A DNA stretch of 64,000 nt from the NCBI GenBank assembly GCA_963827685.1, contig CAWHBU010000004.1, positions 512,001 through 576,000 of the forward strand. Direction: 5' to 3'. The notes beneath the pieces were generated by a model, which saw nothing but the letters and a program-made list of their open reading frames with translations, was not told the origin of the DNA and searched no databases. Shown here in pieces: positions 1 to 64,000 of the stretch. A program made the position numbers and the translations under genes. The DNA comes from an uncultured delta proteobacterium (GTDB taxonomy: Bacteria > Desulfobacterota > BSN033 > UBA1163). Position 1 is the first letter of the stretch. Each line of letters begins with the position of its first letter.

Positions 1-17
1 CTCTAAGATCACATCCA

Positions 18-80
18 CTCTGCGGCTCCTTTAGCTGCATATAGGTTGAGCCCCGTTGGAGGGGTAATGAGATCTATCTC
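18..80 (-). pseudogene. Remnant of TRAP transporter large permease (DctM-like)
   Basis: Minus strand reads EIDLITPPTGLNLYAAKG, resembling the DctM motif EIGxITPPVGLNL; surrounded by stop codons. Confidence 0.4.
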
Positions 81-366
81 ACACGATAATCAATAATTAT
101 ATTTGGCTACTATAAATGAGAAGATCTCAATCAGTTGCCAGAAATCTGCTCCGACAACTTCTTCAAAAATCCCACGATCTTAACGGCCACAGAAGATAAT
201 ATCCTCCAGTTCGCCACGCAAACCCTTCAAAGCAAAACCTAGTATTCATAAAGAGAAGAAACATATAGTGCCCATTCAGCAGAAACTATCTAAATTCACC
301 TAAGAATTTTCAATCAATTCCTGATTATGAAAAAAGTGTTTTCAGTTTTTGAAGAGAAAAACATAC

Positions 367-410
367 TTTAAGGCATCCCGGAAGCTACTAGGAACCCGGG
401 ATGCCTTAAA
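367..410. terminator. Inverted-repeat terminator downstream of the ABC operon
   Basis: tttaaggcatcccgg ... ccgggatgccttaaa 15-bp perfect stem with A/T tails on both sides. Confidence 0.75.
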
Positions 411-447
411 AACATTGATTAACATCTAATCATTTTCCCATACCCGT

Positions 448-1665
448 TTATTTCATCTTGCATCCTGTTTCCTCACAGGGTACTTCTACAGACTTTGCGG
501 TAGTCATGCCAGCAGGTGCTTCGAAAGCATGGTTGAAATATTTTGTCTTTTTAACAATTTCAGTATACCATAACGGGACCTGTGCCTGGTGATCACAAGC
601 ACGCATCGTCCAAACACCAGCTGGACCGTCATAGGAAAGGCCTTCCCATGCTTTGATGACAGCCGCTACATCCATTGTTCCGGCTTTTTTGACCGCCTCA
701 GCCCAGAACATCGTAGATAAATAAGCTTTTCCACGCAGCCATGTCGGATAGTATCCCTTCTCTTTAAAGAACTTAGCTACGAATTCCTCATTCTTTTTCG
801 TGGGAATGGAAAGAGTGTAAACTTCGGCACCCATGTTGCCAATCATAATTTCGTCGTCGCCCAGTGCCTGAATTGTGAATTCATCATTGATATAGTAAGA
901 GAACACTATCTGTTTCATCCCCATGGGACGCCCCTGTTTTAGGAGTATGGTCAAGTCATTGCCCCAGTTCGGCGTGAAGATAGCATCCGGTGTTGCCGCA
1001 ATGATCTGACTGATATAGGGGGCGTAATCCTTTGTTCCGGCAGGATGGTAAAGCTCGGCCACGATTTTCGCGGAAGGGTTGACTTGGGCAAATTTCTTTT
1101 TAAATGCTGACAACGCCTCGTACCCAAAGGAATAATCCTGGGCGATGATAGCGACCTTCTTGTAGCCTTTCCTCGCTATCAGCTCGGCCAACGCATAGGA
1201 ATGCTGGTCAGTATTGGCGCATGTTCGGAAGAAGTTTTTGCTACACTTTGCGCCGGTCATACTCGCGGCCGCCATTCCATAGCTAATCATGATTACATTC
1301 TGTTTTTCTGCAAGCTGTTCCATAGCAGCGCCAACAGAACTTCCCGTACCGCCGCAGAAAAACTTTACGCCATCTTTCAAAATCAGGTTTTGAGCTTTAC
1401 GAGTTGCCACATCCGGTTTCAATTCAGAATCGATCGGGATAACTTCGACTTTGTTGCCGAGCAGTCCTCCTTTTTCATTAATAACTTTTGCCCCATAGAC
1501 CACGCCATCCAGATAACGGTCGCCGATATCTTTGAAAGTTCCCGAGAGAGGCTCCGTCGCTCCGATTTTAATGGTGTCCTTAGCTGGTGCATAATCGGGC
1601 AGCACCACCATCAAGGCCAAAAATAATACACCTAAACCTAAACCAAACACAAAAATTTTTTTCAT
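448..1665 (-). CDS. livK: Branched-chain amino-acid ABC transporter substrate-binding protein
   Basis: ATG 1665 with AGGAGG RBS; signal peptide; IKIG..PLSG and DYAPYI motifs of Peripla_BP_6; last gene of liv operon. Confidence 0.9.
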   Translation of the reverse strand: MKKIFVFGLGLGVLFLALMVVLPDYAPAKDTIKIGATEPLSGTFKDIGDRYLDGVVYGAKVINEKGGLLGNKVEVIPIDSELKPDVATRKAQNLILKDGVKFFCGGTGSSVGAAMEQLAEKQNVIMISYGMAAASMTGAKCSKNFFRTCANTDQHSYALAELIARKGYKKVAIIAQDYSFGYEALSAFKKKFAQVNPSAKIVAELYHPAGTKDYAPYISQIIAATPDAIFTPNWGNDLTILLKQGRPMGMKQIVFSYYINDEFTIQALGDDEIMIGNMGAEVYTLSIPTKKNEEFVAKFFKEKGYYPTWLRGKAYLSTMFWAEAVKKAGTMDVAAVIKAWEGLSYDGPAGVWTMRACDHQAQVPLWYTEIVKKTKYFNHAFEAPAGMTTAKSVEVPCEETGCKMK

Positions 1666-1699
1666 AAATGCCTCCTTTCTTCTTTTGTTAGTTAAATTT

Positions 1700-2416
1700 T
1701 TAAACCTCCAAGTAATTCTTCCGCGCATCTTCTGCTGCCAGGAGAGCTTCTGGATCCCCTGCAAAAACCATTTGCCCCTTGCTCATGATATAAAAACGAT
1801 CTGCAATTTTGATGGCCGCCTTGAAATTTTGTTCCACCATAAGGACGGTTATACCTGATTTTCGAACTGCTACCAGCATATCCAACACGTCTTTTACCAA
1901 TAAAGGAGCAAGGCCTTCCGTCGGTTCGTCTACAAGAATAAGGCGAGGATTTCCCATCAGTGTTCTTACTACAGTTAGTATCTGTTGCTCTCCACCTGAA
2001 AGATGACCACCCTTGCTGTTTGCTCTTTCCTTAAGACTGGGAAAAAGATCATAAACCCTGTCGATTGTCCAAGCCCACTCTCCTAAATTCTCCTTATTCT
2101 TTTGTCTGATTCCTATCAGAAGATTTTCATGTACTGTAAGGCTTCGAAAAATGCGCCGTTCTTCGGGAACATAGCCAACACCAAGATTGGCAATTTCAAA
2201 GGGCTCTCTGCCGATTAATTCCTGACCGTGGAATCGAATGCTACCTTGTTTCGGCTGGACAACACCAATGATACTTTTTAACGTAGTCGATTTGCCAACG
2301 CCATTTCTTCCAAGAAGACAGACCAACTCTCCCTCTTTTAAACACAAAGAAACACCCTGGAGAATATGACTCTTTCCATAATAACTATGAATATCATTTA
2401 CTTCTAACATGGTCAT
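1700..2416 (-). CDS. livF: Branched-chain amino-acid ABC transporter ATP-binding protein
   Basis: Walker A GRNGVGKST, LSGGEQQ signature, DEPTEGLAP. Confidence 0.95.
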   Translation of the reverse strand: MTMLEVNDIHSYYGKSHILQGVSLCLKEGELVCLLGRNGVGKSTTLKSIIGVVQPKQGSIRFHGQELIGREPFEIANLGVGYVPEERRIFRSLTVHENLLIGIRQKNKENLGEWAWTIDRVYDLFPSLKERANSKGGHLSGGEQQILTVVRTLMGNPRLILVDEPTEGLAPLLVKDVLDMLVAVRKSGITVLMVEQNFKAAIKIADRFYIMSKGQMVFAGDPEALLAAEDARKNYLEV

Positions 2417-3156
2417 CCTTCCCCTAGATAAGCGTCTTTTACACTCTGATCAAGCCTGATTTTCTCGGGTATGTCAGACATAAGGATGGTACCATAATGA
2501 AGAACGGAAATAGTATTGGCAAGTGAAAATACCACTTCCATATCATGCTCGATAATAATCAGCGTGCGACCGGCCGTCACTTTATCAATCATCTTGATTG
2601 CCTTATCTGTTTCCTCGCGCGTCATACCAGCGGTAGGTTCATCAAGAAGAATCAATTCTGGTTCAGTGGAAAGGGTCATGCCGATTTCCAAGGCTCTTTG
2701 CTGTCCGTAAGACAAGGAACTGGCTGCTTGGTCCTTGACACTCATCAGACCAACTTCAGCAACAATTTCTTCTGTTTTTTCAATTATGTCCCGATCAGAA
2801 GCAGGCTTTTTAAAAAAATGATACCGCAGACCAAGCCGGGAACGCGTTCCGGAGAGGATGTTTTCAAATACACTCAATTCTTGGAAAACATTCGTGATTT
2901 GGAAGGATCGGGAGATGCCATATCGGTTCAAGACGTGAGGGGGTTTCCCAGTTATATCCTGTCCCTTGAAAAGAATAGCCCCGGAAGATGGTTTGAATTT
3001 ACCGCTGATAATATTGAAAAGAGTTGTCTTTCCTGCTCCGTTGGGACCGATGATGGCATGATGTTCTTTCTCTTTGGCACTGAAGTCAACACCTGTCAGA
3101 ATCTCTAAGCCCGAAAAGTCCTTGTAAATATCCTGGACATGCAGGTAATCGCTCAT
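2413..3156 (-). CDS. livG: Branched-chain amino-acid ABC transporter ATP-binding protein
   Basis: GPNGAGKTT, SRSFQ, LSYGQQR, DEPTAG, C-terminal AYLG. Confidence 0.95.
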   Translation of the reverse strand: MSDYLHVQDIYKDFSGLEILTGVDFSAKEKEHHAIIGPNGAGKTTLFNIISGKFKPSSGAILFKGQDITGKPPHVLNRYGISRSFQITNVFQELSVFENILSGTRSRLGLRYHFFKKPASDRDIIEKTEEIVAEVGLMSVKDQAASSLSYGQQRALEIGMTLSTEPELILLDEPTAGMTREETDKAIKMIDKVTAGRTLIIIEHDMEVVFSLANTISVLHYGTILMSDIPEKIRLDQSVKDAYLGEG

Positions 3157-4154
3157 GATATTAATCCCTCTGCCGCGGCGGATCTGGCGCCATTATTGTT
3201 CTTTTTCCCAAAAAACCGCTGCCGCATATTCGTAATGACCTCGGACAAGCCGCCAGGGATGAACAGCACCATGAGGACAAAGATGAATCCCATGAAGAGC
3301 GGCCAGCGATCCGTAATATTACTCAGATAGTTCTGGAGAATAATATAGACAAAGGCGCCCAGGATAGGCCCCCAGAATGTTTTCGTTCCTCCGACAAAGG
3401 TCATAAGTAGTACCGCTGTTGTCATATCGATACTGATCGCCGAAACGGAAACAAACTGGAAATGGAGCGTATAAAAGCTGCCGGCAAGTCCCGCCACCGC
3501 TCCGGTAAAAGTAAAAAGAATAAGGCGGCTGATGTTTGTGTTGTAACCAAGGAATTTCATCCGTTCCTCGTTTTCGCGCATAAGCAGAACAGTTCTGCCC
3601 ATAGCTGTATGCGTAAAATACCAGCAAAAAGTGATCGAAGCTCCGACAATAATCAGAGTTAAGTAATAAAAGTGCGTCAGGCTGCCCATGGAAATGGAAG
3701 TAAACCACAGATTGAGATCCGGTCTCGTAATGCTGAGGCCGTCGTCACCGCCAGTGACGGAATGCCATTTTGTAGCCAAGGCATAAAAAAGTGCATTGAA
3801 GGCCAGCGTCAGCAGGGCAAAATATGCTCCCTTGTGCCGCAGAAGAAGACTGCCGATGATAAAACCTGAGATAATGGTTGTTACGATTCCTATCAATATA
3901 GCATTCCACAGGGCTAGTCCCGGAATATGAATAATCGCCACGGCTGTTATGAAGGCGCCAAGACCGAAAAACATGGCATGACCGAAGGACAGAAGCCCCG
4001 CGTAACCGAGAAGAAGATTATAGCTGATAGCATAAAGAGAGAAGATGATAATTTCTGTCAACATGTTCAGATAATATTGTTTCATGATAGCAGGCATAAA
4101 AGCTCCTGCCGCGAATAATGCTATAATGATGAAAGAAGTACTTTTCTGTTTCAT
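3153..4154 (-). CDS. livM: Branched-chain amino-acid ABC transporter permease
   Basis: GYAGLLSFGHAMFFG, TGGDDG, RENE motifs; many TM segments. Confidence 0.93.
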   Translation of the reverse strand: MKQKSTSFIIIALFAAGAFMPAIMKQYYLNMLTEIIIFSLYAISYNLLLGYAGLLSFGHAMFFGLGAFITAVAIIHIPGLALWNAILIGIVTTIISGFIIGSLLLRHKGAYFALLTLAFNALFYALATKWHSVTGGDDGLSITRPDLNLWFTSISMGSLTHFYYLTLIIVGASITFCWYFTHTAMGRTVLLMRENEERMKFLGYNTNISRLILFTFTGAVAGLAGSFYTLHFQFVSVSAISIDMTTAVLLMTFVGGTKTFWGPILGAFVYIILQNYLSNITDRWPLFMGFIFVLMVLFIPGGLSEVITNMRQRFFGKKNNNGARSAAAEGLIS

Positions 4155-5017
4155 TATTGTTCCTCACCAAATAACCCAGAAGGCTTGGTGATCAAAACAA
4201 CAGCCATGAGCAGATAAACAAGCGCAATCGACAATTTAGGGAAAAGAAGGACTCCAAAAGATTGGAGTTCGCCGATGAGAAATGAGGCAACAACGGCGCC
4301 ACCAAGGCTTCCGAAACCACCAACAACGATGACCACAAAGGCATCGATCAAAATTTCTTGGGCCATGCCGGGAAAGGTGGAAAGAAGAGGTCCTGCAATG
4401 ACGCCGGCAAACCCCGAAAGCGCCGCACCGAAGGCGAATACACCCATAAACACGAAAGGCACGTTTACCCCCAGGATATTGGTCATTTCGCTGTCGTTCA
4501 CAGATGCCCTAAGAATGATCCCCAGTCGAGTCTTATAGAGAATAAAGGCCATGACCGTCCCGACAAAAATAGCGCAAAGAAAGATGAATATACGGTATAC
4601 AGGATAAGTTATTCCGAAAATCGGAATGGTGGAGCCAAGAAACCCACCGATGTTGACGGCTAAGGGGTAATTCCCCCAGTTCCATTTTACGAGCTCCGTG
4701 ATGATATACGCCAGCCCAAAGGTCAGTAGAAGCTCCTGAACATGGCCGTATGCATGGACACGCCGAAGTAGAAAACGCTCAATCAAAGCACCGATGATAA
4801 ATAGAATTACAGGACAGACCATTAGGGATAACCAAAATTGTCCCGTAAAATGTAACATGATCGAATAGGAAAAATAGGCACCCAACATATACATGGCTGC
4901 ATGGGCGAAGTTCAAAACGTTCATCATGCCGAAGACCAGCGTGAGACCTGCAGAAACGAGAAAAAGAAGTCCAGCATAGGCCAACCCGTGGAGAAAAAAA
5001 ATGGGAATTTCGCTCAT
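4154..5017 (-). CDS. livH: Branched-chain amino-acid ABC transporter permease
   Basis: GLTLVFGMMNVLNFAH, VVGGFGS, KPSGLFG motifs. Confidence 0.93.
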   Translation of the reverse strand: MSEIPIFFLHGLAYAGLLFLVSAGLTLVFGMMNVLNFAHAAMYMLGAYFSYSIMLHFTGQFWLSLMVCPVILFIIGALIERFLLRRVHAYGHVQELLLTFGLAYIITELVKWNWGNYPLAVNIGGFLGSTIPIFGITYPVYRIFIFLCAIFVGTVMAFILYKTRLGIILRASVNDSEMTNILGVNVPFVFMGVFAFGAALSGFAGVIAGPLLSTFPGMAQEILIDAFVVIVVGGFGSLGGAVVASFLIGELQSFGVLLFPKLSIALVYLLMAVVLITKPSGLFGEEQ

Positions 5018-5069
5018 TTGTTTATCCCTTGATATTGAGAGGTCTATATTCCCCTTTAGGTGTTATTTT

Positions 5070-6029
5070 TCAATTGCCTTTGACATCCCCGAGAATCTCG
5101 TTGATGATCCGAAGAAGTACTGAGTCTCGTTGCTGGATCACCTGTTTAATTTTCTCCGGCGTCCAGTTGTAAAAACCCTGCCCGGCTATGACTCCTGTTG
5201 CACCTTCGGCAACGAGGGTATCCAGAACTGGTGAAGGTTTTGGGGAAGATTCCAGGTGAGGAAAGAGATATTTTTCAATATCCCGCGTCAGTGCCAATCC
5301 AGCCAGATCAGCCGTTTCCAAAGGTCCGATAAAAGGCATGCGTATACCAAAGCCATATTTCACTACCTTGTCTATATCCTCGGCACTGGCGATTTTTTTT
5401 TCCCTCAAAGATATAGCTTCCCTCCACATGGCATGCTGGAGACGGTTGCCGAGAAATCCAGGAACGTCCTTGAGAACCCGGACGGGCACCTTCCCAACTT
5501 TTTCCATGAGCATATAGACTGTCTCGAAAACTTCTTCCGATGTAGATGCCCCCATAATAACTTCAACACAGGGGATGATATGGGGAGGATTCCAGAAATG
5601 GGTTCCAAGAAAGCGTGTTTTGTGCTCAAGTGCTGCGCTGATATCGGTGATACTTAAGGCAGAGGTGTTACTAGTTAAAATGGTGTCTGATGTCGTATAT
5701 TTTTCGATTGCAGAATATATGCTTTTTTTCACAGCCATGTCTTCCGAAATTGCCTCAATGATGATCTGTGGACCCTTGCACAATGTTTGTAAGTCGATAG
5801 AAACAGTGATCAGATCCAGGCATCTTTCCCTATCTTCGGAATTTGCAAGCTTTAGCTGGATTAAAATCTTGAAATTATCGGCAATTCTGTCTTTTGTATT
5901 GTCACGCATGGAGGGATTTGCATCAAAGATGCTTACCCGGTAGCCTGCTGAGGCAAAAACCTGAGCAATGCTATGACCCATGAGACCAGCCCCGAGAACG
6001 CCTATATGCTTTATTTCATTAATTGCCAT
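5070..6029 (-). CDS. 3-hydroxyacyl-CoA (3-hydroxybutyryl-CoA) dehydrogenase family protein
   Basis: ATG 6029 with GGAGG RBS; GAGLMG Rossmann motif, SNTS, HFWNPP, PGFLGNR, GPLETADLAG. Confidence 0.92.
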   Translation of the reverse strand: MAINEIKHIGVLGAGLMGHSIAQVFASAGYRVSIFDANPSMRDNTKDRIADNFKILIQLKLANSEDRERCLDLITVSIDLQTLCKGPQIIIEAISEDMAVKKSIYSAIEKYTTSDTILTSNTSALSITDISAALEHKTRFLGTHFWNPPHIIPCVEVIMGASTSEEVFETVYMLMEKVGKVPVRVLKDVPGFLGNRLQHAMWREAISLREKKIASAEDIDKVVKYGFGIRMPFIGPLETADLAGLALTRDIEKYLFPHLESSPKPSPVLDTLVAEGATGVIAGQGFYNWTPEKIKQVIQQRDSVLLRIINEILGDVKGN

Positions 6030-6045
6030 TATACTACAACCTCCC

Positions 6046-6633
6046 CTATCTAGCGTTACAAATGACCATGAGACACTTGACCTTTTTGTGTCCCACAGAC
6101 TCACCGAAATGTGGCAATCCGGAGTCAAAATAGACGCAGTCCCCTTCCTCGACAATGTGCTCCTGATTATTGTGATGGAATTTCATCGTTCCCTCTAAAA
6201 CATAAAGAATTTCTTGGCCTTCGTGTCGGTATATAGTCTGTTTTCTGGGATGAACCGGAAGCGTCAAGACAAACGGTTCCATCATTTTGTTGGGGAATTT
6301 ATATGCGATAGCCTCGTATGAATATCCAAAAACATTACCATATCTCGAAATGATAGGCCTTTCCCCTTTTTTGACAAGGGAAAGGGGAACTGAGGAACCA
6401 TCTTCTCCCAGAATAGAAGAAATAGTTACACCAAGGACACGGGCAATAATGCTTAGTGTGGAAACGGGAGGTGATTTCCCCAATCTTTCGACTTTGGATA
6501 AATAGCCTTTTGTAAATCCTGTCTGACTGGCGAGTTGCTCAAGGGTAATATTTCTTCTTATTCGGAAATGCTTGATTCGCTTTCCGATCTCCGTTTCGAT
6601 AATGGCTGGTTTGTGTTCACTTTCAGCGTACAT
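6046..6633 (-). CDS. XRE-family transcriptional regulator with cupin sensor domain
   Basis: N-terminal HTH (TLEQLA..TGFTKGYLSKVER); cupin HEGQE..YVLEG...FDSGLPH. Confidence 0.92.
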   Translation of the reverse strand: MYAESEHKPAIIETEIGKRIKHFRIRRNITLEQLASQTGFTKGYLSKVERLGKSPPVSTLSIIARVLGVTISSILGEDGSSVPLSLVKKGERPIISRYGNVFGYSYEAIAYKFPNKMMEPFVLTLPVHPRKQTIYRHEGQEILYVLEGTMKFHHNNQEHIVEEGDCVYFDSGLPHFGESVGHKKVKCLMVICNAR

Positions 6634-7190
6634 AAAAATACACCCCCAATAACAATTATCGTTTAAAATCTTGTAATACTAAGTATGTCAAAGCCCTGTT
6701 TTGGGACTATCATGAAACTATTTATTCTAATATGAAACTATTGTCAAGCCTTTTTTTAAAGAATTTTGCTTTTGACCACCTCGTAAGTGTAATATCGAAC
6801 ATTAAATTGATTTGACATTCTTACAGTTGTTTGATGTTTTGCAATAAGGGATGACCGGAAGGGCTGTTCTGGTTCAGCGCAAAAGGTAAAAGGGGACGAA
6901 AAGGTAAAAGTAAAAGGGTAAAAAAGGACGGTTCTATTTTATTGACATGGAAGATGAGGATTAATAGAATTGGGAAAGAGGGCTTGGGGGTCAAAGCTAC
7001 ATTATACACTTTGCTTGATACAGAACAAGAAGGCACTGGGCTTAAAAATAAGGGGACGGGACACGGGGACGTAATTGAAAATTGACACTTTTCCCTCTGC
7101 TTACCTAAAGGGCTCTGCGGCCAGGTCTTGCAATCACACATTTGATAAAACAAGAAACGGGGTCATCCATAAGAAAGTTGGCCGTTCCAA

Positions 7191-7228
7191 TTGCGGATTT
7201 CGGAATGCGGATTGCCGAATGCAAATTG
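7191..7228 (+). repeat. Heptamer tandem repeat (TGCGGAW/TTCGGAW)
   Basis: ttgcgga tttcgga atgcgga ttgccga atgcaaa; similar tracts at ~7652, 8581, 9147, 9233, 10017, 11610-11720, 24073, 41978. Confidence 0.85.
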
Positions 7229-7315
7229 TAAACACGAATTCCAGAGTCGTTGGATCATTTGGGATATTCCATAAGTAAGTCCTGACAGAACTCCGAAGAC
7301 AACTTAGAAATCGAG

Positions 7316-7603
7316 ATGTCAACCTTGAGGAAGAAGATTGCCGAAGCCTTGGAAGGAGAATCTCTTGATTTGCGGGAGATTTCGCAATTGTTCGGGATCA
7401 AAGAAAGAGATGCCCTCGATCATCTCATGCATATTGAAAGGTCTATCCATCCGAGACGCCTTACTGAGGAACCGGCCTTTTGCCAACAATGCGGTTTCTC
7501 TTTCAAGAAACGGACTCGCCTGAGTACTCCAAGCCGCTGCCCCGTTTGTAAGAGTGAGCATATTTCCCCACCAAGATTTAAGATCAACCCTCCAGGAAGT
7601 TGA
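7316..7603 (+). CDS. Predicted transcriptional regulator, HTH fused to Zn ribbon (COG3357-like)
   Basis: N-terminal HTH; CxxCGF...PSRCPxCKSE Zn ribbon. Confidence 0.85.
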   Translation: MSTLRKKIAEALEGESLDLREISQLFGIKERDALDHLMHIERSIHPRRLTEEPAFCQQCGFSFKKRTRLSTPSRCPVCKSEHISPPRFKINPPGS

Positions 7604-7831
7604 ACGGCTCCGGTGTCACCGGTGCAGCCCTGAAAAAGTTGGCCGTTTCAAATGCAGAATGCGGATTGCGGAATGCGGAATCTCAAACCAAGAACTGCCT
7701 GGAGCATAACCTCGTAGGTAATTAGGCAACGGGCCATTAAGGGCAACCCCTGACTGCTTTTTTCAGTCAAGTTCTTTCGATTATCCTGACTAAGTTTCCA
7801 AGTTAGCTTTTTAAGCCAGGTTAAATTCCCC

Positions 7832-7862
7832 TTGACATGAGTTAACATCAAGGTTAACATCA
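7832..7862 (+). promoter_or_regulatory. Sigma70 promoter with operator repeat for the higBA-like operon
   Basis: TTGACA (7832)-17 bp-TAACAT (7855); GTTAACATCA occurs twice (7841, 7853); GTG start 7 nt after -10 suggests a leaderless mRNA. Confidence 0.65.
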
Positions 7863-7866
7863 CTTT

Positions 7867-8214
7867 GTGGACAGAACAGTCATCTTCTATAAGACTGTTG
7901 ATGGCAAGTGTCCCGTACAAGAATTTCTCGATTCTTTGCCCGGGACGGTTGCTCAAAAGATAGTCTGGGTTCTCAGGTTATTGGAGGATATGGATATTCT
8001 GCCGGTTTTGTATTTCAAGAAGCTTTCCGGAACGGCGGATATCTAGGAGTGCAGAATTCAATTTGGCTCAAATGCCTATCGCATCTTTTGTTTCTTTTTA
8101 AATAATTCGATTGTGCTAACCCATGGATTTGTTAAAAAAAGTCAAAAGACTCCTGCCCGTGAAATAGAGAGGGCAGAGGCTTATCGAAGAGATTTCTTTA
8201 AAAGGAGGGTATAA
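7867..8214 (+). pseudogene. higB: RelE/ParE (Gp49/HigB-like) toxin interrupted by an in-frame TAG
   Basis: Full-length frame MDRTVIFYKT..CPVQEFLDSL...DI*ECRIQ...YRIFCF...LTHGFVKKSQKTP..EIERA; TAG at 8044-8046 where the family has Trp (IWE.R); abuts antitoxin ATG. Confidence 0.85.
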
Positions 8215-8490
8215 ATGAGTGACCTAACAAAATATATCAAGGAGAGGAAAAAGAGAGACAAAGCATTTTCCAAAGGGTTTGATGAAGGTTACGAGCAGTT
8301 CAAAATCGGGGTCGTGCTCCGTCAGGCTCGTGAAGAGGCGGGAATAACCCAGGAGGAGTTAGCTCGCCGTCTTAAGACCAGGAAGACTGCCATTTCAAGA
8401 ATTGAGAACCATGCAGAAGATATCAAGTTATCCACCTTAGAACGCGTTGCTGGAGCTTTAGGGAAACGCCTACAAATCAGTATTGCCTAA
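8215..8490 (+). CDS. higA: XRE-family antitoxin (HigA-like)
   Basis: HTH TQEELA...AISRIEN...LSTLERVA; directly follows toxin; AGGAGG RBS. Confidence 0.85.
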
Positions 8491-8706
8491 AAATAAGTTT
8501 GGCTACGGTGCCCCCCATAAAAAGGTCGAAGGCTCCATTGAAATAAAGATGGGGAGACGCGAAACGAAAGAAGGGGAAAAATGCGGATTTCGGATTGCGG
8601 AATGCGGAATTTATGCTGAGTGGCGAAGCACAATTTGGGGTGCTTGCATTTCCCAGTCAACTACAATAATGGGGATGGGTTCCCATTTCATGATAGGACA
8701 AAAGCG

Positions 8707-9072
8707 ATGAGCCTGATTGAAGAGATAAAGAAAGCTCTTAGCATGGAAATTAGATCGAACTCACAAGGATCGGAATATCTCGAAGCAGTGCTTGACAAGA
8801 AGGACCTTGCATTGCTTAATTCTTTATTGGAAAAACACATAGGCCTCGCCGCCAAGGAATCCAGAAAAGAAGCAAATCTGCCGAAAGAAATTGAGGAATT
8901 AGTTGATTCTTTGGGTGGTTTGCGGAAGGGGCAATCCTTTTTCTATAGGCAAGATGGTAATCGAGTGATATACGCTGCCATTTGGCCCTGGGAATCCAAT
9001 CCTAATAAGATAACATTAAAGTGTGGTGTAAGCGAGATCGGTCAGGGGTCAAAGCTTTTAGAACATCCATAA
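8707..9072 (+). CDS. Hypothetical protein
   Basis: ATG 8707 with AGGA RBS; protein-like composition; stop codon falls inside the module-delimiting repeat. Confidence 0.7.
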   Translation: MSLIEEIKKALSMEIRSNSQGSEYLEAVLDKKDLALLNSLLEKHIGLAAKESRKEANLPKEIEELVDSLGGLRKGQSFFYRQDGNRVIYAAIWPWESNPNKITLKCGVSEIGQGSKLLEHP

Positions 9073-9407
9073 AAAAGTTGGCCCTGCTCCAAATACACGC
9101 ATAGCGCATGGCAAAGATTTATACCAGGAGATGAGGGGATAGGGAAATTCGGGGTGCGGAATGCGGAGTGTGGATTGCGGAACATAAAAAGCAAGATAAG
9201 GAATAAGGAAATGGAGGGAATGAGGAGTGCCAAATGCGGAATGCTGACTGCGGAATGGGGAATTGAAAACACAAAGAGCAAACCGCAGAGAGTGAAGCGC
9301 ATAGCGCGAAGACCAGGCTGAAAGCTCAAAGCTCTCTATACCGCTGGGTCGGTTGAGCGAAATGGACATCGTATCCACAACTAAGTTGACATCAAAAATT
9401 CTGGAGG

Positions 9408-9944
9408 TTGATGATGAAGCATCACGTGAAGCGGTTGATCTTTGTTTTGGCCATCGTTCTGATAAACCAGGCTGCCCAGGCGGTTGAGATAGGCGAGGTT
9501 CCTCCAAAGGTAGAGTTAAAAGAAAAACTGGGAGGACGGCTGGATGGAAAACCTTGGAGCAGCGAAGAGTTACGGGGGAAGGTCCATGTCCTTTTTTACG
9601 TGGACCCTGATGAAAAAGATACGAACAACGATGCCAGCGAAGCTCTGCTCAGAGAGCAATTTTCCAGCGATAAGTTTCAATCGGTTGGGATCATTAACAT
9701 GGCAGCCACCTGGCTTCCCAATTTTATCATTTCTTCTGGCCTTAAAGATAAACAGAAGCGCTATCCGACAACCATTTATGTGCGGGATTACAAGAAAGTG
9801 CTGGTGAATACCTGGAAGATTGCCGACAACAGCAGTAATGTTCTCGCCTTTGACAAACAAGGGAAATTGATCTTCAGAAAAGACGGCAAGCTCACCGCGG
9901 AAGAGATCCAGACGCTCATCAAGGTCATCCGTAATCATTTGTAA
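9408..9944 (+). CDS. ytfJ: YtfJ-family periplasmic protein (thioredoxin-like fold)
   Basis: Signal peptide; WSSEELRGKVHVLFY, ..DKQGK..F.KDG.LT typical of YtfJ. Confidence 0.75.
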   Translation: MMMKHHVKRLIFVLAIVLINQAAQAVEIGEVPPKVELKEKLGGRLDGKPWSSEELRGKVHVLFYVDPDEKDTNNDASEALLREQFSSDKFQSVGIINMAATWLPNFIISSGLKDKQKRYPTTIYVRDYKKVLVNTWKIADNSSNVLAFDKQGKLIFRKDGKLTAEEIQTLIKVIRNHL

Positions 9945-10197
9945 TCTTTCTTCCGTCTCGGGTCTTCTGTGGATAGAATGAATTAGTGTCATCCATAAAA
10001 AAGTTGGGCCTATCAATTGCGGATTTCGGATTGCTGATTGCGAAATGTGGAATTTAAAAACTTCGAGAAGAAGTATCTTCCCATGTAGATCGCGGATTAG
10101 ACGCGAGTCGGATCGGTAGCCTCTTGATTTTGGTAAATCTTTGGGCCTGACTGGCTGGCTGTGTGCGCTCCCGAGCGCGCAACATGAAAAGATATCT

Positions 10198-10327
10198 ACC
10201 CCGTTAGAAATAATGCCCCGCTGTTTCGCAGTCGCGCCTGTGGCGGAATTACATTCTAGAATAATTCCGGAGGGATCTAATGCCCCGCTCGGCTTCGAGT
10301 CGTAACGACTGGAATTTCTAACGGGGT
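10198..10327. repeat. MITE/REP-like element with ACCCCGTTAGAAAT terminal inverted repeats
   Basis: accccgttagaaat ... atttctaacggggt; shorter copies at 30803-30864 and 52408-52448. Confidence 0.8.
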
Positions 10328-10731
10328 GAACCTCTCCGGGAAGCACAAATTTTCAGGCGCTTCCATTTTTCAGTCCAGAACTCCAACCTTTCTGAATGGC
10401 CTGAGGATGCTTCATCATTCTACGGGGGATGGAAAAGCAGCCTGCTCCCAACTTCTTGAAGCTTGTCAATTATCTCCCTTTTGTATCATAATTCTATCAG
10501 AAGGGCGTTCTCGGCGTTGTTTGGAATGGATTGGAAGGTTATTATGGCCATTAATGATCGAATTGACATCCACCCTAATGGCTGTATTTGTTTTTTATTT
10601 GACGGATATCGAGATCAAGAATTTGAAAAAAGTGTTCAGGGAAAGCAGGACCGACAGGATTAAAGCACATCAGAAGGGTTATTGATAAATATTTAGAAAA
10701 ATCCAAAGAGAATGAAAGGGGAGGAGAAGAG

Positions 10732-11490
10732 ATGGAAAGAAAGAAAATCATCTATTTATTTCTCTTGGTTGCTCTTGCTCTCGTTTTTTCTTCATGCCAC
10801 CCTCGTCATGTTTCAGACGTTAAACCTAACATGACGAAAGAAGAAGTGGCCTCCTTGTGGGGGAAAACACCCCTGATCACCTATGGAACGATTAATGGGA
10901 AATCTGTTGAAACCTGGGAATATCATTTTTCAAACTCCGATTCTATCTGCCGGGTTACTTTTTCTCAAGATAGAGTCGTGTCTACCCAATGTCATCCTCT
11001 GCGAGCTGGAACGTACTGGTCTTATTCACAGCCAGGGCAGAACAAAGCGGGACCTCCTCCAAGTGAACGGAGTGTGGTACGGGAGGGCTATTTTGCAATG
11101 GAGCTAGCTGAGGTGCTGAACACAGGAGAGGTTAAAAGCGAGGCGGAAGCCGAGAGCAGGTTGGCTTCGGTAGGTATTGCACCCAAGAACGGATGGATCG
11201 CAGATTATCCCTTGACGCCCGATGTTATCGGAGAGCTGCGAAATGCCGTGGGTGAAGCCGCGGATTCGGGCAAGATAGCGATGAACCGGGAGGAGGCCAT
11301 CAGGGCGTTTCAGGATCTGATGACAAGTATCGAAAGTCAGGATGCCGGAGTTGAACCGCCTCCTGGTATCCAACCCTATCCTGAGCCATATTATTACCCT
11401 GGGTTCTATTATTACCCCTACTTCCCCTATCCATACTACTTCGGTGGTTATTATCGTTTCCACCACCCCTATCGCCGTCATTGGAGGTAG
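10732..11490 (+). CDS. Hypothetical lipoprotein (BamE/SmpA-like N-terminus, Pro/Tyr-rich tail)
   Basis: Lipobox-like FSSC; MTKEEV..LWG.P...ETWEY motif; GGAGG RBS. Confidence 0.75.
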   Translation: MERKKIIYLFLLVALALVFSSCHPRHVSDVKPNMTKEEVASLWGKTPLITYGTINGKSVETWEYHFSNSDSICRVTFSQDRVVSTQCHPLRAGTYWSYSQPGQNKAGPPPSERSVVREGYFAMELAEVLNTGEVKSEAEAESRLASVGIAPKNGWIADYPLTPDVIGELRNAVGEAADSGKIAMNREEAIRAFQDLMTSIESQDAGVEPPPGIQPYPEPYYYPGFYYYPYFPYPYYFGGYYRFHHPYRRHWR

Positions 11491-11842
11491 CAAATGGCTC
11501 GGCCTTTTTTGTGCGAATTTTAGAGGGCTTCGTAGAAGGCTTCGCGGTCAGGTCTTGCAATATTACATCTATGAGTGGTTGTCATCCATAAAAAAGTTGA
11601 CCATTCCAAATTCGGAATGCTGATTGCGGAATGCGGAATTTATGCTGAGTGGCGATTTCAGATTGCAAATTCCGGATTGCAGATTGAAGTGCTGCATTGC
11701 GGATTGCGGAATGCGGATTTAATGAAGAAACAATTGAATGGGTGATTGGGTAAATCGTTGAGTCGTAGAGTTAATGAGTCGTTGAGTAGTAGTTGACGGA
11801 ATGAGGTGAGGTTCGTTTGGGAGACAATTTGGAGTTAAAGCA

Positions 11843-13126
11843 ATGAGGGTCCTTCTCATTTCCGCCAACACGGAAAAGATAAATATGCCCACCTTGCCCC
11901 TCGGTCTGGCGTGTGTGGCCGCTGCCACCCAAAGAGCAGGGCATGAGGTGGCCATGGTGGATTTGATGACCGAAAAGGATGCGCCGTCGGTCCTCAAAAG
12001 GGCTATCGAAGGATTTCATCCTGATCTGATCGGGCTATCTGTGAGGAACATTGATGACCAGAATATGGAACATCCCAGATTCTTATTGGATCCGGTTAAA
12101 GAAATCGTAGCGGGTTGTCGAAGTCTTTCAGGAGCCACGATTGTTTTGGGTGGAGCGGGATACAGTGTATTCCCGGAAGGCGCCCTGTCCTTTTTAGGTG
12201 CAGATATGGGAATTCAAGGTGAGGGAGAAGTGGTTTTTCCGGACTTGATAGAGCGGATAGAGCGGGGTGCCAGCCTTCTGGGATTGCCGGGTCTTTATCT
12301 GCCCGGTCGGAGCCATCCGTGTAAAAGAATGTTTGAGAAAAATTTGGATAGACTGCCCCTTCCTAATGCCGACCTTTGGCCAGCACCCTCTCAAAAAGAG
12401 AAAGTCTGGATGCCAGTTCAGACAAGACGTGGATGTCCTTTGAACTGTAGTTATTGTAGCACCGGGGTCATTGAGGGTCGGATGGTCCGTAGACATTCTC
12501 CAGAAACTATTGTCAAGTGGATTGCTCGGTGGCGGAAAGCTGGGGTTGATCAGTTCTACTTCGTCGATAATACCTTCAACCTCCCGGCCTCCTATGCCAA
12601 GGAAGTCTGCCGTAAGCTCATCGATCGAGACCTGAATATCAGATGGTGGAGCATCCTTTACCCTATGCATGCAGATAAAGAACTGGCAGCGTATATGGCC
12701 AGAGCCGGCTGCGAGCAAGTGAGTATGGGATTTGAAAGTGGCTCTGAACGAATCCTGAAGAATATGAACAAAAGATTTCACCTTAAAGAGGTGCGACAAA
12801 TCTCAGAGATATTATCTGAGCAAGGGATAAGGCAAATGGGATTTTTATTACTTGGAAGTCCAGGTGAAACAAGGAAGTCCGTTGAAGAAAGCCTTGCTTT
12901 TGCTGACTCCCTTAAATTGGACACCTTGAAAATTACTGCAGGCGTTCGGATTTATCCGCATACCGTTCTGGCAAAGAAGGCCGTAAAGGAGGGCATGATT
13001 GCTTCTCACGATGAGCTACTTTTCCCCCAATTTTACCTGGCAAGAGACCTTGAGAATTGGTTGCCTGATATGTTGAAAAATTGGGCAATGGCAAGACCTC
13101 ATTGGATGATTCCAGATTACAGTTGA
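11843..13126 (+). CDS. B12-binding domain radical SAM protein
   Basis: PLGLA..A B12 domain; TRRGCPLNCSYC CxxxCxxC; FVDNTFN; GFESGS. Confidence 0.92.
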   Translation: MRVLLISANTEKINMPTLPLGLACVAAATQRAGHEVAMVDLMTEKDAPSVLKRAIEGFHPDLIGLSVRNIDDQNMEHPRFLLDPVKEIVAGCRSLSGATIVLGGAGYSVFPEGALSFLGADMGIQGEGEVVFPDLIERIERGASLLGLPGLYLPGRSHPCKRMFEKNLDRLPLPNADLWPAPSQKEKVWMPVQTRRGCPLNCSYCSTGVIEGRMVRRHSPETIVKWIARWRKAGVDQFYFVDNTFNLPASYAKEVCRKLIDRDLNIRWWSILYPMHADKELAAYMARAGCEQVSMGFESGSERILKNMNKRFHLKEVRQISEILSEQGIRQMGFLLLGSPGETRKSVEESLAFADSLKLDTLKITAGVRIYPHTVLAKKAVKEGMIASHDELLFPQFYLARDLENWLPDMLKNWAMARPHWMIPDYS

Positions 13127-13179
13127 CGTATCAAATTCTGATGATTGTGTTATTGAGAAAAACAGGTATCCATTCTTAA

Positions 13180-14800
13180 CGGGCTGTTGCCCAAATGATG
13201 CTTGCAACGATTATACATTCGAGCTATAAGCATGGCAAGACAAATCAGGAATGGAGATTTTGCCATGATGGGACAACAGACAGGAATTCAGCCGAAGATC
13301 TTCTATCATCATATGAACCTGGAACAAAGGATTCCCCGGACACACCTTCTGAGAAGGATTCAAGAGCAGATTGACTTTAACTTCATCTATGCAGAGGTCA
13401 GAGACACCTATGGGGGCAACGGGAATGTGTCCATTCCCCCTCCTGTAATCCTGAAGATGATGTTGCTGTTAGTTCTTTACAATGTTCGATCGGAACGAGA
13501 GTTAATGGAAACGATCCCCATGCGTTTAGACTGGCTATGGTTTTTAGGGTACGACATAGACAGTGAGGTGCCGGATCACAGTGTTTTGAGTAAAGCCAGG
13601 GCGCGGTGGGGAGTGGAAGCGTTTAGGGGATTTTTTGAGCGAATGGTGTGGCAATGTGTGGAGGCGGGGTTAGTGGACGGCAGAAAGATCTTTGTGGATT
13701 CGAGCTTGGTGGATGCGGATGCATCGAACAACTCCGTGATCGACACGCGATCGTTGAAGGTTCAACTCCAGGAGGGCTACAAGAAGCTGGAAGCACGATT
13801 AGAGGAAAAGAGCGAGAGCACGGATTCCTCCAGGAGATACGTTAAAGAGAACAGCCGATACATTTCAACGACCGATCCGGATGCATCGATAGTGAATCGT
13901 GGCAAGCCCAAACTCTCCTATCAGGTTCATCGGGCAGTGGATGAGCGGAGTGAAGTGATCACGGCGATCGAAACGACAACAGGAGATGTCAATGAAGCGC
14001 ATGAGATGATTCCTCTGATAGAGAGCCACCATTTAAATACAGGGGTCAAGGCGGATACGGTGGTGGCCGACAGCAAATACGGGACGATCGAGAACTTTTT
14101 GGCGTGTCATGATAGAGGGGTAGAGGCTCACATGCCGGATTTGAGGGAAATCTCATTGAAGCGTACAGAAAAGCAGAATATCTTTGGGGAAGAGCGGTTT
14201 GAGTATGATCGGGAGAGTGACACCTATCTTTGTCCAGCTGGGCATCGGTTGAAGCCTAGGTCATTACATATGAGTCGGCAAAGTAGAGATTACGCTGCGC
14301 CCAAGAAGATTTGTGCGGTATGTGACTTAAGAGAGCAGTGTACTAGAAACAGATCAGGTCGGACAATTAAGCGACATCTGAGGCAGGAAGATCTAGACAG
14401 GATGCGAGAGGCGAGTCGATCGGCCAAAGCGAAGCGGGATATCAAAGTGAGGCAGCATTTGATGGAGCGTTCCTATGCCAGAGGGACGCGGTATGGATAT
14501 GACCGGGCACGATGGAGAGGGCTTTGGCGGGTGCAGATACAGGAATACCTGATCTCTGCTGTCCAGAACATTGAGGTTTTGCTGAGGTATGGATCTTACC
14601 TAAAGAGAAGTCCATCGGTAATGATGGAGCAGATCAAAGGGGCTGTGACAAGGGAGATAAGGTCTTTTTCAGATTTTAAGGAGCTGATGAGCTTTAAAAT
14701 TGGCCGAATGGTGCTATTTGGTTTTACTTACCCTCGGCTATCATTCATGGAAACTCAAACTGTCAGATATTTTTGAATTGGGCTTTTGAGCAACAGCCCG
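13180..14800 (+). mobile_element. IS1182-family insertion sequence
   Basis: IRL CGGGCTGTTGCCCAAA (13180) and IRR TTTGAGCAACAGCCCG (ends 14800), 15/16 match; flanked by TTAA on both sides (probable 4-bp TSD). Confidence 0.9.
13265..14776 (+). CDS. IS1182-family DDE transposase
   Basis: DUF772-like PP..LKM....YN.RSER.L, PDHS.LS..R; DSS, ADSKYG, CPAGH, C..C.LR.QC; start placed after GGAG. Confidence 0.92.
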   Translation: MMGQQTGIQPKIFYHHMNLEQRIPRTHLLRRIQEQIDFNFIYAEVRDTYGGNGNVSIPPPVILKMMLLLVLYNVRSERELMETIPMRLDWLWFLGYDIDSEVPDHSVLSKARARWGVEAFRGFFERMVWQCVEAGLVDGRKIFVDSSLVDADASNNSVIDTRSLKVQLQEGYKKLEARLEEKSESTDSSRRYVKENSRYISTTDPDASIVNRGKPKLSYQVHRAVDERSEVITAIETTTGDVNEAHEMIPLIESHHLNTGVKADTVVADSKYGTIENFLACHDRGVEAHMPDLREISLKRTEKQNIFGEERFEYDRESDTYLCPAGHRLKPRSLHMSRQSRDYAAPKKICAVCDLREQCTRNRSGRTIKRHLRQEDLDRMREASRSAKAKRDIKVRQHLMERSYARGTRYGYDRARWRGLWRVQIQEYLISAVQNIEVLLRYGSYLKRSPSVMMEQIKGAVTREIRSFSDFKELMSFKIGRMVLFGFTYPRLSFMETQTVRYF

Positions 14801-15074
14801 TTAACATGAGACACGGGAAAAACGGTGCCCTCCACAAAAACTTAGCCCGCTCAAATGCGCGCATAGCGAAGAGCGCAAGGCGCATCGCGTACAGAACATT
14901 ATTCAAGAATCAAACCGCACGGCGCATGGCGCAAAGCGGGCAGAAGGGAGATTGGGAATCAAAGCACCATTTCATAAGACCAACACCATGATGGATGAAG
15001 GTGCGTATTTGATGAGAGGGTGGATGAATGCACTTAAATCACATCGATGATTTATTAAAAGAAAGGAGGATGTT

Positions 15075-15530
15075 ATGCTTGCAAGAGGGAAGAAAGGAGT
15101 TGCTGTTGGAGTTGGGTTTTTGGCTTTTTTTGTTTTCTGGAGTCTTCCTGTTGTTCATTTGGTGGCAGCAGACCCTATCGTGGGTGAATGGAACTATACC
15201 ACGTCCAATCATTGGGTAAAAGGCATTCCTCCAGCAGGTAAACCAAGCAAGGGGATCCTTGTCATTACTCAAAGTGGTGATCAGTTTAAAATGGAATTTA
15301 AGTCAGGTATGGTTTTTAATCCTCCGGAATTAAAGTATTTTACGGGCAAGAAAAAAGGTGAGGATTATATTTTTTCAAATAGTGCGACGGTGGATAATGA
15401 AGGAGGAGTTGCTAAAAATAGCTGTAACCTGAAAATGATAAGCAACAACCATTTCAAGGGGAAATCATATTCGGAGTATCGTCACAGAATGACGTTTGAT
15501 TGGGGATTTGATATTGAATTAAAGAGATAG
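15075..15530 (+). CDS. Hypothetical secreted protein
   Basis: AGGAGG RBS, signal peptide, beta-rich mature part. Confidence 0.7.
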   Translation: MLARGKKGVAVGVGFLAFFVFWSLPVVHLVAADPIVGEWNYTTSNHWVKGIPPAGKPSKGILVITQSGDQFKMEFKSGMVFNPPELKYFTGKKKGEDYIFSNSATVDNEGGVAKNSCNLKMISNNHFKGKSYSEYRHRMTFDWGFDIELKR

Positions 15531-15689
15531 GATGGCCCGAGGGTGGAGAGGAGAGAGCAGAAGGTGGATAAGAACTTAAGAAGTTCAGAGTAAGAGACAA
15601 GCCGAAAGCTGATACCTGAGGACTGAGAAGCGAAGGGTAAACAATTCTATTGCAGAATTCAGAAACCGCCTGCCATGAGAGGAGGTGCA

Positions 15690-15809
15690 ATGACAATGGA
15701 AGACCTTGTCACCTGGCTTTGTAATATTGAAGACCTTGCCTGCAATTTCCATAAACGGGATGTCATCAATATCTATTCCCTGGAAGGAAGGATAAAAAGA
15801 AATGTTTGA
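15690..15809 (+). pseudogene. Short ORF / probable N-terminal gene remnant (MTMEDLVTWLCNIEDLACNFH...)
   Basis: Strong AGGAGGTG RBS, 39 codons, overlaps next start. Confidence 0.35.
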
Positions 15810-16260
15810 AACTGCTATTGATATCCTGCGTGCTGCGATTGTAGGGGCGATATTTTTATATTTGAGGTCGATGCGGGGAAAAGAGAGTTTCCACTTTGGA
15901 AAGGGCTGGATTTTAATAATGATTGGCTTTGGACTCCTCTTCTTTGGTGCGGTTTTGGATATCACCGATAGTTTTCCCAGTTTAAACAAATATGTCATCA
16001 TCGGTAAAACGAAATATGAGGCGTTTCTAATGGAGGTGGTCGGGTACCTTTTTGGTTTTGTCTTTGTTGCCATAGGCTTCTGGAAGTGGATACCTGCTAT
16101 TATCGCCCTCAGAAAAGAGAAGATGGAATTGGGCAGGACCCGTGAGGAGCTGGAATTGAAAGTTGAAAAACTCACAGTTGAACTCAATGCGGTTCGCGCA
16201 CAGCTTGAACAGAGTAAAACTCGGTTACATGAAGTTTGCGCCTCCTTGCAAGAGGGCTGA
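15802..16260 (+). CDS. Hypothetical membrane protein (3 TM plus coiled coil; sensor-like N-terminus)
   Basis: Hydrophobic helices followed by heptad-rich ELELKVEKLT.EL segment. Confidence 0.7.
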   Translation: MFETAIDILRAAIVGAIFLYLRSMRGKESFHFGKGWILIMIGFGLLFFGAVLDITDSFPSLNKYVIIGKTKYEAFLMEVVGYLFGFVFVAIGFWKWIPAIIALRKEKMELGRTREELELKVEKLTVELNAVRAQLEQSKTRLHEVCASLQEG

Positions 16261-16486
16261 ATAAAAAGATGGGGGGATGCGGGAGATAATGCAGTGGGGA
16301 AATAAGGGGATGCGATGACGGGGAGATGACAGAGTTTGAGAATTAAGAATGGAGGGATTAAGGGATTGAGGAATTCAATGGCGGAGTGAGGCATGCTGAA
16401 TTCAAAAGGTCAGAAGGTCAAGGGGTAAACTTTGAGATTGAGATATTGGGTCCTCCATAACAAGTTGGCCGTCCCGCGGCTGTCAT

Positions 16487-17773
16487 CTATTGAGGATCTC
16501 CAGTTGATTCCTCTTTGACCTCCGAAATCGTAGGGGCTGAAGGTTCGGAAAGATCCCGGACCTTTCCGTGCTCGTCACTCACCATAGGGCATAATGGATA
16601 TCCGGCATGCGTCTCAATAATTATTCCACAACTCCCATCCGAGAGGACAACCCGCCGCCCAGGAGCCAATACATTCAACAATAATAGAAACCTGGAGACA
16701 TATTCCTTGTGAAGTCTTCCGGACAAGGCATCCTTGATCAGAATCGTTGTGGCTTTGGCCACGGTCAAAGCCGGCCGATAGGGGCGAACGGTGCGAAGGG
16801 CATCGTAGACATCGGCAACGGCTACCAGAAGGCTCGCAAAATGCAGCGTGTATTGCGGTAGGTTCTTCGGAACTTTCGGATATCCAGATTGATTGGCCCC
16901 CATGTGGTGCTGGTAGGCCACTACCGGGAGGAGCGGGTTCGACGATTCCACACCCGGGATATCGAGGAGGAGCCGTGCGCCACAGAAGGGATGTTTCTCC
17001 ATGAGGAGCCACTCATTCGGTTCGAGAGGACCGTTGCGGTTCAGGATCTCTTTAGGAACCTCCTTCTTCCCGAGATCGTGGCACAGAGCGGCCATGGCGA
17101 TCGCGTTGACCATCTCGTCGGAAACCTGGAGTGCTTGTGCCAGGGCCGACGAAAGAACGCAGACATTGAGGGCGTGGGTAAAGGTGTAGTCATCAAAGTC
17201 CTTCATTTCACGGATGGGCTCAAAAAGTTCTCTGCCAACGGCGAGACGGGCCACAATTGCGCACACGACCTCGCGAGCCCGAACGAGACCTTCGGGCTTT
17301 TTGGATTCAAGATCGGAAAGGACTTCCTGAGCCTCAGCAAGAAATCCCATATATCCCGTAACAGCCCGGGTGATGACCGAATCGGGTTCCACCCGTCTTT
17401 CCAGTTTAAGGGAGCCGGCAACAATTTTCGAACTTCGGTAGGGTATCCGACTCTTGGAGATAACATTTTCAATCCAGGCTGTCAGATCGTCCTCACCCGT
17501 ATCGGCCTCGATTTGAACGCTCTCGAATCCGAGTTGCTGGAGTGATTGAAAGAGAGCGCGAAAGGACACAGGAAGGGTTTCTATCTTCCGGTCCTCGACA
17601 ATCGTATCATTTCCGAGGAAAGTGATCCTCACAGGCCGTCCCCATTGCGCAAGCTTCTGGGAAGCTTGCCGAGCCGATTGGAGAACCTGCTTGGTCCCTG
17701 AAGGGTAGATTCGTCGCACCCGAAAGAGAGCTCCAAGAGCGTGAAGAAAATAGTCAAGGGCATTCTGGGCCAT
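16487..17773 (-). CDS. HD-GYP domain c-di-GMP phosphodiesterase
   Basis: YTFTH..NV, HDLGK, HH....GYP, VADVYDAL...RPYR. Confidence 0.9.
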   Translation of the reverse strand: MAQNALDYFLHALGALFRVRRIYPSGTKQVLQSARQASQKLAQWGRPVRITFLGNDTIVEDRKIETLPVSFRALFQSLQQLGFESVQIEADTGEDDLTAWIENVISKSRIPYRSSKIVAGSLKLERRVEPDSVITRAVTGYMGFLAEAQEVLSDLESKKPEGLVRAREVVCAIVARLAVGRELFEPIREMKDFDDYTFTHALNVCVLSSALAQALQVSDEMVNAIAMAALCHDLGKKEVPKEILNRNGPLEPNEWLLMEKHPFCGARLLLDIPGVESSNPLLPVVAYQHHMGANQSGYPKVPKNLPQYTLHFASLLVAVADVYDALRTVRPYRPALTVAKATTILIKDALSGRLHKEYVSRFLLLLNVLAPGRRVVLSDGSCGIIIETHAGYPLCPMVSDEHGKVRDLSEPSAPTISEVKEESTGDPQ

Positions 17774-19580
17774 TGCTTTTCTCCTTTTTTCCGAGATCCC
17801 GGAGGCTCTGCTCGGTCTGTGATCTTCTTTCCTGTTCCCTCTGCGGGTTAGAGAGCGAGGTCTGAACTCTCTTCAAAGCCTTGAGGGCTTCCCTTACGAC
17901 CTTTGGATGGTGATGGTTTGAAAGAACCTGGAGGGTCGGAAGACCCTGGGGGAGCCCTTGCTGTCCAAGAACGATGGCGAGATTACGGGCTACATACCAA
18001 GGGCTGGTGCGGGACTTCGTCACAAATGTTGGCGTTGCGGCCGAAGAGAAGCAGGAGAGGAGGCCTACGAGAAAATGGCGCGTAGAGATCTTTTTTTCTT
18101 CCGCGAGCGCCTTTAGCGCTGTGTCGAGGAGACACCTTTCGTGGTTCACGGCGAAGGTGACCAGTGCCTGCTGTTCTGCGAACGACGTTTTGGCAAGGCC
18201 CGAGAGGCCCTTTTGAAACAAATCCTTAACAAAAAAAGGGACAGAATCGAGCAGACCCGGGAATGTTCGATCCACAAGCTTGACGAATCCGAGGACACGG
18301 AATGGGCCAAGTTGCTCCGCCCGGAGCCTGATGCGGTCGAGGAGCCTTTTCCTAAAATCCTCTTCTTCCCCCAGAGCCAATGCCAGGATCAACTGGTCCA
18401 GGTATTCATCAGGTTCCTCGTGCAAAATCAGCGAGTCCTCCCCGGGGCCCGTCGAGGCAGAAGGATTCATCAGGAATTCGAGCGAGTCGGAGTACTCCGT
18501 ATCCATAAAAGGGTTTTCCGTCAAATTGATAATAAAGTCCTCTATCGTCTTCCACACCTCCGCTGCAAAGCCCCCGTCTTTCCCGGGAGAAAGCCTGGAC
18601 CTGACCAATGAAAGAAGTTCATCGGTTTTGGTGAGCGGGGCAAAACGGCGGTATACCTCTACAAACCTTCGAGTCCCTTGGTTACCCATCGCAGCGAGGC
18701 CTGCGAGTAGATCGACAAATCGTTCTCCATCAATCTCCCTCAGAAGAGAGCTCTTTCCAGGCCCCAATCGCTTGGACTCTCCTTCATGTCCCACAATACG
18801 CACGAGATCCCTGGCAGAGACGCACTTTCCCATTTGAGCCAGGTAGTCAAGGATGTCTTCGCGCTGTCTATTCGGGAGAAGGGACAAGGCATCCTCCAGA
18901 CGCTCTCCCAACATCAGCAGCAAACTCGAGAACCCTTCTGAATCGCCATGCCCCGATTCCGTCCATTCGTTCTTGGCGGCTTCCCAGAATTCGTCGGAGG
19001 CGAGGGCTGAGGCAAGCTGTTCAGGGGGTGCTTCGTGACTCATCAAAGCGAGCCAGGCATAACGACGCCTTTGTTCCGGGTTGTCCTCGGAATCTTTAAC
19101 CGTATTCGTGATCCCGCTATGGATCTCATCGAGCTTGAGGGGTTCAACGTCAATGGCGAAGACTTCGGAGCGGAGCTTTCGTCGCAGTTCATCCCCTTCC
19201 AACCTGGGAACGGACATCACTTTGGCGAAAGTCCAGACATCCTCGAGGGTCGCATCTTTCGTCCAGGATATTTTGAGCACTTTTCGCGCGTGAAGCATCG
19301 AAGCGAGACCACTCGCCTTTCCGGCGACAAATTCTCCCGACACGACCAGTTCCTTGGAGGTGATGCCAATCATGAGAGAGCCTTGGGAATCGAGGGGGGC
19401 AGAGTTAAGAGCGTTCTTAGCGACTTCCAGAAGGGTCGGATGCTTGGCCGGGTAAACGCGTACGCCGCGGATGAGGTGCAACAGGTTCAAAGCGAATGCC
19501 TCAACCTTTTTGGAGAGCAAAGAGACTTCTCTATTTTTCGGTCCAGCCATGGCGTCCATAGAAGAGACCGTAGTCCGCAT
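17754..19580 (-). CDS. HEAT-repeat-containing protein (partner of HD-GYP gene)
   Basis: N-terminal YP..HP; C-terminal WYVARNLA..LG ... H..PKV.REAL HEAT motifs; overlaps HD-GYP start. Confidence 0.8.
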   Translation of the reverse strand: MRTTVSSMDAMAGPKNREVSLLSKKVEAFALNLLHLIRGVRVYPAKHPTLLEVAKNALNSAPLDSQGSLMIGITSKELVVSGEFVAGKASGLASMLHARKVLKISWTKDATLEDVWTFAKVMSVPRLEGDELRRKLRSEVFAIDVEPLKLDEIHSGITNTVKDSEDNPEQRRRYAWLALMSHEAPPEQLASALASDEFWEAAKNEWTESGHGDSEGFSSLLLMLGERLEDALSLLPNRQREDILDYLAQMGKCVSARDLVRIVGHEGESKRLGPGKSSLLREIDGERFVDLLAGLAAMGNQGTRRFVEVYRRFAPLTKTDELLSLVRSRLSPGKDGGFAAEVWKTIEDFIINLTENPFMDTEYSDSLEFLMNPSASTGPGEDSLILHEEPDEYLDQLILALALGEEEDFRKRLLDRIRLRAEQLGPFRVLGFVKLVDRTFPGLLDSVPFFVKDLFQKGLSGLAKTSFAEQQALVTFAVNHERCLLDTALKALAEEKKISTRHFLVGLLSCFSSAATPTFVTKSRTSPWYVARNLAIVLGQQGLPQGLPTLQVLSNHHHPKVVREALKALKRVQTSLSNPQREQERRSQTEQSLRDLGKKEKSNGPECP

Positions 19581-20056
19581 GAATCATCGTACCGTCTATG
19601 CAGATGTGCGGAATGCGAACTTGTCTGCAATGTCTGACTAAGCAAGTTCAATGCCAGAGTGGGAGAAACCGCTCAAGTCTTTGTATCAATAGGGTATATT
19701 CAATCTGTACCCTTATCTCTAGAACCGGGGGGTGACCTTTTTTGTCGCCAAGAACGCCTCAGAGGTGGGTTTGGCGATGCCCAAAAAGACTGCAGAGGGC
19801 AGGGCGAACAGCATAAATGCATAAACCGCTTTCCTTTCTTCACCCTCCGTACAACCTTATTCGCTGCTTCTTCTCTCTTCGTGATCTCTAATTTTCCCAT
19901 TGTTTCAAATGATGGGCCTGGGACGAAATCAACAACGTGAGTTACATTCTGTGCTCCGAAGCCGGTCTTTTTTGACAAGGAACTCCGTTTCTCTTATATT
20001 CCACCTAAGCCAAAGCGAGTTCCTACCATTTTTTGATTGGGTTTGAGGAGGTTATA

Positions 20057-20416
20057 ATGAGAGTTGTCAAAATCAGTGAAATAAAAAAGGAATCACTCAG
20101 CGGCCCCCTTTTTACCGCCCCGGATGTGACGAGACAGGTCCTTTTGCCGGACAGTAAAGAGTTCAGCACCAATGTTGTAAACTTCGGGAAAGGGGTTCGC
20201 AACAAATTTCACGCCCACGACAGCGAACAAATCCTGGTGGTCACTTTCGGAAAAGGGATGATTGCCACAGAAACCGAGGAGAAAGTGATTGCCCCGGGAG
20301 ATGTTGTGATTATTCCCGCCGGCAAGAAACACTGGCACGGTTCGACCAAAGACTCGGAGTTCTCGCACATTTATGTGTCTCGTTTGGGAAGTAAGTTAAC
20401 TCAATTGGAAGAATGA
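20057..20416 (+). CDS. Cupin domain protein
   Basis: GAGGAGG RBS; H.H..EQIL.V..G.G and PGDVV.IPAG..HWHG cupin motifs. Confidence 0.9.
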   Translation: MRVVKISEIKKESLSGPLFTAPDVTRQVLLPDSKEFSTNVVNFGKGVRNKFHAHDSEQILVVTFGKGMIATETEEKVIAPGDVVIIPAGKKHWHGSTKDSEFSHIYVSRLGSKLTQLEE

Positions 20417-20473
20417 AATCCGGAGCCGGTCATAAAAAGTTGGTCCTCTTCAAACAGGAGAAAGGGGGCATGC

Positions 20474-21310
20474 GTGATTGATTTGAACCTGATTGGTAAG
20501 AAGTACGGCCCGATCCCCTTCGCGTACACATGGAAGGACGTGGTCCTGTATGCCATAGGTATCGGTGCGCAGGCAGAAGAACTCCCCTTTGTCTACGAGA
20601 ACGCCAAAGGCGGGTTAAGGGTCTTCCCCAGCTTCAGCGTCGTGATGGGCATCCGTCTATTTATTGAAATCTTTAAGGATATGCGGGTGGACCTTTCCAG
20701 ATTCATTCATGGGGAACAGGCTATAAAGCTTTTTCGCCCGATTCCACCCGAAGGGAAGACCCTCATTGAAGGTCAGATTGCAAATATCTATGACAAGGGC
20801 AAAGGGGCGGTGATTGTCTGGCGGATGAAGTTCATGACAGAGGGGGGTGAGCCACTGGGCGAAACCGAGAGCGGCATTTTCTATGTGGGCGAAGGGGGCT
20901 TTGGCGGGGACCCCGGGCCCAAGGCGGAAGTGCTTGACCCTCCTCAAGGGGCCAAGCCGGATTTCACAGCCTCCTATTTTATTCCCGAAAACCAAGCGGC
21001 CCTCTATCGCCTCAACGGCGACGTTAACCCCCTGCACGTGGACCCTGATTTTGCTAAGAGGGGTGGTTTTTCCCGCCCGATCCTCCACGGTCTTTGTACC
21101 TACGGCTACGCGGTGAGAGCCATTTTATACAAGGCCTGCGATGGAGATGTGAAGCGATTCAAGGAGTTCAAGGCCCGTTTTTCTGGAGTGGTCTATCCCG
21201 GCGACACTCTCGTGACAGAGGGATGGATGGATAAGGGCGGGCGTTACCTGATGCAGTCCCGCACTGACCGCGGGGTGGTCCTCAGCCAAGCCTATGCCAG
21301 GGTTGACTAA
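20474..21310 (+). CDS. MaoC/hydratase-2 family (R)-enoyl-CoA hydratase, double hot-dog
   Basis: LYAIGIGA, HGEQ, YRLNGD.NPLH.DP..A..GGF..PILHGLC. Confidence 0.9.
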   Translation: MIDLNLIGKKYGPIPFAYTWKDVVLYAIGIGAQAEELPFVYENAKGGLRVFPSFSVVMGIRLFIEIFKDMRVDLSRFIHGEQAIKLFRPIPPEGKTLIEGQIANIYDKGKGAVIVWRMKFMTEGGEPLGETESGIFYVGEGGFGGDPGPKAEVLDPPQGAKPDFTASYFIPENQAALYRLNGDVNPLHVDPDFAKRGGFSRPILHGLCTYGYAVRAILYKACDGDVKRFKEFKARFSGVVYPGDTLVTEGWMDKGGRYLMQSRTDRGVVLSQAYARVD

Positions 21311-21606
21311 TAAAAGATAAGGGAAACACCACGAAACGGCAGGCAGGGATGGCAGAGTTTATATTAGCGTTGCAAGAAAAGGCAGTCAAGTGTGCTTCCA
21401 GACCTTTAGAATGCGGTTTTTTTGGCATGTTTTATGGGTAACATGCGATGTCACCCGGGGTGACGTTTGCCATTTGCTGGACGGGCGGAGCAGCGAGACG
21501 TTTAAACGTGCCGCTCTAAAGCTCCTCCAGCACCCCCGACTGCCTTTCAGAAGGTTTCTTATGCAACTGGCGGGTTTATATTCTGTTTAAGGTGAGGGTT
21601 CATTCG

Positions 21607-21750
21607 ATGGCTTCATCGTGCGAGGAATATCGTTACCAGCAGCAGCTGCTTGCCTTAAAGAAACGTTTGGCTGAGGATAAGCTGATCCCGGAAGAACGGG
21701 AAGAGATCGAGAGGCTGGTTCAGGAGCTGGAAAGAAAATTGAAAATGTGA
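21607..21750 (+). CDS. Small hypothetical coiled-coil protein (47 aa)
   Basis: MASSCEEYRYQQQLLALKKRL...ERKLKM; GAGG RBS; fits the gap before mltA; below ORF-track cutoff. Confidence 0.6.
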   Translation: MASSCEEYRYQQQLLALKKRLAEDKLIPEEREEIERLVQELERKLKM

Positions 21751-21785
21751 ACGTGTAACAGTGACAGAGAAGAACAGGATTCTCG

Positions 21786-22997
21786 ATGACGATGAAAGGT
21801 GTTAGAAAGGGTTTTCCCGTCGCATTCCTTTTTCTGACTGTGGCGATGGCTGTCAGTTGCTATCCTGTACTGAAAAAAGAGGCACAGCAGCCGGAGGAAG
21901 CTCTCAGGCAGGTCCGCTTCCTTTCTCCCGAGTTCCGCGATGACATGGATCGTGACTCCTTGATGCTGGCCGTCAGAAGAAACATGGAATACCTGGGTCG
22001 CCTCGGTCCTGAGACAGTATTTCACTACGGGCCAGACGATTTTACCGTCCAACAGGTGCGTGAGAGCCAAGAGACTTTCCTGGATCTCGTGGCAAAAGGA
22101 CTTGATCCAGATCATCTGAGCAGAGAGATCAGGGAGAAGTTTCGGGTTTACCGGGCTACGGGTCGGGTTGGAGACAGAAGGGTACTCTTCACAGGGTATT
22201 ATGAGCCCATTTATGAAGGAAGCCTGGCTTCTGATGAGGTCTTCAAGTATCCGCTGTATCGTTCGCCTGACGATCTGATAAGAATTGACCTGTCTCTCTT
22301 CAGTGAGAAGTTCAAGGGAGAGAACATCGTCGCGAGAATCGAAGGCAAGAAGGTCCTGCCTTACTACTCCAGGTACCAGATTGAGGCAGAAAGGGTGCTG
22401 GAGGGAAAGGGTCTTGAGATCGCGTGGCTAAAAGACCCGTTGGATGTGACTTTTCTCCACATCCAGGGATCGGGCAGGCTGAGGCTCCCCGACGGAAAGG
22501 AACTCTTGGTTCACTACCAGGCCTCCAATGGCCGACCCTACCGGAGCATCGGGCGGTATATGATCGAGAAGGGGTTTCTTGCGCGTGAAGAGATGTCCAT
22601 GCAAGCGATGAGGAGATACTTGACCGAGAACCCGGAGATCCTCGATGAGGTTCTGAATTATAATCCCTCGTACGTGTTCTTTCGGCAGGTGGAGGACGGC
22701 CCTTTAGGCAGTCTCGGTGTCCTCCTGACCCCGGGAAGGTCGGTTGCCTTAGATTCCAGGATTTTCCCAAAGGGAGCCCTCGGGTTCATCGTGTGCCACA
22801 AACCCCTTATGAATGACCGGGGAGAGATCATTGGGTGGAATAAATTCTATCGTTTTGTCATAAATCAAGACACGGGTGGGGCGATCAAAGGGGCTGGAAG
22901 AGCAGATATCTTCTGGGGAAGCGGCTCCTACGCCGAGTTGACGGCAGGGCACTTGCGGCATGAGGGGGACCTGTACATTTTGATCAAGGAGCCTTAA
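21786..22997 (+). CDS. mltA: Membrane-bound lytic murein transglycosylase A
   Basis: Lipobox AVSC; FTGYYEP, HIQGSG, NPSYVFF, QDTGGAIKG..RADIFWG. Confidence 0.95.
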   Translation: MTMKGVRKGFPVAFLFLTVAMAVSCYPVLKKEAQQPEEALRQVRFLSPEFRDDMDRDSLMLAVRRNMEYLGRLGPETVFHYGPDDFTVQQVRESQETFLDLVAKGLDPDHLSREIREKFRVYRATGRVGDRRVLFTGYYEPIYEGSLASDEVFKYPLYRSPDDLIRIDLSLFSEKFKGENIVARIEGKKVLPYYSRYQIEAERVLEGKGLEIAWLKDPLDVTFLHIQGSGRLRLPDGKELLVHYQASNGRPYRSIGRYMIEKGFLAREEMSMQAMRRYLTENPEILDEVLNYNPSYVFFRQVEDGPLGSLGVLLTPGRSVALDSRIFPKGALGFIVCHKPLMNDRGEIIGWNKFYRFVINQDTGGAIKGAGRADIFWGSGSYAELTAGHLRHEGDLYILIKEP

Positions 22998-23182
22998 GCG
23001 AGAAAGGATTCAGGGTCAAAGCTAAAGAATAAACTTTGAACGTTTGGAAAGGCCAGTTAGCTACAGGAAGAGCTGAGGTGTCATCCATAAAAAAGTTGGT
23101 CAGTGGTTCAGGGGCCAGGCATTGGTAATCAGGTATTAGTCTAAGAATCGGTCAACGGTGATCTGATTTTCGGGGTAGGTTG

Positions 23183-23959
23183 ATGAAAGACATTTATGAA
23201 GAGATGATGGTTGCCTCTCGAGTGATTGCCGCCTCTTTTCCTCAACCCAGCTTTTATGTTTGCTGCAGAGAGCCGCTTGACCTGTCTCGCTCCCTTTTTG
23301 ATGAGGACGCACAGGTTATGAAATGCCGCACCCTCGTCCTCAACGAGCTAAAGGAGGACCTCGGCCATGGAATCGATCACTGTGAAAAGGTGGCCTTGGA
23401 AGCCGGGGCCTTGGCTTATATCGAAGGGGGGAGGCTTTGCCTGGAGGAATCTTTGAGGCGCGAAGCTTGCCTCCTGGCCCAGATCGCCGGCCTCCTGCAT
23501 GACCTGCGGCGTAATGAAAAAGAGCACGCCAAGGCGAGCGCCTCTGCGGCCTCGAGAATGTTACAGGAGTTCTCCGTCTTCCCTAAAAAAGGAGAATACA
23601 TCGTGCAGGCCATTGCTAACCACGAGGCCTTCGTTGAGCCAAAGAGAGTTCGTTCACCTGTGGGCCAGATGATCAGCGATGCGCTCTACGATGCTGATAA
23701 ATTCCGCTGGGGCCCGGACAATTTTACCCAGACCCTGTGGCGAATGCTCCGCTCCTCAAGGGCGCGCATCGCGCCCCTGATTCGCAGGTTTCCGAAGGGA
23801 ATGGAAGGAATCTCTGGGATCAAAGAGACCTTCCGCACGGAGACGGGGAAGATCTATGGACCGGAGTTCATCGAGTTGGGGCTTAAGATCGGGGGGGAAA
23901 TCTACCTGTTTCTCGAAGAAAGATTCTCTGACGAACTGCAGCAAGAGAAGACAGAATGA
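23183..23959 (+). CDS. HD-domain metal-dependent phosphohydrolase
   Basis: GHGIDH..KV, LLHD, ANH, LYDADK motifs. Confidence 0.85.
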   Translation: MKDIYEEMMVASRVIAASFPQPSFYVCCREPLDLSRSLFDEDAQVMKCRTLVLNELKEDLGHGIDHCEKVALEAGALAYIEGGRLCLEESLRREACLLAQIAGLLHDLRRNEKEHAKASASAASRMLQEFSVFPKKGEYIVQAIANHEAFVEPKRVRSPVGQMISDALYDADKFRWGPDNFTQTLWRMLRSSRARIAPLIRRFPKGMEGISGIKETFRTETGKIYGPEFIELGLKIGGEIYLFLEERFSDELQQEKTE

Positions 23960-24154
23960 GAATTCTTTGGTGGCCTCCAACGCATGGAGCCGCCGGGGCA
24001 AAGGCTACGGTCAGATTTGGGAAATTGAGGTTTGTTGCCAGCTATAAAAAAGTTGGCCGTTTCTAAATGCCAATTTCGGATTGCGCCTGCCCTGTACCCT
24101 GTTAGGTTCGGGGCCTGCGGCAGGAAGACATATTCTAAACTCCTCGCTTTCCAA

Positions 24155-24790
24155 TTATGGCGAGAGGTGTTCGGTGAGACGATGACTGGTTTCGGCCACC
24201 ATGCACCATATGATATCTAAAGGAAGGTGGGACTCGATCGTTGAGTCGAATAGAACACTGACCTTGGGAGGAAATTCCGCATCCCCTTTCCATAGAATAT
24301 AAGCCAGAGGAACTTTTGGAAATACCTCTAAGGCAAATCCCTTATCTCCATAAAGGATTTCACTCCCCCCCAGCCTCTCACCTGTTTCAAGAAATGCCTC
24401 TGGATCCTTTCCGAAAAGGTTCACCAGGTCCTCAACCTCAAGGCGATGAGGACCCCGGAAAAAGGTGGATCCTCCCTTCAGATCTTTCTCGCTGACCCAC
24501 GTGTGCGTCGGTTTGATGTCTTTGGCTTCTGTCAGATACACGAGGACCATCAGAGAGAAATAAGGATGGAGTGATTCCTCAACGGGTTTATCGTTCCATT
24601 CCACGCGCAGAATCTTTTTTTCTTTTGGGAGGATGAGGTACCGCTGATTATAGACTGGCAATAAAAAGCCTTCTCGGGCAGGGTGATAGATGGCTTCTGT
24701 TCGGTTACACACATCCGTCGGATGAAATTGGGAAAGTCTATCCCAATGGAAAGGGTCAATCACTGCTTTTGTGTTGGTTTCCTCTCCCAT
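24155..24790 (-). CDS. DUF3786 domain protein
   Basis: W...KDL.GG..FF.GPH, FPKVP...ILW.GD.EFP....LFD.....HLPLD. Confidence 0.85.
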   Translation of the reverse strand: MGEETNTKAVIDPFHWDRLSQFHPTDVCNRTEAIYHPAREGFLLPVYNQRYLILPKEKKILRVEWNDKPVEESLHPYFSLMVLVYLTEAKDIKPTHTWVSEKDLKGGSTFFRGPHRLEVEDLVNLFGKDPEAFLETGERLGGSEILYGDKGFALEVFPKVPLAYILWKGDAEFPPKVSVLFDSTIESHLPLDIIWCMVAETSHRLTEHLSP

Positions 24791-25082
24791 TTTGTCCTCT
24801 CTTCTTATTTTAAAATAATGATAGTTTAGTTTTATCTCATTTTCAATGAATAAGTGATAAGAGTAAAGGGGAAAGGAAGATGGCCCATTTCCTGTCTTAG
24901 AGACCCTATAATGATCTTCAGCGTAACCTCACATATCAAAGGAGATATTCGCCCAAAATCGTTCTATTCCCGACAATATGTCACCTCCTGTCAGAGCATG
25001 TTCCAACTCAAACCTGTATTTGTAATTTAAATTAGGCTTTAAACATCTGTTAGTTATGAAGCTGAAGAAGTAAATTTCTCTC

Positions 25083-25098
25083 TGGCACAATTTTTGCT
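25083..25098 (+). promoter_or_regulatory. Sigma54 (-24/-12) promoter upstream of the PilZ gene
   Basis: TGGCACAATTTTTGCT matches TGGCAC-N5-TTGC. Confidence 0.75.
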
Positions 25099-25132
25099 GT
25101 AAAAGTCTATAAAATCAAATCAAATAGGGGCA

Positions 25133-25525
25133 ATGATGATACCGTTAGTGGAAAAGACCGTACCCTCAGAAAAAAGAAAATATCCGAGATTTAGTGCCGA
25201 TTTCCCGGTTAAGTATAGTACAACCAGCTCGTTCTTCAAAAGCGCTCGAGTTGACAATGCCAGTGAAGGGGGATTACTTGTCTGCCTTCCAGAGAAAATG
25301 CATATTGGTGAGCATCTGGCGTTGAAATTATTTTTTCCTTCCCGTTCTGAATTAAATATTGTCGAGACGGTGGTCCAGGTGATATGGATGGGTATTCGTC
25401 TGAGGAAGGATTGGACGTGGGATTATCGGACTGGAGTGAGATTTGAAGACATTGCTCCAAAGGATATGACGACTTTGAAAAATTTCTTAACAAGCCTCGC
25501 GCCAAAATCACCGCCCGCTTCCTAA
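25133..25525 (+). CDS. PilZ domain protein
   Basis: KRKYPR (RxxxR) and NASEGG (NxSxGG) motifs; GVRF near C-terminus. Confidence 0.9.
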   Translation: MMIPLVEKTVPSEKRKYPRFSADFPVKYSTTSSFFKSARVDNASEGGLLVCLPEKMHIGEHLALKLFFPSRSELNIVETVVQVIWMGIRLRKDWTWDYRTGVRFEDIAPKDMTTLKNFLTSLAPKSPPAS

Positions 25526-25775
25526 CGGCAGTGTCAACCAAACCGAGCCAGCAGAATTTTCGAGAAACCAGTTAAAAGGTCCAATTCGTTATTATCGATT
25601 TCCCCCTGGAAATAGCGGACGTTGGTCCCGGACGGCGTAAGTCTTCAACCGAGATAATCAAACACTATTTTTAAATTCATATTTGTGATAATCTAAAATA
25701 GTAGACAGCCTTTTTGTTCAGGGGCATGAAGGGTTCTTCAACAGACCTGAAGTCAGAGAAGAAGATAGATTATTC

Positions 25776-27140
25776 ATGAAAAGAGCCGTTGCTCAGCTTT
25801 TTCGCCCGACCATCGCCAAGAAATTGCTCCTCGGATTCCTATCCCATGGGATCTTGACCATCCTCATTGCCTTCATCGCCCTCTTCAGCCTTCAACGCTT
25901 GAATGAAATCAATAATCGGATTATAGGGCGTGATGTTCCCTTGGTGGAAATGACCGATAAAATGATCGAGGCCCTGCTGGCCCAGGAACTCTATGGACGT
26001 CGCTTTTTCATCCTCAGGAGTTCGGAGATGGAGGCGCTCTTCTGGAAAAGAAGTGAGGAATTCAAAAAGCTCCTGCAGCAGATGGGTGATCTTCCAGATG
26101 TCTCCGACCTTCCACTCGATCGACTATCTATCCTTCACGAAGAGTATAACCATTTCTTCAAAACAGGATTAGAGAAGACGAAAGGTTTTTCTTCCCGCAC
26201 CCTCCAGGATCGTGATCAACAAATCGGGCAAAGTCGGGAAGAACTCATTCAACTGGTAAAAAGGATCTCTTATGATGCCAGGAAGGACCAGAATGAGAAA
26301 AGCCTGAAGACCCTGAGTGTTGGCCATTCCGCTTTTTGGATGACTGCCGGATTGAGTATCGGCGGCCTTCTTCTGGGAATCATCATTGCCCTGACCATTA
26401 CCCGTCGCATCTCCCATTCCATCAATCAATTAAAACTTTCCACTCGGGAGATATCGGGGGGGAAGTTTGACCGTCTGCCCGAGGTTCATCATCAGGATGA
26501 ATTGGGAGATCTCTCTCAGGCTATTCAGAAGATGGCACAGAGATTGAAACATCTCGAAGAGATGAATCTCGACGCCAACCCACTCACTCACCTTCCCGGA
26601 AGCGTCGCCATCGAAAATGTCTTAGATAAAAGGTTAAAGGAAGAAAGCCCTCTGGCCTTTTGCCAGCTTGATTTGAGCAACTTCAAGGCCTTTAACGATC
26701 GGTACGGGTATGTCAGGGGCAATCAGGTTATCCTGACGACGGCCAAAATTGTAACCGAAGTGGTCAAGGCACAAGGAAATGAAGGAGCCTTTGTCGGACA
26801 TATCGGGGGAGATGATTTTGTCGTGGTCACTTCTCCCGAAAGGTATGAAAAGATTTGCCTCGCCGTCATCGATTCCTTTGATAAGATGGTCCATGATTTT
26901 TACGACCTGGAAGACCGGCAGCGCGGTGCCATCCAGGGGGAGACGCGGCAAGGCCAGAAAGTCTCCTTTCCCATCATGACTCTGGCCATTGCAGTGGTCA
27001 CCAACCAGCACCAGCGGCTGCAAAATCACGTCCAGGTCGGGGAGATCGCCGCGGAGCTGAAACATTATGCCAAGTCTTTTCCCCGCAGCATTTTTGTAGT
27101 CGATCGGCGCAGGGATAGCGTTTCCCCTCAGGGAAACTGA
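25776..27140 (+). CDS. Membrane-bound diguanylate cyclase (4HB sensor-HAMP-GGDEF)
   Basis: Two TM segments, HAMP DELG.L, NPLT.LP, FKAFND.YG..GN, HIGGDDF. Confidence 0.92.
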   Translation: MKRAVAQLFRPTIAKKLLLGFLSHGILTILIAFIALFSLQRLNEINNRIIGRDVPLVEMTDKMIEALLAQELYGRRFFILRSSEMEALFWKRSEEFKKLLQQMGDLPDVSDLPLDRLSILHEEYNHFFKTGLEKTKGFSSRTLQDRDQQIGQSREELIQLVKRISYDARKDQNEKSLKTLSVGHSAFWMTAGLSIGGLLLGIIIALTITRRISHSINQLKLSTREISGGKFDRLPEVHHQDELGDLSQAIQKMAQRLKHLEEMNLDANPLTHLPGSVAIENVLDKRLKEESPLAFCQLDLSNFKAFNDRYGYVRGNQVILTTAKIVTEVVKAQGNEGAFVGHIGGDDFVVVTSPERYEKICLAVIDSFDKMVHDFYDLEDRQRGAIQGETRQGQKVSFPIMTLAIAVVTNQHQRLQNHVQVGEIAAELKHYAKSFPRSIFVVDRRRDSVSPQGN

Positions 27141-27453
27141 AATATTTTGCCACCACCCCTATCAGTAAATCTATTCATTGTTGGTGACAGGAATAGATTC
27201 TATCTTCCCCTGCCTTAGCTTGCCTATCCCAGCGTTCCCCTCTTCAGAAATTGTCGTACTCGATCTTGGACATTACGGGAACTGTCAGTGACTTAGTGTC
27301 TCAACTAATTTTCTCCTTATTTTTCTATTTGTTAATACAATTTTTGTGAATTCCTCAAAAAAATGTGAATTTTTTTCTTATTTAGTAATTAAATTCACAT
27401 CGTGCTCAATTAGAATCCTTATTAGTTTCAACCTATTGCCGAATGTGATATTT

Positions 27454-27469
27454 TGGCATGAAACATGCT
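27454..27469 (+). promoter_or_regulatory. Putative sigma54 promoter
   Basis: TGGCATGAAACATGCT, GG-N10-GC spacing, after an AT-rich upstream region. Confidence 0.55.
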
Positions 27470-27501
27470 GCATCAATACTCAAATATTGTGAAAGGAGAC
27501 T

Positions 27502-27621
27502 ATGATGAATCCAGCGGCCACCGAATTGGTCCTCATCAATTCTTTCATAGTTCTTTTGATCTTTATAGACGCGATTATTAGAATCGGATCCAGCACATCA
27601 GATGACTTTGACCCAAATTGA
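27502..27621 (+). CDS. Small single-TM hypothetical protein (39 aa)
   Basis: AAGGAG RBS; MMNPAATELVLINSFIVLLIFIDAIIRIGSSTSDDFDPN; lies between a sigma54-like promoter and a terminator. Confidence 0.5.
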   Translation: MMNPAATELVLINSFIVLLIFIDAIIRIGSSTSDDFDPN

Positions 27622-27693
27622 ATTTTCCTTTTATCTTTATATGTAACAGAGAAAACACCCTCTCTCTTCCTCCACATTCAACCTTTAACCGCT

Positions 27694-27733
27694 GAGAGTC
27701 CGCCGTATTCAAGGAGTACGGCGGACTCTCTTT
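27694..27733 (+). terminator. Rho-independent terminator
   Basis: gagagtccgccgta-loop-tacggcggactctc followed by ttt. Confidence 0.75.
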
Positions 27734-28031
27734 GTCCCTCAAGCCGTTAAGTTAAGCGGTAAATTCCTTTTGTTTTATCCATGGCTACTAAGCCTTCAAT
27801 AACATTGCAGAAATTTACTATTACACGTTGGGGTGTCTACGGAGGAACCCGGAACACCAGGGAGATGATGAAGAATTCGTGGAACTCTGATGCCAAGAGG
27901 GTTTGAATACGACAAGGGAGATGGTTCGGTATGAGGCCTTCGTGAAGGGACTTTAAAACATTCGCGGAATCATATTTAAGAAGTGGTGAAAAACGAAGAG
28001 GCCAGGCAATTGCCTAACCTCTCATTTTTAT

Positions 28032-28107
28032 TGGTGGAGCTGAACGGGATCGAACCGTCGGCCTCTTGAATGCCATTCAAGCGCTCTCCCAGCTGAGCTA
28101 CAGCCCC
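28032..28107 (-). tRNA. tRNA-Ala(GGC)
   Basis: GGGGCTGTAGCTCAGCTGGGAGAGCG...TGGCA...GGTTCGATCCC...CTCCACCA, 76 nt. Confidence 0.97.
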
Positions 28108-28259
28108 ACGGAGATTCAAAATAACATAGTGAAAAATACGTTGTCAAATCCAATTTCCCGTCGATTTACACCCCGTTCCCTTGAAGGGAGAGGGTGAAAA
28201 CGAAGTTCGTCATTTTTGGAATTGACATACGGAATCGTTTTTCTTATATTTGTTTTCAT

Positions 28260-28348
28260 GCCGGAGTGGTGAAACTGGTAGACGCACGGGACTCAAAATC
28301 CCGCGGGGCTTCCACCCCGTGTCGGTTCGATTCCGACCTCCGGCACCA
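28260..28348 (+). tRNA. tRNA-Leu(CAA)
   Basis: GCCGGAGTGGTGAAACTGGTAGACGC..CTCAAAA..long variable arm..GGTTCGATTCC..CCGGCACCA; TTGACA promoter upstream. Confidence 0.97.
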
Positions 28349-28624
28349 ATTATTCGAACAGGTTTGATGTTTTTAAGAAAAGATTTTCGGAAGGGTCATT
28401 GGAAGGATTTGACCATTTTTTGACTATCCCATCATTGGTATCAACCGAACCATATCATTTCCCGGTCACACCCGGTCTTTCCGCCCCTGACTGAAGGGTT
28501 GCATACAGAGGGTTCGTTTGCTTTTCCCTCCCTGCCCATGCTAAGATGTGAAAACTTTTTCTTGAAGACTCCGACAGGACCCTGGAAAAATCTTCTTTCA
28601 GCGGCCGACTAAGGACTTAAACTT

Positions 28625-29866
28625 ATGGCAGAGATCATTCCCTTCAGGGGACTTCTGTATGATGTTTCCAAGGTTTCTATTGAGGATGTCCCTGCCCCTC
28701 CTTATGATATTATTACACCTGAATGGCGGGAATCATTATACATGAAGAGCCCCCATAATATTGTAAGGATAGATTTTGGTAAAGAGGAACCGGGAGATAA
28801 TGAAACCGAAAATAAATACACACGGGCCAGGAGATGGCTCGATGCGTGGATCAAGGACGGCGTATTGATACGCAGCCATAAACCTTCATTCTACGCCTAT
28901 GAGATTATCTATACCATTCACGGTGTAAGAAAGCGACTCCCCGGATTTCTGTGCCTCGTGAAACTCGAAGAATTGGGTAAAGGGAGCATTTACCCACATG
29001 AATGCACACACTCTAATCCAAAACAGGACAGGCTGAATCTCCTGAGGGCTTGTGAGGCAAACACCAGTCCTATCTTCTCACTCTATAAGAGTTCAGCGGA
29101 TGGAATATCCAGGATTCTCTCAAGGGTCACCTGTACCAGGCCTTATCTCCAGGCTGCCGACATCTCCGGTAATCTGCACCGGCTCTGGCAGATCGATCGG
29201 CCCGAGGAAATAGAAATCATTAAAAAGGAGCTTGCCGATAAGCCTGTCTTTATAGCCGACGGACACCACCGATACGAGACTTCGTTTGAATACCAGAGAG
29301 AAATGTCGGCAAAGAAGGAATCTTCTTCGCACAGGAAATCCTATGATTACACCCTCATGTTTCTCGCCAATTTGATGGACGAGGGAATCACCATCCTTCC
29401 GACACACCGGCTCATCAAGGAAATTCCAAAGGATATCCATGGGATGATTTCCAGATATTTCGAGATCGAAACGGTAGCCAATGATTTCGACATCCGCAAA
29501 CGGCTCTCCGGCAGAAAGAATGTTTTCGGTTTCTTCAGAAGACAGGAAAAAGCGTGGTCCGTTCTTAGTTATCGGGCAGGGGATCTCTCGGAACTCCATC
29601 CTGACCTCAGGGACATCGATGTGATCATCCTGCACGAGGTGATATTCAAGAAGATCCTGATGAACGCGGAAATCGGATATGAGATGGATGTTGCGAAGGC
29701 GCTCGATCAAGTGAATCATGGAGAATATGCGGCCGCTTTTTTCCTGAATCCGACGCGGGTTGAGGATGTCGAAAAATCAGCCCTTTCCTCAATGAGAATG
29801 CCACCGAAGTCCACTTATTTTTATCCGAAACTTTTGACCGGATTGGTATTGAATCAATGGGAATAA
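28625..29866 (+). CDS. DUF1015 family protein
   Basis: PPYD, PHE.T, IADGHHRY, PTHR, MPPKSTYFYPK. Confidence 0.92.
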   Translation: MAEIIPFRGLLYDVSKVSIEDVPAPPYDIITPEWRESLYMKSPHNIVRIDFGKEEPGDNETENKYTRARRWLDAWIKDGVLIRSHKPSFYAYEIIYTIHGVRKRLPGFLCLVKLEELGKGSIYPHECTHSNPKQDRLNLLRACEANTSPIFSLYKSSADGISRILSRVTCTRPYLQAADISGNLHRLWQIDRPEEIEIIKKELADKPVFIADGHHRYETSFEYQREMSAKKESSSHRKSYDYTLMFLANLMDEGITILPTHRLIKEIPKDIHGMISRYFEIETVANDFDIRKRLSGRKNVFGFFRRQEKAWSVLSYRAGDLSELHPDLRDIDVIILHEVIFKKILMNAEIGYEMDVAKALDQVNHGEYAAAFFLNPTRVEDVEKSALSSMRMPPKSTYFYPKLLTGLVLNQWE

Positions 29867-30040
29867 TCCCATCGGTTTTCATCGGATCAACAACCAATTT
29901 CTCCAAGGTCCTTTGTCACGTTCTTATCCATTTGACCAAAATTTAATCATCTGATGTTTGTTTTTGACTTTTCCCTTTATTTTTGTTATTTTGTTCTTCA
30001 CCCTAAGCGTCAATCATCTTAGGCCATTAAGAAGTCCAAA

Positions 30041-30802
30041 TTGAAATTATTCAAAATCCTCCTCATCCTTCTGGTATTTTTTCTATTCCTCCAGCCCTGT
30101 TTTGGATTCACTGACGAAGAAATTCAAAAATTCCAGACTCTGTCGGTCGACAAACCCGTCGGTGAAAAAATTGCTTTCTGGGCTGAGAAATTTGTTGGCG
30201 TCCCGTATGATACGGATCCACTAGGGGAGTACGTTTCAAAGGCAACCATTGTAGCGGATGAGAGGGTGGATTGTATGTATTTAACCTTTAGGGCAGTGGA
30301 GCTTGCCTTGAGCCGCACCCCTGAGGAGGCCATGCAAATAGCCTTGGACAAAAGATTCCATTCCAAGGGCGTTCTCAAGGATGGTCGGGTGATGAATTAT
30401 GATGACCGTTTTGAATATGGTGAAGACATGGTTGAGAGTGGAAAGTGGGGTAAGGAGGTGACCTCTGAGGTTGGGAAGATAATGAAAATAAAAGGGTCAA
30501 GGGGAAAGGATTTTGTAGAGATCCTTCCCCCGGGCACGCTCCTGAAGGAAATGAAGAATTTAGAAAGTGGTGACATTGTCTTTTTTATGAAAAGGCCTGA
30601 AGCGAGGATGAAAGGAGAAATTGTCGGCCACATTGGAATTCTCAAGGTGGAAAAGAGTCCGAAGAGTGGGGGAGGCAGGGACATCTATCTCATTCACGCC
30701 AGTGGCATGAAAGAAAGAGGTGGGGCGGTGAAGAAGGTTCTGTTCAAGGAGTATCTTTCGAAAATGCCCTTCGCCGGAGTCAAGATCACCAGATTTCAGT
30801 AA
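30041..30802 (+). CDS. NlpC/P60-like amidase (DUF1460-like), secreted
   Basis: Signal peptide; F.G.PY, VDC, GDIVFF, H.GI, IHAS motifs. Confidence 0.75.
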   Translation: MKLFKILLILLVFFLFLQPCFGFTDEEIQKFQTLSVDKPVGEKIAFWAEKFVGVPYDTDPLGEYVSKATIVADERVDCMYLTFRAVELALSRTPEEAMQIALDKRFHSKGVLKDGRVMNYDDRFEYGEDMVESGKWGKEVTSEVGKIMKIKGSRGKDFVEILPPGTLLKEMKNLESGDIVFFMKRPEARMKGEIVGHIGILKVEKSPKSGGGRDIYLIHASGMKERGGAVKKVLFKEYLSKMPFAGVKITRFQ

Positions 30803-30991
30803 ACCCCGTTAGAAATTCCAGTCGTTGCGACTCGAAACCGAGCGGGGCATTATTTCTGACCGGGCAAAAATCTCTTTCTCCTTTTTCCATCACTCTTGTA
30901 TCCCCCAAATTTTTTCATTGTCCAGAGAGAAGAAGGAAAGTATAATATCAAACAAGAGATTAGCAAATGAATAGGAGGCGAGAATCGTTTT

Positions 30992-31309
30992 ATGATCCGG
31001 GCATTCAATAAACACTATCGTAAGGCTATCGATCTTATAGAGGACTGTTCGACGAGTGAGAAGATGGAAATCGCTGAGAGGGTAATGGAATGGTTCCGGG
31101 AATTGCCCGAAGAGTATATCATCTCCCTGGCGATGTTTTTTAATGAAGTCATCGACGATCTTGGAGATGAAAGCTTAGAAAAGATCACTTTAAGAATGAA
31201 ACAAAAGAAAAAAGAGGAAAAGGAAGCGGAGGAAGAAGAGGAGGAAGAGGATTTGGAAGAAGACGAGTTCGAGGAGGATTACGAGGACGAGGATAAAGAA
31301 GATTACTGA
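30992..31309 (+). CDS. Hypothetical protein with acidic C-terminal tail
   Basis: AGGAGG RBS; E/D-rich tail. Confidence 0.75.
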   Translation: MIRAFNKHYRKAIDLIEDCSTSEKMEIAERVMEWFRELPEEYIISLAMFFNEVIDDLGDESLEKITLRMKQKKKEEKEAEEEEEEEDLEEDEFEEDYEDEDKEDY

Positions 31310-31331
31310 CTTTTTATTAAGATCATACCCG

Positions 31332-31360
31332 AAAGCCCTGCCCTGTGGGCGGGGCTTTTT
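31332..31360. terminator. Bidirectional terminator between convergent genes
   Basis: aaagccctgccc-tgt-gggcggggcttttt. Confidence 0.75.
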
Positions 31361-32864
31361 ATTTGGAGGCTGGGACGGCCCGATTATAGGCCCAGCGTTC
31401 CATCCTTCCCATCTCTTCCCTCATGGTTGTGGAGAGAGGGACGATATTTCCCGCTGAGATCACCAGATCGTGTTCATTCATTGGCCGGCCTGAATTAAAA
31501 CCTTCGATCATCGCCCCGTTGACCGCCTGCTCGATTTCTGCACCGTTAAACCCCTCGGTTACCTTGACCAACATATCCAAATTGACCTGGGACAAATCTG
31601 CGCCGTTTTTCTTCAGATGGATGGAGAAAATGGACTTTCTCTCTTGAGCCTTGGGCAAGGTGACAAAAAAGATTTGGTCAAAACGACCCTTTCTCAAGAC
31701 CTCCGGGGGAAGAAGTTCAATCACATTGGCTGTCGCGGCGATAAAGACGAAAGCGCTTTTTTCCTGCATCCAGGTGAGAAAGGAGGCAAAGACCCGGGAT
31801 TGAGTCCCCCCTCCTGCTTTCTGGCTTTGAATGCTGATACCCGCTTCGATCTCATCGATCCAGAGAACACAAGGTGCTACCGATTCCGCAGTCCGAAGGG
31901 AAACCTGCAGCGCCTCTTCAGGTTCTCCGATCGTTCCATCATAAAGCCTGGCCATGTCAAGGTGGAGCAGAGGAACCTGCCAGAAAGAGGCAAATACCTT
32001 GGCACAGAGGCTTTTCCCACATCCTGAAAGACCGGTGATCAAGACCCCCTTTGGGAGTTGGAGACCAAAGGACTTCCCCTCACTGCTCAACACTTTGGAC
32101 CTTTTCTTCAGCCAATCTTTGAGGTTTTCCAGCCCGCCGATGTCTTCGAGAGCAGGCCGATTGGTCACCAGATTGAGGATCCCCGATTTCTTAATGAGCT
32201 GCCCTTTTTCCTCAATCACCGCATCGATCAAAGAGGGATCAATGGCTGTCCTTCCGATCAGGGCACTCCGAAAGGCCCGGGCCACCTGGTCGAGAGAAAG
32301 ACCAAGGGCTGCCTTCACCATCCGATCCTTCAATTCCGGTGTCAGGGATTCTGTTAACTTAGCAGCCTGGGGACTTGCGGAGACGACTCCCATCAGGGTT
32401 CGCTCCACTTCCATTGCATCCGGCATGGGAAGTTCGTAGACCACCATGTCCCGCTTCAGTTCTTCTGGAACGACCAGAACAGGAGCCACGATAAAAAGCG
32501 TCGCGTACCGATTTCGAAGAGCACGGTGGAGATCTTTTAACTTCCTGGGAAGGGAGAGGTCTGTCGCGAGATAGGGGTGGAGTCCCTCAAAGAGATAAAA
32601 AGCCTGTTCCGTACTCTGGATCACTTTATCCAGAGCCTCAATAAAGTTCTTCGAATTCCCAATCTTTTCATTCTCCCCGACCAATCCTTGGAAAGGGTTC
32701 CAGATGAAGAGTTTGGGCTTGGGTTGAAAGGTGGCGCTGAGTTCTTTGAGCAGGTCTTCGACCCGATCTTCTTCATCGGATTGGATATAGACAATGGAGG
32801 TCTTCGACAGAATGAATTTCTTTAGATCTTGCAGAATTTGTTGTTTTTTAGAGGTTTCTTCCAT
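31359..32864 (-). CDS. Ycf46-like AAA+ ATPase
   Basis: [44 protein letters not shown]. Confidence 0.9.
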
Positions 32865-33224
32865 AAAATTACTAAAATTATACATAAATTAATATGGGAC
32901 GTCAATCTTATTTAATGTTCTTATTTAATGTTCTGGTCCAATTCGGACACTGGACTCTCGCCTGCCAAAGAACTTGCCTGCCTGCGCGAAGCCGCTCCGG
33001 CGGAGGCAGGTTCGGCGAGCAGGTCAGATATTGGACATCAGATAAGCATTTCGCACAGGTTCAGATTCAGATTTAGAATTTCTCAACCTCAACCTTGGCC
33101 TCAACCTCGGGTTTCATTCTCCTGTCTGAGGTCTATAGTCTTACTGTCTGAACCAAAGAATGTTCTGAAAAGTGCTTGAATATTTGCCCGTTCTCCAATA
33201 AAATTGAAACATCAGGAGAAAACC

Positions 33225-33995
33225 ATGACCGTCCATATCGATCCGATTCTGGTTCAACTCGGGCCCATTCGCGTCAGTTGGTATGGGTTAATGTATGTTT
33301 TCGGGTTCTTCGCCTCCTATCTCCTCGTCCGGTATCAAATGAAACGAAAAGATTTCGGTGTTTCAAAACTGGACGTGGAAAATCTGTATTTTTATCTCAT
33401 TCTCGGGTTGATCATCGGGGCGCGCTTAGGGTATGTGCTATTCTATGATCTCAAGAGATATCTTAAAGATCCCCTTGAGATCTTTGCCATCTGGCATGGC
33501 GGCATGTCTTTTCATGGAGGGTTGATCGGCGTCCTCATCGTTGCGATTCTTTTTTCCTGGAAGAATAAAAAGCCGTTTTGGAAGATCGTTGACCTTTTCA
33601 TTGTCACCGCTCCGATTGGATTGGGTTTAGGGAGAATTGGTAATTTCATCAACGGGGAGCTCTATGGTCGGGTCACTCAAGTCCCCTGGGCGATGATCTT
33701 CCCAAGTGGAGGCCCCCTTCCCCGGCATCCCTCTCAACTTTATGAAAGCGCCTTGGAAGGAGGCGTCCTCTTTTTGATCCTCTGGTTTCTGAAAAATAAG
33801 AAACTTCCTGATGGCGGGCTTTTAGCAGTATTTCTTTCTCTTTATGGGGTATTTCGATTTTTTGTGGAATTATTCAGGGAACCGGACGAACAGCTTGGAT
33901 TTATCCTCGGTCCCTTTACCATGGGACAGACGCTTTCATCCTTTATGATTGTTGGGGGAATTGTCCTGTTCCTCATCTTGAAGCGCAAGGAGTAG
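33225..33995 (+). CDS. lgt: Prolipoprotein diacylglyceryl transferase
   Basis: WYGLMY, GGMSFHGG, GRIGNFINGELYGR, RHPSQLYE. Confidence 0.97.
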   Translation: MTVHIDPILVQLGPIRVSWYGLMYVFGFFASYLLVRYQMKRKDFGVSKLDVENLYFYLILGLIIGARLGYVLFYDLKRYLKDPLEIFAIWHGGMSFHGGLIGVLIVAILFSWKNKKPFWKIVDLFIVTAPIGLGLGRIGNFINGELYGRVTQVPWAMIFPSGGPLPRHPSQLYESALEGGVLFLILWFLKNKKLPDGGLLAVFLSLYGVFRFFVELFREPDEQLGFILGPFTMGQTLSSFMIVGGIVLFLILKRKE

Positions 33996-34028
33996 GGAAA
34001 CGCCCTCTTTTTTTGCGAGAGGTGATTT

Positions 34029-35453
34029 TTACTTTTTCTTTTTTGCTGTTCTCACCGGGGCAATCATTAATCGAGGATCGAGTAAACGATTTAACTCATC
34101 CCTTGAAAAAAGTCCTTCTTCTTCTACCACCTTGCGAATAGTCTTATTCTGCAGGTAAGCCTTTTTTGCGATCCGGGCTCCTTCCTCATATCCAATTTTC
34201 GGAGTCAACGCCGTGGCCAGGGCTAAACTTTTTTCAATCATCTCTTCGCAACGCTTACGATCTGCCTTCAATCCCTGGATGCATTTTTTCGAAAAGGGGT
34301 TCACCGCATTGGCGAGGAGGTGAATGGATTGCAATAAATTGTAAACGATCAATGGCATCATGACATTCAGTTCAAAATTGCCGCTGAGCCCCGCCAGGGT
34401 AACGGCGGAGTCATTTCCAATCACTTGAACGCATACCTGGATGAGGGATTCTGGGATAACAGGATTGACTTTCCCCGGCATGATCGAAGAGCCAGGCTGG
34501 GTGTCCGGGAGACGAAGTTCCCCAATCCCACACCGAGGGCCCGAACCCAGCCACCGGATGTCGTTAGCGATTTTAATCAGACTCACTGCCACTGTTTTCA
34601 GAGTTCCGCTCATTTCTACCAGGGCGTCTCGTGCACCCTGAGCCTCAAAATGGTCGGTCGCCTCATCGAAGCGATAACCTGTCTCCTTATTCATGAGGGC
34701 GATGGATTTCTTGGCAAAAAAGGGATGGGTATTGATCCCTGTCCCAACGGCGGTTCCTCCCAAAGGAAGTTCAGAGAGGGACTTCATGCCATTCTCGATT
34801 CTGTGAATTCCCAATTCGACCTGGCGCGCATAGCCTCCAAATTCCTGGCCCAGGCGAATCGGCGTGGCGTCTTGGAGATGCGTTCTTCCAATTTTAAGGG
34901 TGGAATAGAATTCTCTTCGCTTAACCTTTAAAGCCTTATGGAGATCGCTCAGGGCCGGGAGGAGTTTTTGCCGGAGGAGGGTGACCGAGGCAATGTGGAT
35001 AGAAGAAGGGAAGACATCATTGGTCGATTGACCCAGATTCACATGGTCATTGGGATGGACAGGCCGATAGATCCCTCTTTTGCTTCCCAAAATTGCATTG
35101 GCACGATTGGCAATCACCTCGTTCGCATTCATGTTGGTGGAAGTTCCGGAGCCGGTCTGAAAGATATCCACCACAAATTGTTCGTCCCACTTTCCCTCCA
35201 TCACCTCTTGAGAGGCCTGTGCGATGGCCCTGGCGACTCTCTTTCCCAGGAGGCCCAGCTCAGAATTCGTCTTGGCCGCAGCAAATTTGATCAGACCCAG
35301 GGCATAGATAAATTCCCTCTGAAATCTCCAACCACTGATCGGAAAATTCTCAATCGCCCTTTGGGTCTGAGCGCCATAGTAAGCTTCTTTGGGGACCCTG
35401 ACCGGGCCCATCGAATCTTTCTCAATTCGGTATTTTTGATCTGAGCTCGTCAT
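34029..35453 (-). CDS. fumC: Class II fumarate hydratase
   Basis: GSGTSTNMNANEV, GRTHLQDATP, GSSIMPGKVNP. Confidence 0.95.
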   Translation of the reverse strand: MTSSDQKYRIEKDSMGPVRVPKEAYYGAQTQRAIENFPISGWRFQREFIYALGLIKFAAAKTNSELGLLGKRVARAIAQASQEVMEGKWDEQFVVDIFQTGSGTSTNMNANEVIANRANAILGSKRGIYRPVHPNDHVNLGQSTNDVFPSSIHIASVTLLRQKLLPALSDLHKALKVKRREFYSTLKIGRTHLQDATPIRLGQEFGGYARQVELGIHRIENGMKSLSELPLGGTAVGTGINTHPFFAKKSIALMNKETGYRFDEATDHFEAQGARDALVEMSGTLKTVAVSLIKIANDIRWLGSGPRCGIGELRLPDTQPGSSIMPGKVNPVIPESLIQVCVQVIGNDSAVTLAGLSGNFELNVMMPLIVYNLLQSIHLLANAVNPFSKKCIQGLKADRKRCEEMIEKSLALATALTPKIGYEEGARIAKKAYLQNKTIRKVVEEEGLFSRDELNRLLDPRLMIAPVRTAKKKK

Positions 35454-35516
35454 CTTTGGCCTCCTTCTTGTAACTCGTTCTGGTTAGTTCGTCTGACGGA
35501 GAAGAGAAGAATTCCT

Positions 35517-35978
35517 TTATTTTCGAAGCAGGCGTCTATCAAATATATAACGTTCGACACCGGAAATAACCACTCTGTTCATGTCCGGATGTTTTGGATT
35601 GATCAGTATGTTGAATTCATCCGGGACAACCACCGAAGGGACACGGAGCAAAAGTGAACGCATGGCTATGGCCCATTCGGATCCCAATTCAGCCAATTCT
35701 GGAGGGGCGGGGTAGTGCCGCCAATTCTTTGGCAGATCGGCTATCGAGATCTGTTCAACAATGATGTCATCCGGTATATCAAGACAGGCGATGCTTAGAT
35801 TGTTCGGTAGCAGGGATAAAGGGACATGGACCAAAAATTCCAATGTAGCAAGCGATCTATTTTCTGAGGCATAAACGACAGGGATATCCTTTCGATTCCA
35901 TCTTCCCCCATGCAACCTTGCTCCGGTTCCTGATAGATCGCGAATGGATCGAGTTTTAGCAATCCGGAAGACTTGCAC
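35517..35978 (-). CDS. RES-domain toxin (NAD+ phosphorylase-like)
   Basis: FR, GGRWN, Y.SE..SLA.LE, VPS, N.LINP.HP. Confidence 0.92.
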   Translation of the reverse strand: MQVFRIAKTRSIRDLSGTGARLHGGRWNRKDIPVVYASENRSLATLEFLVHVPLSLLPNNLSIACLDIPDDIIVEQISIADLPKNWRHYPAPPELAELGSEWAIAMRSLLLRVPSVVVPDEFNILINPKHPDMNRVVISGVERYIFDRRLLRK

Positions 35979-36409
35979 TAAGAGAGCACCCCTTGCTCGA
36001 TTCGCCCAAGTTCATCGAGGACCATTTGCGTCCCGAACCTTGAGCTCAGCAGGTTGAGAGGCGTTCTATTCCCGAGTGCAACATTGGGTTGTTTCATCCA
36101 GAGGAGAAATTGGTTTTTATCTTCAAAGACCTCAACCCCTTTTGCAACCACTTCGGCAATTTGTAAAATCTGTTCTGATACGGCGCGATTAAAATGTTGG
36201 CGAGAGTTGTATCTTTGTATGGTCCGGCCGCTGATCGGCAGAAGCGCCGCAATTTGATCTATCGGAAAAGACAAATATCTCGCGAGATTCAACAGGGCAC
36301 TTTTCGTCACCCCGTGATCACTCAACGCGATCAAGTCCTGCCGCTTCTGTATTCTCATATGAAGCACCCTTTGTCCGCCTAATATTCTTTCAATGGCAGA
36401 TAATTGCAT
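35978..36409 (-). CDS. Xre/MbcA/ParS antitoxin
   Basis: S.RT.QR HTH; W...PN.ALG...P..LL....G...V..EL.RIE.G; GGAGG RBS. Confidence 0.9.
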   Translation of the reverse strand: MQLSAIERILGGQRVLHMRIQKRQDLIALSDHGVTKSALLNLARYLSFPIDQIAALLPISGRTIQRYNSRQHFNRAVSEQILQIAEVVAKGVEVFEDKNQFLLWMKQPNVALGNRTPLNLLSSRFGTQMVLDELGRIEQGVLS

Positions 36410-36666
36410 GTGGCCTCCTCCGTTCGATAGGACATTTGTCATAATTATAATGACATATGTCGCAATTCTTTGTCAAGAAAATAATGACGGAGTGGAATGT
36501 CTTAAGATTTTAGGTGCTTCGAGTAACGCTGCGGGAGATTCGATTGACAAATCCGAGGGCCATCGATTATCATTCTTGAAATTTCTGAAATAATCCGGGA
36601 ATCTGAGAGAACGTGAAATTTTTTTCTGAGTTTTCTTCTTTTACGAGATTGTTGGAAAGGGGATCG

Positions 36667-38610
36667 ATGGGCAAGAATCTTGTACAGAAAATCTTTGAGA
36701 CACACCTGGCCACGGGAAGATTGGTGCCTCATGAAGATATTGCCGTTGCCATTGACCAGACCCTCACGCAAGATGCCACCGGTACGATGGCATCCCTTCA
36801 ATTTGAGGCTTTAGGAATCCCGATAGTCAGAACAGGATTCTCGATCAGTTATGTCGACCACAACATGCTCCAGACCGGATTTGAGAATGCCGATGACCAT
36901 CGATTTCTGCAAACCTTTGCCTCAAAATATGGGGTCTTCTTCTCCAAACCCGGCAATGGCATCTGCCATCAGGTTCATTTGGAGCGTTTTGCAAAGCCCG
37001 GAGAGATCCTTCTCGGTTCGGATAGCCATACTCCCAATGCCGGCGCAATGGGAATGATTGCGATTGGAGTAGGAGGGCTTGATGTCGCCCTGGCCATGGC
37101 GGGCGAGCCTTACTACCTCAAGATGCCCCAAATTGTTTTGGTGAGTTTGAAGGGGAAGCTTCCCCCTTGGGTGGCCTCAAAAGATATCATGCTGGAACTG
37201 CTGAGACGATTAACGGTCAGAGGAGGTGTGGAAAAGATCTTCGAATTCGGAGGGCCAGGGGTAAGGACGCTCTCCATCCCGGAAAGAGCCACGATTGCCA
37301 ATTTAGGAGCAGAACTGGGAGCCACCACCACGATCTTCCCGAGCGATGCAAGAACCCTCGAATTCCTGAGGGCGCAAGGGAGGAAGAAAGATTGGATTCC
37401 CCTCGAGCCGGATAAAGATGCGGAATACGACCAGGTGATTGAAATCGATCTCCGCGAGTTAGAGCCTCTCATCGCTCAACCCTCCAGCCCGGACCAGGTC
37501 TGTTCTGCCAGAGAAGTGGCCGGGATGGCAGTTAAACAGGTCTGCATCGGGAGTTGCAACAATTCCTCCTATTTCGATTTGATGGCGGTGGCCAAAATCG
37601 TAAAGGGGAAAAAGATTCATCCGGATGTCAGCCTCACCATCACCCCTGGATCAAAACAGGTCTTTGAGATGATTGATCGAGAAGGAGCTTTGGCCGACCT
37701 GATCAGTGCCGGGGCTCGCATTCTCGAAGCAACCTGCGGTCCCTGCATTGGAATGGGTCAGGCTCCTCCCTCGCATGTCATTTCCATCCGGACAATGAAT
37801 CGAAATTTTCCAGGCCGAAGCGGAACACCTGAGGATCAAGTTTATTTAGCCAGTCCCTATGTGGCCATCGCCTGTGCCTTGGAGGGATCTATCACGGATC
37901 CAAGAAAATTGGGTCCAAGACCACCCCGTGTTCCCATGCCCCCCAAATTTTTAGTTGATGACAGTCTGATCCTTCCTCCCTCTTCAAGGCCGGAGAAAGT
38001 GGCGATCGAGCGGGGGCCGAATATCAAACCTCTGCCCCTTCGTGGCCCCCTGGAAGATTTCATGGAAGGGTCGGTCATTTTGAAAGTGGGGGACAATATT
38101 AGCACCGATGATATCCTTCCTGCCGGAGCAAAGGTCCTTCCTCTCCGATCCAATATTCCTGCCATTTCGGAATACCTCTTCGAGAGGATCGATGCCCGTT
38201 TCGTCAAGAGGACAAAGCAATTGGGGGGTGGATTTGTGGTGGGAGGTGAAAATTATGGACAGGGTTCGAGTCGGGAGCATGCGGCTCTGGCTCCGATGTA
38301 CCTTGGGATCAGAGCCATCCTGACAATATCCTATGCCCGCATCCATCGTTCCAATCTGATCAACTTCGGAATTCTTCCTTTGGCCTTTAAAGACCCTGAT
38401 GAGTTTTCAAGGATTCAACAGGGAGATTCCCTCCGAATCACGAATCTGCGGAAAGGACTGAAGGTTGACAGTCTTCTCATGATTGAAAACGAGACACAAA
38501 AGAGGTCCTTTGAAGTCTTGCACGGGCTCAACGGGCGAGAAACGGAGATTCTCCTTGCCGGAGGGTTGCTCAACTATACTGCTTCCTCGGCAATAAAACG
38601 TCAATCCTAA
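36667..38610 (+). CDS. acnA: Aconitate hydratase
   Basis: QDATG, GICHQ, DSHT, IGSCNN, CGPCIG, NRNF.GR, NYGQGSSREHAA. Confidence 0.92.
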   Translation: MGKNLVQKIFETHLATGRLVPHEDIAVAIDQTLTQDATGTMASLQFEALGIPIVRTGFSISYVDHNMLQTGFENADDHRFLQTFASKYGVFFSKPGNGICHQVHLERFAKPGEILLGSDSHTPNAGAMGMIAIGVGGLDVALAMAGEPYYLKMPQIVLVSLKGKLPPWVASKDIMLELLRRLTVRGGVEKIFEFGGPGVRTLSIPERATIANLGAELGATTTIFPSDARTLEFLRAQGRKKDWIPLEPDKDAEYDQVIEIDLRELEPLIAQPSSPDQVCSAREVAGMAVKQVCIGSCNNSSYFDLMAVAKIVKGKKIHPDVSLTITPGSKQVFEMIDREGALADLISAGARILEATCGPCIGMGQAPPSHVISIRTMNRNFPGRSGTPEDQVYLASPYVAIACALEGSITDPRKLGPRPPRVPMPPKFLVDDSLILPPSSRPEKVAIERGPNIKPLPLRGPLEDFMEGSVILKVGDNISTDDILPAGAKVLPLRSNIPAISEYLFERIDARFVKRTKQLGGGFVVGGENYGQGSSREHAALAPMYLGIRAILTISYARIHRSNLINFGILPLAFKDPDEFSRIQQGDSLRITNLRKGLKVDSLLMIENETQKRSFEVLHGLNGRETEILLAGGLLNYTASSAIKRQS

Positions 38611-38721
38611 AGCCTCTTTTTCAGAACTGACAGATTCTATCCAAAATACAGGTTTTTTTTACGGCAAAATACAGAACAAACCCTATTTATTTCTCAATCC
38701 ACTTTCTGTAATTCTATAATG

Positions 38722-38982
38722 TAATCCTTCAGAAGCTGTGAAAAATTGGCGGTCAGTGCCTCGGCCCATAAGAATGGACGTCTTGTCGAAGCTTTAGGAT
38801 TGCGGGTCGTCAATGTTATGGGTAACCTTCCTCTTCAGTAAAACAGAGTAATGATCCAGGGTTAGGCCCTGTAATTTGATTTCAGAGGTTCCGCGCTAAA
38901 GCTTCTCCAATCCGCCCATTCTCGTGGGCCGGAACGGTGCTGGTTCCGGGAAAATATTTTTTTCACAGTTTCTGAGGGATTA
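38722..38982. mobile_element. MITE-like element (~260 bp)
   Basis: Terminal inverted repeats taatccttcagaagctgtgaaaaa / tttttcacagtttctgagggatta (22/24 match); no coding content. Confidence 0.65.
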
Positions 38983-39066
38983 TTCTAAAACGGATTTTAG
39001 CATTGATGTTTTTACCGTGACGATGTACATTCATTTCAGGGGGCGATGAGGGAGGATTCGAAAAAG

Positions 39067-40251
39067 ATGAAAGAGATCACGGAGACAAAGAACATCGGCC
39101 TTCGGGGAGTCAAGGTGGCGGATACCCGCATCTCGGATGTCGATGGGGAGAGAGGGCTTCTCATTTATCGAGGTCTCAATATCTGTGACCTTGTCGTCCA
39201 TTCCACCTATGAGGAGGTTTCGTTTCTTCTGCTCAATGACCATCTCCCTGCAGCAGAAGAGTTGAAAGGGTTTCAGTCAGCCCTCATCTCAGAAAGAGAG
39301 GTTCCTGAGGCCGTCCATCGATTCATGAGGATGATGCCCAGTACGACTCATCCCATGGATATATTGCAGGCGGCTGTTCCTGTTTTGGCGAGCGATGATC
39401 TCCGGTTGCACGATGAATCGAGGGAGGCAAATTTGAAAAAGGCAATCCGACTGATTGCCAAATTGCCAAACGTCGTTGCCGCATGGGATCGTATTCGAAA
39501 GGGGAAAAAAGCGGTTCGTCCCGATCCTGAACTCACCCATGCAGGAAACTTCTTATACATGTTATCCGGTTCTCTTCCCAACCCAGGAACAGCCAAGGAT
39601 TTTGACACTTGCCTGATTCTTCATGCCGAACATTCTTTCAACGCTTCCACCTTTGCTGCTCGGGAGGTCGCTTCGACCCACGCCCATCTTTATGCCGCTG
39701 TGGCGGCCGCGATCGGAGCGCTTTCCGGAGAACTCCATGGAGGAGCAAACAGCGAGGTGATGAAGATGCTTCTGGAAATCGGAGAGATGAATCGTGTGAA
39801 ATCCTGGGTTTCTGAGAGACTCCAAAAAGGAGGAAAAGTGATGGGCATGGGCCATGCGGTTTACCACACCGAAGACCCCCGGGCGACGATCCTCAGGGAG
39901 ATTTGCATCCGGCTGGCGGATCGTACAGGAGATCGGAAATGGTTTGAATTGACGAAGGCGGTTGAGGCAGCTACCAAGGAGGATTTTAGAAAGTTGAAAG
40001 GGAGAGAGATCTATCCCAATGTCGATTTCTACAGCGCCTCGGTCTATTATATGATGGGAATCTCGTTAGACCTCTTCACCCCTGTTTTTGCTGTGTCACG
40101 GATTTCAGGTTGGGCAGCCCATGTCATCGAAGAGAAGTTTGCTGAAGCCCAACCCAAACCCGAACTCTATCGTCCGGATGCGGATTATGTGGGGTCCTAT
40201 TGTGGTCCCCAGGCATGTCCCTATATTCCCATTGAAGAGCGATCGAAATGA
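39067..40251 (+). CDS. gltA: Citrate synthase (or 2-methylcitrate synthase)
   Basis: EH.FNASTF, LSG.LHGGAN, MGMGHAVY..EDPR, YPNVDFYS, SRISGW. Confidence 0.9.
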   Translation: MKEITETKNIGLRGVKVADTRISDVDGERGLLIYRGLNICDLVVHSTYEEVSFLLLNDHLPAAEELKGFQSALISEREVPEAVHRFMRMMPSTTHPMDILQAAVPVLASDDLRLHDESREANLKKAIRLIAKLPNVVAAWDRIRKGKKAVRPDPELTHAGNFLYMLSGSLPNPGTAKDFDTCLILHAEHSFNASTFAAREVASTHAHLYAAVAAAIGALSGELHGGANSEVMKMLLEIGEMNRVKSWVSERLQKGGKVMGMGHAVYHTEDPRATILREICIRLADRTGDRKWFELTKAVEAATKEDFRKLKGREIYPNVDFYSASVYYMMGISLDLFTPVFAVSRISGWAAHVIEEKFAEAQPKPELYRPDADYVGSYCGPQACPYIPIEERSK

Positions 40252-41972
40252 CCTTCCAACACGATATCATCATTGTGGGAGCTGGCTTGGCAGGACTTCG
40301 GGCAGCGGTCGAGTGTGTGGGCCAGGCCGATGTGGCGATCGTGAGCAAGGTTTTCCCTACGCGATCCCATTCCGGAGCGGCCCAGGGAGGGATCACTGCC
40401 CCTCTCGGCAATGAGGAGGAGGATCATTGGGAATGGTATTTCTATGACACCGTCAAGGGAGGCGACTACTTGGGAGATCAGGATGCCATCGAGATCCTGG
40501 TCAAGGATTCGCCGCGGGCCATCTATGAATTGGAGCACATGGGAGTGCCGTTCAGCCGTACCGCCGAGGGGAAGATCGCCCAACGGAACTTCGGCGGTCA
40601 TACGCGTGACTATGGTAAGAAACCCGTCAAGAGGGCCTGCTATGCTGCAGACCATACCGGAAGAGTCGTCCTCGACACGCTTTTTGATCAGTGCCTACGG
40701 CATCAGGCCAAATTCTATTCGGAACACTACCTTCTTTCCCTGATCATGGACAAAAGGAGATGTGTGGGGGTAGTGACCTATGATCTCGCCACGGGAGAAC
40801 TTCAGCTCCTTCAGGCCAAAGCCGTTCTCTTGGCCACTGGGGGGTGCGGAAAAATTTACAGGACGACCTCCAATGGCAATGCGACCACCGGAGAGGCCTT
40901 CACCTTGGTCTACCATTTGGGAATTCCTCTCGAAGACATGGAGTTTGTCCAGTTTCATCCCACAGGCCTTTATCCTTTAGGCATCCTGGTGAGCGAAGCG
41001 GCAAGAGGCGAGGGCGGGCTCTTGCGAAACCAGTTGGGCGAGCGTTTTATGGAGCGATACGCACCCACCGTAAAGGATCTGGCGGCAAGAGATGTCGTCT
41101 CCAGAGCCATTCTCACGGAGATTCGTGAGGGGAGGGGGATTGGCGGAAAGGATTATGTCCACCTCGACCTCACTCATCTTGGAGAGCAAAAGATTCAGGA
41201 GAAACTCTGGGAAATTGCCTCCTTTGTCAGAATCTACACAGGAATCGATCCGGTCTACGATCCCGTTCCGGTGGCACCCACCTGCCATTATATGATGGGA
41301 GGCATTCCTACAGACGTCGATGGCAGGGTGTTGGCCGATGAGACGGGTTCGATCGTGCCGGGATTGTATGCAGCAGGAGAATGCGCGTGTGTATCGGTTC
41401 ACGGCGCGACCCGGCTCGGCTGCAATTCTCTCCTCGATCTCCTCGTCTTTGGCCGGAGAAGCGGGTTGGCGATGAAGGAAAGAATTAAAAAGGCTGATGT
41501 TCCATCCGTGTCGATGGATGCTCTGAAGCCATCGGAAGAGAAGATCGCCCGACTATTGACTCATCCAGGTCAAGAAAAAATCGATCCACTCAGGAAAAGG
41601 ATGCGGTCTGTGATGATGGAATATGGTTCGGTCTTTCGAGATGAGGATGGTTTGAAAAAGGGGATGGACGAAATCCAAAATCTGAAAGAACGTTACAAAG
41701 AGATTGGGATCGTGAACAAAGGGAAGGTCTTCAATTATGAATTGATGGAGGCGATCGAACTGGGCCATCAGCTTGAGCTCTCGGAGGTCATCCTTTATAG
41801 CGCCCTCGGTCGAAAGGAGAGCCGGGGAGCTCACTACCGGGAGGATTTCCCATCGCGGGCAGATCGATACTTTCTGAAGCATACCTTTGCTTTTCACACC
41901 CCGAAAGGGCCGGAGGTGAGGTATAAACCGGTGAAGATCACCCGATTTCAACCTGAAGCAAGGGTCTATTAA
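40248..41972 (+). CDS. sdhA: Succinate dehydrogenase/fumarate reductase flavoprotein subunit
   Basis: GAGLAG, RSHSGAAQGG (covalent FAD His), QFHPT, EAARGEG, HYMMGG, HG..RLG.NSL, ESRGAH. Confidence 0.95.
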   Translation: MTFQHDIIIVGAGLAGLRAAVECVGQADVAIVSKVFPTRSHSGAAQGGITAPLGNEEEDHWEWYFYDTVKGGDYLGDQDAIEILVKDSPRAIYELEHMGVPFSRTAEGKIAQRNFGGHTRDYGKKPVKRACYAADHTGRVVLDTLFDQCLRHQAKFYSEHYLLSLIMDKRRCVGVVTYDLATGELQLLQAKAVLLATGGCGKIYRTTSNGNATTGEAFTLVYHLGIPLEDMEFVQFHPTGLYPLGILVSEAARGEGGLLRNQLGERFMERYAPTVKDLAARDVVSRAILTEIREGRGIGGKDYVHLDLTHLGEQKIQEKLWEIASFVRIYTGIDPVYDPVPVAPTCHYMMGGIPTDVDGRVLADETGSIVPGLYAAGECACVSVHGATRLGCNSLLDLLVFGRRSGLAMKERIKKADVPSVSMDALKPSEEKIARLLTHPGQEKIDPLRKRMRSVMMEYGSVFRDEDGLKKGMDEIQNLKERYKEIGIVNKGKVFNYELMEAIELGHQLELSEVILYSALGRKESRGAHYREDFPSRADRYFLKHTFAFHTPKGPEVRYKPVKITRFQPEARVY

Positions 41973-42085
41973 GAAAATTTCGGATTGCGGATTGCGGATT
42001 GAAGAATGGCGAAATATGAATCTGTTTATGATGAATGGGATAAATAGCTAATGCAGTGATTCAGAGAAATCTCTTTTCTTTATTT

Positions 42086-42147
42086 GTCATTCCGGGCTTG
42101 ACCCGGAATCCAGTGTTTCTAGGCTGGATTCCCGCCTTGCGGGATGA
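42086..42147. repeat. REP-like palindrome (GTCATTCC..GGAATCCA family)
   Basis: gtcattccgggcttgacccggaatccag ... ctggattcccgccttgcgggatga. Confidence 0.65.
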
Positions 42148-42171
42148 AGCAATCTCGGTGCGGGGTTATCA

Positions 42172-42885
42172 ATGCTCATTAAGCTGAAAATTTTTCGTTT
42201 TGATCCGAGTAAGGATGAAAAGTCCTATTACCAGACCTACGAGGTCGAGGCCGATCCCATGGATCGACTTCTCGATTGCCTCAACCGAATCCGCTGGGAA
42301 CAGGACCCAACACTCTCCTACCGATGGTCTTGTGGCCACGGCATCTGTGGATCGGACGGGATGAAGATCAACGGGATCTGTGGTCTGGCTTGCCAAAAAT
42401 TGGTCAAGGATTTTAAAGAAGAAGTTTTAATCGAACCTCTTCCCGTGTTTAAAGTGTTCAAAGATTTGGTGGTAGACCTCGATCCTTTTTTTGAAAAATA
42501 TAATTCCATCAAACCCTATCTCATCACAAAAACTCCTCCTCCTGATCAGGAAAGAAATCAGTCAGCGGAGCAGCAGCATCTCCTTGAGGAAGCCATCCGT
42601 TGTATCCTCTGCGCCTGCTGTACGGCATCCTGTCCTGTCAATCAGAATCCGGAGACAGCCAACTATGTCGGTCCTGCTGCTTTAGCCCGGTCCTTTCGAT
42701 ACCTCTTCGATTCAAGGGATGAGGGTTCGGAGGAAAGGATTGCTCTCCTGGATCACAAGGATGGGGCTTGGGGTTGCCAGACCCTATGGAAGTGCACGGA
42801 AGTCTGTCCCAAAGAGATTCCCGTTACCAAGGAGATTGGCCAGATCAAGAAACGCATCTACGAAACCAAACACCCCAAGAAATAG
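42172..42885 (+). CDS. sdhB: Succinate dehydrogenase/fumarate reductase iron-sulfur subunit
   Basis: SC.HGICGSD, CILCACC..SCP, C.....C..VCPK motifs. Confidence 0.95.
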   Translation: MLIKLKIFRFDPSKDEKSYYQTYEVEADPMDRLLDCLNRIRWEQDPTLSYRWSCGHGICGSDGMKINGICGLACQKLVKDFKEEVLIEPLPVFKVFKDLVVDLDPFFEKYNSIKPYLITKTPPPDQERNQSAEQQHLLEEAIRCILCACCTASCPVNQNPETANYVGPAALARSFRYLFDSRDEGSEERIALLDHKDGAWGCQTLWKCTEVCPKEIPVTKEIGQIKKRIYETKHPKK

Positions 42886-43112
42886 GATGGAGGAAGTAAG
42901 AAGTAAAAAGTTGACTTCACAGAAGGTGTTCTACTTGGCGCCTTCACTTATCTTCAATAGCAAGTTGATCTGAAAGCTGATGATTATGGATGAAAATATG
43001 GAAATAAAAAGGTAGAGCCTTCTCTGATCCCGCCTTTTCGCTCCTCAACTCAAAAGGCATTGGGGATGGTATTTCATTTAGTGTGGATTAAGGATGCAAC
43101 AGCCCAATAATG

Positions 43113-43667
43113 TCAAACAGCACGATACATATGTATGAAAGCCAACAGATAGAGAATGAAAAAAATACTCGGCAGCATCCAGGTCAGATGACGTGGTTTA
43201 GCAGCGCCTATGAATCCGTCCATCCGGGTGAGACCCTTCACTGGATATTGTAGGAGCTCCTTCTTATCAGGGCTCTCTATGTTCCGTATTTTAGAATTGA
43301 AAAAGATATCCTCATCAGAACAAAAGTTCTCGCCTTCTGAATCCATCTTCCGCTCAAGATATCTGGCTTGAAAATAACGAAGCTTCAGCTTAAGTTGCAA
43401 CCTCATCGCGGATGCAATCCAGAATATGCACACGAACATACCGATAACAAGCCAAAACAGAAAGAAATAGGTGCTTATGTAGAAATAGGATGAGCCGAAT
43501 GGTTTCAGTATATTGAGAGAGATAGTCGAGGTAAAGAAAATAAAAACATTGACGATTAAATACACTATTTCAGAACGGAGGAGACGGTCTTCCATAATAC
43601 CAATCAGATTCATCAACATTAGGTATTTCTGCAGAGTTTGTTCCATTTTCTCATTCGCTTCATCCAT
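43113..43667 (-). CDS. Hypothetical membrane protein (3 TM; possibly SLATT/RipA-like)
   Basis: GGGGG RBS-like site; two adjacent TM helices, a basic amphipathic helix, and a C-terminal TM. Confidence 0.7.
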   Translation of the reverse strand: MDEANEKMEQTLQKYLMLMNLIGIMEDRLLRSEIVYLIVNVFIFFTSTISLNILKPFGSSYFYISTYFFLFWLVIGMFVCIFWIASAMRLQLKLKLRYFQARYLERKMDSEGENFCSDEDIFFNSKIRNIESPDKKELLQYPVKGLTRMDGFIGAAKPRHLTWMLPSIFFILYLLAFIHMYRAV

Positions 43668-43766
43668 AATACCCCCCTTATTTTGTTATCTGATGGCTAG
43701 TTTACAAGAGCCTGATATATAAGCATACCATAACACCATTGAAGATAATAGAAAAAAATCCCTCCG

Positions 43767-43968
43767 AAATCCCGATTTAGGATGCGGTCTTTGCGAGCGA
43801 AGCGAAGCAATCTCGCTTTTCGCGATGAGATTGCCACGCCTGCGTGCCGGAACGTTTGGCTGCACATATCTGCTTCATAAAGACAAGCACTTCGGCGTGC
43901 AGGCACGCACCTTTCAGGTGCTCGCAATGACGGATTGAGAAGGGGCTTCCCTTTTCTAAATCGGAATT
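43767..43968. repeat. Nested REP/MITE composite
   Basis: Outer IR aaatcccgatttag/ctaaatcggaattt; inner ttgcgagcgaagcgaagcaatctc..gagattgccacg..ctcgcaatgac; innermost CCTGC..GCAGG insert flanked by CACG duplication. Confidence 0.7.
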
Positions 43969-44081
43969 TGGGTCCCTCTTCCTGGATGGTTTTTCCTCTA
44001 ATATCTTTTGTTCTTCTCAGGAATCAAAAATTATTTTGAAATTAAGGGCGTTATGTAAGATAATGGGTCGAGGTTTCAATC

Positions 44082-46625
44082 ATGTCCGGTACTCCAAAGA
44101 TGAAAGACGCTTATATAGCCATTCACGGTCATTTCTATCAGCCTCCACGGGAGAACCCCTGGCTCGAAATCATTGAGACCGAGGAGAGTGCCCATCCCTT
44201 TCATGACTGGAACGAACGGATCGCTCTGGAGTGCTATCGGCCCAATGCTCACGCTCGGATCCTTGATAGCAAAGGGAAGATTTTAGAAATCATCAACAAT
44301 TACTCCTCCATCAGTTTCAATTTTGGTCCCACGCTCCTCCCCTGGCTGGAGAAATATTTTCCTTCGGTCTATCAGAAGATCCTTGAGGCAGACCGGGAAG
44401 GTTTGAGGCGATTTGGCCATGGGAATGCCATCGCGCAAGTTTATAACCACATCATCATGCCTTTGGCCAATGACAGGGATAAAGAAACAGAAGTCCTCTG
44501 GGGAATGGCCGATTTTGAAAAACGGTTTCATCGTAAACCCGAGGCCCTCTGGCTTCCTGAGACGGCTGTTAACTACGCCACCCTTCAGGTATTGGTCAAA
44601 CATGGAATGCGCTATCTCATCCTGAGCCCCTTCCAGGCGTTGAGGGTAAGGCCCTTTGGGGGCAAAAAATGGACGGATGTCTCTCAAGGCCGGATTGATA
44701 CGACGCGACCTTACCGATGTTTTATCAAAGATGCCTCCGGAAAAAAACTCTCAGACCAGTTCATCGACATCTTTTTTTACAATGGGATCATCTCAAAGGA
44801 AGTTGCCTTTGGGGATCTTTTAAAAGATGGTACTATCTTCGGTAATCGATTTGCACAGTTCTATCAGGAGTCGAAAGAGAGACCTCAGTTGATTCACATC
44901 GCCACAGATGGCGAGACCTATGGGCACCACAAGAAATTCGGAGAGATGGCCTTGGCCTTTGCATTGGGCAATGGGTTTCTAACAAAGGGATTTGAAGTTA
45001 TCAATTATGGAGCTTTTCTGAAGCGTTTTCCTTCTGTTCATGAAGTGGAGATTGATGAAGGACCAAAAGGAGAGGGAACCTCCTGGAGTTGTGCCCACGG
45101 GGTGGGGAGATGGAAAGAGGATTGTGGGTGCAGCACCGGAGGGAAACCTGGATGGAATCAAAAATGGAGAAAACCTCTGCGGGAGGCTCTCGATCTTTTA
45201 CGGGATGAACTCAACCAGGTTTTTGAGAGAGAGGGAGGAAAGATCTTTCAGGATGTATGGAAAGCGAGAAATGGGTATATTGAAGTGATCCTTAATCGGT
45301 CTCCTGAAGGGATCAAAAACTTCTTCAATCAATATGGGGCAAAAAGCCTTGATGAAGAAGGCAGGATCAAAGGACTCAAGCTCCTTGAGATGCAGAGGCA
45401 TGCCTTGCAGATGTATACGAGCTGCGGCTGCTTCTTTGCCGACCTGGCAGGACTCGAGACGATTCTTGTCTTTGAGCATGCAGCCAGGGCCATCCAGTTG
45501 GCAGAAGAATGGGCAGGAGGAGAGATTGAGAAAAAATTCCTTCAACATTTATCTGAAGCCAAGAGTAATCTTCCTGGAATGGGGAAGGGCGATGAAGTTT
45601 ACCAGCGCCTGGTGAGGCCGAAATGGGTCACACCTGAAAGGGTGGTGAACCACTTTGCCATCACTTCTTTATTCGATGGCGGGGATGGGGAGAAGAAAAT
45701 CTTCTCCTATCGGGTGGAGAAGATTCGTTATGAAAAGATGGAAAAGGAAGAGAATCTGTTGGTCATGGGGCAGGTGCGGGTCACCTCCGAAATCATCCTC
45801 GAATCAAAGGAATTTCTCTTTGGATTGATTTCATCTAAGAAAGAGGTTTTTCGAACCTGGGTGTCGGAGAAGAAGGAAAAACTCGATTTCAATACCTTTA
45901 AGGAAAAAGGACAAGAGAGATTTGGGAAAGGTCAAGAAGAGATGGCTAAGGTTCTTACTTCACTCCTCGGGAATCGGGTCTTCACGATTCAAGATACGTT
46001 TGAGGAGGAGAGACAGGCCATCTTCCAGAAACTCATCCAGAAGGAATTTAATGAACACTGCCAGATTTATGCTGACCTTTTTGACAGGACGAAGCAGGCA
46101 GTCGAGGCATTGTCCAGAGGGGGGTTGGAGATTCCGTTCGAGATTCGTGTGGCGGCTGAGGTGACACTCAGCGATCGTTTGTTTCAAGAAATAAAGGAGC
46201 TGAAAAGGGATTTTAAAGGGACGATCGAAAGAAGGAAGATTGATGAGATTGTTGGAGAGGCAAAGGAGCACGGCTATCATCTGAGAAGGGAGAAATCTCT
46301 TTTTGCTTTGAATGAGATATTAATGGAAAGGATGAATGCCCTTCAGAAAAGCAAGGGTTCGGAACTTTCCCGTCAGTCAGAACAGGCTGAGGAGGTCATG
46401 GCACTCCTCGAGTTAGCAAAGAAGTGGGAATTCGAAATCTCCCTGGAGGAAGCTCAGAATTTAATGGGCGAAATATTGGAGGAATGTGTCGGGGATCTTG
46501 AGAAGTGCTGGTGGGAGAACGGGACTCCGAAACTATTCTCTCCGAATTTAATTACCCTGGCAGAGAAATTGGGGTTTAATGTGGAGAGATATTCGAAAAT
46601 AACTGGGCTGAGTAAAGAAGATTAA
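44082..46625 (+). CDS. Glycoside hydrolase family 57 protein with DUF3536
   Basis: HGHFYQPPRENPW, SFNFGPTL, WLPETA, ATDGETYGHH, SWSCAHGVGRW. Confidence 0.93.
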   Translation: MSGTPKMKDAYIAIHGHFYQPPRENPWLEIIETEESAHPFHDWNERIALECYRPNAHARILDSKGKILEIINNYSSISFNFGPTLLPWLEKYFPSVYQKILEADREGLRRFGHGNAIAQVYNHIIMPLANDRDKETEVLWGMADFEKRFHRKPEALWLPETAVNYATLQVLVKHGMRYLILSPFQALRVRPFGGKKWTDVSQGRIDTTRPYRCFIKDASGKKLSDQFIDIFFYNGIISKEVAFGDLLKDGTIFGNRFAQFYQESKERPQLIHIATDGETYGHHKKFGEMALAFALGNGFLTKGFEVINYGAFLKRFPSVHEVEIDEGPKGEGTSWSCAHGVGRWKEDCGCSTGGKPGWNQKWRKPLREALDLLRDELNQVFEREGGKIFQDVWKARNGYIEVILNRSPEGIKNFFNQYGAKSLDEEGRIKGLKLLEMQRHALQMYTSCGCFFADLAGLETILVFEHAARAIQLAEEWAGGEIEKKFLQHLSEAKSNLPGMGKGDEVYQRLVRPKWVTPERVVNHFAITSLFDGGDGEKKIFSYRVEKIRYEKMEKEENLLVMGQVRVTSEIILESKEFLFGLISSKKEVFRTWVSEKKEKLDFNTFKEKGQERFGKGQEEMAKVLTSLLGNRVFTIQDTFEEERQAIFQKLIQKEFNEHCQIYADLFDRTKQAVEALSRGGLEIPFEIRVAAEVTLSDRLFQEIKELKRDFKGTIERRKIDEIVGEAKEHGYHLRREKSLFALNEILMERMNALQKSKGSELSRQSEQAEEVMALLELAKKWEFEISLEEAQNLMGEILEECVGDLEKCWWENGTPKLFSPNLITLAEKLGFNVERYSKITGLSKED

Positions 46626-46674
46626 GGGTCAGGTTTTGTATTAAGACAATTGCTTGATTGCAGGACCTGACCCT
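46625..46674. repeat. REP-like hairpin (GGGTCAGGTCTTGCA family)
   Basis: agggtcaggttttgta..tgcaggacctgaccct; second full hairpin 48754-48805; half copies at ~7119, 11546, 47502, 47618. Confidence 0.75.
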
Positions 46675-46740
46675 CCTCCGATTTGGAATAGGTTGGACCC
46701 ATGAACCACTTTATCCTCTTCGCCTTGACGGCGTACTCTG

Positions 46741-46764
46741 TTTTGAGTACAATTGTACTCAAAA
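46741..46764. promoter_or_regulatory. Palindromic operator upstream of MNT antitoxin
   Basis: Perfect 24-bp palindrome ttttgagtacaattgtactcaaaa overlapping a TACAAT -10. Confidence 0.7.
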
Positions 46765-46777
46765 AGGAGTCCAATAG

Positions 46778-47353
46778 ATGTTAGAAAGTCTATACATTTC
46801 GAAATCAAAAATCAGACAGGATTTGCTCGCTCTTTTTTTTACCAATCCGTCTCAAAAATATTATTTGAGAGAACCGCAACGTGAATTAGGTTACTCAGCT
46901 GGTAGCATACGACGGGAGCTCTTAAAATTTCAAAAAGATAATTTATTTGATACCCAATCGGTCGGAAACCTAGTTTATTATGCCTTGAATACCAAGCATC
47001 CCTTATATAAAGAACTGAAAAGGATTGTTTCCAAAACGGTAGGAGTGGAAGGTAGTTTGAGGAAGACGCTTTCGTCTGTTCATGGAATAAGGTTTGCTTT
47101 CATATACGGTTCTTATGCGAAGAGGAAGGAAAAGGATAGCAGCGACATAGACCTTATGATCATTGGGAATCCCGATACCTCTCGCTTGAATGAAAAGATT
47201 GCTGAGTTAGAAAAAAGGCTTAAAAGAGAGATCAATCCAACCATCTATTCCTTGGAAGAATATCGGAGCAAGAAGAAGACCAAAAGTGGTTTCATCATGG
47301 AGTTATTAAAGAGTCCAAAGATATTGGTAATAGGTAAAGAAGATGATTTATAA
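46778..47353 (+). CDS. Nucleotidyltransferase (MNT antitoxin) with N-terminal wHTH
   Basis: FIYGS.A......SDIDL.IIG Pol-beta motif; N-terminal HTH. Confidence 0.9.
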   Translation: MLESLYISKSKIRQDLLALFFTNPSQKYYLREPQRELGYSAGSIRRELLKFQKDNLFDTQSVGNLVYYALNTKHPLYKELKRIVSKTVGVEGSLRKTLSSVHGIRFAFIYGSYAKRKEKDSSDIDLMIIGNPDTSRLNEKIAELEKRLKREINPTIYSLEEYRSKKKTKSGFIMELLKSPKILVIGKEDDL

Positions 47354-47495
47354 AGAGTCGAAGGGAAATCTTTTGAAGCAAGGGTTAATGAAAAAATGTC
47401 CTGTGGATTGGAGAGCTATAAACAATCTTATGAAGCGGGCTTATACAGATTTGAGAACTGCCAAAAGAAACATCGATGATGATGAAGAATGTGCG
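47343..47495 (+). pseudogene. Truncated HEPN-type toxin (N-terminal ~51 aa)
   Basis: Overlaps MNT stop; L...G..KK......I..L..RA..DL..A pattern breaks at a REP end. Confidence 0.6.
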
Positions 47496-47501
47496 GTTGT
47501 C

Positions 47502-47633
47502 GGGGTCCGGTCTTGCAATAGCACATTGAAGAAAATTGCGGAACATCTGGGTTTCCATTATGCTACTATAAGCCGGGGAATAAAGCGGGTGGAGGGGGGA
47601 TAAAGTCAAATGTATGATTGCAAGACCTGACCC
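47502..47633 (+). mobile_element. REP-bounded remnant, probably of a REP-associated tyrosine transposase (C-terminal HTH only)
   Basis: ggggtccggtcttgcaat ... attgcaagacctgaccc ends enclose LKKIAEHLGFHYATISRGIKRVE. Confidence 0.6.
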
Positions 47634-47843
47634 TTCTCGATTTTTCTAATCACGCTTTCTGTAAACGCATTGACACAAAATGTAATACATGAAGAATGGC
47701 CCCCTTAACCCGCAGTTCAATTTGTCCCGTGTCAAGGGCTGACCCCTATTTTGGACCTAAGGTCTGCTTGTTTCCCTCAAATTTTCCTAAACGAAACGAA
47801 ACCTGAAAAATGATATTTATTGCATCCGGTGTATTTTACTTAC

Positions 47844-48005
47844 TTATGGCTTCTTGGGGTCTTTCTCTGTCTTGATTACTCTTTGTTCATAAGGTTCAGA
47901 CATAAGCCGCTTCCAATCATCAAGTGGTCTGTCACCTTTGCCACTCTCAGGATGCCATTCCTTAATCCGTCTTGGCTTAGATTTACTGCTTGTCTTAATT
48001 GCCAT
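47844..48005 (-). CDS. Small hypothetical protein
   Basis: AGGAGG RBS before MAIKTSSK...; 53 aa. Confidence 0.45.
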   Translation of the reverse strand: MAIKTSSKSKPRRIKEWHPESGKGDRPLDDWKRLMSEPYEQRVIKTEKDPKKP

Positions 48006-48178
48006 TTGTTTTTGCCTCCTTTTGAGGTTTAACATACTTCGTCAGTTTGTACCAGACCCTATTAGGCCCTACCCCTTTATCGGAGACCTCCTTTCATCTG
48101 GAGAGGATCTTCTCATGGGTTTGCCGATGATCACCGATTGGAATCAAGCATGCTTATGAAAAAGTCGGGTTGTTGATT

Positions 48179-48406
48179 TCACTGAGCGTCATGAATTGGT
48201 TTGATTATGTTATCCACGTCTGGAGACCCTCCATCATAATAGTATGTGATCACCAATGCAACCTGGCCTTGAAAGGGTACTGAGCCAGCTGGCAATGCAG
48301 CGATTGCGGAGGCACGCACGTTTTGTTTCCAAGATTGGAGCCGCTGTTTGTTTCTCGTTTGTACAGAAACAGGGGGCCCTTTTATTGTAAATTCTAATGG
48401 TAACAT
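48179..48406 (-). pseudogene. Truncated RusA-family endonuclease-like gene
   Basis: EF.I.GPPVS.Q ... PDVDNIIKPI.DA motif, then premature end. Confidence 0.7.
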
Positions 48407-48629
48407 TTATACTTTCGAGACCTTTCTATTTTCACCCAACGTAATAGATACTGTGTTGGGACCTTGAATTATGAACCAAGCTTATTGAAGGTTTCGGGTA
48501 ATTTCGTCTCGGAAGCATCTTCTCGTTGAACCTAGTAGATATCTTCTTTGGTGCTTTGAAAGTTATGAGTGTAAGCTGGTTTTGATTTGCAAATCTTATC
48601 AAAATCAGACAAAAATACAACCAAAATTT

Positions 48630-48744
48630 TTACGGTTTTCCACCGGATGAGCGCCTGATCAACACCAAAATGCCTACAATAATAAGAATCAGTGGCCACC
48701 ACTGAGCCATGAGCGAGCGAATAGGCGGTAGCCAGCCAAGATTG
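48630..48744 (-). pseudogene. Partial second copy of the LiaF-TM/DUF5668 gene (C-terminal 37 aa)
   Basis: NLGWLPPIRSLMAQWWPLILIIVGILVLIRRSSGGKP*; no start codon; begins at a REP hairpin. Confidence 0.75.
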
Positions 48745-48824
48745 AGTCAAATTGAGGGTCAGGTCTTGCATTAACACAAATACTTGATTGCAAGACCTGA
48801 CCCTCCTTCCTCCCGAGAAGCAAT

Positions 48825-49004
48825 CTACGGCTTTCCACCAGATGAGCGCCTGATCAACACCAAAATGCCAACAATGATAAGAATAATTGGCCACCACTGA
48901 GCCATGAGTGAGCGAATAGGCGGTAGCCAGCCAAGATTAGACAGGAGGAAAATGATACCCAACCCAATCAGGATGTACGCTCCGATTGCGGACTTAGATC
49001 TCAT
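48825..49004 (-). CDS. Small membrane protein, LiaF-TM/DUF5668-like (59 aa)
   Basis: GGAGGAG RBS; MRSKSAIGAYILIGLGIIFLLSNLGWL...WWPIILIIVGI motif; below ORF-track cutoff. Confidence 0.8.
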   Translation of the reverse strand: MRSKSAIGAYILIGLGIIFLLSNLGWLPPIRSLMAQWWPIILIIVGILVLIRRSSGGKP

Positions 49005-49556
49005 AACGGCTCCTCCGTATGATGAATTTCATCCGCCTACGCAGGAGACCACGGCCTTTGCCGTGGAGGAATGCGTTCATGCGCGACATACCATTTTGAC
49101 GATCAATGTATCATGCTTCGGCGGATTTCGCTCACCGGCGGATGACCCGCCGAAGCCTTGGCGCTTGTGCGCCCTGCCTCCGCCGGAGCGGCTCCCGCCT
49201 ACGCGAAGCCCGCGCTTCGGCGGGCGTAGGTAGGTCGCGCAGGCAGGCGAAGCGCTACAGCGCCTAGGTGCGTAGGTGGGTATGGTTTTTGGGGACCACG
49301 GGCTTGCCCGTGGGGCTCCATGCAAGACACTTCCGCTCACCAAATCTTATCAAAATGGGATAAAAATACAACCAAAATTTTTGGGGGATTAAGGGGCAGA
49401 AGCATATGGCTGCAGCAATGCACTTTGATGTGAAAGACTTTCCTTTCTTAAGGAAGGCAAAGGTTTTGGACTGATTCGGCCTTGCCAATTCAATAAATCA
49501 TCCAGTTTAGCAAAAAAATAGTGCTTGACATTTAGGCCGCGTTTATGCGTCATATA

Positions 49557-49617
49557 GTTAATCCGGTTATCCGGAGGTGGATGGCGTAGCCATCGGGCCC
49601 GCAAGGGCCTTTTTTAT
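49557..49617 (+). ncRNA. Candidate structured RNA downstream/antisense of a DUF3800 gene
   Basis: Three consecutive hairpins (tccgg-ttat-ccgga; gatggc-gta-gccatc; ggccc-gcaa-gggcc) plus a T6 tail; TTGACA and TATAGT upstream (spacing 22, non-canonical). Confidence 0.5.
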
Positions 49618-49622
49618 TGCCC

Positions 49623-49794
49623 TCAAAGAAATTTTTTTCCAAAACATCGAGGTCCTTCCTGATCGTATTTTGTTTGCAGAATCTTAATCACCCCCAACCC
49701 AAATGGAGATATTTTCCCTGAGAATATGGTTTGGATTTTCTGAGCTTTCAAGGTCCGGGTTTCCCACTTCATCAATATAAATCCGATATTTCAT
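49623..49794 (-). pseudogene. DUF3800-family gene with large internal deletion
   Basis: N-terminus MKYRIYIDEVGNPDL joined out of frame to C-terminus ..PFGLGVIKILQTKYDQEGPRCFGKKFL*. Confidence 0.65.
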
Positions 49795-50079
49795 TCCGTA
49801 CTTGTTAATCTTCCCAATATCTTCAGTATTTTGAAGGTTATGAATGTTAGCCGGTTCGCTCACCAAATCTTATCAAAATGAGATAAAATTACAACCAGAA
49901 TTTTTGGGGGATAGAAAGGTAGAACGATTGCCCTGTCGAAAGAAAAAAATTACGTCGGCACTAAATGCTGACGCTACATTATTCATGGAACTTATTACAC
50001 CGGGAAAGAATAGGGAGTCACGTTTTCAAAGGATATTGAAGAACCAATCTAAGAAGTGAAGCTCGCGCGCCCATCGGAC

Positions 50080-50349
50080 TCAGGCATCTTGCCTAAGCCT
50101 TTTTTCCTTATTCAAATGTTCCTTGATCCACATCCTGAGAAGCGACGTATAGCTCAGGCCCTTGTGTTCAGCAATCTTTTCTACCGATTTGATATCGTCT
50201 GGATCAAGCCTCACTGCGACAGTCCTCTTAGCTCTTCTGACGAATTTTATCCCGGCTTCTTTCGTTTCTCTGTAATAGTCCTGGAAATTATGGCTTTCCC
50301 AGAATCTTGCAGCTTCTCCATCGGTCTTAAATTTTGGTATCTTTTTCAT
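50080..50349 (-). CDS. brnA: BrnA/CopG-family antitoxin
   Basis: IPKFKT..EA..FW..H; RHH V.RL......V...A..KGL.Y..L.RMW. Confidence 0.88.
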   Translation of the reverse strand: MKKIPKFKTDGEAARFWESHNFQDYYRETKEAGIKFVRRAKRTVAVRLDPDDIKSVEKIAEHKGLSYTSLLRMWIKEHLNKEKRLRQDA

Positions 50350-50351
50350 AA

Positions 50352-50633
50352 TTATTTGCCTCTTGTTTTAAAATAGGTCTTCTCCCACTCGCTCATGTCT
50401 CTTGCAGTAATAACCCTGACTTCCCCTTGCCTTATAAATCTGACTACCACAAAAAGAAATCTCCCGGAGTAGGTTTTCCCGAAAACATAATGTAGATTTT
50501 CTCTCCCCGATCTGATAAATGGAATCTCCTCCTCGTTGAAACATACTTCATCCACTTCCTCTGGCCTGACCGCGTGTCTTGCCACATGCTCTATGCTTTC
50601 ATCCGTCCATTTAATAGAGCTTATCGTCCTCAT
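50352..50633 (-). CDS. brnT: BrnT-family ribonuclease toxin
   Basis: W......H...H.V...E..EV, G.T..GR.L.VV, RVITARDM...E. Confidence 0.88.
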   Translation of the reverse strand: MRTISSIKWTDESIEHVARHAVRPEEVDEVCFNEEEIPFIRSGRENLHYVFGKTYSGRFLFVVVRFIRQGEVRVITARDMSEWEKTYFKTRGK

Positions 50634-50796
50634 CTAAATTCCCATAAGCATCCGTGCCATTCCCGGCAATCATCTTAATGATAAACAAACGTATTGCATT
50701 TGTCAATAATAAGCCTTGTTCAGAGACCTGTTATCGATTGCATAATGTCATCGATTGTGCTATCGTATTACGAAATACGCATCGATGGAGGTACTC

Positions 50797-51003
50797 ATGA
50801 AGTCGGTAACCATTTCTCCGAAATATCAGGTAGTCATCCCGCGCGAGGTGAGGGAGTCCATGGAAATTAAACCCGGTTCAAAGGTCCAGGTCCTTTTGTA
50901 TGAGAACCGTATTGAATTGATTCCTATCAAAAACCTGAGGCGGATGCGGGGTTTCTTGAAGGGCATCGATACAACCGTGGAACGTGAAAGAGACAGGGTA
51001 TGA
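50797..51003 (+). CDS. vapB: AbrB/MazE-type antitoxin
   Basis: VTISPKYQVVIP.EVRE; GGAGG RBS; overlaps PIN toxin start. Confidence 0.9.
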   Translation: MKSVTISPKYQVVIPREVRESMEIKPGSKVQVLLYENRIELIPIKNLRRMRGFLKGIDTTVERERDRV

Positions 51004-51389
51004 ACCTCGTCGATTCGTGTGGATGGCTCGAATATTTCGCGGACGCTCCTCATGCCGATTTCTACGCCCCTGCAATCGAGGATGTTGAGAACCTCATTGT
51101 GCCGACCATCTGCATTTTAGAAGTTTTTAAACGGACCCTCCAGCAGCGCAACGAGGACGCCGCACTTCAAGCCATTGCTTTGATGCACCAGGGATTGATC
51201 GTCGATTTGACCTCAAGCATTGCCCTCGATGCCGCAAAGATCGGGGCCCAGCTCAAACTGCCACTTGCCGACAGTGTCATACTGGCCACTGCCCGCACCC
51301 ATGCCGCCGTCATCTGGACTCAGGACGAGGACTTCAGGGGTATCAAAGGCGTCAGGTATATCGAAAAAAGGACAAAGGGCCTCAGGTAA
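51000..51389 (+). CDS. vapC: PIN-domain toxin
   Basis: VDS.GW.EYF, EV, L.LADS.ILATA, WTQD.DF. Confidence 0.92.
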   Translation: MNLVDSCGWLEYFADAPHADFYAPAIEDVENLIVPTICILEVFKRTLQQRNEDAALQAIALMHQGLIVDLTSSIALDAAKIGAQLKLPLADSVILATARTHAAVIWTQDEDFRGIKGVRYIEKRTKGLR

Positions 51390-51529
51390 CCAGGAAATCG
51401 GATAGGGGAATCAGGGACAATTCTCATCTTTACCGACGAAACCACAAGAACTGGGGGCGTGCAAGGAAAGGAGGGGGATAGTTCGACAACCATGATCTTG
51501 TAGTGTATTCTAATGAAAGGAGGTAAGGT

Positions 51530-51748
51530 ATGCGTTCAGTCCTTTCTGTGAGTTTACCCAAAAACATATCGTCCGAACTCGATAAATTCGCAAGGAGCAC
51601 AGGCCGAACCAAAAGCGACATTGTCAAGGAATTGATCAATCTCTACCTCTGGGAGGCACGATTCCGCAGGTTGCAGAAGCGGGTGGGGACGAAGGCCAAG
51701 AAGGCCGACATGGTCAGCGAAGAGGATGTATTCAAGGCCATATCGTGA
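51530..51748 (+). CDS. RHH/CopG-family antitoxin (orphaned)
   Basis: AGGAGG RBS; SVSLP....ELD.......RTKSDIV; overlapping GTG-AAA-GCC-GTT looks like the start of a lost PIN toxin. Confidence 0.8.
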   Translation: MRSVLSVSLPKNISSELDKFARSTGRTKSDIVKELINLYLWEARFRRLQKRVGTKAKKADMVSEEDVFKAIS

Positions 51749-51861
51749 AAGCCGTTGCAATATTTCTTGTGACCTATTGGGTCAAAGCACAGAAAGACAT
51801 CTTCCCGGAGGATGCCGGGTGAAAACGGCTCATTAGATCCCTTTTCTAATTCCTGAATATA

Positions 51862-52002
51862 TTCTGGATATTTCCCAATTCTATCCAGAGTATTCAACAC
51901 TTCGGTAAGAAAGGCGTCGCCGAGTCCGGGGATCTCATAATTGTAATACTCAATGGCATCATCCAGTTCAATCTGCGCGATCTCGAAGAACCGAATCCTC
52001 AT
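51862..52002 (-). pseudogene. Truncated RelE/ParE toxin
   Basis: MRIRF...A..EL.DA..YY.....GLG..F..EV......I..YPE, then unrelated sequence. Confidence 0.75.
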
Positions 52003-52010
52003 CCGTGATC

Positions 52011-52223
52011 CTACTTGTACCTTTCAAGAACTCTTTCCAATGTAACAGCCTTAATCGCCCCGCGTTCGTACGCGTCGATTCGGTTCTCCGCCTCCTTCGC
52101 CCAGAGACCCTCAAGCTCTGCATCCGGCTTATCCAGACTGGAGAGCAGCTTGTCGATTAGCTCCGCTTTTTCTGTAGGTTTCAGGGTTAACGCCTGTTTC
52201 AGAAATTTGTTTGTCGTAGCCAT
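52011..52223 (-). CDS. Addiction-module antitoxin (TIGR02574-like)
   Basis: AL.L...EKA.L...LL.SL.......W..EA..R...Y..G. Confidence 0.85.
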   Translation of the reverse strand: MATTNKFLKQALTLKPTEKAELIDKLLSSLDKPDAELEGLWAKEAENRIDAYERGAIKAVTLERVLERYK

Positions 52224-52884
52224 GTTGCCTCCTTCTACTCATTTAAGTTTACGCTCATTCTCTGTAATCATCAAGTTTTAAGACATCGTGTCAGGTATTG
52301 AAGTGTGAATCAAGCTCGTAGATGATTTCGAGTAATGTTATCTCAGAGACCATCTTCTCGTTCAACCTCACGGACATCTTGCTCAGTATTGTATAAAGTT
52401 ATGAATGCCCCGTTAGAAATAATGCCGCGCTGCAATTTCTAACGGGGTAAACCAAATCTTATCAAAATGAGATAAAAATACAACCAGAATTTTTGGGGAA
52501 TTAGAAGAACAGGGGAAATAGAGGTTCACTCCCCGATCCGTCTTCAATTGGGGGAAAACAGCATCCGTAAACCAGCTGGCAAGATAAATGGTATTCCAAC
52601 CATGGAAATTCGGTGTCAGGCATCGGTAATAAGGTATTTGCTTCCTTTAGGGTTTCAAAGATTCCAGAAAATCAATAAATTCTTGAAGAGGTGCAACCTT
52701 CACCCCATTTTCTAAGGGATAGGACTCCTTAACGGGCGCTATGATCCATGCTTCTTTAATTCTTACTTTGCATATTGGAAGTACAATATCCAATTTACAA
52801 AGATGCAAGTGTTACATTTATGAAGACGGGGGCATGAAGAGCGGGATGTTGGTTTTAAAACAACCTGGCAATTGAGAGGGAAGT

Positions 52885-54351
52885 TCAGAAACCGTTCTTT
52901 CTGCGCACCCGTCCGTATTGAACAAGGGCATACATTGCGCGAGCACACTGTTCTGGTGTGTCGTAAATCGGTATCCCGCCTTCTCTGAGGATGTCTTCCA
53001 TGATATCATGTTCCAGGCGGATAAATCGAAGACAAATAATGGGTTTGTTATATTTCTTCGGCAGCGATGCATAGACCTTTGCCCCCTCAAGGGCAACTTG
53101 AATAGGTTCGGGAAGTGAATCGGAATTCCTATCAATTTTCAGAGAACGATCCCAGATTTGCGGACTGACCGGCACGTTACTGATGACGCCGTCAATATAA
53201 TCAAGCTTGAGCAGCTTTTCTATTATTTCCGCCTCCTGAAGTGCTGTGCGTGAGCTTCCGGCAAAATCGATTGGATTTTTTGCCGGGGGTGCGTGTGCCG
53301 GAAGCAATGCGGTGATACTGGAGGCCGTGTCTGCGTCCAATTCCGGCAGCTCGAGGCCAAGAGAGGAGCAAGCATCTGTTCCGACAACCCCCTGCCCTCC
53401 GCTCCCGAGTATGGCTACCCGGTTACCGTCAGCCAAAGGTAACCCAACAAGTGCCTCGGCCATTTCAAAGAGATGAAAGGACTCATCAACCTGCAGCAAT
53501 CCAATCTGCTTGCACACACCGTCAAAGATCTTCTCAGATCCTGCAATCGACGCGGTGTGTGACAGGGTGGCCCGCGCACCAGCGGCAGAACGGCCACCCT
53601 TATAGACGACAATGGGTTTTTTCTTTATCACCTGGCGGGCGACCGTGAAAAAACGCCTGCCGTCTTTCAGTCCCTCGAGATAGAGCACAATAACCTTCGT
53701 ATCCTCATCGTCTGCAAGGTATTCGAGATAGTCAGATACCTCAAGATCAGCCTGGTTTCCGATACTGATGAATTTGCTCAGGCCGTATCCCTTACTACTG
53801 GCGACCTGTGCCATAGCAACGCCAAAGGTGCCGCTCTGTGAAATAAATGCAATAGGTCCCGCTTTGGGCGCCTGGGGAAAGCATAAACTGAGTTGTCCCG
53901 CGGCGCTCCATATCCCCATGCCATTAGGTCCCACCAGCCTGATACCGCCTGAACGGGCCACCTCCACCATTGCATGCTCAAATCCTCTCCCCTCTTCACC
54001 GACTTCGGCAAAACCGGCGCTTATCACAACGGCCCCCTTGATGCCTTTCTCGATACACTCAGACAAGAGGCCCGGAATGGTTGCCGCCGGCGTAGTCATA
54101 ACGGCAAGATCAATAACGCCCGGCACCGCGGACACGCTGGGGTAGGTAGGAAGTCCCAATATTTCGCCTTTTCCGGGGTTGATGGGGTAAATGGCCCCCT
54201 TGAACCCTGTCTTCAGAGGCCTCTCAACCATCAGGTACCCCCACTTTCTTGAGGTATCCGATGCTCCTATAACGGCTATTGATCTTGGTTTGAAAATGTA
54301 ATCGAGCTCTTCCGCTATCTTCTTTTTCAAGTACGACTCCTCGTTGCGCAA
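52885..54351 (-). CDS. Acyl-CoA synthetase (NDP-forming) alpha subunit / CoA-binding protein
   Basis: P.SIAVIGAS, ISAGFAE, GPNG.G, SQSG, S.GN.AD, SHTASIAG, NPID. Confidence 0.9.
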   Translation of the reverse strand: MRNEESYLKKKIAEELDYIFKPRSIAVIGASDTSRKWGYLMVERPLKTGFKGAIYPINPGKGEILGLPTYPSVSAVPGVIDLAVMTTPAATIPGLLSECIEKGIKGAVVISAGFAEVGEEGRGFEHAMVEVARSGGIRLVGPNGMGIWSAAGQLSLCFPQAPKAGPIAFISQSGTFGVAMAQVASSKGYGLSKFISIGNQADLEVSDYLEYLADDEDTKVIVLYLEGLKDGRRFFTVARQVIKKKPIVVYKGGRSAAGARATLSHTASIAGSEKIFDGVCKQIGLLQVDESFHLFEMAEALVGLPLADGNRVAILGSGGQGVVGTDACSSLGLELPELDADTASSITALLPAHAPPAKNPIDFAGSSRTALQEAEIIEKLLKLDYIDGVISNVPVSPQIWDRSLKIDRNSDSLPEPIQVALEGAKVYASLPKKYNKPIICLRFIRLEHDIMEDILREGGIPIYDTPEQCARAMYALVQYGRVRRKNGF

Positions 54352-54712
54352 GGGGAAAAACCTACAAAAAAATCACTTCTTCAGGAACCCAATCGATTTA
54401 TTGTAACAGATATTGAATTTGGGGACTACCATCCCTCTCCCCCCTGCCTACCGGCAGGCAGGCAAGGGGAGAGGGGAGGGTGAGGAGACTTGAGCATTTA
54501 TCACGAAATTGGAGATGCTTCTTGGAAGGAGAAAATTTGTCGGAAATAGGGGATCTCCAAAAAATCATAAATTGAAAAACAACAGATAGAAGCGGCCCGT
54601 TTATTTCCAGGCGACGGGACCACAAAAACTGGGGGCGGGCAAGGAAACAAAAGTCTTGACATCTTAAAAATCTTTGGTTAAGTATTCGGCAAAACAAGAA
54701 AGGAGGCCTGTT

Positions 54713-54922
54713 ATGGCGTTTTCAACTGATTCGACGTTGGGGGAAATCTTAGATAATGAGAAGGGTAAGGCTGTTTTAGAGAAACACATGCCAGGCGTGT
54801 CGAAGGACCCACGAACGGCCATGGGTCGGGGCATGACTCTGAAGCAGATAGCCGCTTTTATGCCGGGGCAGATCACCCCTGCTCTGCTTCAAGCCATAGA
54901 AGCAGATCTGAAGAAGATATAG
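54713..54922 (+). CDS. Small hypothetical protein
   Basis: AGGAGG RBS; MAFSTDSTLGEILDN..GKAVLEKH.PG; TTGACA upstream. Confidence 0.75.
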   Translation: MAFSTDSTLGEILDNEKGKAVLEKHMPGVSKDPRTAMGRGMTLKQIAAFMPGQITPALLQAIEADLKKI

Positions 54923-55142
54923 AAAAAATACGTCGGCAATTCCTGCCTGCCGGCAGGCAGGAATGCGGACGCTACATCACTTCTGGTGCATACTGATACC
55001 TTGAACGAAACACAGGATCAGCCGGAATTTTTTTGATTGGATGATCTAAATTCGCGGCGGTATGCTCCAGCGATTTGAATACCATCTCCACCTCTTCCGG
55101 CGCACCGTCTTCGGGTTCCCACTCCCCTTTTCGGACTTCGGC

Positions 55143-55880
55143 CTAAAAAAAGGATGGCATCGATTTTTTTTCTCGGTAGATCTTTTCCATCTTAATCAGA
55201 GTCTCACCAAACTCAACGGTATGCTTTCCCATTTCCGTAGTGGCAGCCTTGGCGTCACCTGCCAAAACGGCCTCGACGATGGGACGGTGCATCCCTGCCG
55301 GATGCATGAAGTGTGGGTCAGGCTTTACCGCCTCTACGACCTTCCTTGTTAATCCCATCGCAGATTTGACAAGGGCCTCAAAAAAGCGATTGCCGCACAT
55401 CTCAGCCAGAATGAGATGCACCCTTTGCTTCCTTTCCACGTCTACGGATAAGGATGGTATAGGGAGCTCTTCGGCCTCCAAAGCGTCTTTCAACTGTTGC
55501 ATGTATTCCGGGGTAACATTTAAGGCTGCCAATCGGGCTACCTCGGGTTCTACAAGAATTCTCAGCTGATGCATTTCGGGAATGGAGATCTTGTTTGCCA
55601 TAAACAAGTCCAAGAAGGTCTTGGCCAAATTTTCGAAGGTCAGATCGGTCACATAAGCACCGCCATTTGCCCCCTGCCGGGTCACTAAAAATCCCGAATT
55701 CTCCAATGCCCGGAGAGCCTCTCGAATGGCTACACGACTCACCCGAAATTCTTCTGCGAGGCTTCGCTCTGCGGGCAGTTTATCTCCGGCCTTGAAATGG
55801 CCCTGCAGAATGGATTGTTTGAGCTGTTCGACAATTTCCTCTGAAACGCGAAGCTGGCTGATAGGCCTAAATCTGGCCAT
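55143..55880 (-). CDS. FadR/GntR-family transcriptional regulator
   Basis: GDKLPAER.LA..F.VSR..IREAL..LE..G; FCD domain. Confidence 0.93.
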   Translation of the reverse strand: MARFRPISQLRVSEEIVEQLKQSILQGHFKAGDKLPAERSLAEEFRVSRVAIREALRALENSGFLVTRQGANGGAYVTDLTFENLAKTFLDLFMANKISIPEMHQLRILVEPEVARLAALNVTPEYMQQLKDALEAEELPIPSLSVDVERKQRVHLILAEMCGNRFFEALVKSAMGLTRKVVEAVKPDPHFMHPAGMHRPIVEAVLAGDAKAATTEMGKHTVEFGETLIKMEKIYREKKSMPSFF

Positions 55881-55923
55881 TTTTCCTCCTTTGGAGTATG
55901 AGATATCAAGGATAGATATTTTC

Positions 55924-56075
55924 GGTCTGTCCCGAATTTATCGCTGGATAAGAGTCAAAAGAGATCTTTGGAGTAATAAGCAGTATTGAACTCCATGTGG
56001 CTCTTCGCTAAATAGAGGGGCATGATTTTCGAGAAGAGCATACTGACCGTCTCTTTAACAAATTCGGGACAGACC
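55924..56075. mobile_element. MITE-like element (~150 bp)
   Basis: 16-bp perfect terminal IR ggtctgtcccgaattt / aaattcgggacagacc. Confidence 0.6.
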
Positions 56076-56087
56076 CAATATTTTTTC

Positions 56088-56121
56088 TTGACAAATATTG
56101 ATTGGTCTAATATTATACCAA
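56088..56121 (+). promoter_or_regulatory. Sigma70 promoter overlapped by a FadR-type operator
   Basis: TTGACA (56088)-17-TATTAT (56111); TTGGT-N10-ACCAA inverted repeat 56102-56121. Confidence 0.6.
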
Positions 56122-56171
56122 CCGATTTGTTATTTCAAGATTTTTTTGGGACGTAGGATCTTTAGTAAATT

Positions 56172-57674
56172 ATGAATATTTCAAATAACTTAGAAAGTGC
56201 TGCATTCTATTTCCCTAACCGCCCAGCACTCAGCGAAGCTGGACGCGAGATCACATATTCGGAATTCAATGATCGGGCTAACCGGATAGCAACCGGACTG
56301 ATCGCCTTGGGAGTGAGACCCGGCGACCACATTGGTCTTTTAGCTCCCAACTCAACAGATTGGCTTATTTTCTACTTCGGGGTGCTGAAAGCAGGAGCCG
56401 TGGCCGTAACTTTTTCCAGTCTTCTCACCCCAGATGAAATGGCTTTGTTGATCAACCACTCAAAGCCGAGGTTTCTTTTTACTTCTGGGGAGAAACTCAA
56501 TCTTCTGCAAAACTTAAGAGGAAGAGCGGGTCTGGAAAAAGTGATTTGTCCGGGTGGTGATTTGGAGCTTCGACAATTGATGGACATGGGAACGGGTTCC
56601 TTCAAAGCACTGGATCGGGACCGAACAGAAACAGCTGCCGTCCTTTATACCGGAGGCACGACAGGAACCCCCAAAGGGGTCATGCTGACCCATGAGAACA
56701 TCAACGTTTCAGCCCACAATGTAGCCTTCAGTGAGCACTCTACCGAGGCCGACCGGGCTCTCTGTTTTCTTCCCTTCAACCACGTATTTGGCCAGATGCA
56801 CATTATGAATGCCACGATCCTAAGTTGCGGATGCTTGGAGATTCTTCCCGGTTTTGATCTGGATCGGGTTTTGGAGACCACGCAGGCCCGCCGAGTCACC
56901 AAACTCTTTGCCGTACCGACAGTCTATGCACGTTTGCTGGGTCTGGATGGACTTATACAGAAACTGGGCATTGTCCGCTACTGCTTCTCCGCAGCGGCCA
57001 GCATGGCCGCAGAAATCGTCCGGCAATGGAAAGAGCGGACCGGCCTCACCATTTATGAAGGCTACGGGATGACGGAATCCGCCTCTGCAGTGACTTATAA
57101 TCATTATTATCGCCATGTCATAGGGTCCGTAGGAACCGCAGTGCCCGGTGTGGAGGTTCAGATCAGAGACAAAGATGGAAATAAGGTGGAACAGGGGCAG
57201 GAAGGTGAGATCTGTATTCGTGGGCACAATATCATGAAGGCCTATCTTAATAATCCGGAGGATACGCAGTCCGCCTTCTGGGACGATGTTTGGTTTAGAT
57301 CCGGAGATGTCGGTCACCTTGACAGGGATGGCTACCTCACCATTGTGGACAGAATCAAAGACATGATCATAACCGGTGGCGAAAATGTTTATCCCCGCGA
57401 GGTTGAAGAGGTTCTTTACACGAGACAGGAAGTAGAAGGATGCGCAGTGGTAGGCATTCCAGATAGAGAGTGGGGGGAACGGGTAACCGCTTTCATCACG
57501 CCAAGGCCCGGACAGAAAATCGTTCCGGAGCAGTTGAAGACTTTCTTAAAGTCCCGTTTGTCGCCCTTCAAGGTTCCCAAAGAGTATATCGTAGTGAACG
57601 AACTACCTAAGAGTCCTGCAGGCAAGGTCCTAAAACGTGAGTTGAGGAAGCAGTACCTGGAGCGCTCCAAGTAA
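56172..57674 (+). CDS. Long-chain/aryl acyl-CoA ligase (AMP-forming)
   Basis: YTGGTTG.PKG, EGYGMTE, SGD, DR.KD.II.GGENVYP.EVE, PKS..GK. Confidence 0.93.
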   Translation: MNISNNLESAAFYFPNRPALSEAGREITYSEFNDRANRIATGLIALGVRPGDHIGLLAPNSTDWLIFYFGVLKAGAVAVTFSSLLTPDEMALLINHSKPRFLFTSGEKLNLLQNLRGRAGLEKVICPGGDLELRQLMDMGTGSFKALDRDRTETAAVLYTGGTTGTPKGVMLTHENINVSAHNVAFSEHSTEADRALCFLPFNHVFGQMHIMNATILSCGCLEILPGFDLDRVLETTQARRVTKLFAVPTVYARLLGLDGLIQKLGIVRYCFSAAASMAAEIVRQWKERTGLTIYEGYGMTESASAVTYNHYYRHVIGSVGTAVPGVEVQIRDKDGNKVEQGQEGEICIRGHNIMKAYLNNPEDTQSAFWDDVWFRSGDVGHLDRDGYLTIVDRIKDMIITGGENVYPREVEEVLYTRQEVEGCAVVGIPDREWGERVTAFITPRPGQKIVPEQLKTFLKSRLSPFKVPKEYIVVNELPKSPAGKVLKRELRKQYLERSK

Positions 57675-57799
57675 TATTGGCGAAGATGGGTTAGGCCCGA
57701 TCCGCGGGCGAGTGTGATGATAGGGTGATCTTTCCGTCACCATGCAGATTAAGGCGGGAAATTTGAAGAACCAATGTTGAATTTCTTACGGAGGCCGGT

Positions 57800-59332
57800 G
57801 TGAATCTTGCGCAGAACCTTGAAGTCTCAGCCTTCCTCTTTCCTGAGCGTCCTGCCATCAGAGAACGCGGGATTGAGATGACTTATGCTCAACTGAACGA
57901 TCGGGCGAACCGGGTGGCCACCGGCCTCATCAAAATGGGAGTTAAGCCGGGTGACCATATTGGCCTCTGTGCTTTGAACTCCGCCGACTGGATTGGCTTT
58001 TACTTCGGTGTGCTCAAAACGGGAGCGGTCGCGGTTACTCTGTCCGGGGTTCTCACCGGTGATGAGCTGGCGAATCTCGTCAATCACTCAAAACCACGAC
58101 TTATCTTCACGGTTGAAGCCAAGCTGAAGGACCTGGAGAAATTGAAGAGTTCGGGAGGGCTTGAAAAGGTGATTTGCCCAGAGGGTGACCTGGACCTTCC
58201 GCACCTCATGGAGATGGGATCGGGATCGTTTAAGGCAATCGAAAGGGACCGAATTGACACTGCCGCTATTCTTTATACTGGCGGCACAACGGGTATCCCA
58301 AAAGGGGTGATGCTGACCCACGAGGGCATCAATTTTTCCAGTCACAGCATAGCCTACTACGAGCGGTCGACTGAGAATGACCTTGCCGTCTGTTTTCTGC
58401 CCTTTAACCACGTCTTCGGCCAAATACACATCATGAATGCAACGATTCTGAGTGTCGGCTGCCTGGAGATCCTGCCCGCCTTCGACTTGGAACGAATCTT
58501 GGAAGCGATGGAAGCAGGCCGGGTAACGAAGTTCTTTGCTGTGCCTACGGTATATGTCCGACTCTTGACCCTTGATGACTTGAGGAAAAAACTGGGGAGA
58601 CTTCGCTACTGCTTTTCGGCAGCGGCCAGTATGGCGATGGAAATCGTCAAACAATGGAAAGAGCGCACAGGGCTTACGATCTCGGAGTCGTACGGGCTGA
58701 CAGAAGCCATGCCTGTATCCTACAACCACTATTATCATGATAGGCACGTTGTTGGATCAGTGGGTCCCCCGGTCCATGGGGTGGAAGTCCAGATCAGGGA
58801 TAGGTCAGGGAATCTTCTGGAACAGGGAGCAGAAGGCGAGATATGCGTACGAGGTCGTAACGTCATGAAAGGCTACCTGAATAACCCCGAAGGAGACCGC
58901 TCCGCGTTCTGGAAGGGCGACTGGCTCCGCACCGGCGACATCGGTCTGTTTGATCCGGACGGCTATCTCTACATCGTGGATCGACTTAAGGACCTCATTA
59001 TTACGGGGGGCGAGAACGTCTACCCTCGCGAGGTGGAAGAGCAGCTCTATGCGCGGCCGGAAGTAGAGGAGTGTGCGGTCATAGGGCTTCCCGACAAGGA
59101 GTGGGGCGAGCGCGTGACCGCCTTCATCGTGGGGAAACCAGGTCATCCTATTGTCCCTGAAGAGTTAAAGTCTTTTCTGAAGTCCCGTTTATCCCCCTTC
59201 AAGGTGCCCAAGGAGTATGTCGCGGTGAGCGAGTTTCCTAAGAGCCCTGCGGGTAAAATTCTGAAACGTGAGGTCAAAAGGCGGTTTCTCGAGGGGCCGT
59301 GCAGCCCGGGACGGGAAAACAGAGGTAGGTGA
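57800..59332 (+). CDS. Acyl-CoA ligase, tandem paralog
   Basis: Same motifs; GGAGG RBS with GTG start. Confidence 0.93.
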   Translation: MNLAQNLEVSAFLFPERPAIRERGIEMTYAQLNDRANRVATGLIKMGVKPGDHIGLCALNSADWIGFYFGVLKTGAVAVTLSGVLTGDELANLVNHSKPRLIFTVEAKLKDLEKLKSSGGLEKVICPEGDLDLPHLMEMGSGSFKAIERDRIDTAAILYTGGTTGIPKGVMLTHEGINFSSHSIAYYERSTENDLAVCFLPFNHVFGQIHIMNATILSVGCLEILPAFDLERILEAMEAGRVTKFFAVPTVYVRLLTLDDLRKKLGRLRYCFSAAASMAMEIVKQWKERTGLTISESYGLTEAMPVSYNHYYHDRHVVGSVGPPVHGVEVQIRDRSGNLLEQGAEGEICVRGRNVMKGYLNNPEGDRSAFWKGDWLRTGDIGLFDPDGYLYIVDRLKDLIITGGENVYPREVEEQLYARPEVEECAVIGLPDKEWGERVTAFIVGKPGHPIVPEELKSFLKSRLSPFKVPKEYVAVSEFPKSPAGKILKREVKRRFLEGPCSPGRENRGR

Positions 59333-59504
59333 ACGGCCACGAAAGGCTGCTGAGGCCGTAAATCACGCGGCGAATGCCGGAAAAAAAACAGACGGAGAAA
59401 TTTCGGTTGTGAGGGCATACTATTTGTAATGATTAAAGGACAAGATAGGGGGTAGAGGATTAGAGACAGGCAATCCTGTCCAACAAATGCACAAGGAGGT
59501 GTCT

Positions 59505-61124
59505 ATGCGACTTGAAAAAGAATTAATATTCACCGCTATCGCAGTCCTGGTCACTTTCTCGTTTGGGAGCAGCATGGGATTTAGCGCTTCCTGCAAGAAA
59601 TGTGAAGACCTTTTAACCACTGATTTTGGCCCAGGAGTGAAGATCATTTCAGCCAGAATAAGGAGCGAAGTAGACCCTCCCGGAGGCAAGGGGAATCCCA
59701 TCCCGGTACCCGAGTACTGTGAGGTTAGAGGGAAGGAATTGCCGGAGAATAATTTTGTTATCAAACTGCCCACGGAATGGAAAGGGAATTATTTCCAGAG
59801 AGGAAATGGCGGATTGGCCGGCTCCATTCAGGAGGACAATATAAACTACGGTTTGAAGCTCGGCTACGCGGCAGCAGGGGCGAATGGAGGCCATGATGGA
59901 GCCATAGTAGATGCCAGATTCGGCTATAACCCACCGGATAACTCCAACCCGAGTGCGAACGAAAAATTAGATGATTATTGTTTTGGATCGATCCACAAAA
60001 TGAACGTTCTGGCGAAGAAGATCATTAAGGCCTATTATTGCAAAGGGCCTAAATATTCTTATTATCAAGGGTGCTCCACAGGCGGGCGTCAGGGCTTGAT
60101 TGAAGCCCAACGGTATCCGGAGGATTTCGATGGGCTGATGATAGGCGCGCCCTTGGTTTATCTTACAAAGATAACCATGCGTGATATATGGCAAGCAAAG
60201 AAAATTGCGGAAGGTGAAGGGCTGACGAGTGAAAAGATGAGTATGGTTGCTGATGCGGTTATGAAAAAATGCGACAAGACCGATGGTCTGGTGGATGGTC
60301 TTATCGATGATCCCCGAAAGTGCGCCTTTGATGCCCTTAGGGAGTTGCCCGCCTGTCAGGGGGACAAGGACAATCCCAAGTGTTTTACCCTTGCTCAGAG
60401 GACTGCCATTAGCAAGATTTACGATGGCCCAAGGAACTCTGCAGGAGATCTGCTCTTCAAGGGAGCGCCTTTGGGGTCAGAGGCCATAGGGCCGGGACCT
60501 TTTGGCCCCAACAGTGGCTGGCATGGTTGGATTATTCCTTTGCCTAAAGCACCTATGAGCATAGGCGCCATGATGGGATCAAATTTTGTACGATATTGTG
60601 TTTCACCCCCTAAGGGAGGAGGACCCAATTGGGATCTTAAGACCTTTGACTGGGACACCGATTGGCCGAATGTGTTGGCAAAGATGTCATCCAAATGCGA
60701 TGCCTATGAGCCGAATCTGTTGCCCCTTAAGCTTCGCGGCGGAAAGATCATTCACTATCACGGGTTCGCAGACCCCCTGGTTTCACCATTCGCGTCAATT
60801 GAATACTACAAGTCTGTGGTTGACTATATCGGCGATAGAGCAACAAAGGAATTCTACAAGCTCTATATGATTCCCGGCCTCTTCCATTGCAGCGGAGGAG
60901 TCGGTTGCACCGACGACGATGCGATCTTTAATGCGCTGGTCAGCTGGGTTGAAAAAGGGGTTGAGCCAAAATCCATTACTGGATCGCGTATCGTTGATGG
61001 TAAGGTCGTCAGGACCCGTCCCATGTGTCCCTATCCGAGTGTCGCCAGATACAATGGCAAGGGCAGTATCGACGATGCCGCTCATTTCACCTGTGTGAAT
61101 CCTTCCGGCCAAGGTCCGAATTGA
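59505..61124 (+). CDS. Tannase/feruloyl esterase family hydrolase
   Basis: Signal peptide; GNGG.AG, GCSTGGRQG, HG.AD, PG..HC (CS-D-HC), TRP.CPYP. Confidence 0.92.
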   Translation: MRLEKELIFTAIAVLVTFSFGSSMGFSASCKKCEDLLTTDFGPGVKIISARIRSEVDPPGGKGNPIPVPEYCEVRGKELPENNFVIKLPTEWKGNYFQRGNGGLAGSIQEDNINYGLKLGYAAAGANGGHDGAIVDARFGYNPPDNSNPSANEKLDDYCFGSIHKMNVLAKKIIKAYYCKGPKYSYYQGCSTGGRQGLIEAQRYPEDFDGLMIGAPLVYLTKITMRDIWQAKKIAEGEGLTSEKMSMVADAVMKKCDKTDGLVDGLIDDPRKCAFDALRELPACQGDKDNPKCFTLAQRTAISKIYDGPRNSAGDLLFKGAPLGSEAIGPGPFGPNSGWHGWIIPLPKAPMSIGAMMGSNFVRYCVSPPKGGGPNWDLKTFDWDTDWPNVLAKMSSKCDAYEPNLLPLKLRGGKIIHYHGFADPLVSPFASIEYYKSVVDYIGDRATKEFYKLYMIPGLFHCSGGVGCTDDDAIFNALVSWVEKGVEPKSITGSRIVDGKVVRTRPMCPYPSVARYNGKGSIDDAAHFTCVNPSGQGPN

Positions 61125-61241
61125 GAGCTGTAAACGTTGAAGCTTGATGAGGGGAGCGATACGGTAAGGGTTGTGAAATAGGAAAAAAGGCACAGGCAAA
61201 GCCGACAAGTCCATTCTTGAGAAGGCAGGACCAGAAATGCC

Positions 61242-61337
61242 CTGCCTTTCCTGCTGAGCTTCGTTGGATGTGCCATTTTGCTATTCCTGTTCCCGGATAT
61301 AGCCCTTTATCTCCCCAGACTGTTCATCGGTGGATAG
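61242..61337 (+). pseudogene. C-terminal fragment of a TRAP large permease (DctM-like)
   Basis: LPFLL.......LL..FP.IALYLP.L..G* typical of DctM C-termini; no upstream body. Confidence 0.55.
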
Positions 61338-61672
61338 ACCAGGCGGGGAACATTTTGTCTTTGGGTGTGTTTCAGTGTAACGTAGAATACAAGCATAAGA
61401 TATAGACAGTGACGTAACCGCGGACTTATATTGGAAGTTTCCTTCAGGTCGCAGGGCGGAGAGGGAGTGCCACGCTATTGGTAAGATATGGAATCCTTCG
61501 AGACCCGAACCGTCTTGCAGCATAAGGTCTCAAGAAGGGGGGTGGTTTACTATTACTAAAGGAGAAATTTCGTTTGTGAAGGTGTTGTATTGGTAATGGT
61601 TAACAGATAAGACAGGGGGTAGAGGATTAGAGACAGGCAATCCTGTCCAACAAATGCACAAGGAGGTGTAAA

Positions 61673-63598
61673 ATGTATCTACGAAAGCAATGGATTATTT
61701 TTTCCGCAGTACTGGTCGCACTGTTTTTCGGTGCAAGGTTGGGGTTCTGTAATATCTCCGATAAATGTTCAGACACAACCAATATTGATTTTGGCGCAGG
61801 AGTACAGATCACCTCGGCCGCGATAGTTCCTGCCGCTCCCCCGCTACCCGAGCACTGCCTGATACAAGGGAGGTTGTTGCCGGAAGCGGATCCTTTCATG
61901 ATTAAACTCCCGACGGACTGGAACGGAAACTATTACCAGGTCGGAAATGGCGGTTTGGCCGGTACCATAGACGAGCCTAATGTAAACTTCGGTCTGGGGC
62001 GAGGGTACGCGGCAGCGTCAGCGAGTGGAGGCTACGATGTGAGCGACCCCATCAATGCAGATGCGAAATTTTGCTATAACCCGTCGGGCAACTCTAACCC
62101 TTATGCAAAAGAAAAGCTGGATGGCTATTGTTTCGCATCGGTCCACAAAATGAATGTTCTGGCAAAGCGCATCATTAAGATCTATTATGGCAAGCGGGCT
62201 TATTACTCTTATTATAAAGGCTGCTCCACAGGCGGGCGTCAGGGTATGATCGAGGCACAGCGCTATCCGACGGATTTCGATGGGATCTTGGCAGGTGCCC
62301 CTTTGGTCTATCTCACCAAGGTAACCATGCGTGACGTGTGGCAGGCGCAGCAGGTGCTGGGACTGCCGACGCTCGCTACTGGTGCGGCGGATATGATGGC
62401 CAAAGTCTCTGCAGCGGTTTATAACAAATGCGACGGCATAGACGGCTTGGTGGATGGCATGATCGACGATGCCCGTAAGTGCACCTTTAATGCCCTGAGC
62501 GAGCTGCCTGCCTGTCTGGGGGATATCCCTGACCCTCAATTTAACTGCTTTACGACTGCTCAGAGGACAGCCATCCAAAAGATCTACGACGGGCCCCGGA
62601 ATTCTGTCGGCGAGCTGCTGTTCAAGGGGACGCCTGTAGGGGGAGAGGCCATAGAACCGACCTTGATAGGCCCCAATACCGGCTGGTGGTGGATCCTTCC
62701 TTTTGCCCCTGGCACGCTCAGCATCGGAGGCGGTATGGGATCAGAGTTTACGCAGTATTGCGGTTTGACTCCTGCCGGAGGGGGCCCCGGCTGGGATTAT
62801 AGGACCTTTAACTGGGACAGTGATTGGCCCTACGACATGACAAAACTGTCAGCCCGATGCGACGCCAATAACCCTGATCTTCGGCCGTTCTATAGTCACG
62901 GCGGCAAGTTGATCCAATATCACGGGTGGGGAGACCAATTGGTTTCGCCCTTTGCCATGGCCGAATATTATGACGCGGTTCTTGCTACTATGGGCAAAAC
63001 GACAACCGACAGGTTCTACAAGTTATACATGATCCCCGGCCTAAGCCACTGCTCCTTAGGGCTCGGTTGTTCTAACGACGCCGGGATGTTTGATGCGCTT
63101 GTCAACTGGGTGGAAACGAGGGTCGAGCCCGACGTGATCATTGGCTCACGGGACGCATACCCTCCGACGGGTATGTCGGCGAGGACCCGGCCTCTGTGCC
63201 CCTATCCCGGAGTTGCCAGGTATCTTGGCGCTGGCAGCATCGACGACGCGGCCAATTTTACCTGTGTGAAGACAATCAAGGCGCATGTTCGTATTGAACC
63301 GGAAACCCTAAAGCTTGGCAGCGGTGGAACGTTCACAGCCTTCGTTACGCTCCTGTACCAGGGCGACTGGCGCGTCACCTCAGCGGTCTGCGAAGGCGCT
63401 CCTGCATTGAAATTAACCAAGCATGGTTACAGCTATAGCGCTACGTTCAACAAGCAGGATCTCAAAAACATCACCGCGGGGGATGCGGTGACGTTCACGG
63501 TGACCCTATTTGCTGAGCAGCGAGGTTACCACTGTGGACATAGCGACGAGGACGAGATTGCGTTTGAGGGGAGCGATACGGTAAGGGTTGTGAAATAG
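61673..63598 (+). CDS. Tannase/feruloyl esterase family hydrolase with extra C-terminal domain
   Basis: Same catalytic motifs as upstream paralog plus ~100 aa beta-rich tail ending FEGSDTVRVVK. Confidence 0.92.
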   Translation: MYLRKQWIIFSAVLVALFFGARLGFCNISDKCSDTTNIDFGAGVQITSAAIVPAAPPLPEHCLIQGRLLPEADPFMIKLPTDWNGNYYQVGNGGLAGTIDEPNVNFGLGRGYAAASASGGYDVSDPINADAKFCYNPSGNSNPYAKEKLDGYCFASVHKMNVLAKRIIKIYYGKRAYYSYYKGCSTGGRQGMIEAQRYPTDFDGILAGAPLVYLTKVTMRDVWQAQQVLGLPTLATGAADMMAKVSAAVYNKCDGIDGLVDGMIDDARKCTFNALSELPACLGDIPDPQFNCFTTAQRTAIQKIYDGPRNSVGELLFKGTPVGGEAIEPTLIGPNTGWWWILPFAPGTLSIGGGMGSEFTQYCGLTPAGGGPGWDYRTFNWDSDWPYDMTKLSARCDANNPDLRPFYSHGGKLIQYHGWGDQLVSPFAMAEYYDAVLATMGKTTTDRFYKLYMIPGLSHCSLGLGCSNDAGMFDALVNWVETRVEPDVIIGSRDAYPPTGMSARTRPLCPYPGVARYLGAGSIDDAANFTCVKTIKAHVRIEPETLKLGSGGTFTAFVTLLYQGDWRVTSAVCEGAPALKLTKHGYSYSATFNKQDLKNITAGDAVTFTVTLFAEQRGYHCGHSDEDEIAFEGSDTVRVVK

Positions 63599-63936
63599 GA
63601 AAAAAGGCACAGGCAAAGTTAGTAAGTGTATTTCTTGAGAAGGCAGGACCAGAAATGGCCCTGCCTTCCTATTTATAGGGACTGATGAGGGGCTTAAACG
63701 GATGCCTTTTGTCTGGCCGAGCCCCTCTCCGAGCAGGTTGGCGGGGTGGGGTTGTCCGAGAGTCCTGGGGGAACCCAACAACTGGGGGTGGCTCAAAGGA
63801 AATTATAAATTGACAAAAGATTCACTTTTTGAAATAGTGAGACTGTTTTTTTACCCCCTTTTTTGACCTGAGGAGCCTGTTGTTTTAGGCGGTCCTACTG
63901 CAGAATGTCATTGAATGAGATTGATAAGGAGGGCTA

Positions 63937-64000
63937 ATGGACGAGAAGCTCAAAGAAGCTTTTCACAAGGTTTATGAGGGCGAGGCCAAGGCCGCGCTCC
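63937..64000 (+). CDS. Rubrerythrin/ferritin-like protein, 5' end (runs off window)
   Basis: AGGAGG RBS; MDEKLKEAF...Y.GEAKAA. Confidence 0.6.
   Translation, partial: MDEKLKEAFHKVYEGEAKAAL

Follow-up and report, generated by a model that had tools for sequence, protein, structure and literature searches.

Integron-like arrays of putative gene cassettes, bounded by a conserved 25-bp site, in a sediment bacterium and its relatives

The window, i.e. the whole 64,000-nucleotide stretch of DNA analysed here, comes from a sediment bacterium, and between positions 7159 and 24058 its genes are separated by a 25-bp core, GGTGTCATCCATAAAAAAGTTGGCC, that recurs on the + strand; arrays of this site are located at several places in the genome of the bacterium (G000) and in the genomes of its relatives. 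We consider it probable that these are integron-like cassette arrays, formed by site-specific recombination of double-stranded DNA through an enzyme that is encoded elsewhere. The core, divided as GGTGTCATCCATAAAAAAG|TTGGCC, would serve as the junction at which small mobile gene cassettes, drawn from a pool common to the whole family, are joined: an integrated cassette would open on the right half-site, TTGGCC with a short, weakly conserved extension, would usually hold one co-oriented gene, some units being ORF-less, and would end with the left half-site, GGTGTCATCCATAAAAAAG, from a few to about 90 bp past the stop codon. Such cassettes would follow one another head to tail, always pointing the same way, and their few chromosomal hot spots would lie within islands of toxin-antitoxin and defence genes.

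The junction sites of the window

The initial annotation had placed the motif at 11 positions of the + strand and nowhere else in the window; all 11 copies are present (seven strong, two weak and two degenerate), and our profile search has found no further one. The profile, made from 34 genome copies of the site, recovers seven of the 11 at E<0.01 and gives weak matches at 16441-16473 (E 0.76) and 20434-20453 (E 5.6); the copies at 8507 and 14824 are missed at E<=10 and look, by eye only, like decayed sites. When the 25-mer is searched with at most 3 mismatches, there are 4 matches in the window versus 0 in 100 shuffles. The sites and the genes between them, including the putative cassettes, are the following:

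7159-7183, + strand: strong junction site, GGGGTCATCCATAAGAAAGTTGGCC (profile E 7.6e-9)
7316-7603, + strand: cassette gene, PF0610-like HTH and Zn ribbon, 95 aa (Pfam)
7620-7644, + strand: junction site, left half diverged (profile E 0.0038)
8215-8490, + strand: cassette gene, HTH_3, antitoxin-like, 91 aa (Pfam)
8507-8531, + strand: apparently decayed site, by eye only (profile negative)
8620-9072, + strand: cassette gene, hypothetical, 150 aa, stop codon inside the site (ORF)
9059-9083, + strand: strong junction site (profile E 2.7e-6)
9408-9944, + strand: cassette gene, YtfJ family, 178 aa (Pfam)
9985-10009, + strand: strong junction site (profile E 1.3e-8)
10326-11490, + strand: two-ORF cassette, a 119 aa hypothetical and a 252 aa protein with a weak BamE match (Pfam)
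11578-11602, + strand: strong junction site, right half GTTGACC (profile E 3.1e-7)
11843-13126, + strand: B12-binding radical SAM gene, 3' end broken by the IS (Pfam; core gene in relatives)
13176-14804, + strand: IS element, DUF772 and DDE transposase, 524 aa (TTAA duplication)
14824-14848, + strand: apparently decayed site, by eye only (profile negative)
15075-16394, both strands: two hypothetical ORFs, 151 aa on + and 269 aa on - (no Pfam match)
16446-16470, + strand: junction site, A run one base short (profile E 0.76)
16487-19580, - strand: HD_5 (HD-GYP-like) and HEAT-repeat gene pair (Pfam)
20033-20416, + strand: cupin gene (Pfam; core gene in relatives)
20428-20445, + strand: junction site, left half shortened (profile E 5.6)
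20474-22997, + strand: MaoC dehydratase and MltA genes, no site in between (Pfam; core genes in relatives)
23077-23101, + strand: strong junction site in the MltA-HD spacer (profile E 6.1e-7)
23180-23959, + strand: HD-domain gene (weak HD match), site on each side (Pfam)
24034-24058, + strand: last array site, left half diverged (profile E 1.4e-6)

As had been noted from the sequence, the sites soon follow stop codons, with stop-to-core gaps of 16, 16, -14, 40, 87, 7, 79 and 74 bp; the negative gap belongs to ORF 8620-9072, which takes its TAA from the site and has a homologue within the arrays of four other genomes. The 'HigBA' pair of the initial annotation is confirmed only by half, since the HTH_3 gene encodes an antitoxin-like protein but the HigB partner is without a Pfam match; the small ORF that is located ahead of the HTH_3 gene (7908-8105) is also without one. 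The HD_5 and HEAT pair is found in relatives on other contigs, with a site-like sequence ahead of the pair. The IS element at 13176-14804, which is missing from contigs of two public runs, is not part of the cassette system.

Across 128 sites, conservation is sharp from -18 to +6 (the G of GTT being the reference) and weak outside these limits, so that the tail GTTYCAAAT, which had been included in the consensus, is not a general feature; orthologous genes of the site-bearing genomes are merely about 75-90% identical, yet the information content between -18 and +6 is high. The core may be read in three parts: on the left a strong arm, GGTGTCATCCA, of some 11 bp; in the middle an A-rich overlap, TAAAAAAG, of some 8 bp, nearly invariant as strand exchange between partner sites would require; and on the right a weaker arm, TTGGCC and onwards. 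The presumed two arms do not form an inverted repeat, an unusual feature for the core of a simple tyrosine-recombinase site.

Clustering and modularity of the arrays

Scanned with the profile, the sites are not scattered but form clusters of one orientation and are genome-specific, as the reading of a capture locus had required. The G000 genome holds 46 matches at E<=0.02, of which 38 are located within four arrays (C1 261.0-266.0 kb, C4 504.1-536.1 kb, C5 55.4-70.2 kb and C7 180.0-190.6 kb) that have a single orientation each and occupy about 62 kb of 5.23 Mb (about 1.2%). Most of the 30 matches of the related genome G010 (2 contigs) are also in same-oriented clusters; of 17 loci taken from relatives 15 are multi-site, all of them uniform in orientation, as are 41 of the 42 multi-site metagenome contigs. 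All 14 genomes of the genus, 20 of the 24 family genomes and none of 16 from outside the family have the motif; a reversed-pattern control has given 0 matches in every genome. The median spacing from site to site is 1124 bp (quartiles 781 and 1891, n=106), 172 of the 225 ORFs within arrays are co-oriented with the sites, and the gene upstream of the site is co-oriented at 41 of the 46 G000 sites, mostly at <=100 bp. Some units between two sites are ORF-less and 150-185 bp long, and a conserved element of 85-110 nt is located ahead of the core in 7 of 7 element copies.

One gene-plus-site unit can be found beside differing neighbours in different genomes. Among 109 inter-genome alignments of at least 200 bp, 8 have their end, and 3 their start, at a site in each of the two genomes, while 500 random placements have given means of 0.04 (ends) and 0.02 (starts), with a maximum of 1. 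Pairs of sites that share the upstream flank only, the downstream flank only, or both flanks number 35, 125 and 7 in the genomes, and 32, 55 and 3 in the metagenome contigs. A common upstream flank is accompanied by closer left halves (2.19 vs 3.65 mismatches, equalled by 0 of 1000 random sets) and by right halves that are no closer (1.88 vs 1.70); a common downstream flank is accompanied by closer right halves (0.64 vs 1.69) and not by closer left halves (4.28 vs 3.65). Homology breaks inside the core, with the linkage switch between -9 and +1 of GTT, where breakpoints had been anticipated; a GTGGGGC-like right half, for example, is found with a single downstream mini-cassette in all seven cases, which come from three genomes and have differing upstream cassettes. 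These data support the sites as borders of exchangeable modules, the linkage switching at or just left of GTT.

The content of an orthologous locus also varies. Five relatives (G010, G004, G012, G002 and G011) share synteny with G000 on both sides of the C1 array, and the locus is orthologous in five genomes with differing contents and empty in the sixth: the interval measures 11.5 kb with 6 sites in G000, 37 kb with at least 9 sites in G010, 27.5 kb with weak sites in G002, and 1.1 kb in G011. The cassette contents at this hot spot do not match between genomes, and since the empty G011 locus is without a site, there is no obvious primary site.

Resident genes in the right third of the window array

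The initial annotation had interpreted the whole array as a gene-capture locus, of which the module borders hold; the right third (radical SAM, cupin, MaoC, MltA and HD genes) is not captured foreign DNA. In six relatives, these genes form a block of conserved order (MltA-HD-...-cupin-MaoC-rSAM-DUF3786) without any site, the MltA-HD spacer included, and sites thus arise between resident genes too. In G000, whole sites separate MltA from HD, within about 140 bp that are absent in the six relatives, and cupin from MaoC, although the genes of each pair are still adjacent; a simple insertion of cassettes does not account for it. The closest relative, G003, has a site at the place equivalent to 20428-20445 and is missing the HD cassette (23024-24042), the deletion junction being located within an upstream box, GGGTCAAAGCT / GGGGCAAAGGCT, outside the core.

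The 140-bp stretch, the ORF-less units and the element that precedes the core in all seven of its copies would suit a small, MITE-like or ORF-less, non-autonomous element that brings the site with it and lands after genes in permissive islands, in which case the arrays would be insertion hot spots and not stacks of captured genes. We regard this as very improbable: orientation is uniform within arrays, which counts against random insertion, gene-plus-site units travel jointly, the part that is common to all copies is the 25-bp core only, with differing flanks, and a non-systematic reading of the sequences has revealed no terminal inverted repeats or target duplications around the sites.

The resident genes also bear on a second explanation, which we find unlikely, i.e. 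that the site is a functional element of gene 3' ends in islands (for protein binding, termination, RNA stability or silencing) and that reshuffling occurs only by homologous recombination between repeats. The whole sites between adjacent core genes, the close trailing of co-oriented genes, the use of another short repeat by the G003 deletion and the arrays without a linked recombinase agree with it, and homologous recombination between 25-bp repeats would likewise tie each half-site to its own flank. However, the right half-site moves with the downstream unit and not with the upstream gene, so two modules would each have a part of the element; at 16446-16470 the array polarity is kept by a site that is flanked by two minus-strand genes; the motif has no hairpin, terminator shape or Rfam match; and its copies are limited to a few arrays, instead of tracking a gene class genome-wide. 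Identity over 19-25 bp is, moreover, a poor substrate for homologous recombination. We infer that the joints of the proposed cassettes were made by an enzyme.

Nature of the site, the recombinase and related systems

The arrays could in principle be ordinary integron arrays without an integrase (CALINs), with the motif as the L'-R' end of a species-specific attC on which IntI acts as folded single strands. They are organised like integron cassettes, a single base separates the right end, GTTGGCC, from the integron R' consensus, GTTRRRY, and the linkage switch approximates G/TT; intI is also frequent in the family (above the curated cut-off in 17 of 41 genomes), a truncated intI is all that is present in G000 and G010, and one array is situated close to a full intI in G011:C108. 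There is little probability in this explanation, since the core has no inverted partner near the sites and no reverse-strand matches within arrays, and the 128 sites fold like shuffles (mean z +0.13 for the top and +0.17 for the bottom strand, 2-4% below -2), unlike 11 canonical attC of relatives (z -1.3 to -7.3), controls that were chosen by an energy threshold. Furthermore, a full intI of a sister species of the genus (G013:C108) is followed by canonical hairpin attC, GCCTAAC...GTTAGGC, and the attI beside the genus's own intI differs in sequence from the motif, which is absent at 14 of the 15 intI loci taken. As the initial annotation had proposed, the site is therefore not an attC; it is not a dif or pdif site either, as it is without a second inverted arm and a separate, palindromic dif-like site exists in G000 as a single copy (C2:737719-737742), this site being found once in 17 of 25 genomes and twice in none. 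The motif may be akin to class 1 attI, and its left part to a XerC arm, as the initial annotation had suggested.

The expectation that the recombinase is not encoded beside the arrays is upheld, with none adjoining any of them: all 19 Phage_integrase matches of G000 are more than 100 kb away from every array, 330 kb of metagenome contigs hold no recombinase, and the 435 ORFs at 23 array loci include just one, the G011:C108 IntI, which is located 5.6 kb past the downstream end of its array and is convergent with it. Because G000 has no serine recombinase, a tyrosine recombinase is our best guess for the enzyme. The proposed process would be conservative site-specific recombination on double-stranded DNA, with the recombinase elsewhere in the genome or the community; recombination of a circular cassette, bearing a single complete site, with a site already in place would leave a hybrid site on either side. 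No circular junction or clean excision joint has been seen; the joints at sites in public contigs have sides of at most 30 bases and do not count as such.

Integron arrays and CALINs are close in layout, with head-to-tail, mostly single-gene, co-oriented units of about 1 kb, the site at the 3' end of the unit and about 6 of its bases opening the next, a linkage switch at G/TT within seven terminal bases similar to the integron core, toxin-antitoxin genes, many hypotheticals and some ORF-less units; several integrase-free arrays per genome, and contents that vary by species at a fixed locus, are also common to both. An attC, however, is a structure-conserved hairpin of 57-141 nt, whereas the present site, 25 bp long and not palindromic, is conserved in the sequence itself from genus to genus and has no R''/L'' partner, and no attI, Pc or intI heads any array; the genus's own integron differs from the motif arrays in both its attC and its attI. 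Comparable with the site itself, which we read as double-stranded and non-hairpin, are attI and attG, double-strand, non-hairpin sites that are cleaved at G/WT, attG being about 18 bp long with the cleavage point in the middle (10.1101/2022.09.11.507474). They differ in that there is one attI per integron and attG are loose genomic targets that pair with attC; arrays with such a site at every junction and no attC are not described in the accessible part of that source.

Xer/dif modules (pdif of Acinetobacter plasmids, IMEX at dif) resemble the arrays in that small gene modules have short double-strand sites at their borders and the recombinase, theirs being the housekeeping Xer, is encoded elsewhere; integration at a resident site regenerates sites there, as we propose, together with the enzyme, for the cassettes. 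They differ from the motif arrays in the second inverted arm and the alternating orientation of their sites, and the arrays are located away from the dif-like site of the chromosome. In tandem accretion (CIME/ICE, composite SCC and tycheposon arrays), directly repeated att sites of one orientation also part modules, most of which are without a recombinase of their own and would need one in trans. At least one accretion member carries the recombinase, which no member does here, and accretion begins in a conserved gene or tRNA that bears a defined attB, whereas we have found no attB-bearing gene and the empty G011 locus is site-free; the accreted modules are several kb or larger, and the cassettes here measure about 1 kb.

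The junction site and its arrays

The cassettes of the array are separated by a one-directional junction sequence of 25 bp, whose positions we count from the G of its GTT. The eleven copies that the initial annotation had placed on the + strand of the window are all present: seven of them are strong (7159, 7620, 9059, 9985, 11578, 23077 and 24034; profile E<0.01), two are weak in the profile search (16446 and 20428), and the remaining two (8507 and 14824) are missed by the profile and discernible by eye alone. The profile search of the window agrees that the motif occurs nowhere else in it, and the 25-mer with up to three mismatches is matched four times in the window vs zero times in 100 shuffles; the observation of the sites is real and statistically strong. 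The genes that had been listed between the sites are also those that we find, except for the HigB partner, which is without a Pfam match.

We aligned 128 sites, taken from seven genomes, on the G of their GTT and found a conserved stretch from -18 to +6, GGTGTCATCCATAAAAAAGTTGGCC, with a steep drop in conservation on either side; its most invariant part is the A-run together with the G (positions -6 to 0, 92-99%). The tail GTTYCAAAT of the originally proposed consensus does not hold generally among these sites. An upstream “5' box” (GGGGTCA / GGYCAGGTCTTG), considered as a second half of the site, precedes only about 17% of them (GGGGTCA before 22 of the 128) and is frequent in the rest of the genome, in part beside IS ends; it is no general part of the site. 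Two promoter readings have been rejected by eye: for sigma-54, the TGGCC...TTGC spacing is one base over the rule, and the TTGC is part of heptamer repeats that are present at only about a quarter of the sites; for sigma-70, no conserved -10 follows the site. In Rfam, at E<=0.1 over window positions 1-30000, the only matches are two tRNAs, tRNA-Ala(GGC) at 28032-28107 (-) and tRNA-Leu(CAA) at 28260-28348 (+), located 4 kb past the last site; by eye, they have no sequence in common with the site. Three relatives have the tRNA-Ala stretch at 100% identity.

The genome under study (5.23 Mb in 14 contigs) contains 11 exact copies of the 20-base core and 45 copies with up to three mismatches. At E<=0.02, the profile matches 46 times: 38 of these copies fall within four arrays that occupy 1.2% of the genome, each in a single orientation, and the other 8 are singletons or pairs. 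Neither a genome-wide scatter in both orientations, nor a gene order shared with relatives without breakpoints at the motif, has been found.

Arrays of same-oriented sites in the genome under study (contig and position; strand; sites)
C1, 261.0-266.0 kb; +; 5 sites
C4, 504.1-536.1 kb; +; 12 sites, the right part inside the window (C4:512001-576000)
C5, 55.4-70.2 kb; -; 12 sites
C7, 180.0-190.6 kb; -; 9 sites

The core with up to two mismatches is present in all 14 other genomes of the genus, in 20 of 24 of the family, and in none of 16 from other families; as a control, the reversed pattern has zero matches in every genome scanned. The near-complete relative G010 has 30 matches, mostly in same-oriented clusters, and all 15 multi-site loci among the 17 that were fetched from relatives are uniform in orientation. 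The same applies to 41 of the 42 multi-site contigs among 80 metagenome contigs; the sole exception, L167, carries an inverted pair (253 on the + strand, 924 on the - strand), which may be an inversion or a chimeric contig. The fixed 25-mer allows the cassettes of the family to be retrieved from metagenomes with a simple pattern (at least 120 contigs match in one scan), which makes both the cassette pool and the search for the enzyme directly testable. Viral contigs contain no exact match to the 20-mer or the 18-mer of the site and, therefore, offer no lead to a phage attP. Repeats of the REP, BIME or MITE type have many dispersed copies in both orientations and are usually palindromic; the sites differ from them, with 38 of 46 copies concentrated in the arrays, one orientation per array and no hairpin.

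The gene upstream of the site is co-oriented with it in 41 of the 46 cases in the genome under study, mostly within 100 bp, and the gene downstream in 30 of the 46; in the window, the core begins 16, 16, -14, 40, 87, 7, 79 and 74 bp after the stop codon. The spacing from site to site (n=106) has a median of 1124 bp, with quartiles of 781 and 1891 bp and four values below 300 bp, and 172 of the 225 ORFs in arrays share the orientation of the sites. The site at 16446-16470 is flanked by minus-strand genes on both sides and keeps the orientation of the array; the polarity is, therefore, that of the array and not that of the neighbouring gene.

About a quarter of the sites are followed by tandem heptamers (TGCGGAA/TGCGGAT), and others by repeats of the GCGCATA type or the GGGGAGAT type. 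Such heptamer-type repeats occur genome-wide and fill many intergenic spacers (one 13-mer has 145 matches, 26 of them in arrays); they are enriched in arrays but not specific to them, so that we have rejected them as arm-type sites, and they are a feature separate from the site. Three further elements are found beside the sites. ORF-less units of 150-185 bp, located between two sites, open with GGTAAT.CGGGCG...TGAGTCAATA, mostly behind a variant right half-site, GTGGGGC, and occur also in the relatives G004 and G010. A conserved element of 85-110 nt (GGGGTCAAAGCTACATTATACACTTTG...GGGATTTAGGT) abuts the core directly in 7 of 7 copies; within it are a small stem (CAAAG...CTTTG) and part of the core in direct orientation (TCCATAAAA). 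Heptamer repeats are also broken up by a palindromic, GC-rich insert of the GCGCCTGCCTGC...GGCAGGGA type, about 40 nt long, which looks like a separate miniature repeat family.

Repeats and small elements beside the sites (genome under study)
Heptamer repeats: window 7185-7235, 7650-7690, 8579-8616, 9141-9270, 10011-10060, 11608-11725
ORF-less units: C5:65344-65557, C7:190364-190552
85-110-nt element: C1:260938-261056; C4:17600-17713, 504031-504107, 507400-507505; C5:62305-62424; C7:188624-188784, 190336-190497
GC-rich palindromic insert: C4:505405-505470, C5:58380-58443; window 24085-24130

Exchange of flanks at the site

In order to compare the modules that the sites delimit, 23 array loci from seven genomes have been oriented on their sites. 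Among 109 inter-genome alignments of at least 200 bp, 8 have their end and 3 their start at a site in both genomes (offsets of +1 to +15 and of -16 to -9, respectively); 500 random placements of the sites give means of 0.04 ends and 0.02 starts, with a maximum of 1. As the sequence between stop codon and core is variable, most of the remaining alignments stop tens of bases before the site. At the level of single sites, sharing one flank (i.e. 40 nt at 80% identity or more) rarely means sharing the other.

Site pairs that share flanks (the downstream-only class is inflated by heptamer repeats)
Genomes: upstream only, 35; downstream only, 125; both flanks, 7
Metagenome contigs: upstream only, 32; downstream only, 55; both flanks, 3

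The two halves of the site follow their own flanks: in pairs with the same upstream flank, the left halves are closer to each other (2.19 vs 3.65 mismatches, a value reached by 0 of 1000 random sets) and the right halves are not (1.88 vs 1.70), while in pairs with the same downstream flank it is the right halves that are closer (0.64 vs 1.69) and not the left (4.28 vs 3.65). The upstream linkage can be traced to about -10 and the downstream linkage from about +2, with an almost invariant CATAAAAAAGT in between; the switch takes place between -9 and +1 of the G, which is compatible with G/TT without being base-exact. The metagenome set repeats this pattern at the outer positions, its core being near-invariant by ascertainment. 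In 7 of 7 cases, in the genome under study and in G004 and G010, the variant right half (GTGGGGC or a similar form) goes with one and the same ORF-less unit, which sits behind differing upstream cassettes that have ordinary left halves.

This linkage of half-sites is as recombination at a fixed point near G/TT predicts, and it is also allowed by homologous recombination within the repeat. The latter would be part of an explanation in which the site is a signal at the 3' end of genes and the repeats recombine with each other; the linkage of the right half-site to the downstream flank argues against the entire 25-mer being such a signal of the upstream gene, and we regard this explanation as unlikely. 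In the public run X1, a loose end of 255 bases behind position 9087 runs on as the sequence that follows two sites of contig C5; this hint at another order of cassettes comes from a single contig.

A hot spot and the resident genes of the window's array

The flanks of the array on contig C1 are syntenic in five other genomes, and the interval between them differs in length and in number of sites, down to an empty allele in the relative G011. In G004 and G012, the upstream flank runs into arrays on the same contig. The orientation of the sites relative to the flanks is identical in all genomes compared, and the cassettes that the genome under study and G010 have at this locus show no alignment of 250 bp or more with each other.

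The hot spot interval in four genomes
Genome under study: 11.5 kb; 6 sites
G010: 37 kb; at least 9 sites; type I restriction system, RadC, AbiEii pair
G002: 27.5 kb; three weak sites
G011, empty allele: 1.1 kb; no site; fetched locus L149 3534-4671 (contig C8), with ORFs of 223 aa and 98 aa

In the array of the window, we find genes that are neighbours in six relatives (G010, G004, G005, G006, G009 and G012), where a block MltA-HD-(about 2.7 kb)-cupin-MaoC-rSAM-DUF3786 is kept in one order, at 78-87% identity. The block contains no site in these relatives; one weak match occurs 1.7 kb upstream of MltA in G010. In the genome under study the order is rSAM / two hypotheticals / HD_5-HEAT / cupin / MaoC-MltA / HD / DUF3786, and sites mark the joints: the spacer between MltA and HD, for example, is 183 bp long and holds a whole site, vs 15-381 bp without a site in the relatives. 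In G003, the relative closest to the genome under study (88-93% identity), the sites are in identical places and the HD unit is missing; the junction of this deletion lies in the short upstream “5' box” (GGGTCAAAGCT vs GGGGCAAAGGCT), outside the core itself. The comparison of the site-free block with the sites at the joints indicates that, in the lineage of the genome under study, core genes that were neighbours acquired sites between them, and that the reordering of the block came afterwards. The origin of integron cassettes is a long-standing question, and a block conserved in relatives that is here split by sites and reordered would offer a rare view of the birth of cassettes.

The insertion of ready-made cassettes does not explain sites between core genes; ORF-less units that insert at secondary sites might. 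Integron integrases are documented to insert promiscuously in this way, at attG sites (10.1101/2022.09.11.507474). The sites could also be distributed by a small insertion element that carries them, which we hold to be quite improbable.

The contigs of four public runs from three studies have been compared over window positions 5000-24900. In two of the runs (X2 and X3, from two studies), position 13175 is joined directly to 14801, with a shorter side of 255 bases, i.e. without the IS of the window (13176-14804; a 524-aa DUF772/DDE transposase; TTAA duplication). The IS is, therefore, a recent arrival, and its removal from the distance between stop codon and site, as practised in the initial annotation, is borne out. 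At least 13 further copies of this IS are found in the genome, near-identical (97-98%), three of them in other motif arrays. In X3 and X4, the stretch 16952-19607 (the HD_5/HEAT pair) has no cover, both its sides are covered, and no contig among those listed joins them; the gap does not count as evidence that the pair is absent. Apparent joints at sites in public contigs (for example 9084 to 11581, 9038 to 23075 and 7143 to 23079) have been rejected: their sides are 20-30 bases and reflect the shared motif. The joint without the IS is the only solid one.

Relation to known cassette systems and the recombinase

The integron is, to our knowledge, the textbook platform for stockpiling and reshuffling single-gene cassettes, and so far nearly the only one. 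Its defining trait is the folded single-strand attC, whose imperfect inverted repeats (R''-L'' ... L'-R') form a hairpin; an array of an integron proper is also headed by intI, attI and a promoter; and the consensus of its 7-base core is GTTRRRY, with the crossover between G and TT. The end of our site, GTTGGCC, fits this consensus in 6 of 7 bases. The initial annotation had described the site as lacking the palindrome of attC, and we find indeed no reverse-complement partner of the core near any site or in the arrays, and no hairpin: eight segments of the window, folded as single-stranded DNA, have z-scores of -1.17 to +1.03, and the mean z of the 128 sites (90 nt upstream plus core) is +0.13 for the top and +0.17 for the bottom strand, vs -1.3 to -7.3 in 11 canonical attC controls from integrons of relatives, a contrast that is somewhat flattered by the pre-selection of the controls with an energy threshold. 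A crude attC finder (core consensus and fold energy) gives no cluster in the genome under study, and finds arrays beside full intI genes elsewhere in the family.

The genus does have a classical integron. In G013, of the same genus, contig C108 carries a full intI with three attC hairpins behind it, which are of the GCCTAAC...GTTAGGC type; the end of the attI reads ...TTAATTGTTCGGC (given also as TTAATTGTT...). In G011, the contig C108 with the intI region (fetched locus L028, 1-1492) stops exactly at ...TTAATTGTTAG, the attI crossover. The sites of this classical integron are unrelated to the motif. Among the contigs of the family that carry intI, many stop about 500 bp upstream of the gene. 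The genome under study retains an intI remnant, off the array contigs C1, C4, C5 and C7, that matches 119 of 315 profile positions at the C-terminal end (191 bits vs a cut-off of 265); it is GC-richer than its surroundings and adjoins genes unrelated to it, a TPR fragment and a toxin-antitoxin pair. G010 has a similar remnant, five further genomes of the genus have no intI above the cut-off, and 17 of 41 genomes across the family do.

Integron and dif-like features
Classical integron of G013, contig C108: fetched locus L026 4789-8673; attC at L026 6365-6453, 7029-7095, 8554-8611
Truncated intI, genome under study: C3:782919-783275 (fetched locus L001 1492-1857), - strand
intI remnant, G010: C1:720662-721045
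dif-like site: genome under study C2:737719-737742; G010 C1:519774; at no array

The arrays resemble those of an integron, or of a CALIN, in their short, mostly single-gene, co-oriented cassettes, and differ from them in having sites without the attC hairpin and no head of intI, attI and promoter: no array headed by intI and attI has been found, and in the sole array locus that bears an intI, on contig C108 of G011, it is located at the downstream end. That they are an ordinary CALIN is, on these grounds, very doubtful. We consider it rather probable that they belong to an integron-like cassette system specific to the family, with a double-strand junction site of its own and a recombinase acting in trans. 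More tentatively, they may represent an undescribed gene-capture system that parallels the integron, with cassettes of about 1 kb, an asymmetric double-strand site of 25 bp and a recombinase that is encoded outside the arrays and is not a canonical IntI. In such a separate system, cassettes would be joined at a crossover of the G/TT type by an enzyme other than a canonical IntI working on attC hairpins; it would operate at several chromosomal hot spots across a family of Thermodesulfobacteriota, and would plant new sites between resident genes, turning core genes into cassettes. This would be a second architecture, which has the layout of the integron and a plain sequence-specific site; if true, either the stockpiling of cassettes has evolved more than once, or integron-type recombination runs on double-strand sites throughout. 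The literature searched, at the level of titles and the opening lines of abstracts, mentions neither non-attC cassette arrays nor integrons in Syntrophales-like bacteria, and consists instead of papers on integrons, CALINs, attG, pdif and islands.

The Xer/dif site of pdif modules and IMEX has two inverted 11-bp arms and a spacer of 6-8 bp; the orientation of pdif sites alternates, and IMEX are located at the chromosomal dif. In the consensus of the 128 sites, the left and right parts of the core are not inverses of each other, the genome under study contains no true match to a left arm made palindromic, and, unlike pdif, the orientation within arrays is uniform, as the initial annotation had noted. 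A dif-like sequence of 24 bases with palindromic arms (TCTGATAAGATATATTATGTTAAC) occurs exactly once in 17 of 25 genomes from three families, as a separate site away from the arrays. Tandem elements of the CIME, SCC and tycheposon type have their primary attB in a tRNA or in a conserved gene, and the recombinase is encoded by one or more of the units; unlike these, the empty hot-spot allele of G011 is without a site, and 23 array loci and 80 metagenome contigs are without a recombinase, apart from the IntI of G011.

The initial annotation had expected a tyrosine recombinase encoded elsewhere. In the genome under study, none of the 19 Phage_integrase matches is closer than 100 kb to an array, in keeping with an enzyme encoded elsewhere, and there is no match of the serine recombinase or resolvase type. 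Among the 435 ORFs of the 23 array loci, the IntI of G011 is the only recombinase, located 5.6 kb past the downstream end of its array and convergent with it; the metagenome contigs (330 kb) contain none. The recurrent ORF families at array edges have been considered as well, and none is a recombinase: they comprise an ORF6N-like family of about 190 aa (5 members, all upstream, in 4 arrays), nucleotidyltransferase/HTH pairs, histidine kinases and an IS3 transposase. The island genes of G010 (thiolase, an AbiEii-type pair, RadC and a type I restriction system) do not include a recombinase either.

A tyrosine recombinase of about 200 aa, consisting of the catalytic domain only, has also been rejected: at E<=1e-40 it is present in 3 of 15 genomes of the genus (the genome under study, G004 and G011) and is not found with the same query in the site-rich G010 and G007, a distribution that does not match that of the sites. 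Its copies adjoin unrelated small genes. The remaining candidates are two Xer-like proteins that are present in both the genome under study and G010, an IntI supplied in trans, and a multi-copy pair of recombinases of 394 aa and 297 aa.

Tyrosine recombinases in the genome under study
About 200 aa, rejected: fetched loci L005 1450-2058 (C4:172.6 kb) and L006 1147-1743 (C6:132.8 kb); C2:692.5 kb
Xer-like proteins, candidates: C2:664.6-665.5 kb, C5:208.3-209.1 kb
394 aa + 297 aa module, candidate, three identical copies: C1:55.9-57.6 kb, C2:701.3-702.9 kb, C4:735.1-736.8 kb

The core site of a tyrosine recombinase consists of two binding arms around an overlap of 6-8 bp, which needs to be identical in both partners. 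In our core the presumed arms are asymmetric, and the most invariant stretch (-6 to 0) falls within the switch of linkage. Because of the conservation profile, the position of this switch and the rule of identical overlaps, the core may be read as a left arm, an A-rich overlap and a weak right arm. Two degenerate copies of the motif (C4:726247 and 729102) are located 6-9 kb from the copy of the 394 aa + 297 aa module on contig C4.
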